Assembly (NCBI RefSeq): GCF_003231495.1
Contig: NZ_PQWO01000013.1
Coordinates: forward strand, 120,001-152,000
Reading direction: 5' to 3'
Length of the DNA stretch: 32,000 bases
DNA from: Acaryochloris thomasi RCC1774
GTDB lineage: Bacteria > Cyanobacteriota > Cyanobacteriia > Thermosynechococcales > Thermosynechococcaceae
Shown: piece by piece, positions 1 to 32,000 of the stretch
Position numbering within the stretch: the stretch's first letter is position 1
Layout of the letters: each line of letters starts with the position of its first letter
Made by a program: the position numbers and the translations under genes
The notes under the pieces: model-generated
The model's input: the letters and a program-made list of their open reading frames with translations, nothing else
Databases searched by the model: none
Told to the model about the DNA's origin: nothing

Positions 1-2
1 GT

Positions 3-482
3 GCCTATATCGAAGAGTATCCTGAGTCTGCTGATGGGCATCGCATTTTGGGCTGGATCGCCCTCAAGAAAGACAATCATGAGGAAGCTAAGACTTTCTT
101 CAATAAGGCCATCGAACTTGATCCAAAGAACGATAATGCCTATGTCGGTTTAGGGTCTATCGCTCGCCAAGCAGGGGACCTGGAGCAGGCGATCAAGTAT
201 TACGATCAGGCACTAGAGGTTAAATCTGATAACCCAGAAGTCTATGGAAGTTTGGTGGTAATAAATATTTTGCAAAAGGAGTATGACGTTGCGATCGCAA
301 ATGGCGAAAAAGCCTTGAAGTATGACTTTGACGATCCGACTCTGTATGCAAATCTCTCAGTGGCTTACCACTACTCTGGCGACGAAGCCAGCCGCGACAA
401 ATACTATCAGCTTGCCGAAAGCAAGGGCTACCCCAACGCCGCAACGCTCCAGCAAATCTTTAACGGAGAAATTGAGCTATAG
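3..482 (+). CDS. TPR-repeat protein, C-terminal part (5' end lies outside the window)
   Basis: The frame is open from the window edge (from nt 3: AYIEEYPESADGHRILGWIALKK...), so the TTG at 48 in the ORF track is probably internal. It contains consecutive 34-aa TPR-like units (EEAKTFFNKAIELDPKNDNAYVGLG; EQAIKYYDQALEVKSDNPEVYGSL; DVAIANGEKALKYDFDDPTLYANL). The stop codon is at 480-482. Confidence 0.7.
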   Translation, partial: AYIEEYPESADGHRILGWIALKKDNHEEAKTFFNKAIELDPKNDNAYVGLGSIARQAGDLEQAIKYYDQALEVKSDNPEVYGSLVVINILQKEYDVAIANGEKALKYDFDDPTLYANLSVAYHYSGDEASRDKYYQLAESKGYPNAATLQQIFNGEIEL

Positions 483-493
483 CAGGACACTAC

Positions 494-2263
494 TCAGGTT
501 TTCTTTTTAACTGGATTGTGTTTAAAGTAGGCTTCAAGCACTTGACGCACAATGGGACCACAGGTAGAGCCGCCTCCGCCCCCCGTATTTTGTCCAAAGG
601 CCACCACCACAAGCTCAGGTTTATCGAAGGGGGCATAGCCACCAAACCAGGTATGAGTTGGTCGGGGAGGATCCTCCCCCGTCCCGCTCTTGCCTGCTGA
701 GGGAGGTAACGTTGGGACATTCAGGGCCTTACCAGTCCCACTAGTCACAACATCGCGCAACCCCGCTTGAATCGTTTTTAGAGTGCTGGACTTGAGGTCT
801 AGTGACGTTCGATAGCTCTCAGCCGGTGCATCCGTCCTAAGAAAATGGGGTTTGACCCGATAGCCATCATTTGCGATCGCAGCAAACATCGCAGCAGCCT
901 GAAGCGGACTAGCCTGCACCGCCCCTTGACCAATAGACACCATCACCGAATCAGCTGGATACCAGTCATTCTCAAACACCTTGCGCTTCCAGGTGGGAGT
1001 AGGGATAAAACCGGCTGACTCGCTGGGTAAATCAACCCCCGTTTTTTCACCCATCCCAAATCGTTGGGACCACTTCAGCATTTCGTCTGGCCCCACCTTT
1101 ACCGCAACTTGACCAAAGAAAGTGTTACTGCTCCACTGCAATGCCTGACGAAAACCAATGACGCCAAACCCAGCCCCGTTCCAAGACCCAACCCCGTGGA
1201 TAGAGGCGTAGGTTGAGAGCCGTGCATTGGGCGCATACTTACCCGACTCCATCCCAGCAACAGCCGTGATCACCTTGAAGGTGCTAGCTGGGGGGAAGGC
1301 TCGAGTGGCGCGATTCACCAGCGGGAACTTGCGCTCCTGGATTGTTTTCCAATTTGCTGAACTAATTCCCTGCACGAACCAGTTAGGATCAAACCCCGGA
1401 TGGCTCACCATTGCCCGCACTGAACCATCTCGTGGATCCAGGGCAACCACAGCACCAGGTCGATTTCCGAGCGCCTGTTCTGCAGCCTTTTGGACATCTA
1501 AATCCAGGGTCAGGGTGATACTGTCACCAGCTTGTGGCGGCTTTTGTCCGAGGACTCTGACAATACCGCCAGCACCATCGACTTCAACCTGTTGCCCACC
1601 CCAGACACCGTGCAACGTCTCTTGATACTGCGATTCTAGACCCGACTTGCCAATCACGTCCCCTAGCCGATATCCCTGATCTTTTTTCTCCGCATATTCT
1701 TCAGCATTAATTTCGCCAATATAACCCAGCACCTGAGCGGCCAATTCTCCATGGGGATAGAACCGAATGGCTTCCTTATCTATTTCAACGCCCACGAGTT
1801 CGGTGCTGCGCTCTTCAAGGGCAACCACCTGAGGAAAGCTTAACCCTTGGGAAATGCGCACCAACGATGGGGAATTTTCGCCCGCTTCTTCGAGAGGCTT
1901 TTGAATCTCAGTTTCTGGAATCTGCAAAATGTTGGAAAGAATCTTAAGGGTACGCGGCCACTGCGAGTCGCCTTGCACCAAGGGCCAGACAAACACAGAG
2001 TAGGTGAAATCGCTGGTGGCGAGGTCTCGACCTTTGCGATCGCGAATTTTACCCCGCTCAGGTCGCTTAGGAATCAGCCTGATCCGATTCTCATTGGCAA
2101 GTTCACGATTGCGTTCTCCCTGCACAAGCTGAAGAACACCCAGCCGGGACCCAAGCGCACCAAATAAAACGACGGTCACAAAACCGACAAAAACAAAGCT
2201 ACGTAGCCCCTCACCAACAACACGTTCAGAGCCAGGGCGACGGGGTGGAGATTGCAAAAGCAT
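494..2263 (-). CDS. mrdA: Penicillin-binding protein 2 type peptidoglycan D,D-transpeptidase
   Basis: 589-aa ORF with an N-terminal membrane anchor (FVFVGFVTVVLFGALG). It has the PBP2-type N-terminal motif NENRIRLIPKRPERGKIRDRKG and the three class B transpeptidase motifs STFK (ASTFKVITA), SSN (QWSSNTFF) and KSGT (AGKSGTGE). Confidence 0.85.
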   Translation of the reverse strand: MLLQSPPRRPGSERVVGEGLRSFVFVGFVTVVLFGALGSRLGVLQLVQGERNRELANENRIRLIPKRPERGKIRDRKGRDLATSDFTYSVFVWPLVQGDSQWPRTLKILSNILQIPETEIQKPLEEAGENSPSLVRISQGLSFPQVVALEERSTELVGVEIDKEAIRFYPHGELAAQVLGYIGEINAEEYAEKKDQGYRLGDVIGKSGLESQYQETLHGVWGGQQVEVDGAGGIVRVLGQKPPQAGDSITLTLDLDVQKAAEQALGNRPGAVVALDPRDGSVRAMVSHPGFDPNWFVQGISSANWKTIQERKFPLVNRATRAFPPASTFKVITAVAGMESGKYAPNARLSTYASIHGVGSWNGAGFGVIGFRQALQWSSNTFFGQVAVKVGPDEMLKWSQRFGMGEKTGVDLPSESAGFIPTPTWKRKVFENDWYPADSVMVSIGQGAVQASPLQAAAMFAAIANDGYRVKPHFLRTDAPAESYRTSLDLKSSTLKTIQAGLRDVVTSGTGKALNVPTLPPSAGKSGTGEDPPRPTHTWFGGYAPFDKPELVVVAFGQNTGGGGGSTCGPIVRQVLEAYFKHNPVKKKT

Positions 2264-2535
2264 GGTTTAGCTAGGCAAGGATAAGGACGGAATGAAAATA
2301 TTTGGGCTGCGAATTCAAGTCCCATACTCCCGGAAGTAATAGCAGAATCTACGTCATTAACAGTAATCTATACCTACCGTAGGTATTAACTTACCTATAC
2401 TAGGTGTTAAGATCACGGACGTTTATGGTAGTGAAATACATTAAGCGCTTAGATTAAATCGATTGTAGCTTTTGCGACAGGTTACAGCTATGGTCTGAGC
2501 ATTACGTTGTCCGGTTTGTGTGGAGTGTGGAAATC

Positions 2536-3963
2536 ATGGTTGCATCAACCCAGGTCTTGAAATCTGGCAAGGATACGGGTAAGTCTTTATCCTCTCGCAC
2601 GGAAACCCGCGCGCCTCTTTTTGGAACAGACGGGATTCGAGGCCAAGCCGGTCGAGATCTAACGCCAGCGCTTGCCCTCCACGTTGGCTTTTGGGCTGGA
2701 AGAGTTCTGCAGCAGGGCACTGCAGGTAAGCATCCTTTCATCATTGGTCAAGACTCCCGCAACTCTAGCGACATGCTAGCGATGGCACTGTCAGCAGGCT
2801 TAACGGCTGCGGGTATCGACGTCTGGAACTTAGGGCTATGCCCAACTCCAGCGGTTGCCTACTTAACAAACGCAACAGACGCTCTTGGCGGCGTTATGAT
2901 TTCTGCGAGCCACAATCCCCCAGCCGACAACGGCATTAAATTTTTCGGAGCAGACGGTACAAAGCTTTCAAGAACGCGACAGAAAGAGATCGAGTCTCAT
3001 TTGCGGATCAGCCAAATTGAGCAGCTTTCTAGCATGACCCCTTGGGGACAGCACTCCCATCGGCCAGAGCTGACGCAGAAATATACTGAAGCCCTGCTCA
3101 ATCCCATCCAAGAGAATCTCAAAGGCCTAAAAGTCGTATTAGACCTTGCTTGGGGAGCTGCAACTCTAACTGCGCCCGACGTTTTTCGTAGCCTACAGGC
3201 AGAAGTAATTTGCCTACATGAGCGACCAGATGGCAGCCGCATCAATGTGGGCTGTGGCTCCACCCACTTAGACCTGCTTCAGGCCGCTGTCATTGAAAAC
3301 CAGGCCGATATTGGCTTTGCCTTCGATGGCGATGCAGATCGAGTCCTTGCCGTTGATGCCCAAGGGCGCGTCGTAGATGGCGACTACATTCTCTATCTTT
3401 GGGGGCAACAGCTCCGTCAGCAGCAGCAGCTTCCAGACAATCTGATTGTGGCAACCGTCATGTCTAACCTCGGCTTCGAGCGGGCCTGGGAAGCCCAAGG
3501 CGGCACTTTAATCCGATCTGCGGTGGGTGATCAGTACGTTCATGCCGAAATGGTGAATACAGGCGCCATGCTGGGCGGTGAACAGTCTGGTCATATTCTT
3601 TGCCCTCATTATGGGATTGGGGGAGATGGCTTACTAACGGCACTGCATTTAGCGACCATTGTTAAACAGACCGGTGGTTGCTTGGTCTCCCTTCTTGACG
3701 ATAGCTTCAAGACCTATCCTCAGCGTCTAGAAAACGTCTGTGTCGAAGATCGAGAACGCCGGCGTCACTGGGAAGAGTGTCAGCCGCTCCAGACAGCCAT
3801 TGATCGGGCCATCAGTGACATGGGAGATCAAGGACGTGTCTTGGTGCGAGCCTCCGGGACTGAGCCGGTCATTCGGGTGATGGTGGAAGCTTCGACCCAG
3901 GTATTGACAAACCAATGGACCGAGCATCTCGTCACTGTCGTCAAAGAGCATCTAGGTGATTAG
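2536..3963 (+). CDS. glmM: Phosphoglucosamine mutase
   Basis: Motifs present: GTDGIRG, the phosphoserine loop [15 protein letters not shown], the Mg loop FDGDADR and the sugar loop GEQSGH. The ORF track starts at GTG 2518. The ATG at 2536 (MVASTQV...) is the more likely start, but the start is uncertain by 18 nt. Confidence 0.9.
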
Positions 3964-4057
3964 CGCTTGCTTGACCTGAACTTAGAAATTAGAGGGTTCT
4001 GCGTTCACCTAGATCACGGCCCATTCCGCTGCTGAATCCTCAGGGTTGCTGGTGGCT

Positions 4058-4837
4058 TCACAGCACAGATTTTTTCTGCTTCTGTGTTCCGGTTCCTGCA
4101 GTCCAGAGCTTCTTTAAATTGAGACGAGATTCCGCAAGGGTCGATTCGCTATCCTGAAAATTCGTTTCGGGGTCAGCCACTAACTTTGACCAGTCGGGGG
4201 TGACAATACCACCAGAGATAACTAGCTTAAAGGCATCCTCGACCGCTAAATCGATATCAATAACTTCCGCCTCGGGCACTAGGGAATACCAGCCTGTGGT
4301 GGGGTTAGGAGCAGTCGGAATAAATAGACTGACCATCGGACAAGGCAGCGCTGCGGTAATCGGGGTTGTAATCGTCCCAGTCACAAATGCGATTGCCCAC
4401 AAGCCTTTGCGAGGATATTCCACCAATACGACGCGGCGAAATTTGCTGGGTGAATCCTTAAGCAACGTCTCTACAATTTGCTTAAGAGTCTTGTAGACAT
4501 TGCTAACCAGCGGGATGACTAAAAGCGTTCGCTCAGCCCAGTCAAACAGCCATCGCCCCGCAAAATTTCGAGCCATCAAACCGATGAGCAGAATACTCAA
4601 CAGCGGCACCACGAGCCCTACACTCAGGTCAATAAGGCCCAGCAAAAATGGATTAACGTCTGGGAAGGGATTAAGACGGTTCGGAATTCGCGTCAGGTAG
4701 CGAATGACCCAAACAGAGGTGGTCACCGATATCCAGATCGTTGTCGCGAGGGGAATGACCACCAGCAAACCTGCGATCAAGTCCGTTTTGAGATCCTGCT
4801 GGAACCGCCCCAGGAGCACTTTTAATCGCCTGTCCAC
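4058..4837 (-). CDS. DUF502-family membrane protein
   Basis: 259 aa with an N-terminal TM pair (GLLVVIPLATTIWI; LVVPLLSILLIGLMA). The conserved DUF502-like blocks are, as I recall the family, IPLVSNVYKTLKQIVETL, VVLVEYPRKGLWAIAFVTG, FIPTAPNPTTGWYSLVP and VEDAFKLVISGG. Confidence 0.7.
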   Translation of the reverse strand: MDRRLKVLLGRFQQDLKTDLIAGLLVVIPLATTIWISVTTSVWVIRYLTRIPNRLNPFPDVNPFLLGLIDLSVGLVVPLLSILLIGLMARNFAGRWLFDWAERTLLVIPLVSNVYKTLKQIVETLLKDSPSKFRRVVLVEYPRKGLWAIAFVTGTITTPITAALPCPMVSLFIPTAPNPTTGWYSLVPEAEVIDIDLAVEDAFKLVISGGIVTPDWSKLVADPETNFQDSESTLAESRLNLKKLWTAGTGTQKQKKSVL

Positions 4838-4982
4838 GAAACCTTCAAGCTCCTTGACCGCTAAGATTAATGGAGATAAAGATTTGCCATCAGTTGAGCA
4901 GTCGGCGCTTCAGCTTTATGTAAAGAATTATCTCTTGCACTCATATTAGCGCAATTTTTTCAACATCGGTTCTTGAAATCTC

Positions 4983-5762
4983 TCAACGAGAGTCTCGCAG
5001 ACCGGTCCAGCCGATGACTGCGAACCCAGCAGCTAACAAAACACTCCGCAGAGCAGAGCGAGTTCGGGACATAAATCGCTCACCTTTCGCTTGCTCAATC
5101 TGTTCTGCCTTTCGCTTTTCTAGTTCACCCTGCTGTGTTTTCACTTGCTTCAGATTCTCTTCAATTTGCACCAAAGTGTTCTGAGCCGCTTTCTCTAAGG
5201 CTGCCGGATCTTGCTTAAGCTGCTGGAGGGCAGCTTTTTGCTGCGGTGGAATCTGAGGACTTTGTAACAGGGCATCAATTTGACTAGAATCTTTTGAAAT
5301 CGCTTGCCACTGCTGTTTTTCCTGTTCGAGCTGCCGCTGTCCCTGCTGAACCCTCAATTCATCCTGGGCGACTCGTTGATCGAACTGCTCCATTCCTTTG
5401 GTAAACAATTCACCCGTTTTCGCATAGTGGAAGGGAATCACGATTAAGAACAGCAAACCCAACAGACTTGCAAACACAAAGGTCCAAAAATTGGAATCTT
5501 TCCAAGGCCCACCACTACTCTTGAAGGGAATCACCGATCGTTTAAGCCAAAACCCCATGTAGACAAGCGCTAGTCCGATGAGAGGCATAACGCCACGATC
5601 AATCAATTCATTCAGCAAGTTGTACTGCATCTCTTCAGTAGAGACAGGCAGCGCAATCAGACGAATCACAAAGTCCAAGAAAAAGGTCAGGACTAAGATG
5701 ATACCGACAAACTGAAGAACCAGTGCGGCAGGTGGCGTCGGACGTTGATCGGTGGCAGTCAT
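4983..5762 (-). CDS. Membrane protein with a central Gln/Glu/Lys-rich coiled coil (function unknown)
   Basis: 259 aa. There are three N-terminal hydrophobic helices (LVLQFVGIILVLTFFLDFVI; VMPLIGLALVYMGFWL; FWTFVFASLLGLLFLIVIPF). These are followed by a long heptad-like Q/E/K segment (RVQQGQRQLEQEKQQWQ...KQVKTQQGELEKRKAEQIEQAK) and a C-terminal TM helix (VLLAAGFAVIGW). The architecture resembles cyanobacterial HpsJ-like proteins from memory, but I cannot confirm that. Confidence 0.55.
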   Translation of the reverse strand: MTATDQRPTPPAALVLQFVGIILVLTFFLDFVIRLIALPVSTEEMQYNLLNELIDRGVMPLIGLALVYMGFWLKRSVIPFKSSGGPWKDSNFWTFVFASLLGLLFLIVIPFHYAKTGELFTKGMEQFDQRVAQDELRVQQGQRQLEQEKQQWQAISKDSSQIDALLQSPQIPPQQKAALQQLKQDPAALEKAAQNTLVQIEENLKQVKTQQGELEKRKAEQIEQAKGERFMSRTRSALRSVLLAAGFAVIGWTGLRDSR

Positions 5763-5875
5763 GGGTTTTTTCTAGGGAAATTAGTAGATTTTCAATATTA
5801 GCGGATCACTCTTTAACAGGGGGGCTAAATACCCACAACACCATACCTTCTTTTGGGTTCAAGACGATGCAATCC

Positions 5876-7189
5876 TTAGGCCTGTTCCAGCGTTTCCACC
5901 GCTTTTGGAACAGCTTTAGTCAGTACGTCATGTCCGGCTGCAGTGACGAGGACATCATCTTCGATTCGAATGCCAATACCGCGCCAACGCTCTGGTACTT
6001 CTGGCTGATCTTCGGCTAATTGAATATCAAGACCAATGTAGAGACCCGGCTCTACAGTAATCACCTGACCGGGCTGGAAGGGCAACCAGTTTTCTTTATC
6101 TTGCTTATAGGGACCCGCATCATGGACATCTAGACCTAACCAATGTCCCGTACGGTGCATATAGAAAGGCTTATAGGTTTCTTCTTCGATCAGTTTATCA
6201 ACGTCACCCACCAGCAGTCCCAAGTCCACTAAGCCTTCTGTCAGGACGCGGACGGCAGCATCATGGTAGGCATTAATCGGATTCCCAGGTTGAACCTGAT
6301 TGATGGCCTGGATTTGGGCTTCTAAAACTAATTCATACAGAATTTTTTGTTCAGGAGTGAAGCGTCCGTTCACGGGGAAGGTACGAGTGATGTCGGCGTT
6401 GTAGTAGTCGTAACTGCATCCGGCGTCAATGAGTAGCAGGTCGTCGTCCTGGAGCTGTCGATTGTTTTCGGTGTAGTGAAGAATGCAGGCATTAAAGCCC
6501 GAAGCGACAATGGAAGGATAGGCGGGACCGACGCCTCCTTTGAGGCGAAAGAGACGCTCCATTTCGGCTTGGATCTCATATTCGTAACGACCGGGCTGAG
6601 CCATGTCTCGGGCTAGATTATGCGCCTCTACAGAAATTTCAATGGCTTTACGAAGGGTGGCAAGTTCCTGATCGCTTTTGACAACACGCAGGGGCGGCAG
6701 AATGGTGATCGGATCTTCGATGGCAACGGGGCCAACGCCTTCTTTGGGATATTTCGAAAGCAAGCGCTGCCAGTGATTGAGGATGGTTTGATTAAAGTTG
6801 CGATCGCGTCCCAAATGATAGTAGATGCGGTCGGCCTGCGCCAAATATTGGGGCAAGTGCTCATTTAGCTCGGCAATCGGATAAACCTCATCAGCACCAT
6901 ACTCAGCCTTTGCCGCATCCACCCCCGTACGATAGCCTGTCCAGGTTTCTTTCTCAGGATCCTTTGGCTGCACGAACAGCACGAATTGATGCTCTTCATG
7001 ATGGGGAGCGAGGACCGCCACCGCATTGGATTCATTGAACCCCGTTAGGTAGAAGAAATCGCTATCTTGGCGGAAATTGTACTCAACATCGCTGTGCATA
7101 ACGGCCATGGGCGCGCTGCGAAAGATAGCGGTACTAGAGCCGAGTTTGGCCATCAACTGCTGACGGCGCTGACGATATTCTGCTTGCAT
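5876..7189 (-). CDS. pepP: Xaa-Pro aminopeptidase (M24B family)
   Basis: M24 pita-bread motifs are present: LLIDAGCSYDYYNADITRTFPV, HRTGHWLGLDVHD, ITVEPGLY and IRIEDDVLVT. An N-terminal AMP_N-like region follows MQAEYRQRRQQLMAKLG. I place the start at ATG 7189 (aa 62 of the track ORF) because the upstream 61 codons (MSRDGVAANSLRLLLRLAVNSRHFICC...) do not look protein-like. Confidence 0.85.
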   Translation of the reverse strand: MQAEYRQRRQQLMAKLGSSTAIFRSAPMAVMHSDVEYNFRQDSDFFYLTGFNESNAVAVLAPHHEEHQFVLFVQPKDPEKETWTGYRTGVDAAKAEYGADEVYPIAELNEHLPQYLAQADRIYYHLGRDRNFNQTILNHWQRLLSKYPKEGVGPVAIEDPITILPPLRVVKSDQELATLRKAIEISVEAHNLARDMAQPGRYEYEIQAEMERLFRLKGGVGPAYPSIVASGFNACILHYTENNRQLQDDDLLLIDAGCSYDYYNADITRTFPVNGRFTPEQKILYELVLEAQIQAINQVQPGNPINAYHDAAVRVLTEGLVDLGLLVGDVDKLIEEETYKPFYMHRTGHWLGLDVHDAGPYKQDKENWLPFQPGQVITVEPGLYIGLDIQLAEDQPEVPERWRGIGIRIEDDVLVTAAGHDVLTKAVPKAVETLEQA

Positions 7190-7502
7190 TATGGCCTTGA
7201 AGGTAAGATTGTTTTCTTTATTCTGCTTGATTTTACGGTTCGATGAGGCAAAATCTTCAACGCTCAGTCTTTCCTTACCTTCAACCAAAGCACAACAGAT
7301 AAAGTGCCGGGAATTCACGGCCAACCTTAGAAGCAACCTCAATGAATTGGCCGCGACGCCATCTCTTGACATACTTTAGATTGGGATTGGCAGGTGCCGT
7401 CGGCGCATCCTCATAGAATGCATCATAAGCGACCTGTTTCAGCTTCCCTCATGCCTCAGTCTTTCGCAGCGAAAGGTAGAGTCGTGTCTCAGGTTACCCA
7501 TC

Positions 7503-7926
7503 ATGCCAGAGTTCATCGGCATTAGCGATTAGCTCAACTCTTCGCCCATAACGGTTGCGGGCCCAAAGGGCAAGGTTGTAGCGGTACAGTTCTGGACTTT
7601 TGCCTGTATTAACAGCCGAAGAACACTGCTCTATTTAACAAGCTGACATCAAAAACATGCCGATCGGGGACTCGTCCGTGTTGGGGTTCTATACACCGGA
7701 ACTACAGTTTAAATACGATATCAACAACGTCAAAGACGCACTCAAAGAACGCGAAATCACCTACCCAGTCGCGATAGACAGTCAATACCTGGCTTGGCAA
7801 GCCTACCAAAACCGTTACTGGCCCCACTTATTCCTCGCAAATCGAGAGGGCGCAATAGTCTATGACCACATTGGTGAAGATGCCTATGCGGAAACGGAGC
7901 AAACGATTCGAAAAGTACTGGGATAA
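7503..7926 (+). pseudogene. Decayed thioredoxin-fold (redoxin/TlpA/DipZ-C-like) gene
   Basis: Reading from ATG 7503 gives MPEFIGISD*LNSSPITVAGPKGKVVAVQFWTFACINSRRTLLYLTS*HQKHADRGLV. There are in-frame stops at 7530-7532 (TAG) and 7644-7646 (TGA), both at positions where the family has Trp. The CxxC motif is degraded to C-I-N-S (7605-7616). A frameshift near 7670-7690 is needed to join the 89-aa ORF 7657-7926 (YTPELQFKYDINNVKDALKEREITYPVAIDSQYLAWQAYQNRYWPHLFL...). Confidence 0.6.
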
Positions 7927-7956
7927 TTTATACGTATATACATCGTTCCTCGTGGC

Positions 7957-9594
7957 TTACTCCCACTCAATGGTCCCCGGTGGCTTAGAGGTAATGTCAT
8001 AGACAACGCGGTTGACGCCCTTCACCTCATTAACGATCCGATTGGAGATGGTTTCCAGCAGCTCATAGGGTGCGCGTGACCAGTCCGCTGTCATTCCATC
8101 TTCACTGGAAATAAACCGTAGTACAACGGGGTGAGCGTAGGTTCGCTGGTCTCCCATGACACCAACGCTGCGAATGGGCAGTAATACCGCAAAGGCTTGC
8201 CAAAAATCGTGGTAGTAGCCAGAGCGGTTGATCTCTTGGCGCACAACCCAGTCAGCATCTCGCAGGATATTGAGGCGCTCTGCTGTAACTTCGCCAATAA
8301 TTCGGATGGCTAGCCCTGGTCCTGGGAAAGGATGCCGATTGACAATTTCTTCAGGCAGTCCTAACGAACGACCTACTTTACGAACTTCGTCTTTAAAGAG
8401 CTTCCGTAGCGGCTCAACAAGCTTAAATCTGAGGTCTTTGGGCAAGCCACCCACGTTGTGGTGGCTTTTGATCTTAACGGCCACTCGCTCACCTGTCGCC
8501 GGGTCAACGTTGGTGTCGGCGGATTCAATAACGTCTGGATAAAGCGTTCCCTGTGCCAGATAATCAAACGGTCCCAAGCGTCTTGATTCTTCTTCAAAGA
8601 CTTGAATGAATTCGTGACCGATTCGCTTACGTTTAACTTCGGGGTCCATTACCCCGTCAAGCTGAGCCAAAAAGCGCTCGCGGGCTTGCACGTGAACAAC
8701 AGAAATATGGAACTGTTCTTGAAACAGCTTTACCAATCGTTCGGGTTCGCCCTTACGCATGAACCCTTGATCGATAAACATGCAGGTCAACCGATCGCCA
8801 ATAGCTTTGTGCAACAGAAAAGCCAGCGTTGATGAATCAACGCCGCCCGAAAGCGCTAGCAAAACTCGCTTATCACCCACTCTAGCTTTCACTTCCCGGA
8901 TTGCTTCTTCGACGAAGGCATCCGTCGTCCAGGTGGGCTCACATTCACAACTGTGATAAACAAAGTTTCGGATGAGTGCCTGTCCGCCTTCAGAGTGGAC
9001 GACCTCAGGGTGGAACTGAACCCCGTATAGTCTGTGTTGATGATTTGCGATCGCAGCACAGGGCGTGTTGGTCGTATGAGCCAACACTACAAAATCATCA
9101 GGTAGTTGTGTAACTGAATCCCCGTGACTCATCCACATCGTTGCTCCCGACTCAACATTGGTCAGCAAGTCGGTTGGATCATCAATGACAAGAGAGGCTT
9201 TACCGTATTCAGCCGTTTTCGATGGCTCTACCCGTCCACCAAGCTGCTGAACCATCAGTTGCATACCGTAGCAGACCCCTAAAACGGGAAGTCCCAGATC
9301 CCAAATCTTTGGATCGCAAACTGGGGCGTGATCTGCATAAACCGAATTGGGACCGCCAGATAGAATAATGCCCTTTGGGTTAAGCTGCTTAAGCTGCTCT
9401 GCCGTCGTGCGGTAGGAAAGCACCTCAGAATAAACTTGAGTCTCACGGATACGGCGAGCAATCAGCTCAGAATACTGAGAGCCAAAATCAAGGATGGCAA
9501 TCATTTGACGATCTACATTGCTATTACCGTGGGGTCCTGAGTTTTCTTCTAGATCTGTGAGTGAGGGTTGCGTTTGAGAAGGCACTGATATCAT
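7957..9594 (-). CDS. guaA: GMP synthase (glutamine-hydrolysing)
   Basis: GATase-1 domain with the nucleophile Cys (LGVCYGMQ) and GVQFHPEV. It also has the ATP-pyrophosphatase P-loop SGGVDSS and the characteristic C-terminus PPGTIEWE. The start could instead be the internal Met of [11 protein letters not shown] (nt 9504). Confidence 0.95.
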
Positions 9595-9948
9595 CCTTGG
9601 CGGCGAGGGGAAAATCGAAGAAAAGACAGAAATAAGCTTGTCAAGTGAGATCTCTTATCGCCGGAATTGCCTAGCAGCAGTTACTGCAATAAGCAAACTT
9701 TAAATTGAGTTTTTAGAAAAGCAAGCTGAAAATATTCATATTAGTTTAGGTCAATCTCGGCTCAGGTGCCAGAATCTTGCCGTGCGGTGCCGCTAGGATC
9801 TCAATCTTTCGTTTGATCCGCGCATTCGTAGCCGTTACTAGCTGAATTAGATGCGTGATGTTATATTTCTCGACTAGCTCGGCCACAGAAGCATCTTGAT
9901 CGATACGTTGAATCGATACGTTGAAAGCGGCTAGACAGAGCTGATGCC

Positions 9949-10440
9949 TTAAGGGGAGGGAGCATTGTCTTTGCGATGAGATCCGCCATGCCGCCATGCC
10001 GAAAACAAGAGGCAGGCGAGCCCTAAATTTATCGCAATGTCAGCCACGTTGAAGACGGGGAACTGAATCAACCGAAAATCAAGGAAATCCACCACATGGC
10101 CGGTCACCCAGCGATCAATACCATTGCCTGCAGCTCCGCCCAATAAAAAACCATAGCCAGCCTGCTCCCAGACTAAAAGCCGAGAATTAAGTAAACCGAC
10201 CCCCACCAGTACAAGACACACCAGCAAAGATAGCCAGCGCAGCCAATCTACGCCCTGAAATAAACTAAAGGCAGCGCCGGTATTGATGACGTAGGTGAAA
10301 TGAAAGACATTGCGCCAGAGGGGCCAAGTATCAGCGGGAACGGTCAGCTCAAACGTTTGCACAACCCAGACTTTTGTCAGCCGATCTAGCACCAAACTCG
10401 TGAGCGCGGCCAACCAAAATAGAAAATTCCTAAAATTCAT
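9949..10440 (-). CDS. lspA: Lipoprotein signal peptidase (signal peptidase II)
   Basis: 163 aa with four hydrophobic helices. The conserved LspA blocks are NTGAAFSLF and FPVFNVADIAINLG (catalytic Asp region). Its ATG (10438-10440) directly abuts the stop codon of the upstream gene. Confidence 0.9.
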   Translation of the reverse strand: MNFRNFLFWLAALTSLVLDRLTKVWVVQTFELTVPADTWPLWRNVFHFTYVINTGAAFSLFQGVDWLRWLSLLVCLVLVGVGLLNSRLLVWEQAGYGFLLGGAAGNGIDRWVTGHVVDFLDFRLIQFPVFNVADIAINLGLACLLFSAWRHGGSHRKDNAPSP

Positions 10441-11082
10441 TTAGTAAAACAACAGGCGGCGAAAGATAAAGGCGATCAGCGACACAGCGCAGATCATCAA
10501 AAGCTGTCCTGGAAAAGGCGTGAAAGAATACTGGAGAACAGCAGACCACCAACCTTCAGGCAAGGAACCGAATAGGGATAAGCCCGTTAGATAAACTAAT
10601 CCCAATAGGTGAATCACCAACAGCCCAACCAAGCAGCTCAATACGATGGCATCAAACCGTCGAGGTTGCCGAAAGGCAATATACCCGCACAGCCAAGCCG
10701 CAGGCAAGAAGCCCAACAAATAGCCAAACGTCGGTTCTTGCCAGTAGCCTAAGCCCCCACCCTGGGCAAACACCTGAGCACCACTCAAGCCAAGCGCTAG
10801 ATAGGCAATTTGAGAGAGAGCAGCTGCGTTTTTGCCGCCGACGCAGCCAATCAGCAAGACAGCGCCCACCTGCAGGGTTGAACCCAGGGAGTATGCTTGC
10901 ATCTCCCCCCAGGCCAAAGGCCAACCGGTAGGGATGGATAAAGAGACTTCAATGAAGACACCACTTACAGTCAGCAGCAAGCCGATTATGGCCCACAGCA
11001 GTTCATCAAGAGGGGAAAGCACCTGTGATTTAGGGAATTTGCTGGGCAACGGAGTAGGTACCTGGAATAGGAGCTTCGCCAC
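10441..11082 (-). CDS. bioY: BioY-family biotin transporter S-component
   Basis: Polytopic membrane protein with the BioY-like block GGGLGYWQEPTFGYLLGFLPAAWLCGYIA. It lies immediately downstream of bioB. The track start (11082) overlaps the bioB 3' end by 53 nt. A GTG at 11022 would remove the overlap, so the start is uncertain. Confidence 0.7.
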   Translation of the reverse strand: MAKLLFQVPTPLPSKFPKSQVLSPLDELLWAIIGLLLTVSGVFIEVSLSIPTGWPLAWGEMQAYSLGSTLQVGAVLLIGCVGGKNAAALSQIAYLALGLSGAQVFAQGGGLGYWQEPTFGYLLGFLPAAWLCGYIAFRQPRRFDAIVLSCLVGLLVIHLLGLVYLTGLSLFGSLPEGWWSAVLQYSFTPFPGQLLMICAVSLIAFIFRRLLFY

Positions 11083-12163
11083 CTTCGAGACCTAACTGAC
11101 TTAACAAGGCATGATCCTGCTCAGGCGGCTGCCCCAGGGTTGTGAGATAGTGCCCCACCAACATGGCGTTAATTCCGGCCTGCAGACCTAGTGCCTGTAG
11201 CTCACCCATCACAGATTCTCGGCCGCCAGCATACCGCAGAATTTGCTGAGGTAACAGCAGTCGAAAAATTGCGATCGCTTTCAAGGCGTCATAGGGGTCT
11301 AATCTTTGATTGTCGCCCAAGGGTGTCCCACTGCGTGGGTTGAGCAAGTTTAAGGGAACCGACTCAACCTCAAGCTCTCTAAGGGCTAGCGCCAGATCAA
11401 CGCGGTCTTCCCAGGATTCACCAAGCCCCATTATGCCGCCGGTACAGGCCTGAATCCCAGCAGCTTTGAGGGTTTTGATCGTCTCAACGCGATCCTGCCA
11501 GCGGTGGGTAGTAGCCACCTGAGGGAAGAATGCTTCAGAACTCTCTAGATTGTGATTGTATCGAGTCACACCAGCCTCTCGCAGAGACTGTGCCTGGTCG
11601 GCTGTCACTTCTCCCAGGGCACAACAAGGCTTAATGTCGGTCTCGGAGATAATCGTGCGCACGGTGTCTAGGATCTGCTCAAATTCAGTGGAGCTAGCGC
11701 CAGCATATTTGGGACCACGGCCTTGGCTAACCAAACAAAAGCGACGGGCACCCGCAGATTCAGCAGCCTTAGCCTGCTCTAGGATATCTTCCTTTGACTG
11801 CAGCCCGTAGATCGGCGATGCCTCGCCGGGATGATGAGCTGATTGAGCGCAAAAGGAGCAGTTCTCTGAGCAACTTCCTGATTTAACGTTAACAATGCTG
11901 CAGAGGTCGACGGTGTTGCCACAACAGGCTTGACGCACTTGATTGGCGGCTGCGCACAGCGCCAAGATGTTGTCTTGACCTTCAATTTGCGTCAACTCAA
12001 GGGCGGTCGCCCGATCAAGAGGCTCTCCGTCGATGACTCGCTCCGCTAGAGACGTCAGCCACTCCTGCAGCGAGTTGTCAGTCGCGTGCCGTGAGGGTGG
12101 TAAAGGCGTTTGGACCACTGTAAAACCTCGTTTGAGAATGCCTAGACGTTGGAATTCTATCAC
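11030..12163 (-). CDS. bioB: Biotin synthase (radical SAM)
   Basis: Radical-SAM cluster motif CSENCSFCAQS, followed by the typical BioB blocks RFCLVSQGRGP, YNHNLESS, ACTGGIMGLGES and VPLNLLNPRSGTPL. Confidence 0.9.
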   Translation of the reverse strand: MIEFQRLGILKRGFTVVQTPLPPSRHATDNSLQEWLTSLAERVIDGEPLDRATALELTQIEGQDNILALCAAANQVRQACCGNTVDLCSIVNVKSGSCSENCSFCAQSAHHPGEASPIYGLQSKEDILEQAKAAESAGARRFCLVSQGRGPKYAGASSTEFEQILDTVRTIISETDIKPCCALGEVTADQAQSLREAGVTRYNHNLESSEAFFPQVATTHRWQDRVETIKTLKAAGIQACTGGIMGLGESWEDRVDLALALRELEVESVPLNLLNPRSGTPLGDNQRLDPYDALKAIAIFRLLLPQQILRYAGGRESVMGELQALGLQAGINAMLVGHYLTTLGQPPEQDHALLSQLGLEGGEAPIPGTYSVAQQIP

Positions 12164-12720
12164 TGCTGACCTCCACCTTGAGCATTAGCCTGCTGAGGGA
12201 ATTTGCGATCGCAAAAAAAAATGTAGCCTCCCTTCAAATATTTCGCAAATCTTTGCATCCTGCAATAAAACTTGAGATGAGCATCACCTGCAACGCCTCG
12301 CTCACGAGCCCCATTTATCCGGGCAAATTCAAAGCAGAACTCATTGAGTTACCTCCGAACAAAACGCAGGACAAATAGCTTAGTCACACAGTCTGCAGAA
12401 ATACAACACATGAGCTAAACCATCGCTAAACCATTCAATTCCTTACAAAAGCGAAATAGCTATCTGCCAGAAAATATGGATCCACTTAATTTACATATCT
12501 TTATGTATTTTTGTATTTGTTTGGGTCTACTAGTCTTGAAAGATCGGCAGTTCACCTGCTCGCGTTATGGGTCTCAAGTCCTTCAGCAGCGCTGTTCTAT
12601 CTAGCTCTCAGCATGTTTTTAGCTATGGTGTATCGCCCTAGGCTCAATCATTAGAAAGCACTTAAGAAATTTGAAGTAGAGCCTAGTCTCGTAGTACTTT
12701 GTAAGCAGTTTCATATCATA

Positions 12721-12771
12721 AAGAAACGGTGGCACTGAATATTAAGAAGCGGTGGCACTGCTGTGGCACTG
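12721..12771 (+). promoter_or_regulatory. Direct-repeat element upstream of the first antenna gene
   Basis: AAGAAACGGTGGCACTG (12721-12737) and AAGAAGCGGTGGCACTG (12744-12760) match at 16 of 17 positions and sit 23 bp apart. A third partial copy, CTGTGGCACTG (12761-12771), follows. The array is then followed by TATATAT and a GAGGAG Shine-Dalgarno-like element ahead of ATG 12800. Confidence 0.35.
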
Positions 12772-12799
12772 ATATATATGACGAGGAGAAATCATAACA

Positions 12800-13831
12800 A
12801 TGACCACTTCCAATGCCGAAATCGGCTGGATTAATGGCAATGCCCGTGTAGAAGATTTAAGCGGCAAGTTTCTTGCTGCGCACATCGGCCAAATTGCTTT
12901 GATGGCTTTTTGGGCAGGCGCCTTCACCTTGTTTGAGTTGTCTCGGTACAACCCAGATATTCCCTTGTATGAGCAAGGCCTCATTTGTATTCCTCAGTTG
13001 GCCCGTTTAGGCTGGGGCGTTGGATCCGGCGGTGTCATCGTTGACACCTATCCCTACTTCATCATTGGTGTTATTCACCTAGTAGGATGTGCCGTCTATG
13101 CAGCTGGCGCACTCTATCACTCAGTAAAAGGAGCAGCTGTGCTCTCTGATGCCGATGTTGAGCGGGCACAGAAATTTCACTTTGAGTGGGATGACACCAA
13201 AAAGTCTGGCTTCATTCTCGGCCATCACCTGATTTTCATTGGTGTTGCTTGTCTGCTTTTCGTGGGCTGGGCTGCAACCTACGGTATCTATGACCCCACC
13301 ATTGGTGAAGTTAGGACAGTAGGCCCAAGCCTCAATATCGTCAGAATCCTTAAGTATGGCTGGGCTGTTCCTGGATTCAACCCTTTCTTAGTTGATAACC
13401 TTGATGACGTGATGAGCGGCCATCTATTCGTGGCAATCCTTGAGATTGCTGGCGGTATCTTCCACATTGTTGTTCCTCCGTTCGGCTTTGCCAAGCGAAT
13501 TTACGTTCAAAATGGCGAAGGTCTACTGTCCTATGCCCTTGCGGGTCTAGCGGTAATGGGCTTCAATGCAGCTTACTTCACAGCCGTGAATGATGTTGCT
13601 TTCCCAGTAGAACTGTACGGACCTGTTCTAGAGGCAAAGCTTAGCGTTACGCCTTACTTTGCAGATACGCTCGAATTTGTAGGTGGCCATACTGCTCGCT
13701 TCTGGGTTTGTAACTTCCACTTCTTCTTGGCTTTCATGATGCTGCAGGGACATTTGTGGCATGCTTTGAGAGCAAGTGGCTTTGACTTTAACCGTGTCCC
13801 TCAAGCCCTTTCTTCTATTACAGCCGAGTAA
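12800..13831 (+). CDS. IsiA/Pcb (CP43-prime) family chlorophyll-binding antenna protein
   Basis: 343 aa with six hydrophobic helices and without the large lumenal loop of CP43. Family blocks: GKFLAAHIGQIALMAFWAG, DTYPYFIIGVIHL, LGHHLIFIG and the C-terminal MLQGHLWHALRASGFDF. Confidence 0.85.
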   Translation: MTTSNAEIGWINGNARVEDLSGKFLAAHIGQIALMAFWAGAFTLFELSRYNPDIPLYEQGLICIPQLARLGWGVGSGGVIVDTYPYFIIGVIHLVGCAVYAAGALYHSVKGAAVLSDADVERAQKFHFEWDDTKKSGFILGHHLIFIGVACLLFVGWAATYGIYDPTIGEVRTVGPSLNIVRILKYGWAVPGFNPFLVDNLDDVMSGHLFVAILEIAGGIFHIVVPPFGFAKRIYVQNGEGLLSYALAGLAVMGFNAAYFTAVNDVAFPVELYGPVLEAKLSVTPYFADTLEFVGGHTARFWVCNFHFFLAFMMLQGHLWHALRASGFDFNRVPQALSSITAE

Positions 13832-13894
13832 TTTTTCCACGTGCGTCAGCCTGGAAATATAAGCATTAGCACTTAGCTACATGTCTTAACTGCG

Positions 13895-13943
13895 AGGGTG
13901 ACAGTGGGTTGCAGCTTCAGGCTCAATCTTTAACTGTCGCCCT
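13895..13943 (+). terminator. Inter-antenna-gene hairpin (possible terminator or processing site)
   Basis: AGGGTGACAGT (13895-13905) pairs with ACTGTCGCCCT (13933-13943), giving 11 bp including one G-U pair. The loop is 27 nt and the downstream sequence is TGTCTTTTA. The large loop makes this weak. Confidence 0.3.
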
Positions 13944-14120
13944 TGTCTTTTACAGGCCGTTGCATGTCACCGAGCTACGATGAATGATGAGCAGGTTTAA
14001 ATAAAGGTTTCTATTGCAGAACAAAGGTTTACGCTTGGTTAGCCTATATATCTAAATCTTTAGCTGCTGCAGATTCATCACATTGATATTTGTCGTGTAT
14101 GACGAAAGAGGACCACAGTT

Positions 14121-15164
14121 GTGACAACATTTCTACGCGGAGGCCGAGGCAACGCCAAGGGCAACGTCAAGGGCAATAAAGGTAAGGCCAAAGGCCGCGG
14201 CAGACAGGGAAGAAACACTCCCCCCAGCGGCGGATTTACCACTGAATGGTGGGCCGGAAATATTCGCTTTCTAGATTCATCGGGCCTACTGCTCGGCGCT
14301 CACCTAGCCCACGCGGGCCTGATCACCCTATGGGCCGGTGCCATTCTCGTTAAAGAAGTCGCGGGCTTTACCCCCGGCGTTCCTCTGCCTGAGCAGGGCG
14401 CTTACTTGATGGCCCACATTGCCGCTCTAGGCGTCAGCGTTGGACCTGGCGGTGAGATTTTAGATACCTATCCCTACTTCGTGATTGGTGTCCTGCACTT
14501 GACCCTTTCAGCGGTATTGGCAGCAGGCGGTCTCTACCACACATTCAAAGGCCCCAATGTCTTGGCGGATGATGAAGGTGACACCTTAGCTCCTAAGTTC
14601 GAATACACCTGGGGTGAGCCGAAGAAACTTTCTTTTATTTTGGGTCATCACCTACTCTTTTTGGGTGCTGCCTGTCTGGCCTTTGCGGCCAATGCAAGTT
14701 TCGGCGGCGGCATCTACGACCCGACCGTGGGTGATGTACACCAAATTTCACCGAACCTCAACCCCTTACCCATGTTGGGCTATATCTTTGGCATCGCGAA
14801 TGGTGGCTGGACTCCCATTGGCATGGCAGCCGTAGATAATATGGAAACCCTCGTCGGTGGTCATTTTCTTATTGGCGCTCTTGAGCTAGCTGGGGGTACC
14901 TTTCACATTCTCAGTACACCTTTTGGGATTGAAGCCAAGCCTTGGTCTTACTCAGGTGAAGCGGTTTTGTCCTACAGTCTGGCGGCTTTGGCGCTAATGG
15001 GTCTGAGTTCTGCTTTGTTTGTCAACTACTGTGATGTGGCCTATGCTCCTGAGCTGTTCGGTGCTGACCGCAGTGGCGGCGCGGCGACCCAGTTGATTCT
15101 GGGCGTCCTCTGTCTGGGTGGACATCTTTGGCATGCGATTCGAGCACAGCGCGCTGTTGCGTAG
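14121..15164 (+). CDS. Divergent IsiA/Pcb family antenna protein with a basic low-complexity N-terminal extension
   Basis: 347 aa, with a GTG start at 14121 preceded by AAGAGGA 8-9 nt upstream. The core has family blocks WWAGNIRF, GAHLAHAGLITLWAG, DTYPYFVIGVLHL, LGHHLLFLG and GGHLWHAIRA. The first ~38 aa are MTTFLRGGRGNAKGNVKGNKGKAKGRGRQGRNTPPSGG. No in-frame Met is available between the GTG and the conserved WWAGN. Confidence 0.8.
   Translation: MTTFLRGGRGNAKGNVKGNKGKAKGRGRQGRNTPPSGGFTTEWWAGNIRFLDSSGLLLGAHLAHAGLITLWAGAILVKEVAGFTPGVPLPEQGAYLMAHIAALGVSVGPGGEILDTYPYFVIGVLHLTLSAVLAAGGLYHTFKGPNVLADDEGDTLAPKFEYTWGEPKKLSFILGHHLLFLGAACLAFAANASFGGGIYDPTVGDVHQISPNLNPLPMLGYIFGIANGGWTPIGMAAVDNMETLVGGHFLIGALELAGGTFHILSTPFGIEAKPWSYSGEAVLSYSLAALALMGLSSALFVNYCDVAYAPELFGADRSGGAATQLILGVLCLGGHLWHAIRAQRAVA
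14148..14195 (+). repeat. In-frame degenerate 12-nt tandem repeat encoding (G-N-x-K)-like tetrapeptides
   Basis: GGCAACGCCAAG / GGCAACGTCAAG / GGCAATAAAGGT / AAGGCCAAAGGC translate to GNAK GNVK GNKG KAKG. The first two units differ at one base. Confidence 0.7.
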
Positions 15165-15201
15165 CTCTATGTTTAGTTCATGAACTAAATGAACTCATGA
15201 A

Positions 15202-15291
15202 CGCCCAGGAAATCTTGTTGATTTCCTGGGCGTGTGGGTAAACCCCAGCTCTAAAGCCCTCTAAGTGATTAGGGAATTTGAGCTGGGGTTT
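15202..15291 (+). terminator. Two stem-loops downstream of the second antenna gene
   Basis: The first is a perfect 12-bp stem, CGCCCAGGAAAT (15202-15213) with ATTTCCTGGGCG (15221-15232), and a 7-nt loop. The second is an 11-bp stem, AAACCCCAGCT (15240-15250) with AGCTGGGGTTT (15281-15291), followed by GCTTTGTT. There is no strong U-tract after the first. Confidence 0.45.
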
Positions 15292-15420
15292 GCTTTGTTC
15301 TGCGGTAGAAAGCTATTGAAGGTGTTTAGCCTGAGTCAGGCAAAGTTCTAGAGTGCTAGTTTTGAGTGAGACAACCCTAGGCAAGGCTCTGCCTAAGGTT
15401 GAGTATCGAGCAAAGTCTGG

Positions 15421-15455
15421 ATAAAAATGCGATCGCAAGTTCTGAACTTGCGATC
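15421..15455 (-). terminator. Intrinsic terminator of the 1877-aa gene
   Basis: It lies 28 nt after the TAG stop (15484-15486) on the minus strand. The stem is a perfect 11-bp pairing of GATCGCAAGTT with AACTTGCGATC (15431-15455) and a 3-nt loop. On the minus strand it is followed by GCATTTTTAT. The stem embeds a HIP1 site. Confidence 0.6.
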
Positions 15456-15483
15456 TCAAAGCATCACCTATCGCTTACTGCAG

Positions 15484-18400
15484 CTAAACAATAGTAGAGA
15501 AGCTCTCGAACGTGAGTTTGTCTTGATTGGCCTTCACCCCATCGAGAACAGCGAGGTTCTGTCCTGTCTCGAGCAGTTGAATAAACGTGTTCTCAGTTCC
15601 GACAGTAACGCCCAACTGTTCAACCGTTAATTCGTCAGCCAATCCGAGGGTATCCACGCCGACCTGATAGTCACTGATTGTGTCTCTGCCCTGATCCACT
15701 TCAAGAACGAACACATCAGCTCCAATACCACCAGTCAAAACATCACGACCGGCACCTCCAACGAGCGTATCTTCGCCGCGCCCCCCTATGATCCGATCTA
15801 GACCGTCGCCACCTAGCAACAGATCGTTGCCTCGTTTTCCGAAGAGAATATCGCGATCCTCGCCACCATCAAGGGTGTCACGACCCGCACCCCCTTTAAT
15901 ATTGTCGCGTCCGGCACCGCCTTCGAGAAAATCGTTACCGACTAAACCACGAAGCACATCATCGCCGTTCAGTCCCTCAATAAAATCAGCATCAGCGGTT
16001 CCGATTAGCACATCACGATCATCAGTTCCTGAAATACCGGCTCTATCAACCCCTGCTAAACCCACTCGCGGATCAATATCTAAAGGCTGTTCTAACTTGA
16101 TTTGGATAATCTCGTTATTGTCGATGTCAGGTCCGCGCCCCACAGAGAAGGGATAGTTGTTGTCGTTGGCGACCAGTAAGGTATCCTCATCTAGCACCAG
16201 AACATCCTCAATCGTCACGAAGGGGAAATCAAAGGTGGTTTCTCCATCGCCATTGAGATCGTTAGGGTCTTGAATATCAAGTAAATCAACCAGCTCTTCT
16301 TTGCGAACGAAACCTTCTTCGTCTATATCTGAGAGATTCACCTTGAAGATTTTCTTGAATGCGGCCTCCTCGCCTTGGTTGCCATCGCGCTCAATCACCA
16401 GGTATTCGCTGGCGTTAATCGCGGTGAAGTCACCGATGGCGTGGCTAGGGTCATCAAGCTGATAGCGGCCCAAAACGCCTTGGTATTCACTAGAGGCCAC
16501 ATCAAAATCGTAGATGCGAAGCGAGCCTTCGGGATCACCTTCTACGGTCCCTTCTAAGAGTGGGTAGAGGGTTTGACGATCGGGGCTAATGGCTAAACCT
16601 TCAAACCCTCTAGAACCGTTAATGTTAGCCACTGCATCACCGGACTGAACGTCTGGATTCTGAGGCGATCGCACCTGATCCGCCACCAACTGATCTCGAA
16701 CCAAGTCACCGGTATTGGGAAAGTCAGTGAAGAAACCGTCTACCCCGATCTCAATCAGTTGCTGAATCTCTTCTTCCGGAGTCTGGGACGTTCCGTCTGC
16801 ATTCAGAGTTAGGAATCGCTCTTCATTGCGCAGGGTATAGGGATGAACCTGCAGACCTGCATCGTGGGCATCATCAACAAAGGATGTCACTTCGCCTGTG
16901 AGCTGGCTAGTGATTTCAGCGACGCCATCACCGTCAGCGTCGACAGGTGTTTCTAGCGCGTCTCTGAGCAGGAAGTTATTTTTCCATGGACCTGCACCTT
17001 CAGCGTATCGTTGACTGATCACCTGCAAAAATTCAGGGTTATCGAGGTCGCTGTAGAGCGTGTCCTCAGACAGCGGATTTTCAGCAGCATCAAGGAATTC
17101 CTGGCCATAGATTTCCACTAGATTATTGCGCTGCTGCACATTAAAGCGGATATCAAAAGGCACCGAGAACGTCTCATCAGGATTTGCGCCATCGGTGGCA
17201 TTTCCATAGAGCTGCACGAGGGGAATATCACCAAGATCTTCGGCATCCAGCATCGCTTGAAGTTCGATCAGGTTCTGAAATTCAAAGGATTGAATAAAGA
17301 TCCGATTGGGGTCAGTAAAGCCAGTTTCTTGGAGTGTATCAATGAGTTTCTCCTCTAAAGAAAGTCCCTGGAGATCAAAGAAGGTAGGATGCTTTGTTTC
17401 AGGGTAGATACCCACGGCTCGGCCAGTCTCAGCCTCAACTTCTTGAACTAGCTCAATAACTTCCTGGAACGTGGGAATTTCGAAGGCATCATTGAAATCT
17501 TGAGAGCGGAAATTGCGGGACTGAACGGCACGAAGCTGCTTGATCTCAGCGAGGGTAAAATCCTCAGCGAAGTAAGCTGTTGTTTCAACGCCATCCAGAA
17601 ACTTTGTAGACATCCGTTCAGAACCGAAGACCTCAGCGACGTTGGTGGTGTCGTCCAGGATCGGTTCATGACGGGCAATGAGAACACCGTCTTTGGTGCT
17701 GACCAAATCTGGTTCGATGAAGTCTGCGCCTTGTGCGATCGCAACTCGATAAGCCTCAAGCGTATGCTCAGGCAAAACACCGCTAGCTCCCCGGTGACCA
17801 ATCACAATGGGATCTTGACTATTAAGCGTATTGAGTTCTACTGGATTGGGGGTCGGAATCGGGGCATCCAACAACGTCCCGTTCGCACCAAAGTGGAGCA
17901 GATAGGGACCAAACTCATCACCGACGTAGATGTCACCATTGCTGCCAATGACGAAGGATTCAATATCAAAGTCAGCCCCGGTGAGCAAACGCTCGGTCGT
18001 GTCTCCGTTTTGGATATCGAAGGGAATCAGGCCATTGGGATCGCTGAGCTGAATAAAATCTTCAATCTCAACACTGCCGTCGCCCCCTTCAGAACCGACA
18101 AAACTGGGGTCAGCCCTATAGAGTCTGAGAAGGTAATCAGCACTGTTTTCTTGAGCGCCGAAACCATTGTCAGACAAAAACCAGAAGCTGCCGTCTCTGT
18201 CAGCAAACTGAACACCACTAAAGCCCTGGACAGGCTGCCCTTCAAAAGGACCGGTGCGGCCATTAGCATCAATAGGGTTACCCTCACCGTCATCGTTTCC
18301 GGCAGGTGGCCCTTCAGCAAAGGTATCGGCAGGCAGGGAAGCAAAGCCAACCAACTCCGAGCTCGGCGCGTCGGGTGCCACTCCAAACAGCGTTTGATAT

Positions 18401-21117
18401 GCCACCCGATAAATATCAGTGTTGTCTGTCGTGGCTGGCAGTAGGTCTGCGTTTAGACCATAGGTTTTGGAGACAATCCCTCCGTTAACGTCAGAATCAG
18501 TAGCCCAGGCAACGCCAAACTCAAACGTATCGCCGTTCGCATCAGGAGCCCCAGTCACAAATGGTTCAAAGATATCAGTGCTGAAACCAGGCACGTCATT
18601 GCTACCGTCAACATCATCGACTTGGACCAGTGTGCCGTCGGCTTCATCACCAAAGGCAGCCAATTCGGCTTGAGTCCGAAGTGTTAGCCCAGAATCAGGC
18701 AGCTCTGGATCAAGTCCAAATCCATCAATAGGCACATCATCAACCTCTAGCCCCCCTGCGTCAGAATCTGCAGCCGTAATCACCAAGGTGTTGGGATCAG
18801 TATTATCAACAAAATCAAGAGCAACACCAATTGCCTCATCCGCACGCAGGGCTGCTTCAATGGTGCCGGCAGCATTGTTATCGTTACCAAAGTTGTCTGT
18901 TCCTTCTTCTTCCAAAGCTAAGAAGAAACCATCAGGATCGCGGTCTAGAATGGGCAGCGCCACCTGGAGCATCTCAGCAACAGTAGGTGGATTGGGATTT
19001 AGGGGCGGCTGACCGTAAAGGATTAAATCGCCATTCTCATCCACCAATCCATCTCGCCGCAGTTCGTCCTCAGAAAAGTCGTTATAGGTATCTTCAGCAG
19101 CAAAGATGCCTAACAGGCGATCGGTGGTAGTAGAATCAACGGCCAGCAGTTCCTCGCGGTCAAAAACAACTGTATAACCTGCTGCTTCAGCTTCTTCAAT
19201 CAGGTTGCGGCCGTCAGTACGCGTCCCTTCTTCGCCAAAAACACCAGTGGTTCCAACTGGCAGGTAATCGGTTTCACCGGCCCCAAGGATCACATCTGGT
19301 CGCTGATCCAAGATTTCAGCGGTAATTTCCTCCGTTTGGCCCCGATTGTCCACATCAGCCAGAAAGACGCCGGTTCCGGGTTCAGCAATAAAGCCAGAGT
19401 TAATGATACCGACTGCTTTTCCTGCGGCCTGGGCCTCTTGGGCAATGGTGGCATTCTGACCAGAGAGCGCAGTAATCTCTTGACCTCCTTCATCAACCGG
19501 CGCATCAAACCCAAAACTGCCCGAAAAGGGTTTAACACCGTAGGCGTGAACAACAGCCCCAGCGTTTGATGTAGAAACTAGACGATCTTCAATATGGCCT
19601 AGATAAACGCCCGCGTTACTCAACTGATCCCAATTCAGGCGACCATCAGTCCCTTTGGATGCAAGCCTTGCCGCCGCATAGTGGGAAGGACTGGTTCCGT
19701 CCGGATGAATGAAAATCACATTGCCAGTATCGGACGTCGGTTCTGGCGCTTCACGAGGCACGAGATCATCAGGCACGCCCTCTGGTGCATCTAAACGAAC
19801 ATCAAACAGACTCTCGTAGATTAATCGATAAATGGTTGTGTTATCGAGAGTTGCAGGTAGGCGCTCAGCCCCTTCCCCGTAAGCCTTAGAAACAATACTG
19901 CCCGCGAAGTCCGGTAGGCCTGCCCAAGCAACACCGAATTCATAGCTGTTGCCGTTGGCATCAGGAGCACTGACAAAGGGTGCGGTATCACTGCCAGTAG
20001 TCCCATCCAGCGGAACTGTAATACCGCTATCTTCTCCTGCTTCGTCCAACTGTGGCTGGGTGGTGGTGGTTCCCACCGTCGGACCGGAAACATCATCAAT
20101 CTCTAAAGCGCCTCCCGCACTGTCGGCAGCGGTGACGACAAAGGTATTAGAGTTGACGTTCTCAATAAAATCTCGGGCTACCCCAATAGCAGCATCGGCT
20201 CTTAAGGTGGCATCAATTGTGCCGCGGGCATTGTTATTGTTGCCGAAGTTGTCTGTGCCTTCTTCTTCGAGAACAATGAAAAAACCATCTTCTTCTTGAC
20301 TAAAGAGATCAAGATTGAGTGTTGCCTGCAGCATCTCGGCCACAGTGGGCGGATTGGGGTTAATGGGTGGCTGACCGTAGGTAATCAGTTCACCGTTTTC
20401 ATCGACAAGACCATCTTCAATGAGTTGTCCTTCGGGCACATCGTTGTAGGTATCATCGGCAGCAAACACACCCAAAACTCGCTCGGTATCTGCTGGAAGG
20501 CTTTCCAACTGCTCATGAGTGTAGACAACGGTGTAACCCAGTGCCTCTGCTTCTTCAATCAAGTTACGACCATCGGTGCGGGTCCCTTCTTGGCCGAAGA
20601 AACCAGTCGTTCCGATGGGTAAATAATCAATTTCACCCGCAGCCATGATTACGTTCACGCCAGATTCCAAAACCTGGGCGGTGATGCCCTCGCGATCGCT
20701 ACGGCTCTCAGCATCAGCCAGAAAAACACCCGTCCCAGGCTCAGCAACGAAACCTGAGTTAATGACGGCTGTCGGACGACCCGCAACAATGGCCTCTTCC
20801 AGCGCGGTTGCATTTGGAGCCGAACCAGCAACATTCTGCCCCTGTAAGGCAGCTAGAGACTGGTATTCATCACCATTTTCATCAAAGCCAAAGCTGGGAG
20901 CCACGGCCTTGATGCCGTAGGCGTGAACCACAGCGCCTGCATTAGACGTTGCCACAACCTGATCATCCAGATGCCCAAGATAGACACCAGCAGCAGGGGC
21001 TTCATCCCAATTCAAGCGACCATCGGGGCCCACTGATTCAAAACGGGCGGCTGCAAAGTGGGACGGGTCCGCACCATCTGGATGGATAAAAATGACATTA
21101 CTCGTCATAGTCTTCAC
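15484..21117 (-). CDS. Giant secreted multidomain phosphoesterase: 2x alkaline-phosphatase-fold, phytase-like propeller with inserted GDPD, RTX array
   Basis: 1877-aa ORF. There is a GTG at 21117, but the ATG at 21108 preceded by GAGGTG is the more likely start. There is no signal peptide. AP-fold repeat 1 is aa 6-445 (nt 19783-21102) and repeat 2 is aa 466-920 (nt 18358-19722). The two repeats share NVIFIHPDG, TSNAGAVVHAYG, EGTRTDGRNLIEEAEA and NPNPPTVAEMLQ. The phytase-like (PF13449-type) N-part is aa 924-1095 (GFSGVQFADRDGSFWFLSDNGFG). GDPD is aa 1100-1475 (IGHRGASGVLPEHTLEAY...FIEPDLVSTKDGVLIARHE). The phytase-like C-part is aa 1495-1680 (SRGFEGLAISPD, YLVIERDGN, LLVANDNNYPF). Twelve RTX nonapeptides cover aa 1697-1804, followed by a 73-aa tail. 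Confidence 0.85.
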   Translation of the reverse strand: MKTMTSNVIFIHPDGADPSHFAAARFESVGPDGRLNWDEAPAAGVYLGHLDDQVVATSNAGAVVHAYGIKAVAPSFGFDENGDEYQSLAALQGQNVAGSAPNATALEEAIVAGRPTAVINSGFVAEPGTGVFLADAESRSDREGITAQVLESGVNVIMAAGEIDYLPIGTTGFFGQEGTRTDGRNLIEEAEALGYTVVYTHEQLESLPADTERVLGVFAADDTYNDVPEGQLIEDGLVDENGELITYGQPPINPNPPTVAEMLQATLNLDLFSQEEDGFFIVLEEEGTDNFGNNNNARGTIDATLRADAAIGVARDFIENVNSNTFVVTAADSAGGALEIDDVSGPTVGTTTTQPQLDEAGEDSGITVPLDGTTGSDTAPFVSAPDANGNSYEFGVAWAGLPDFAGSIVSKAYGEGAERLPATLDNTTIYRLIYESLFDVRLDAPEGVPDDLVPREAPEPTSDTGNVIFIHPDGTSPSHYAAARLASKGTDGRLNWDQLSNAGVYLGHIEDRLVSTSNAGAVVHAYGVKPFSGSFGFDAPVDEGGQEITALSGQNATIAQEAQAAGKAVGIINSGFIAEPGTGVFLADVDNRGQTEEITAEILDQRPDVILGAGETDYLPVGTTGVFGEEGTRTDGRNLIEEAEAAGYTVVFDREELLAVDSTTTDRLLGIFAAEDTYNDFSEDELRRDGLVDENGDLILYGQPPLNPNPPTVAEMLQVALPILDRDPDGFFLALEEEGTDNFGNDNNAAGTIEAALRADEAIGVALDFVDNTDPNTLVITAADSDAGGLEVDDVPIDGFGLDPELPDSGLTLRTQAELAAFGDEADGTLVQVDDVDGSNDVPGFSTDIFEPFVTGAPDANGDTFEFGVAWATDSDVNGGIVSKTYGLNADLLPATTDNTDIYRVAYQTLFGVAPDAPSSELVGFASLPADTFAEGPPAGNDDGEGNPIDANGRTGPFEGQPVQGFSGVQFADRDGSFWFLSDNGFGAQENSADYLLRLYRADPSFVGSEGGDGSVEIEDFIQLSDPNGLIPFDIQNGDTTERLLTGADFDIESFVIGSNGDIYVGDEFGPYLLHFGANGTLLDAPIPTPNPVELNTLNSQDPIVIGHRGASGVLPEHTLEAYRVAIAQGADFIEPDLVSTKDGVLIARHEPILDDTTNVAEVFGSERMSTKFLDGVETTAYFAEDFTLAEIKQLRAVQSRNFRSQDFNDAFEIPTFQEVIELVQEVEAETGRAVGIYPETKHPTFFDLQGLSLEEKLIDTLQETGFTDPNRIFIQSFEFQNLIELQAMLDAEDLGDIPLVQLYGNATDGANPDETFSVPFDIRFNVQQRNNLVEIYGQEFLDAAENPLSEDTLYSDLDNPEFLQVISQRYAEGAGPWKNNFLLRDALETPVDADGDGVAEITSQLTGEVTSFVDDAHDAGLQVHPYTLRNEERFLTLNADGTSQTPEEEIQQLIEIGVDGFFTDFPNTGDLVRDQLVADQVRSPQNPDVQSGDAVANINGSRGFEGLAISPDRQTLYPLLEGTVEGDPEGSLRIYDFDVASSEYQGVLGRYQLDDPSHAIGDFTAINASEYLVIERDGNQGEEAAFKKIFKVNLSDIDEEGFVRKEELVDLLDIQDPNDLNGDGETTFDFPFVTIEDVLVLDEDTLLVANDNNYPFSVGRGPDIDNNEIIQIKLEQPLDIDPRVGLAGVDRAGISGTDDRDVLIGTADADFIEGLNGDDVLRGLVGNDFLEGGAGRDNIKGGAGRDTLDGGEDRDILFGKRGNDLLLGGDGLDRIIGGRGEDTLVGGAGRDVLTGGIGADVFVLEVDQGRDTISDYQVGVDTLGLADELTVEQLGVTVGTENTFIQLLETGQNLAVLDGVKANQDKLTFESFSTIV
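15706..16029 (-). repeat. RTX (GGxGxDxUx) nonapeptide array, 12 uninterrupted in-phase units
   Basis: GTDDRDVLI GTADADFIE GLNGDDVLR GLVGNDFLE GGAGRDNIK GGAGRDTLD GGEDRDILF GKRGNDLLL GGDGLDRII GGRGEDTLV GGAGRDVLT GGIGADVFV (aa 1697-1804). Confidence 0.9.
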
Positions 21118-21722
21118 CTCAATCGGAGAACTAATACTCTGGGCTTATTACTAAAAGCGAAACGGACAACAGCTTTCCAAAATCACATTAAAAACTGCGA
21201 AAAGGCACTCTCAAGAGAAGAAAAAACAATATCTAAAACAAAAATTCCCAACTACATCAACTGCATCAAAGAAGAGAATCAATCATGAAATACGTGCTAA
21301 AAATGCTACGCAAAATCCAAACTCATTAAACAGGATCAAGAGATACGTAAAAATACAAGTACTCTCATATCCCTAATAAGCATAGTCTCACCATCACAGC
21401 GAAAACAGGTTAAAGTCTAGTTCAAAAACCACTAAGATAAAATTAAATTCATAATGACACGTAGATGTATTCATAAAAACTATTTTTCATAAATTCTGTT
21501 TTTTAAGTATCTTCATTTATACAAAAAGCCATCATCTAAAAAAAGATAACGGATTTCAGCAAGAAGGAGAAATAGACTACATTTCTAGTTCGGTACACAA
21601 ATGAGTATTTATTTTTCATCTAATTTCTCTCAAGCTCAACCTCAGATTTCAGCTTAAACATCAGTTTTTTTTCTACCAACAACTCATAAGTGGTTGGCTA
21701 TTAAAACCAAGTTAGAGGCAAT

Positions 21723-21752
21723 CTACTGGAGAGCATGTTTGCTCTCCAGTAG
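21723..21752. other. Perfect 12-bp hairpin inside the AT-rich spacer between the giant genes
   Basis: CTACTGGAGAGC (21723-21734), loop ATGTTT, GCTCTCCAGTAG (21741-21752). It is a GC-richer island in AT-rich surroundings, with no flanking U-tract on either strand. It lies about 350 nt downstream of the stop of the 2439-aa gene, so it may be a terminator or an RNA-stability element. Confidence 0.4.
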
Positions 21753-22099
21753 CCTTCCGCAACAAATTAATATGCCAATCTTTCAGAGAATAATATTGCT
21801 ATATGCTTTATCAGGAGTAATAGTTAAATTAAATTCAGTGCTATGCAAAAACAGCCGATCATTTTCATTTAACTCAAGTCAAAAGGAATACTTTCATAAA
21901 AACCGACATCCACCTAATTGATCAGGCGAATTAACAACTACCTAAGGCCAGATGAATAAGAGTTTAAGAATTAGTTTCATCAAGCTGACACTAGAAGCAA
22001 TCACAAAGACTACTATTGAAATTTCATCAATTCAGACTTCTTAGAAATTCAGAAAGACATTGAGATAATACGCAGCACTGCTTCGAGGGCAGTTGACGA

Positions 22100-25000
22100 T
22101 TAAACTACGGATGAGAAGGTTTGAAAGGTCAAATCTTCTACCTCCGCAGCGACATTACTCAACACGGCAAGTTGCTGATTCTCCTCCTCAAAAACAATCA
22201 GGGTATTGCCGCCTTGAATGGAGACCCCGAGCTGATCAACGGTCAACCCATCCGATAGCCCCAGAGCATCTTGCCCCATCTCGAAGTCACGAATGAAATC
22301 TCGACCTTGACCGACTTCTAGAACAAACAGATCAGCGCCACGTCCTCCAGAGAGCAGATCACGGCCCGACCCGCCAATCAGCGTATCAGCCCCAAGGTTG
22401 CCTGCAATTTGGTCACGGTCTGCGCCTCCTGATAACAAGTCAGCTCCCCTGCCGCCAAGGATAAAATCGTTACCATTACCGCCCTCGATAACATCATCAC
22501 CGCGTCTGCCATCCAGTCGGTCAAAGCCGTTGCCGCCCAATAGAGTATCGTGGCCTGCTCCTCCTCGAATATTGTCGGAGCCATTATTGCCTAACAGGAA
22601 ATCATCACCCAACAGCCCTCGGATCACGTCGTTACCGTTCAGCCCCTCGATGGCATCTGATTCAGCAGTTCCGATCAGCACGTCGCTGAAGTTGGTGCCG
22701 GTAATCTCATTCACCTGAGGGGCATCGATCACCGTATCCTCACGGAAGTTGAGGTTCTGGATGCGAGTGTCTTCTGCTGGATCCGTTTCTGCGTCGCTGA
22801 AGGCAGGCGTCGTCGCATCATCGTCCGCCGGGAAGTTAGTGGCCAAGTACTCAGCAAGCACATCTTGCTCGGTGCCTGGATCGGCGAAGGTTGCAGCGCC
22901 AGCATCGGTCAATACATCAGGAAGATCAACACGATTAGCCTCTGGACCTGTGGGGAACGGATATCCGTCACCACCATCGGCAAGGAAATTCAGGGTCACA
23001 ATGCGGAAAGTGCGGCTGGTCTCGCCCACCAGCTCTCCGCCTTGAACCACGGTGTCGATATCGTTGCCGTCTGCATCTGTGATCGTAAGAGACTGTACTC
23101 TATCGCCAGGGTCAGCATCGGGATCGAAGCTAAATTGAACCCCAGAAATCTGAGAAAACTGACCGGGTGTAGCGCCTTCTTCAGTGGCCGCAACGCTGTG
23201 CTCAACTACCTCTAGTAGCTGATCAGCCGTCAAGGTCAGCAGCGTCAGGCTGTTGTTGAAGCGGAGAGAATTATCGATATCTAGCTGAGAAATTTGACCT
23301 TCTTCCTTGCCCGAAACAGGGTTAGCCTGTGGCGGTAACTCCTTACCGTCGGCGTCGATTTCGCCGATGGGTGCCCGAATCCCGCCGCCGTTCTTAAGAG
23401 AAAGAACAACGGTCTCGTCAAAGGCCTGTGCCGCTGCAAGGTTGGCATCGGCAGTCAAGTTTCCAATATTGGTCTCTTCGGTGCGGACGCTCTCTCGCCG
23501 ACCGTCGATAAAGACATCGGTTTGACCAAAGACGTTGCCGTCTTGCTCTGCTACGACATCCGAGACGGCATTGGTAAGCTGCTGAACTCCGGTGGCTTTT
23601 GTCGAAGATGCGATGGCCGAAGGCCGGCCTTCGGCCATCGCATCTTCGACACCCTCAGTCCCGTATACCTCATTGACCACCTCATCTGTGGTGGCATAGG
23701 CGCCACTCACCTCAGAATCAACGCTATCGGTAATCACGTTACCTTCAGCATCAAACTCTAAAACCAGACGACCCACATAGCTATATTCACCGTCTGTACT
23801 GACGATCAGCACAGGGTTGCCGTTGGCATCGGTGGTCTCAAAGGGATAGTCCCCATCAGCTACATCGCCGGGTCGGAGCGTATCTGTTGCATCGGCCAAG
23901 AGCGTATCGGAGCCGCCGGCAATAATCACATCCACACCGTCTAAAAGACCCGCTAACTCCTGCTCCAGTGCAATTTGCTGCAGGTGAGAGACCAAGACGA
24001 TCTTGTTGATGCCCAGGTCACGGAGGCGATCCACCTCGGGCTGTAGGGTCTCCGCTAGGGCCACCATGTTGTTCTCTTGGGGACCAATGACGGTTGTGCC
24101 CGTGGGTGAAGAAATACTGTCCAGAATCTGGGTGGTGGCACCAATGACGCCGATTTGTTCACCACCTTCGTCAATAATCGTCGAGGGAGCAATCTTCGGT
24201 ACTTCAGTCCCTGCAAGGGATTGCTCCGGCCCCGTGCGGAAGTCTGTATTCGTCAGGATCTCATTGGTGAACAGCTCACTAAGCACTTCATCACCGGAGA
24301 AATCAAGGTTTGCTGAGAGGTAAGGGAATAGAGCGCCGACATTGCGATCGTCTTCAAGACCTGGATCTCTGAAATCAGGCGCAATGATATCGGCCAGGGT
24401 ATCCGAACCGAGGTCAAATTCGTGGTTACCGATTGCTGAGGCATCGAAACCTATCAGGTTCATGATCGCGATATCGACTCGGCCACCGCCTTCGCGCAAA
24501 CCAGCGTAGAAATCTTCAATCGCATCGCCATCCACATCCGCCGGCAAGTTGAAGAGGCCGTTGTAGAGGTCGTTAAAGATGCCGCTATCTCGGAACGCAG
24601 CCTGATCGCCTGCGGCATTAAAGAAGGGACCGGCGAGATAGTTATCGCCTGCCGAAAGCGTGATGGAGTTCTCAAACTGATCTTCAAAATTATCAATGAG
24701 AGCCGCAAAATTGGGGGCGCGCCCAATGGCATCGACTCCCCCCTCTAAATCCGATGCATGGAGAATCTGCAGCGTGAAGTTACTGGCTGGTGCATCAGTG
24801 CCGATATTCAAGCGACTCACAAGAGGTTCGTGGTCACTGGCGACCACCGTATCGTTAAATTCAATTGCATTATCGTCACGGGTAAAGTCGTTATTAACGT
24901 GAACAATGTCAAATTTCGCCTCTGGGAGTAGCGAATCGCTGACAAACGAGTGGTCCAGGACCTGACTGTTGCCATCGAAAATGAAGGTTGAGGCATCTCC

Positions 25001-28000
25001 ACCGGCCTCAGCTTGGGAGACGAGGTTCGTCAAAACCTGCTCATCTCCGGTACCCGGCAGAATCTCAGCAAGGTCATTCGTGAACTGAAAGGTATTCAGA
25101 TCACCCGTCACAACGATATTGGCATCAGACTGCGCGGCCAACGCAGCATCAACATACTCGTTAATCGCCAGGGATTGAGCTTCCCGCTCTGCTTCAGCAG
25201 CTTGCACAAAGGGCTGAGTGCCACCAAAGATAGGGGTCGATCCAAACCGAGAGGAGAAATGATTATTAATGACCGTGACGGCCTCACCATTGAAGGAGAA
25301 GGTTCCTGCAAGAGGAATGCGGCTACCAGCGAGGGCGTCAGGATTGCTGACACCGGCTGATTCTAGATTGGCAGGTGTCAAAGCTTCGGTAGAGTCGAGC
25401 GAGACCCGTTCGGGGTTATAGAGGAAAGCATTGCGGATATTGCCGCCGGGAACGCCACCCTGTGGAATCGTACTTTCGTCGGCGCTGGAGTCGGCAAAGA
25501 CGTCAAAAAACTCGTAGGTGGGGCCGCCTGAAGTTGCGATCGCATCGACTAAATCCTGCAGAGTCTGAGAAGCGTCACTGACCGCAATGTTATCTCCTCC
25601 ACTTGCCCCATCGTTATCTTGGATTTCCTGGAGCGCAATAATGTCAGGTGAACCAAGATTAGCCACAATCTGCTCGGCCAGCAGCGATCGTTGTCGCGCA
25701 TCGGGATCGGTGACATCATCTTCCACCGCCGCTGTACTGGTCAAATTCAAGACGTTGTAGCTGGCAATCGTCAGCTGATCCTCGCTCCCCGTTAGCGTTG
25801 TGACTTCCTGCTCCAGGCCACCGGGGGTAACGACATTGACGGGTCCTGTCACATTAACCTCGAAGTTACCGAAGCTGTAACCGACCACTCCCGTTACATC
25901 TCCAAGCTGATCACCCACGTTTAAAGCCGGTGGTATCTCTTCTCCAGAAATTGTGGGATCAAACTGGATCTGAACCCGCTCTGGATTCTGATCGCCAGTA
26001 TTGTCAGGACCAGAGTTGAGGGGAATACCGCCCCGACTGTTGGGCGGATCGTCAGACGTTGCCCCCTGGTTAGGAAGCGTAAAGGCTTCTGCAGAGAAGT
26101 CACCAAAGACCCGCGTCGGTGAGACGGTGACCGCATCTTCAATCGTGACCCGCTGACCTTCAATACTTTCAAAGAAATCAATGGCATCATTTTCTGGATC
26201 AAAAGTATTCGCCGCATCGTCGGCTGTATCCCGTAGATTCACCGGCAGCTCATCGTCACTAATGACGGTTGTATTCGACGGTGACCGGCCACTCTGCCTA
26301 ATCACCACAGCTTCTGGCAAAGCATTACCACTGGAAAGAACCGTAATCTCAGAAGATGCAATCTGAGTAATGGAGAGGTTACCGGTATCGGCCCCACCTG
26401 GAATAAATTCGCCCACGGTGCCAGCAACCTCTAGCTGATCACCCACGGCAATGTCAGGGGTAGACCCAGTGAACACAAAAATGCCATCTGAAGTGTTGTC
26501 GTTGCCGTCGCCGGTGGGGTCTTGCAGGTAGAAACCATTGAAGGCCACTGCGGTCACAACACCACTCGTCGTCACATCGCTATCCACCAGCGTCGAGACA
26601 TGGCCCTCTCCCTGAATCGTGGAGATAGAGGTTAGGCCGTCACCATCGCCTAAATCATCAATCTCGAAAATCGTAGTACTCCCGCTGACTTCGTTACCGA
26701 CGACAAGTAAAGGAGAACCGTTGGGACTGTCTTCAGCAGAAATAAACAGCAATCCCTCAGGGCCAAGATCGCCTGCCGCAGGGTTCAGTGTGCCGTCGGG
26801 TAGCTCCACATCAACGGTGAAGTCACGATTGTTGATGTACTGAACAAACTCAGAGTTTGCCGGATCAGAGACATCGAACACCACAATGCCACCAATCCGC
26901 TCTAGACCGATAAAGGCGTAGGTGCGATCGCCCACAACGCCCACCGCGAGGCCTTCTGGCTCTGGCCCACTGTCATTGCTACGGCTATCAAAACTCCCAT
27001 TTTCATCATTATCGGAGTTGAAGGCTTCTGGAAGTAACTCTGCCGTAATCCGTTCGAGCTGGTCCCCGCTGTCAAACACTAAATTGCCCAAGGCATCGCG
27101 GATAGAAAAAGAACGGGAGCCAAAGGCAAATAGCTGATCGAAGTCGCCATCACCATCGATGTCCCCATCTACGCTGGAAACCTCTAGACGCCCCAAGTTC
27201 TCTTCGAGCTGGAGATTGGCAGCATCAGGAAACGCCTCTGGGTCGAGTGTCAAATCTTCGACACGCTCAATATCGGTGAGATCGTCAAAACTATCTCGTC
27301 CATCACCTTCGTTAGCTGTGATGAAGAAGGTCTGACCATTGGCATCAAAAGAAGCAATGGTGTCGGGCTGGAACAATCCAAAAACCGGAAAATTATCAAT
27401 ATTGATACCCCCATCTTCATCGCTAGGATCTAAGCCATTGGTGGCTTCATCGAAGCTGATTAGCCCCAGTTGAGTGGATGTGCCAGGGCCTTCATAGTCG
27501 TTGTCGTTAATGACGGCAAGGCGGCCATCCTCAAGGAGAGCCAAGCCTTCGGCTTGAGCACTAGGACTAAAACCAAGGGACGGTAAATTCGTGACTTGAA
27601 TCTTGTTAACAGGTTGAATGCCTGCTGCGACAAGTTCATCAGGGGAGAGCTGCTCTATTGTGGTGCCTTCAGTTGCGTTGGATAAATCGGTCCCCAGAAT
27701 ATTTGTGGCTCCCTGGAGGTCAATCTGAAAAATGCGTTGCTGGGCTGTATCGATGTCTTCGTTATCGCGTTCAATGACATAAAATTGTCCATTTCCTGCG
27801 AACACCACATCGCCAATGCGATCGACTTCAGCATCACCAAAGTCGATCCCAGAATCTGTGGTGATCAATGATGGCGTTTGCAGAACGTAGACAAATTCCT
27901 CCACTGGCTCTCCAGTCGTTGGATCAATGCCTAAAATCCGCAGGATGCTAGATCCGTTACTGGTGTCAGTATCGGGGTTAGAAAGTGGCGTTTGAATAAA

Positions 28001-29419
28001 GCCGTACACGATGTTGCGTTCATCATCAAAAGCGATGCCTTCGAACCCTCGGTTGTTGCGACGGTTCAAGTAAACTTCAGGGAGTGTTTCAGTCCCAAAC
28101 GTTCCGGCGGTCGCACCTGATTCGTCTTGGGCGGCAAAGCCAGTGGGCACAAATCGATCAATCAATACGCCTTCAGAGGAAAAGACATTGATAGAGGGTC
28201 CCTGTTCGTCAGCAACAAAGAGGTTACCGTTCGGGGCTCTGACAATGCCTTCGCTGTCTAGGCCAAAAGGGTCGTTGGGCAGTGGCTCACCTGTAGCCGG
28301 ATCAACGGGTACTTCAAAAAATCCTGGAATGTTTGGCAGTCCTGTGATGGGAACTTGGGCCCCGTCTACCTCACGGGTCAGGCCCAGGCGATCGACAACA
28401 GAAACCTGACCAGAGGCTTCATCTAACTCGAGTGTGAGGACGGTGACCTGAAGATCGGGAACCAAGAAAGGGCGATTGCTTGAATCAGGATCGGGCGTAT
28501 CAATCGTGCCACTAACGGGGCCACGATCATTAATAGCCAAGAACCGCGGATTACCGTTCTCTGGATTGACGCCATCGAAGGCGAGTCCCGACAGCCCACC
28601 TAGAAAAATGGGATTGCCATCAGCATCCGTTCCGATTTGAAAGGAGTCTGTTGTTAGGTCAGGAATATCAAAGGTTTCGAGCTGCGGCAATCCTCGACTA
28701 AAGTCTGTAACGCCCAGGGGTAGAATATCCACCAACTCGGCAGTTTCAAGATTGACCACTGCAATGGCATTGTTCTCTTGCAGCGTCACAAAGGCAGTGC
28801 TGCCATCGGGAGCGACAGAGATAAATTCAGGCTCTAAATCTTGAGCAACGGTGCGACCGGGGAAGATGCGAACACCGTCACCTCGCAAATCGTTCTCGCG
28901 TCCATTAAAGGCAGAGAAATCAGCCGTTGCTACGGTTGCACCCTCTACTCCCTCAGTTAGATCGATGATACTTATAGACCCTTCGGGATCGAAAGTCAGC
29001 AAATCATCGTCATCACCAACGGGTTCGCCCTCATTCGCCACTACTAGCCTGGTACCATTCGGCGTAAAGGTGACGGCGTCTGGCAAAACGCCGACTCCAA
29101 CGACATTCAAGAGGCTTAGGTCAGCTGCATCAAAGAAGGCAACCGTTCCAGTTTCGGTGGCTGTGACATCCTCTAGAGCGACAGCAACAACTCCATTGGC
29201 AACGGCAACGCTGTTAGGTCCACCGCTGAGGCTGACGTCAATCGCGTCAATGAGGGTCGGACGGGTTGGGTCTGAGAGATCAAGAACATCAATACCGTTA
29301 CTATCACCATTGACAACAAAGAGTCTTTGACTAACTGAGTCAAAGGCCACAATTTCAGCGGCGCTTTCATCGAAGACACCCGTCGCAAATGTACCAATTT
29401 GATTGAGTTCAATTGCCAT
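22100..29419 (-). CDS. Giant secreted multidomain protein: choice-of-anchor-I propeller with inserted phytase-like domain, ExeM/NucH-type EEP nuclease, 5'-nucleotidase/metallophosphatase, RTX array
   Basis: 2439-aa ORF starting at ATG 29417-29419, with no signal peptide. The choice-of-anchor-I N-part is aa 1-245 (FATGVFDESAAEIVAFD, LVVANEGEP, VTLQENNAIAVV). The phytase-like domain is aa ~270-645 (GGLSGLAFDG, NRGFEGIAFD, FYVIERDNE, LAVINDNDY). The choice-of-anchor-I C-part is aa ~660-920 (GGINIDNFPVFGLFQPD, FITANEGDGRD, GPEPEGLAVG, NEVSGSTTIFEI). The nuclease N-region plus EEP domain is aa 925-1537 (nt 24809-26647; IASYNVLNL, IIALQEIQDNDG, TGDLNTF, ASDHEPLV). The metallophosphatase plus 5'-nucleotidase C-domain is aa 1548-2225 (nt 22745-24778; LSAGDNYLAGP, AIGNHEFDLG, NGGGIRAPI). 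Fourteen RTX nonapeptides cover aa 2241-2366, followed by a 73-aa tail. Confidence 0.85.
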   Translation of the reverse strand: MAIELNQIGTFATGVFDESAAEIVAFDSVSQRLFVVNGDSNGIDVLDLSDPTRPTLIDAIDVSLSGGPNSVAVANGVVAVALEDVTATETGTVAFFDAADLSLLNVVGVGVLPDAVTFTPNGTRLVVANEGEPVGDDDDLLTFDPEGSISIIDLTEGVEGATVATADFSAFNGRENDLRGDGVRIFPGRTVAQDLEPEFISVAPDGSTAFVTLQENNAIAVVNLETAELVDILPLGVTDFSRGLPQLETFDIPDLTTDSFQIGTDADGNPIFLGGLSGLAFDGVNPENGNPRFLAINDRGPVSGTIDTPDPDSSNRPFLVPDLQVTVLTLELDEASGQVSVVDRLGLTREVDGAQVPITGLPNIPGFFEVPVDPATGEPLPNDPFGLDSEGIVRAPNGNLFVADEQGPSINVFSSEGVLIDRFVPTGFAAQDESGATAGTFGTETLPEVYLNRRNNRGFEGIAFDDERNIVYGFIQTPLSNPDTDTSNGSSILRILGIDPTTGEPVEEFVYVLQTPSLITTDSGIDFGDAEVDRIGDVVFAGNGQFYVIERDNEDIDTAQQRIFQIDLQGATNILGTDLSNATEGTTIEQLSPDELVAAGIQPVNKIQVTNLPSLGFSPSAQAEGLALLEDGRLAVINDNDYEGPGTSTQLGLISFDEATNGLDPSDEDGGINIDNFPVFGLFQPDTIASFDANGQTFFITANEGDGRDSFDDLTDIERVEDLTLDPEAFPDAANLQLEENLGRLEVSSVDGDIDGDGDFDQLFAFGSRSFSIRDALGNLVFDSGDQLERITAELLPEAFNSDNDENGSFDSRSNDSGPEPEGLAVGVVGDRTYAFIGLERIGGIVVFDVSDPANSEFVQYINNRDFTVDVELPDGTLNPAAGDLGPEGLLFISAEDSPNGSPLLVVGNEVSGSTTIFEIDDLGDGDGLTSISTIQGEGHVSTLVDSDVTTSGVVTAVAFNGFYLQDPTGDGNDNTSDGIFVFTGSTPDIAVGDQLEVAGTVGEFIPGGADTGNLSITQIASSEITVLSSGNALPEAVVIRQSGRSPSNTTVISDDELPVNLRDTADDAANTFDPENDAIDFFESIEGQRVTIEDAVTVSPTRVFGDFSAEAFTLPNQGATSDDPPNSRGGIPLNSGPDNTGDQNPERVQIQFDPTISGEEIPPALNVGDQLGDVTGVVGYSFGNFEVNVTGPVNVVTPGGLEQEVTTLTGSEDQLTIASYNVLNLTSTAAVEDDVTDPDARQRSLLAEQIVANLGSPDIIALQEIQDNDGASGGDNIAVSDASQTLQDLVDAIATSGGPTYEFFDVFADSSADESTIPQGGVPGGNIRNAFLYNPERVSLDSTEALTPANLESAGVSNPDALAGSRIPLAGTFSFNGEAVTVINNHFSSRFGSTPIFGGTQPFVQAAEAEREAQSLAINEYVDAALAAQSDANIVVTGDLNTFQFTNDLAEILPGTGDEQVLTNLVSQAEAGGDASTFIFDGNSQVLDHSFVSDSLLPEAKFDIVHVNNDFTRDDNAIEFNDTVVASDHEPLVSRLNIGTDAPASNFTLQILHASDLEGGVDAIGRAPNFAALIDNFEDQFENSITLSAGDNYLAGPFFNAAGDQAAFRDSGIFNDLYNGLFNLPADVDGDAIEDFYAGLREGGGRVDIAIMNLIGFDASAIGNHEFDLGSDTLADIIAPDFRDPGLEDDRNVGALFPYLSANLDFSGDEVLSELFTNEILTNTDFRTGPEQSLAGTEVPKIAPSTIIDEGGEQIGVIGATTQILDSISSPTGTTVIGPQENNMVALAETLQPEVDRLRDLGINKIVLVSHLQQIALEQELAGLLDGVDVIIAGGSDTLLADATDTLRPGDVADGDYPFETTDANGNPVLIVSTDGEYSYVGRLVLEFDAEGNVITDSVDSEVSGAYATTDEVVNEVYGTEGVEDAMAEGRPSAIASSTKATGVQQLTNAVSDVVAEQDGNVFGQTDVFIDGRRESVRTEETNIGNLTADANLAAAQAFDETVVLSLKNGGGIRAPIGEIDADGKELPPQANPVSGKEEGQISQLDIDNSLRFNNSLTLLTLTADQLLEVVEHSVAATEEGATPGQFSQISGVQFSFDPDADPGDRVQSLTITDADGNDIDTVVQGGELVGETSRTFRIVTLNFLADGGDGYPFPTGPEANRVDLPDVLTDAGAATFADPGTEQDVLAEYLATNFPADDDATTPAFSDAETDPAEDTRIQNLNFREDTVIDAPQVNEITGTNFSDVLIGTAESDAIEGLNGNDVIRGLLGDDFLLGNNGSDNIRGGAGHDTLLGGNGFDRLDGRRGDDVIEGGNGNDFILGGRGADLLSGGADRDQIAGNLGADTLIGGSGRDLLSGGRGADLFVLEVGQGRDFIRDFEMGQDALGLSDGLTVDQLGVSIQGGNTLIVFEEENQQLAVLSNVAAEVEDLTFQTFSSVV
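22322..22699 (-). repeat. RTX nonapeptide array, 14 uninterrupted in-phase units
   Basis: GTNFSDVLI GTAESDAIE GLNGNDVIR GLLGDDFLL GNNGSDNIR GGAGHDTLL GGNGFDRLD GRRGDDVIE GGNGNDFIL GGRGADLLS GGADRDQIA GNLGADTLI GGSGRDLLS GGRGADLFV (aa 2241-2366). Confidence 0.9.
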
Positions 29420-30059
29420 GGAAAACCTTTACCTATAGAAAAAGAAAAATTGAATTAACTGAATGCGCGATCAGATTCGCTTTTCCAACGCCGTTTTTCA
29501 GCACCGAACGGGAAAAGTTAAAACTAGACAACAACGTCCAAGTCAGAGACAGAGCAAGCTATCAGAAGCTCCAAACACTCCAGCAAAGAGACTCCTGCCG
29601 TCACAGAACCTTATTTCAGGCTCACGCTGCAGAGTGAGACTGAAGCAGGAAAGTAGAGAATCAGCGATTGCAGGCAAACAACCAGGAGGCTGATTAGAAA
29701 ACCTCAAAATATTTGTTAGTTCTTCAACTAATGAGCTGCAGCTAAATAAACGCTCAAGATTTACGCTGCTTAACACTCAGACTTGACCGCAGCCGAAATC
29801 CCCTTGATTAGATTCCCAAGGATATGTAAATACCAGGACAAGAAGAGATTAAGGCCAGCAGTATTTTCGTTTAAAGTTGGCTTAAGTCAGTCAATGCAAA
29901 GCTGAAAGTTCTGGGCAAGCAGCCTGAAGCAATCATGTTCAAAACGCAGCCGCCCCTAAATCTAAGCCATGCTTATTTTGACGGCGAAGCTGTCTAGCAA
30001 GAACAATTAGACCAGACAAGAGGGATGCAATAGAGAGTCTTTATGCTGAAATCTAAAAA

Positions 30060-30132
30060 TGGAGCTAAGCGGATTCGAACCGCTGACCCCCTGCATGCCA
30101 TGCAGGTGCTCTACCAACTGAGCTATAGCCCC
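30060..30132 (-). tRNA. tRNA-Ala (anticodon GGC)
   Basis: The minus strand reads GGGGCTA-TA-GCTC-AGTTGGTA-GAGC-A-CCTGC-ATGGCAT-GCAGG-GGGTC-AGCGG-TTCGAAT-CCGCT-TAGCTCC-A. This folds into a 73-nt cloverleaf with the G3:U70 Ala identity pair and the T-loop GTTCGAATC. CCA is not encoded, and the gene is followed by TTTTT. Confidence 0.95.
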
Positions 30133-30341
30133 AAGGAATATTCATCATGCCTTGAAAGCTGACATGCCGTCAAGAATGTGTCTAATCCTCGCCCCTCTCA
30201 ACACAAACAATAGCTTTTGTAAACGATTTAGATAAGAAAAGCTAATAAGCTTCATCAAAACAACTGATGTTTTTGGCTATGATTGAGGCATCCAGATGCG
30301 GGTGATGCATCATCTGCATGTTGTCACTGAGGAAGCAAGCC

Positions 30342-30488
30342 ATGAAACTCATGCAAATGCTCAATCAAGCGTTTCGCTATCTAACGGAAGCAATGGTGCG
30401 GACTTTTACGCCAGCAGAACATCACTATCCCGCAACAGGCGTTGTTCCATTTATGGGCGATGACTACGGGCAGTCGTGGGCTGATTAA
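30342..30488 (+). CDS. Small hypothetical protein (48 aa), below the ORF-track length cutoff
   Basis: ATG 30342 is preceded by GAGGA 8 nt upstream. The translation is MKLMQMLNQAFRYLTEAMVRTFTPAEHHYPATGVVPFMGDDYGQSWAD, ending at TAA 30486-30488. A strong hairpin follows 26 nt downstream. An alternative in-frame ATG lies at 30318. The call rests on ORF, RBS and hairpin only. Confidence 0.4.
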   Translation: MKLMQMLNQAFRYLTEAMVRTFTPAEHHYPATGVVPFMGDDYGQSWAD

Positions 30489-30513
30489 TCTGCTGTAGCC
30501 TGGAAGAGCTTAG

Positions 30514-30537
30514 CCTAGGGGGAGACTTTCCCCTAGG
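30514..30537 (+). terminator. Hairpin downstream of the 48-aa ORF
   Basis: CCTAGGGGGA (30514-30523), loop GACT, TTCCCCTAGG (30528-30537). This is 10 bp including one G-U pair. There is no U-tract after it. Confidence 0.35.
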
Positions 30538-30654
30538 ACAGACGTATAGCCGTCGCCAGCTGAGTTAGGACAGCACTTCTCCAGCGGACATCGTTTTCAA
30601 TTTTCCTAATGCCCTAATCAATATGTCAAAGACTATATTTTCAGGTTGTCTTCT

Positions 30655-31068
30655 ATGACAGAGGGATTAGTTTGGTCAGCTCTACTGCTGGTTTTTATCG
30701 GCTTGGGCTGGCTTGGCTGGCAAGAGTACCAAAAGGTAGAAGCCTACAAAACGTGGGCAGCGCAGTTTGAACGCAGTAAGTACGATATCTATGCTGTGCT
30801 GGGTCAAGCAGGAGAAACCTTGACTTGGGGGAAGCCCACGCGCAAGGGGCCGGTGGATCTTATCAGCTGTAGCTTTGCTGAAATTGAGGCTGTGCAGCTT
30901 CGTGTTGATAATCAGATTGTTGATTGGCAGCAGCCCCCTGAAGAGGGCAGCAAGGTTTTGATTGAGCTGATTTCGAAGACGCAGCCAGAGCCGATTCAGG
31001 TGCCGTTTACGGATGTTGCGATCGCAACCGACTGGGCAAAGTATTTACACCAAGCCGTGCAAAGTTAA
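30655..31068 (+). CDS. Hypothetical protein with an N-terminal transmembrane helix
   Basis: The ORF track starts at TTG 30646, but the ATG at 30655 (MTEGLVWSALLLVFIGLGWLGW...) is more plausible. It has one N-terminal hydrophobic helix followed by a soluble ~110-aa domain. I recognise no motif. Confidence 0.55.
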   Translation: MTEGLVWSALLLVFIGLGWLGWQEYQKVEAYKTWAAQFERSKYDIYAVLGQAGETLTWGKPTRKGPVDLISCSFAEIEAVQLRVDNQIVDWQQPPEEGSKVLIELISKTQPEPIQVPFTDVAIATDWAKYLHQAVQS

Positions 31069-31466
31069 CGCTTCAATACGCCCCAGCGTAGATATTTCCC
31101 TTGGATAGCCAGGTAACCAGCGGGAAGGCCACAGACAAGCAGACCAACCAAAGCTCGTCCCAGATGACCGTGGGTGAGACTGCCGCCAGCATGGGTTAGG
31201 TAGCCACAGAAAATAATGGTGCCGATCATGCGTAGAGTAATCGGGTGGCTCTTGGGGGAAAGAGACGAGATCGCAATCACCAAACAAAAAACCGCAAATC
31301 CATAAAAAGTATAGGAATCGGCCAACCCGTTTGGCTCGAGGGCCGTCAGAAAGAAACCAGCAGCGCAGACTAAAGCAATGACGGCAATGATGATGCGTGA
31401 ACCTGCACTCACTAAATTAAGCTCCCAAAATTTGAACATCTGCTGCTTTCGCAGCTCTTTGAACAC
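31065..31466 (-). CDS. Hypothetical integral membrane protein
   Basis: 133 aa with four hydrophobic segments (IIIAVIALVCAAGFFL; FYGFAVFCLVIAISSL; MIGTIIFCGYL; LVGLLVCGLPAGYLAI). It is convergent with the previous gene and overlaps it by 4 nt. I recognise no family. Confidence 0.5.
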   Translation of the reverse strand: MFKELRKQQMFKFWELNLVSAGSRIIIAVIALVCAAGFFLTALEPNGLADSYTFYGFAVFCLVIAISSLSPKSHPITLRMIGTIIFCGYLTHAGGSLTHGHLGRALVGLLVCGLPAGYLAIQGKYLRWGVLKR

Positions 31467-31659
31467 TTTGCTGCTCTCGCAGCTCGTATATTAGACTCAT
31501 CTTCACCATGAGTGTGCCCACAAATGTGATTGAGACTTACGAATCGGCAAATTTACCAATGCCAGGGATAATGTTAAGGGAGTAATGAAGACTCGTCCAG
31601 CAACCCGGAACGAGATCGCTCTTCTGTTACCGTAACCAGTAGTAGATTTCTCAATCAAT

Positions 31660-32000
31660 ATGGCTGAAGTTCTGTTATTTAATGCGCTGCGCGAAGCACT
31701 TGATGAAGAGATGGGGAAAGACCCGACCGTCATGGTAATGGGCGAGGATGTCGGCCATTACGGCGGCTCCTATAAAGTCACAAAAGGGCTATACGACAAA
31801 TATGGAGCCCTACGTGTCCTAGATACCCCCATCGCTGAAAACAGCTTCACCGGCATGGCTGTGGGTGCCGCCATGACAGGGCTAAAGCCAATCATCGAAG
31901 GCATGAACATGGGCTTCTTGCTCCTAGCCTTCAACCAAATCGCTAACAACGCCGGTATGCTGCGCTATACCTCCGGCGGTAACTTCAAGATCCCGATGGT
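31660..32000 (+). CDS. pdhB: Pyruvate dehydrogenase E1 component beta subunit, N-terminal part (runs off the window)
   Basis: This gene is not in the ORF track because no stop is reached. From ATG 31660 it reads [99 protein letters not shown]..., the canonical transketolase-like pyrimidine-binding domain of E1-beta. Confidence 0.9.

Follow-up and report, generated by a model that had tools for sequence, protein, structure and literature searches.

In Synechocystis sp. PCC 6803, phoA and nucH (sll0654-sll0656), which encode an atypical alkaline phosphatase and a NucH-type extracellular nuclease, form an SphR-activated operon that is induced by P limitation and carries tandem 8-bp Pho boxes with 11-bp spacing (PMC1906773). 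PhoAaty enzymes, the atypical alkaline phosphatases (APs) exemplified by PhoA of Synechococcus elongatus PCC 7942 and by APs of dinoflagellates and haptophytes, are P-inducible; Ca2+, Mg2+ and Mn2+, but not Zn2+, activate a recombinant member from a dinoflagellate (PMC6723241). As an endonuclease, ExeM of Shewanella oneidensis shows no sugar specificity and requires Ca2+ together with Mg2+ or Mn2+; it was found cell-associated only, not released, and is required for normal biofilm formation (PMC6085458). Synechocystis also possesses a PhoB-induced type I secretion system (T1SS) and RTX exoprotein, Sll0721 (PMC11126600).

The locus described here comprises two co-oriented minus-strand genes of Acaryochloris thomasi RCC1774, gene 1 (15484-21108, or 21117 for the longest frame) and gene 2 (22100-29419), within a window of 32,000 nucleotides that was analysed as a whole. 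As in phoA-nucH, gene 2 pairs PhoAaty and NucH-type modules behind comparable Pho-box arrays, a likeness judged from family models and shared motifs rather than by direct alignment. Unlike the side-by-side genes of Synechocystis, gene 2 fuses phosphatase, nuclease and 5'-nucleotidase (5'NT) in one RTX protein that also holds a nested phytase-like propeller, and its neighbour, gene 1, has the order AP-AP-GDPD. We consider it likely that both products are exoenzymes, inducible by Pi starvation and exported through a T1SS, that mineralise dissolved organic phosphorus outside the cell. An earlier note on this DNA had proposed organic-phosphorus scavenging, and that reading is supported by the domains, the Pho boxes, the T1SS linkage of homologues, and the clustering and fusion of the cargo types elsewhere.

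Gene calls and probable transcription units

The two products are 100% identical to the A. thomasi RCC1774 proteins PZD71857.1/WP_110987629.1 (gene 1) and PZD71856.1/WP_110987630.1 (gene 2). In the list of open reading frames (ORFs), gene 2 has an ATG start and 2439 aa, and the longest frame of gene 1 (15484..21117, minus strand) starts at a GTG and encodes 1877 aa. The deposited gene 1 protein has 1874 aa and begins at ATG 21108, with GAGG 8 nt upstream; GTG 21117 falls within this Shine-Dalgarno sequence, and the predicted start of gene 1 is corrected to ATG 21108. The earlier description of two co-oriented genes of 1877 and 2439 aa is right in orientation and in the second length, and the first becomes 1874 aa with the deposited start. 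The chains, of ~200 kDa (gene 1) and ~256 kDa (gene 2), contain no cysteine and, at a pI of 4.05 each, are as strongly acidic as had been stated.

The spacer between the genes (982 bp, 33-35% G+C) holds a terminator-like hairpin, and another lies beyond gene 1 (Table 1); the two genes look like separate transcription units. None of the other window ORFs of at least 100 aa gave a T1SS, pst, phoU or sphRS match, in agreement with the earlier reading of the window.

Table 1. Coordinates of the two genes, their encoded modules and the flanking candidate elements, as positions in the window.
Feature	Position	Strand	Details
Terminator-like hairpin	15431..15455	-	11-bp stem and T run, ~30 nt past gene 1 stop
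Gene 1 CDS	15484..21108	-	1874 aa; AP-AP-[phytase-like(GDPD)]-RTX-tail
Gene 1 C-terminal tail	15487..15705	-	Putative uncleaved T1SS signal; ends ...TFESFSTIV
Gene 1 RTX array	15706..16029	-	12 contiguous nonapeptides, aa 1697-1804
Phytase-like C-terminal part, gene 1	16153..16710	-	PF13449 positions 98-284
GlpQ-type GDPD	16738..17796	-	PF03009 152 bits; PDB 1t8q/1ydy E~1e-36
Phytase-like N-terminal part, gene 1	17839..18237	-	PF13449 positions 1-110
AP-fold domain 2	18343..19722	-	aa 466-925; PF00245 153 bits
AP-fold domain 1	19753..21099	-	aa 7-455; PF00245 98 bits
Candidate SphR/PhoB site, gene 1	21407..21458	-	Five Pho-box-like octamers, 11-bp period
Terminator-like hairpin	21908..21931	-	~170 nt past gene 2 stop
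Gene 2 CDS	22100..29419	-	2439 aa; [PhoAaty/choice-of-anchor I(phytase-like)]-ExeM/NucH-5'NT-RTX-tail
Gene 2 C-terminal tail	22103..22321	-	Putative T1SS signal; ends ...TFQTFSSVV
Gene 2 RTX array	22322..22699	-	14 contiguous nonapeptides, aa 2241-2366
5'-nucleotidase-like module	22958..24787	-	aa 1545-2154; PF02872 94 bits (cutoff 23.6)
ExeM/NucH-type nuclease	24806..26569	-	aa 951-1538; EEP core aa 1219-1530
Choice-of-anchor I/PhoAaty C-terminal part	26660..27475	-	aa 649-920; PhoAaty motif 4
Phytase-like domain, gene 2	27494..28603	-	aa 273-642; PF13449 160 bits (cutoff 27.6)
Choice-of-anchor I/PhoAaty N-terminal part	28667..29365	-	aa 19-251; PhoAaty motifs 1-3
Candidate SphR/PhoB site, gene 2	29824..29886	-	Six Pho-box-like octamers, 11-bp period

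Catalytic modules and their metal ligands

Domain identities and motif conservation are direct observations. The profiles expected in the earlier note were recovered for PF00245 (twice), PF13449, PF03009, PF03372, PF02872, PF00353 and NF038117; PF00149 gave no match in gene 2 even at an E value of 0.05, and NF033681 stayed below its cutoff.

Both AP-fold domains of gene 1 exceed the PF00245 cutoff of 24.4 bits, with a match that reaches profile positions 3-322 of 423 only, and a PDB alkaline phosphatase (PhoA) matches with an E value of 1e-21. The alkaline-phosphatase fold claimed for both is borne out, and the canonical His metal ligands are replaced. Like the Zn2Mg enzyme PhoA of Escherichia coli, these modules keep equivalents of Ser102, Arg166 and the carboxylate ligands; unlike PhoA, they lack the Zn-ligand His residues, are tandemly duplicated and have no signal peptide. 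Domain 1 retains the nucleophile Ser together with Asp, Arg and Glu, its His ligands being substituted, and the active-site residues of domain 2 are D473, S517, R592, E736, D741 and D784. HMMER alignments with three PDB alkaline phosphatases place N745 at the H331 position and S785 at that of H370; D876 is probably at the H412 position, a less certain assignment made by ungapped extension from the AYG...TDxTD anchor. Across an alignment of 40 domain copies of the family, His331, His370 and probably His412 are Asn, Ser and Asp in every copy, and the equivalents of Ser102, Arg166, Asp51, Glu322, Asp327 and Asp369 are invariant (40/40). Relative to PhoA, Lys328 is changed to Asn and Asp153 to Glu.

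The remaining gene 1 cargo agrees with the earlier calls of a GDPD domain and a phytase-like propeller, the former being nested within the latter, whose PF13449 halves score 78 and 114 bits (cutoff 27.6). In PF13449 the word 'phytase' is a name and not an assigned biochemical activity. The GDPD motifs HRGASG, PEHT, EPD and ARHE are all present and the catalytic set is intact. E. coli GlpQ, which is Ca2+-dependent, shares the HRGASG...PEHT...E-x-D...H motif set; unlike GlpQ, the gene 1 module sits within a PF13449 propeller, in one chain with two AP-fold domains and an RTX array. It scores 185 bits against the GlpQ equivalog cutoff of 254 and is therefore a member of the GDPD family rather than a GlpQ equivalog.

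In gene 2, the choice-of-anchor I domain (NF038117 568 bits, cutoff 300; PF22494 367 bits, cutoff 32) is interrupted by a phytase-like domain, the second propeller of the earlier note. All four of the conserved PhoAaty motifs of Lin et al. 2015 are found in it: PDAVTFTPNGTRLVVANEGE (113-132), EPEFISVAPD (196-205), FVTLQENNAIA (210-220) and FFITANEGD (698-706). By these motifs the domain, whose function had been regarded as unestablished, belongs to the PhoAaty atypical alkaline phosphatase/MSP130 family, which ties the 'choice-of-anchor I' annotation to experimentally known phosphatases. Known PhoAaty enzymes share the four motifs; the gene 2 domain differs from them in that a phytase-like insertion of 370 aa separates motif 3 from motif 4, and in being the first of several catalytic modules.

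The nuclease that follows has the motifs ASYNVLN, ALQEI, GDLN and SDHEP, an intact EEP catalytic set. Its EEP core matches PF03372 (38.5 bits, cutoff 24.5) and PF19580, and the EEP protein in PDB 9sf9/9sf8 aligns over aa 932-1537 (E=5e-74). The ExeM/NucH-type assignment made earlier holds for this core; NF033681 aligns end to end (profile positions 1-545 of 546) yet scores 166 bits, below its cutoff of 300. Unlike ExeM, the gene 2 protein has neither GlyGly-CTERM nor a membrane anchor, and its nuclease is set in an RTX/T1SS-type protein.

The proposed 5'NT module is supported by PF02872, the C-terminal domain that binds the nucleotide substrate, and by its PDB relative CD73 (E 1e-35); PF00149 and two His ligands are missing from it. 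It shares PF02872, GNHEFD and most metallophosphoesterase motifs with UshA, CD73 and YfkN of Bacillus subtilis, a multi-domain secreted nucleotide phosphoesterase, and differs from them in the absent PF00149 match and in two motifs: motif I is D-L-E, not D-x-H, and motif V is GGSDT, facing GGHSNT of CD73. These changes are kept as D-x-E and GGS(D/N)T across 23 homologous domains, in which GNHEFD and the other motifs are also conserved, and the canonical calcineurin-like dimetal site (D-x-H, GGH) is absent from gene 2. YfkN-type NCBIfam models are the best full-length matches, at 129 bits against an equivalog cutoff of 2554, and the GenBank record names the protein YfkN. Because the canonical His ligands are missing, the activity and metal use of the AP-fold and 5'NT modules are less certain, and these modules could be inactive or act on other substrates.

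Putative export signals and Pho-box arrays

The RTX regions match PF00353 with 74.6 and 71.9 bits in the two proteins (cutoff 23), their GGxGxDxUx repeats being in register. The arrays are uninterrupted, as the earlier note had described them, and moderate rather than long. They are followed by 73-aa tails with hydrophobic residues at the end, and the homology claimed for these tails is evident from 55% identity across the last ~200 aa. Among 240 homologues, the tail motif is found in 84, and 235 have at most one Cys. Neither protein appears to have an N-terminal signal peptide, again as proposed, judging from N-terminal composition and hydropathy: the N-region is neither basic nor hydrophobic, no K or R occurs within the first 10 residues, the maximum N-terminal Kyte-Doolittle value over 12-mers is 0.57 (gene 1) and 1.05 (gene 2), and the catalytic domains begin at residue 4 (gene 1, motif NVIFIHPDG) and at about residue 3 (gene 2).

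Contiguous repeats next to the C-terminus, acidity, and the lack of Cys and of a signal peptide are shared with the RTX exoproteins of PrtD/AprD-AprE systems (serralysins, lipases), and so is the end of the tails, where hydrophobic residues come after an acidic one. Unlike PrtD-system substrates, which are proteases, lipases or toxins, the cargo here is a chain of phosphoesterases, and within the window no transporter gene accompanies the two genes. In a homologue with the full architecture (P0133) and one from Sneathiella (P0175), ABC and AprE-type MFP genes follow directly. The ABC gene adjoining these homologues is of the PrtD family, comparison of which returned proteobacterial relatives only, and the clearest T1SS linkage sits in probable alphaproteobacterial homologues. 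In Calothrix, one cluster combines choice-of-anchor I, AP-AP and PhoX-like genes with an ABC exporter and an MFP. Both A. thomasi proteins are probably type I secretion substrates.

For the Pho regulon we looked for at least three tandem 8-bp boxes (consensus ~CTTAACCT) with 3-bp linkers upstream of a gene, and such arrays precede both genes, 299-350 nt upstream of ATG 21108 and 405-467 nt upstream of ATG 29419. The latter array reads CTTAAGCC aac TTTAAACG aaa ATACTGCT ggc CTTAATCT ctt CTTGTCCT ggt ATTTACAT. Scored with a matrix drawn mostly from predicted sites, the gene 1 array supplies the top 4- and 5-box arrays of the window and the gene 2 array its highest 3-box site, and the 5-box score of each was seen in 0 of 500 local shuffles. 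These arrays, the best in the 32-kb window, are sense-oriented relative to gene 1 and gene 2. The best array is also found upstream of the Acaryochloris marina orthologue and of a 63%-identical gene 2 orthologue, and in 35 of 71 cyanobacterial loci the highest-scoring array of the locus falls within the 1.2 kb that precede the AP gene, whereas 2.7 such loci would be expected from position. The arrays point to nutritional (P) control of both genes. Both are unusually distant from the start codons.

Family context and competing explanations

Gene 1 and gene 2 are members of a large, modular, mainly cyanobacterial family within which this locus is ordinary. The architecture, whose fused cargo the earlier note thought unusual, is common, with hundreds of annotated relatives. 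Single proteins (P0025, P0061) fuse AP, GDPD, EEP and 5'NT modules, a gene 1 orthologue stands beside choice-of-anchor I/RTX and EEP genes at locus L019, and the kinds of cargo found in gene 1 and gene 2 come together repeatedly, in clusters or as fusions, in other cyanobacteria. Proteins made up of tandem APs only keep 60-87% identity between many genera of cyanobacteria and have Pho boxes ahead of them, and some relatives bear Calx-beta, PKD or DUF4114 modules. To call the genes a dedicated pair was too strong, as they look separately transcribed and their adjacency is absent in A. marina and at the locus of the 63%-identical gene 2 orthologue (L004). A literature search found no reports on expression, secretion or activity of either protein or close relatives.

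From these features we infer how the two proteins would be regulated and exported and what their enzymes would do. At low Pi, phosphorylated SphR (PhoB) would bind the arrays 300-470 nt upstream and give rise to two separate transcripts. A PrtD/AprE/TolC-type system, with its genes at another place in the genome, would export the unfolded chains starting from the C-terminus, a step suggested by the RTX arrays, the tail and the gene linkage in homologues. Outside, as is established for RTX proteins, millimolar Ca2+ of seawater would fold the beta-roll and load the catalytic modules. The EEP nuclease of gene 2 would cut extracellular DNA and RNA, its 5'NT-like and PhoAaty modules then freeing Pi from nucleotides and monoesters; the GDPD of gene 1 would cleave glycerophosphodiesters, and its two AP-fold modules would free Pi from glycerol-3-phosphate and other monoesters. 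The phytase-like propellers may add further phosphoesterase or substrate-binding activity.

Once exported, the proteins might be held at the surface through Ca2+, in an S-layer, sheath or adhesin layer, where they would act on near-cell substrates and could contribute to biofilm or eDNA remodelling no less than to nutrition. S-layer and motility proteins account for many of the RTX proteins of cyanobacteria (PMC3034196), Shewanella ExeM is cell-associated only and relevant to biofilms (PMC6085458), and choice-of-anchor I is named after proteins with alternative surface anchors, the Calx-beta, PKD and DUF4114 modules of relatives being of interest here too. Profile searches detected no anchor, transmembrane or S-layer domain in either protein, however, and the Pho-box arrays indicate nutritional control; we regard surface retention as unlikely, and it concerns final location rather than function and is compatible with P scavenging. 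A main role in handling mineral (calcium phosphate or carbonate) on the cell surface, as in animal MSP130 homologues, is more remote still and seems to us highly improbable: choice-of-anchor I shares the fold of MSP130, for which Ca2+ sites are predicted (PMC11878542), the two chains bind Ca2+ and are highly acidic, and stromatolites harbour Acaryochloris relatives, but the remaining six enzyme modules are all phosphoester hydrolases, and the arrays and the P-inducible phosphatase activity of PhoAaty fit nutrition.

The altered metal sites bear on the scavenging reading itself. Were the AP-fold and 5'NT modules degenerate, serving for binding or as scaffolds or acting on substrates with no bearing on P acquisition, only the GDPD, nuclease and PhoAaty modules would be active, and the idea of consecutive steps in one chain would therefore fail. 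The loss of three PhoA Zn ligands (H331 to N, H370 to S, H412 probably to D) and of two 5'NT His residues, the undetected PF00149 and the partial PF00245 match speak for such decay. Against it, the AP replacements are invariant rather than random, like the Ser, R166, D51, E322, D327 and D369 around them, GNHEFD and the other 5'NT motifs are kept, and the tandem-AP-only proteins stay closely similar across genera behind Pho boxes. Such conservation is typical of an active site that is under selection and differs in its metal chemistry, and we judge degeneracy improbable.

For marine phototrophs, dissolved organic phosphorus ranks among the main sources of P, and inferences on oceanic nutrient co-limitation draw on the metals that phosphatases need (Zn for PhoA; Fe/Ca for PhoX and Psip1). 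Exoenzymes for scavenging organic phosphorus remain our preferred reading, and benthic and coastal cyanobacteria would on this reading carry Pho-box-preceded, probably T1SS-exported mega-enzymes that unite nuclease, nucleotidase, diesterase and monoesterase in one chain. Comparative evidence of the kind used here (Pho boxes, T1SS linkage, module shuffling) can guide the annotation of hundreds of similar giant proteins. The PhoA-fold variant, conserved without its His ligands, and the His-depleted 5'NT site are candidate zinc-independent phosphatases and the most interesting lead. More tentatively, and with the balance somewhat against it, nearly all catalytic modules may have been rebuilt zinc-free into a zinc-sparing Ca2+/Mg2+ toolkit for organic P, the tandem PF00245 module then standing for a distinct, widespread cyanobacterial class of alkaline phosphatase in which Asn, Ser and Asp take the place of the three Zn-binding His. 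If so, a PF00245 match in a marine cyanobacterial genome or metagenome would no longer indicate a zinc-dependent PhoA, and arguments on Zn-P co-limitation would be affected. In the 5'NT module, D-x-E and GGS(D/N) stand in place of two His ligands, and GlpQ-type GDPDs, PhoAaty enzymes and ExeM-type nucleases already use Ca2+, Mg2+ or Mn2+.

Gene structure, transcription units and neighbourhood

The stretch comes from the chromosome of the marine cyanobacterium Acaryochloris thomasi RCC1774, and the observation that it encodes two giant RTX phosphoesterase proteins was confirmed for the open reading frames (ORFs), the RTX arrays, the shared tail and most of the expected domains (see table). The gene 1 and gene 2 products are 100% identical to PZD71857.1/WP_110987629.1 and PZD71856.1/WP_110987630.1, respectively. 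Our ORF list agrees with the two co-oriented ORFs of the earlier note, except that gene 1 likely starts at ATG 21108, giving 1874 aa, the length on record in the database; 8 nt 5' of this ATG is a GAGG, and the GTG of the longer ORF falls within this Shine-Dalgarno sequence.

Because of the 982-bp spacer between them and the terminator-like hairpin behind each stop codon, the genes look like two transcription units rather than an operon. The spacer has 33-35% G+C compared with ~51% across the window and contains no convincing ORF (the longest, of 75-76 aa, is unsupported); an Rfam scan gave no match in it or in the other long upstream regions of the two genes. Scans for sigma-70 promoters and terminators returned counts no different from those of shuffled sequences, and from the terminator scan only the two hairpins directly 3' of stop codons were used. 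The A. marina gene 1 orthologue likewise has a very long AT-rich upstream region, of 1355 bp.

The flanking genes encode PBP2, phosphoglucomutase, a DUF502 protein, aminopeptidase P, GuaA, LspA, BioY, BioB, two CP43/IsiA-like proteins and tRNA-Ala. A phage, plasmid or mobile-element origin was set aside, as these are ordinary chromosomal housekeeping genes, and none of them is a type I secretion system (T1SS), pst, phoU or sphRS gene, in agreement with the earlier reading. The tRNA-Ala(GGC) gene lies ~170 nt upstream of the gene 2 Pho-box array and limits the regulatory region of gene 2 to ~640 bp. Because a full-length IsrR lies within it, we assign the second CP43-like gene as isiA with its own putative iron-stress antisense regulator. 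This isiA with IsrR is convergent to gene 1, the predicted phosphate-scavenging gene; in Synechocystis, cross-talk between P and Fe regulation via PhoB is known (PMC11126600).

Features of the two genes, their products, their surroundings and selected relatives (nt, window positions; aa, protein residues)
Feature	Position	Strand	Detail
Tandem CP43-like (PF00421) IsiA/Pcb-type antenna genes	nt 12800-13831, 14121-15164	+
IsrR antisense RNA	nt 14610-14784	-	full-length Rfam match, 71 bits vs gathering score 52
Hairpin after gene 1 stop	nt 15455-15431	-	terminator-like; hairpin scan
Gene 1, mechanical ORF	nt 15484-21117	-	1877 aa, GTG start
Inter-gene spacer	nt 21118-22099
Pho-box array upstream of gene 1	nt 21458-21407	-
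Hairpin after gene 2 stop	nt 21931-21908	-	terminator-like; hairpin scan
Gene 2 ORF	nt 22100-29419	-	2439 aa, ATG start
Six-box Pho array upstream of gene 2	nt 29886-29824	-	best 3-box site at 29853-29824
tRNA-Ala(GGC)	nt 30059-30133	-
Gene 1 AP-fold 1	aa 7-455
Gene 1 AP-fold 2	aa 466-925
Gene 1 phytase-like PF13449, N part	aa 961-1093
Gene 1 GDPD	aa 1108-1460
Gene 1 phytase-like, C part	aa 1470-1655		followed by RTX array, C-terminal tail
Gene 2 choice-of-anchor I, N part	aa 19-251
PhoAaty motif 1, gene 2	aa 113-132		PDAVTFTPNGTRLVVANEGE
PhoAaty motif 2, gene 2	aa 196-205		EPEFISVAPD
PhoAaty motif 3, gene 2	aa 210-220		FVTLQENNAIA
Gene 2 phytase-like	aa 273-642
Gene 2 choice-of-anchor I, C part	aa 649-920
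PhoAaty motif 4, gene 2	aa 698-706		FFITANEGD
Gene 2 ExeM/NucH nuclease	aa 951-1538
Gene 2 5'-nucleotidase-like	aa 1545-2154		followed by RTX array, C-terminal tail
Side locus with homologue	L005 10001-25044		listed with L006
Relatives with extra modules or PhoX neighbour	L075 14127-16349		proteins P0004-P0006, P0023, P0157, P0204, P0207

Domain architecture and a predicted atypical alkaline phosphatase

A GlpQ-type diesterase is nested within the phytase-like domain of gene 1, since PF13449 parts flank it on both sides, and in gene 2 the phytase-like domain is itself nested within the choice-of-anchor I (COA-I) domain; the precomputed Pfam domain orders of the orthologues have identical nesting. 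Relatives of solved structure, by sequence search, are GlpQ (1t8q/1ydy, ~1e-36) for the GDPD, bacterial alkaline phosphatases (7tm9 and E. coli PhoA, ~1e-21) for the alkaline-phosphatase (AP) folds, the EEP protein 9sf9/9sf8 (5e-74) for gene 2 aa 932-1537 and CD73 (~1e-35) for the 5'-nucleotidase-like module, while the RTX regions match CyaA/serralysin RTX blocks. Catalytic motifs are canonical in both the GDPD and the EEP domain. Two profile matches foreseen in the earlier note failed: NF033681 scored 166 bits against a 300-bit cutoff, though aligned end to end, and PF00149 was not detected. An AlphaFold2 model of gene 2 residues 1-935 (pLDDT 72, pTM 0.64) is consistent with an all-beta, two-propeller character; a Foldseek search of it against the PDB gave only generic tandem beta-propeller proteins (TM 0.13-0.19) and no functional lead.

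Both proteins are acidic (pI 4.05 for each), as had been described, and free of cysteine. Neither N-terminus resembles a signal peptide, again as proposed, with the gene 1 protein opening straight with the catalytic motif NVIFIHPDG and the gene 2 protein with the COA-I domain. The RTX arrays are indeed uninterrupted but, at 12 (gene 1) and 14 (gene 2) nonapeptides, of ordinary rather than great length, and the claimed homology of the tails is borne out by 55% identity over the final ~200 residues. At most one cysteine occurs in 235 of the 240 best homologues, despite lengths of 1000-4200 aa, a near-uniform scarcity that is consistent with export in an unfolded state. The tail motif DF..G.D.IGL... 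is present in 84 of the 240, typically terminating ...D-F-V-F-A/V, an end that we take to resemble the acidic-plus-hydrophobic C-terminus of T1SS substrates of the protease/lipase (PrtD/AprD) class.

The function of the COA-I domain had been called unestablished. The published Pho-box string of S. elongatus phoA had no exact match among the genome contigs searched; using a published motif table instead, we found that the domain carries all four motifs that define the atypical alkaline phosphatase family PhoAaty (Lin et al. 2015; PMC4548154, main text and supplementary figure 2). These motifs are common to S. elongatus PCC 7942 PhoA, marine picocyanobacteria and Aphanothece, and are also found in dinoflagellates, haptophytes, diatoms, green algae and marine animals, namely sea urchin, oyster, limpet and amphioxus (PMC4548154). 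The animal members are MSP130 proteins, in which the COA-I domain forms a propeller of seven blades and has predicted Ca2+ sites (PMC11878542). PhoAaty enzymes are induced by P stress, and Ca2+, Mg2+ or Mn2+, though not Zn2+, restores the activity of recombinant Amphidinium ACAAP (PMC6723241). In gene 2 the phytase-like insertion separates motifs 3 and 4. Because its COA-I domain carries the PhoAaty motifs, gene 2 is predicted to fuse an atypical PhoA to a NucH-type nuclease and a 5'-nucleotidase, and the Synechocystis Pho-regulon operon phoA-nucH has essentially the content of this single chain (PMC1906773).

Regulation, export and relatives

Using an 8-bp matrix derived from 19 triple Pho-box sites listed by Su et al. 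2007 (PMC1906773), with arrays scored at an 11-bp period, we found the best 3-box site of the window on either strand within the six-box array upstream of gene 2, and the best 4- and 5-box arrays upstream of gene 1 and gene 2. All are sense-oriented, and each 5-box array outscores 500 of 500 shuffles of its own intergenic region. The A. marina gene 1 orthologue has a five-box array, TTTAATCC-ATTATTTT-CTTAAACT-CTTTTTTT-CTTAAAGT, and a 63%-identical gene 2 orthologue (locus L004) has the same pattern. When 71 cyanobacterial loci with a tandem-AP gene, each of ~20 kb, were scanned in full, the locus-best 4-box array was sense and ≤1.2 kb upstream of that gene in 35, against 2.7 expected from position; AT-rich intergenic bias raises such counts somewhat, but not thirteen-fold. 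At the level of sequence, Pho-regulon membership of both genes is well supported.

One homologue, P0133, has exactly the gene 2 architecture (55% identity, 100% coverage), and its gene is directly followed by genes for an ABC and for an AprE-type MFP (locus L006, GCA_028279885.1 JANQMX010000054.1, 9064-19671). This ABC belongs to the PrtD family, and since its closest named relatives are from Kiloniellaceae and Pelagibius, the host is probably an alphaproteobacterium; the locus contains no cyanobacterial-type Pho boxes. A search with this ABC gave only proteobacterial relatives among the matches listed, and no A. thomasi transporter. A Sneathiella homologue has the same ABC and MFP arrangement, and other homologues come from further alphaproteobacteria and one planctomycete. 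The gene 2 architecture in a probable alphaproteobacterium, together with the Sneathiella and planctomycete homologues, suggests that the mega-gene has moved horizontally as a whole between marine phyla. A co-oriented cluster in Calothrix sp. UHCC 0171 comprises COA-I/phytase-like, tandem-AP, PhoX-like, PPIase, cNMP-domain ABC exporter and MFP genes. Synechocystis offers a parallel: there, a T1SS gene cluster and an RTX protein are direct targets of induction by PhoB, and under P limitation this RTX protein becomes the exoprotein of highest abundance (PMC11126600). Collectively, the PhoAaty motifs, the Pho boxes and the T1SS linkage in homologues support, at the level of sequence, the proposed role in organic-phosphorus scavenging.

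Among the scored candidates of protein searches, relatives at E≤1e-10 numbered 469 for gene 1 and 1313 for gene 2. The full-length gene 1 architecture occurs in A. marina (83% identity), Crocosphaera subtropica ATCC 51142, Leptolyngbya, Egbenema and many MAGs, and that of gene 2 in Acaryochloris MAGs, Leptolyngbyaceae and others. Partial matches come from Synechococcus PCC 7336, Rivularia, Dactylococcopsis, Halothece, alphaproteobacteria and a planctomycete. At least 580 stretches encode the tandem-AP module in a scan of species-representative genomes, a collection that apparently lacks or masks the A. thomasi RCC1774 record; the best 80, which exclude this strain despite an expected match of 100%, are almost all from records titled cyanobacteria, of many orders. 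In a 2010 review of RTX proteins, the predictions already included ~20 RTX nucleases, nucleotidases and phosphodiesterases, along with four phytases and five phosphatases; its count for A. marina was 28 RTX proteins (PMC3034196).

The notion of a dedicated pair goes too far, as the adjacency of genes 1 and 2 is conserved neither in A. marina nor in L004. Within 10 kb of the best 80 tandem-AP genes, phytase/GDPD modules were found at 19 loci, COA-I at six, EEP at four and 5'-nucleotidase at four, and at locus L019 a 61%-identical gene 1 orthologue is paired with divergent COA-I/phytase/RTX and Calx-beta/EEP genes. AP, phytase/GDPD, EEP and 5'-nucleotidase modules are fused in the single proteins P0061 (Hydrococcus, 2563 aa) and P0025 (2937 aa). 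Judged from these architectures, the system is best described as a shuffling toolkit of P-scavenging modules rather than a fixed two-gene system, with the PhoA-fold, PhoAaty and PhoX phosphatase classes apparently swapped as cassettes. A PhoX (PF05787) module is added to or adjoins some relatives, whereas DUF4114, Calx-beta, lamin-tail or cadherin-like modules occur in others. No study of either protein emerged from literature searches by locus tag, accession or organism; both belong to a large, automatically annotated, experimentally uncharacterised family whose known analogues are the Synechocystis phoA-nucH operon, PhoAaty, ExeM, GlpQ and T1SS exoenzymes.

Unusual metal sites

For AP-fold 2, HMMER alignments to three different solved alkaline phosphatases mutually agree, placing gene 1 D473, S517, E736, D741 and D784 at E. 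coli PhoA D51, S102, E322, D327 and D369, whereas H331 and H370 are replaced by N745 and S785. These residues are all invariant in 40 AP-module copies from 21 proteins, as are R592 (the R166 equivalent), E579 and T582. An invariant D876 probably occupies the H412 position, a match from ungapped extension of the conserved AYG...TDxTD anchor that is less secure than the others. Local pairwise alignment with an E. coli PhoA C-terminal fragment placed the AYG...TD anchor in AP1; the alignment of the same fragment with AP2 was spurious, so the H412-to-Asp replacement is only probable. By these alignments, the gene 1 AP module reads as a conserved His-less variant of the PhoA fold, in which four further invariant histidines (H471, H479, H508 and H524) may rebuild a metal site.

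In the 5'-nucleotidase module, GGSDT aligns opposite GGHSNT of CD73, and motif I is D-L-E in place of D-x-H; D-x-E at motif I and GGS(D/N/H)T at motif V recur in all of 23 homologous domains, and GNHEFD is conserved. GlpQ is Ca2+-dependent, and this, together with the trend to oxygen ligands and the metal use of ExeM and PhoAaty, suggests by analogy that the modules of genes 1 and 2 may form a zinc-independent enzyme set. ExeM needs Ca2+ plus Mg2+/Mn2+ (PMC6085458). Further work could be rewarding on two parts, the PhoA-fold module without these histidines and the His-depleted site of the 5'-nucleotidase; should they prove zinc-independent, the reading of PF00245 genes in studies of marine Zn-P co-limitation would be affected.

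The gene 1 orthologue of A. marina MBIC11017 (locus L002, CP000828.1 3091555-3117200) adjoins a Zur-type zinc cluster (2284-8645 of that locus) of a COG0523 cobW gene (AM1_3070), an ALAD/hemB paralogue, znuABC and a cation-efflux gene. A relation between this neighbourhood and AP modules without zinc-binding histidines is suggestive, and may be coincidence.

Follow-up and report, generated by a model that had tools for sequence, protein, structure and literature searches.

Alkaline phosphatase (AP) PhoA of Escherichia coli is the textbook two-zinc enzyme, and in marine biogeochemistry 'phoA' is read as a zinc requirement, which is the basis of the Zn-P co-limitation idea. Within the same superfamily, arylsulfatases hold Ca2+ at the counterpart of the PhoA M2 site, with Asp/Asp/Asp/Asn as ligands. 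Among cyanobacterial proteins of the PF00245 type, All2843 of Anabaena PCC 7120 was reportedly described by Luo et al. in 2010 as a 'monomeric heat-labile classical PhoA' with 'differences in metal coordination' relative to E. coli and a Zn:Mg ratio of 2:1. All2843 is induced by P starvation and is found in the exoproteome (PMC7564538, PMC4390845). One example of reading 'phoA' as a zinc requirement comes from Halothece, where an experiment in which Zn and Mg were omitted led to the conclusion that, of the two alkaline phosphatases, PhoD is more active than PhoA (PMC6713934).

Two further groups are relevant to the locus described here. PhoX and PhoD share with it a predicted ecological logic, in that P is scavenged outside the cell and zinc is not required, although their folds are unrelated to it and they require Fe3+ besides Ca2+ (PMC6723241, PMC11098088); Psip1 was also considered and set aside as PhoX-like and unrelated (PMC11098088). 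The second group, PhoAaty, which includes PhoA of Synechococcus PCC 7942 and a dinoflagellate AP, is cyanobacterial or algal, is associated with P starvation, and is reactivated by Ca, Mg or Mn, not by Zn (PMC6723241). The phytase-like family PF13449 has been annotated as 'atypical alkaline phosphatase' in Nodularia (PMC9846622).

The window, that is, the whole stretch of 32,000 nucleotides of Acaryochloris thomasi RCC1774 that was analyzed, contains a gene whose product combines two AP domains with three other kinds of module (Table 1). Its orthologue in A. marina MBIC11017 is 1881 aa long and 83% identical over the full length; because this protein begins MTSNVIF directly after a stop codon, translation of the A. 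thomasi gene likely starts at the ATG at 21108 (Met4 in ORF numbering). A phytase-like PF13449 domain is present on the chain, at aa 961-1093 and 1470-1655, elsewhere than the AP repeats. An identity of the repeats themselves with PhoAaty was rejected, PhoAaty having no PhoA domain (PMC4548154) and being phytase-like (PMC9846622), and the repeats belonging to PF00245.

Table 1. Features of the tandem alkaline-phosphatase gene and its surroundings (window coordinates).
Feature	Coordinates	Strand	Remarks
Whole gene, 1877-aa ORF	15484..21117	-	AP1, AP2, phytase-like domain with GDPD insert, RTX repeats
Alkaline-phosphatase domain 1 (AP1), aa 1-447	19777..21117	-	Pfam PF00245; phmmer against PDB; AF2 + Foldseek
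Alkaline-phosphatase domain 2 (AP2), aa 463-915	18373..19731	-	Pfam PF00245; phmmer against PDB
Phytase-like PF13449, N-terminal part, aa 961-1093	17839..18237	-	profile positions 1-110
GDPD PF03009 (glycerophosphodiester phosphodiesterase), aa 1108 to about 1440	16798..17796	-	splits the phytase-like domain
Phytase-like PF13449, C-terminal part, aa 1470-1655	16153..16710	-	profile positions 98-284
RTX / hemolysin-type Ca2+-binding nonapeptide repeats, aa about 1697-1850	15568..16029	-	PF00353, 74.6 bits
Asp14 codon (= E. coli D51), in IHPDG	21076..21078	-	repeat 2: Asp473 at 19699-19701
Ser58 codon (= S102 nucleophile)	20944..20946	-	repeat 2: Ser517 at 19567-19569
Motif E284-E-E-G-T-D289-N290-F-G-N293-N-N-N (= E322...D327-K328...H331)	20230..20268	-	repeat 2: 18874-18912, E736...N745
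Asp332-Ser333 (= D369-H370), Ser for His	20119..20124	-	repeat 2: Asp784-Ser785 at 18763-18768
Asp403 codon (= H412), in LPDFAGS	19909..19911	-	repeat 2: Asp876 at 18490-18492
Terminator-like hairpin, 11-bp stem + T run	15431..15455	-	29 nt past the stop codon
Upstream intergenic region, 980 bp, AT-rich (35% GC)	21118..22099	.	weak Pho-box-like repeats clustered

The first-pass annotation had proposed that both repeats adopt the AP fold, and each line of evidence agrees. PF00245 matches twice in the ORF, with 243.3 bits in total against a gathering cut-off of 24.4 (Pfam), and in phmmer searches of PDB sequences E. coli PhoA was matched by repeat 1 at 2e-13 and by repeat 2 at about 5e-20. When the AlphaFold2 (AF2) model of repeat 1 (pLDDT 82, pTM 0.88) was compared with the PDB by Foldseek, E. 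coli alkaline phosphatase ranked first (probability 1.0, TM 0.66-0.69), the identity to any solved structure being only about 20%. The tandem AP1-AP2, modeled with an alignment of the window and search-derived sequences as input, reached a pTM of 0.89 over 935 aa, and the pLDDT of the active-site loops was higher than in the single-domain model. Thus, by sequence and by model, both repeats are members of the AP family and fold. The E. coli-type PhoA equivalog (NF007810 / PRK10518, NCBIfam) scored 118.6 bits, below its cut-off of 540; the Pfam scan of the ORF gave no match to the sulfatase family and, at E<=0.1, no PhoX or PhoD domain.

Residue equivalences were derived from four independent alignments, made with phmmer, with MAFFT, and with the family profile aligned both to PDB sequences and to the nearest classical relatives; at the level of single residues they rest on the profile alignment via these relatives. 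They bear out the blocks first aligned by eye, in which IHPDG corresponds to D51, TSNAG to S102, EEEGTDNFGN to E322/D327/H331 and AADS to D369/H370. What the repeats share with PhoA of E. coli and with the Vibrio and Halomonas APs, all PF00245 members, is the family, the fold and the equivalents of D51 (D14/D473), S102 (S58/S517), R166 (R139/R592), E322 (E284/E736), D327 (D289/D741) and D369 (D332/D784), so that the retention of the Asp ligands and of the Ser noted at the outset holds in the alignments to PhoA. In contrast to classical PhoA, Asn replaces H331 (N293/N745), Ser replaces H370 (S333/S785) and Asp replaces H412 (D403/D876). The first two of these replacements had already been pointed out, and the third, which had not been placed before, completes the loss of all three His ligands with an invariant Asp. 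The assignment of H412 was made because the register D403-x10-G414 = H412-x10-G423 is ungapped and because four classical phosphatases place the His of GHTG in the same profile column.

The consequences for the metal sites are the following. Where PhoA has Asp327, His331 and His412 at Zn1, repeat 1 has Asp289/Asn293/Asp403 and repeat 2 has D741/N745/D876; where PhoA has Asp51, Asp369 and His370 at Zn2, the repeats have Asp14/Asp332/Ser333 and D473/D784/S785, respectively. In the Mg site of PhoA (Asp51, Thr155 and Glu322, with Asp153 via water), the Asp and the Glu are retained, whereas Thr155 is changed to Gly128 and Asp153 to Glu126; the adjacent Thr129 could stand in for Thr155. Other changes nearby are K328 to Asn290 and the extra Glu285 and Glu286, and Thr57, which precedes Ser58, occupies the position of PhoA D101. 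The repeats also add to the classical enzyme a one-chain tandem duplication and an invariant, family-specific His12, located two codons upstream of Asp14 in IHPDG. His residues are indeed confined to the N-terminal part of each repeat, as the early reading of the ORF had it: aa 12, 20, 49, 65 and 201 in repeat 1, and 471, 479, 508 and 524 in repeat 2.

Evidence that these replacements are meaningful comes from the homologues. In 78 genomes, 133/133 domain copies carry the 13-residue signature H-D-S-E-G-R-E-D-N-N-D-S-D (HDSEGREDNNDSD) without change (His12 in 132). Because they are invariant in all of these copies, the His substitutions are far beyond chance and not noise. Alignments, AF2/Foldseek and homologues together leave the metal sites without the three classical His, the fold as AP and the Asn and Ser positions conserved. 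Among the representatives of 1.84 billion proteins clustered at 50% identity, HDSEGREDNNDSD persists unchanged down to about 210 bits; below this score classical [IV]DS[DH]TREDxHDHH sequences appear abruptly, with no graded intermediates. A few diverged relatives are decayed, for example P0261 (EGTSRARDAAEND) and P0265 (QSGNGREGRRENA), some of them lacking R166, E322 or the Ser.

The tandem form is found in 66/83 ORFs. The two domains of the A. thomasi protein are 58% identical to each other, and across the family the nearest relative of a domain is the copy at the same position (52/54 for domain 1 and 51/54 for domain 2), hence the duplication is old and the full site has been retained in both copies. 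In Nostocales, most members stand alone: they are about 448 aa long, carry a signal peptide and have no other catalytic domain. One single-domain member is AFY46216.1 of Nostoc sp. PCC 7524. Judged from these comparisons, the proteins are a distinct, large and mainly cyanobacterial clade within PF00245, with at least 581 loci across cyanobacterial genomes, among them those of Crocosphaera, Lyngbya, Pleurocapsales, Rivularia/Calothrix, Nostocales and Acaryochloris, and in a few other prokaryotes; no member was found in viral contigs. One member belongs to Serpentinimonas, which lives in Ca-rich springs at pH>11, and was counted in favor of the Ca2+ reading given below. All2843 did not turn up in the comparisons made: neither it nor any other Nostoc PCC 7120 protein was among the best 120 relatives of AFY46216.1, the member in Nostoc PCC 7524, and a search by cluster names found no PCC 7120 member either. 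In the literature searched, there was no description of the clade, and nothing relevant on a Ca-dependent, Zn-independent or His-less PhoA or in the older biochemistry of Calothrix/Rivularia phosphomonoesterases.

On balance, both domains are best regarded as active phosphomonoesterases with an oxygen-only two-metal site that takes up a hard cation, probably Ca2+. Homology, fold, residue equivalences, conservation, architecture and the age of the duplication are shown by the analysis, whereas the activity, the metal identity, the secretion route, the pseudo-dimer and the substrate channelling discussed next are inferred, the metal identity from the chemistry of the ligands and from the domain context. 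The M1 site would be formed by Asp289/Asn293/Asp403 (PhoA D327/H331/H412) and the M2 site by Asp14/Ser58/Asp332/Ser333 (PhoA D51/S102/D369/H370), whereas the surroundings of M3 would be remodelled by Glu126, Gly128, Asn290 and the extra Glu285 and Glu286. Such a site is expected to bind Zn2+ very weakly and to accept instead a hard divalent cation, Ca2+ being the likeliest and Mg2+ or Mn2+ possible. As in PhoA, the Ser58 alkoxide would attack a phosphomonoester gripped by Arg139 and the two metals. AP1 is predicted to pack on AP2 within one chain, possibly as an intramolecular counterpart of the PhoA dimer. Among the Foldseek match titles are the E. coli mutants H412N/Q, H331Q and D369N, which are structures with weakened Zn sites. 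Arylsulfatases offer a parallel within the superfamily, since they also have an Asp-Asn or Asp-Ser pair instead of Asp-His and an all-oxygen sphere, which in their case binds Ca2+. They differ in using one metal and a formylglycine derived from C/S-x-P-x-R, whereas the repeats have three M1 side-chain ligands and a plain Ser nucleophile, and the 1877-aa protein has neither a sulfatase match nor a Cys.

Ca2+ is favored because all the other modules of the chain belong to Ca2+-dependent families, namely GDPD/GlpQ, beta-propeller phytase, the phytase-like atypical phosphatases and RTX. The protein is very acidic (D+E = 18.5%), has zero Cys and has no N-terminal signal peptide, the AP domain beginning at residue 4-6. 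With its C-terminal nonapeptide repeats, it has the features of an RTX / type I substrate; the RTX region is the presumed type I secretion signal region, and export probably follows this route. No ABC exporter, membrane-fusion protein or TolC-type component is present among the annotated genes of the window. Outside the cell, the enzyme could convert glycerophosphodiesters and other organic P to monoesters and then to phosphate with the help of metals plentiful in seawater.

Not all considerations point to Ca2+. Catalysis at a Ca-only centre may be inefficient, because Ca2+ is a far weaker Lewis acid than Zn2+ and because the Ca-containing PhoX and PhoD also use Fe3+; moreover, All2843 is reported to contain Zn and Mg. 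General chemistry makes a stronger Lewis acid sensible for activation of the Ser, and the domains might then be active phosphatases that depend, as before, on a trace transition metal (Zn2+, Mn2+, Co2+ or Fe), held in a geometry unlike that of PhoA by carboxylate, amide and hydroxyl ligands and perhaps by His12. This alternative is considered rather unlikely. His12 could be a compensating metal ligand, which counts against the Ca2+ reading, and its invariance strictly co-occurs with the loss of the three classical His; however, two residues back from Asp14 on the beta-strand, it is on geometric grounds probably too deep for the metals, and oxygen-only Asp/Asn/Ser sets are atypical of catalytic Zn sites. 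A further argument for a transition metal is that a znuA with a His-rich loop, znuCB and a CDF exporter lie directly upstream of the orthologue in A. marina MBIC11017 and Acaryochloris sp. IP29b_bin.148, where they could supply it with zinc or manganese, but no znuABC/CDF neighbors occur in the window or at 76/78 other loci. The adjacency itself can be read either way, because Zur-controlled neighborhoods typically also hold zinc-independent substitutes. Finally, a P-starvation-induced extracellular 'alkaline phosphatase' of Nodularia adjoins a CDF transporter (PMC9846622), though this protein may or may not belong to the same family.

Two other explanations concern the function of the site and not just its metal. 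The rebuilt site might serve a different reaction or substrate, as a phosphodiesterase, a nucleotide or lipid-headgroup phosphatase, or a phosphite/phosphonate-related enzyme, and specificity-determining positions are indeed altered as well (D101 to Thr57, D153 to Glu126, T155 to Gly128 and K328 to Asn290), the AP domains are fused with a diesterase, and the promiscuity of the AP superfamily is notorious (PMC12704751). Against it, the equivalent of Arg166, the hallmark of monoester recognition by PhoA, is invariant; the idea, which is in any case compatible with an oxygen-only metal site, is judged quite improbable. The least probable is the second of the two alternatives in the first-pass annotation, namely that the repeats are pseudo-enzymes without catalysis, which might for instance bind phosphoesters or phosphate and so tether or supply the catalytic domains downstream. 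The absence of all three canonical His ligands, the GDPD and phytase-like domains on the same chain, and the clear decay of the diverged relatives P0261 and P0265 would fit such a role. Nevertheless, the Ser, the Arg166 equivalent, all four Asp/Glu ligands and the replacements are invariant in 133/133 copies and on either side of the ancient duplication, whereas it is in the few truly decayed relatives that R166, E322 or the Ser is lost; Asn, Ser and Asp are specific, metal-competent side chains and not random ones; and the stand-alone Nostocales proteins make little sense as accessory modules. The constellation thus disfavors the pseudo-enzyme, and the other alternative in that annotation, a non-Zn (Ca2+) centre, remains the best reading.

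If the oxygen-only site is as proposed, the zinc requirement routinely assumed for this clade would not apply, and zinc is probably not needed. More tentatively, the clade as a whole may run two-metal phosphoryl transfer without histidine or zinc on Ca2+ (or Mg2+/Mn2+) alone, and its bimetallic site would then be the first in the AP fold to lack His. The equation of 'phoA' with zinc would likewise fail for many cyanobacteria, diazotrophs like Crocosphaera among them, and the 'phoA' genes counted as a zinc demand in cyanobacterial genomes, transcriptomes and metagenomes would to a large extent be zinc-independent. For enzymology, the clade would be a natural experiment in which Asn, Ser and Asp have taken the place of all three His ligands of a bimetallic phosphoryl-transfer site around an unchanged nucleophile, Arg and set of carboxylates, and it would bear directly on the way in which the choice of metal tunes catalysis across the AP superfamily. 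The question is tractable with one small soluble protein of about 448 aa.

Control by Pho boxes was considered for the AT-rich region upstream of the gene, where matches cluster, the best being at 21407-21425 (-) with 1 mismatch; it was rejected, as the 24 matches across the window are not significant against 17.5 +/- 4.3 in shuffles. The neighborhood was likewise set aside as a clue to the metal, the znuABC/CDF adjacency being confined to the two Acaryochloris genomes and thus no general association. In Nostoc PCC 7524 and Chlorogloeopsis, the only conserved neighbor is a divergent RPE65 gene, and the ABC-3/ZnuA set of Chlorogloeopsis lies distant from the AP gene.

The tandem-AP giant protein starts with two PF00245 alkaline-phosphatase domains (AP1 and AP2; 243 bits), followed by a phytase-like PF13449 domain split by a GDPD domain (PF03009) and then by RTX nonapeptide repeats, according to Pfam. 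The PF13449 profile positions 1-110 precede the GDPD insert and positions 98-284 follow it. Residue numbering counts from the GTG at 21117; the Acaryochloris marina MBIC11017 orthologue, 83% identical over its full length, starts with an ATG that maps to window position 21108. Alongside the Pcb/IsiA-like genes at 12800-15164, this orthologue points to an Acaryochloris relative as the origin of the window. AP1 begins six or fewer residues from the protein start, and therefore the giant protein has no signal peptide. It lacks Cys; Asp+Glu make up 18.5% of its residues and Lys+Arg 5%. The AP repeats and PF13449 unite PhoA-type and PhoAaty-type (atypical alkaline phosphatase) modules in one chain; in Nodularia, the phytase-like family carries the annotation "atypical alkaline phosphatase" (PMC9846622).

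Coordinates of the tandem-AP gene, its surroundings, and related features in homologous loci (window positions unless a locus is named)
Feature	Position	Strand	Details
Tandem-AP giant gene	15484..21117	-	single ORF, 1877 aa
Phytase-like PF13449 with GDPD inside	16153-18237	-	aa 961-1655; profile alignment
His12 to Asp14 codons, within IHPDG	21076-21084	-	aa 12-14
Intergenic region	21118-22099		980 bp; 35% GC vs about 50% elsewhere
Best Pho-box-like repeat	21407-21425	-	1 mismatch
Terminator-like hairpin, tandem-AP gene	15431-15455		
Terminator-like hairpin, 2439-aa neighbour	21908-21931		
Upstream neighbour	22100-29419	-	giant secreted-type protein, 2439 aa
CP43/IsiA/Pcb-like chlorophyll-binding genes, adjacent	12800-13831, 14121-15164	+	PF00421, about 345 aa
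znuA/znuC/znuB/CDF cluster, A. marina MBIC11017	L001 653-4681		
znuA/znuC/znuB/CDF cluster, Acaryochloris sp. IP29b_bin.148	L027 105-3489		
Stand-alone member with RPE65-type gene	L079 6474-7886, L082 6407-7843		divergent pair

The first-pass annotation had recognized AP-type blocks in both repeats, with Ser and Asp kept and His changed to Asn and Ser, and the same result was obtained by phmmer against PDB sequences (E. coli PhoA at 2e-13 for repeat 1 and about 5e-20 for repeat 2), by a MAFFT alignment of E. coli PhoA with 70 single-domain homologues, and by a family profile against PDB, in which the Vibrio AP scores 2e-32. The retained PhoA residues (repeat 1/repeat 2) are D51 (D14/D473), S102 (S58/S517), R166 (R139/R592), E322 (E284/E736), D327 (D289/D741), and D369 (D332/D784), while the ligands H331 and H370 are replaced by N293/N745 and S333/S785; other replacements are K328 by N290/N742, D153 by E126/E579, T155 by G128/G581, and D101 by T57. 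The earlier tally of His residues was also exact (12, 20, 49, 65, and 201 in repeat 1; 471, 479, 508, and 524 in repeat 2), and the AP fold it proposed is borne out by an AF2 prediction for repeat 1 (pLDDT 82, pTM 0.88), for which E. coli AP entries rank top among the structures retrieved (probability 1.0, TM 0.66-0.69). The nearest solved structure shares ~20% identity at most, and NCBIfam agrees with Pfam, but its match at 118.6 is far under the E. coli-PhoA equivalog cut-off of 540. Assignment to PhoX, PhoD, Psip1 (a PhoX-like phosphatase), the sulfatases, or PhoAaty was rejected; the AP repeats are PF00245 by sequence and fold, yet they fail the defining Zn-ligand features of classical PhoA.

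The third ligand, H412, which had been left unplaced, lies beyond the end of the PDB profile alignments. MAFFT places the LPDFAGS Asp, an invariant residue, one column off H412. Without any gap, D403-x10-G414 is in register with H412-x10-G423 of the E. coli enzyme. The nearest classical relatives in a 1.84-billion-protein representative search (P0305, P0334, P0341, and P0349; sources: Methylomirabilia, Cellulomonas, and metagenomes) place their GHTG His in the D403/D876 column of the family-profile alignment. Because the register matches and this column is shared, H412 is replaced by Asp (D403/D876).

Across 78 genome loci, which yielded 133 copies of the AP domain, D14, S58, E126, G128, R139, E284-E286, D289, N290, N293, D332, S333, and D403 occur in 133/133. 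The possibility, raised earlier, that the substitutions are unconserved noise thus fails for N293, S333, and D403 alike. In representatives of clusters at 50% identity, the signature of 13 positions, HDSEGREDNNDSD, is constant from 1317 to about 210 bits, below which it switches abruptly to the classical [IV]DS[DH]TREDxHDHH, with no graded intermediates between the two. This His-free clade, lacking all three classical Zn-ligand His residues, was found by genome scan at a minimum of 581 loci, all cyanobacterial or MAG among the matches listed. Members beyond cyanobacteria are known from Serpentinimonas barnesii (WP_206741111.1; P0262/P0367), which inhabits Ca-rich, hyperalkaline serpentinising springs, and from a Methanosarcinales MAG (NKQ38159.1; P0216), a tandem. 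Source names are always "alkaline phosphatase" or "glycerophosphoryl diester phosphodiesterase".

Two AP domains are present in 66 of the 83 AP-bearing ORFs of the loci, typically in proteins of 1050-1100 aa; in our protein they are 58% identical. The closest relative of a domain 1 copy is another domain 1 copy in 52/54 cases, and likewise for domain 2 in 51/54; therefore, the duplication is old and the full site was kept in both halves. In the AF2 model of the 935-aa tandem (pTM 0.89), the active-site loops and linker are more confident than in the single-domain model, which indicates a fixed predicted packing of AP1 and AP2 that may imitate the PhoA homodimer.

Loss of the His ligands had led the first-pass annotation to offer a pseudo-enzyme as one alternative. 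This is unlikely, because the nucleophile, the phosphate-holding Arg, and all carboxylate ligands are invariant in the clade and the three replacements are, by residue type, specific, metal-competent oxygen donors. It is all the less likely given that the Nostocales members mostly stand alone, as proteins of about 448 aa predicted to be secreted. Decayed sites do occur in P0236, P0254, P0261, P0265, and P0269, where R166, E322, the nucleophile, or more are gone (e.g., EGTSRARDAAEND); these are probably true pseudo-enzymes descended from the clade.

An Asp/Asn/Asp + Asp/Asp/Ser/Ser-nucleophile site is favoured by hard cations. Sulfatases, of the same superfamily, hold Ca2+ by Asp/Asp/Asp/Asn at the M2-equivalent metal site, and GDPD, phytase-like, and RTX are Ca2+-dependent families. 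Phytase-like atypical phosphatases are reactivated by Ca, Mg, and Mn and not by Zn (PMC6723241). Given the oxygen-only site, the sulfatase precedent, the partner domains, and this reactivation, we propose a secreted multi-enzyme in which the GDPD and phytase-like domains would make monoesters, and both His-free AP domains would release phosphate with Ca2+ (possibly Mg2+ or Mn2+) in place of Zn2+.

Against the Ca2+ reading stand the weakness of Ca2+ as a Lewis acid and the use of Fe3+ as well by the known Ca phosphatases. His12 of IHPDG, present in 132/133 copies, is family-specific, being I/V/L in classical alkaline phosphatases, the nearest ones included, and strictly accompanies loss of the classical His residues; it may be a metal ligand, but at its place on the strand, two residues before Asp14, a second-shell role is more likely. 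His65 (nucleophile + 7; 133/133) is also family-specific. Moreover, in two Acaryochloris genomes the tandem-AP orthologue directly follows a cluster of znuA, znuC, znuB, and a divergent cation-efflux (CDF) gene, with a roughly 100-residue His/Asp/Glu-rich loop in ZnuA. Neither the window nor any of the remaining 76 of 78 loci has this cluster, and the adjacency could reflect a supply of zinc, a regulon that spares zinc, or nothing. Luo et al. in 2010 reportedly found Zn + Mg in Anabaena All2843, which may or may not belong to the His-free clade.

For cyanobacteria, current papers (PMC6713934, PMC11665274) take PhoA to be a Zn/Mg enzyme. The full-text literature searched, of incomplete coverage, so that an earlier description is possible, contained no report of a Ca-dependent, Zn-independent, or His-less PhoA. 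The clade bears on AP-superfamily enzymology and Zn-P co-limitation, and is directly testable.

The 2439-aa neighbour carries choice-of-anchor I, phytase-like PF13449, endonuclease/exonuclease/phosphatase, and 5'-nucleotidase C-terminal domains with RTX repeats, and together with the tandem-AP gene it forms an organic-phosphorus scavenging locus. Each giant gene has a terminator-like hairpin. Weak Pho-box-like direct repeats cluster on the gene's strand in the intergenic region, statistically no different from an AT-richness effect. In Nostoc PCC 7524 and Chlorogloeopsis fritschii, a stand-alone member is paired divergently with an RPE65-type carotenoid oxygenase gene, which may represent conserved synteny or a functional link. 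The CP43/IsiA/Pcb-like gene pair is typical of Acaryochloris, and the window's strong swings in AT skew, at 10-11 kb and at 13-14 kb, fall together with genes for membrane proteins on opposite strands.
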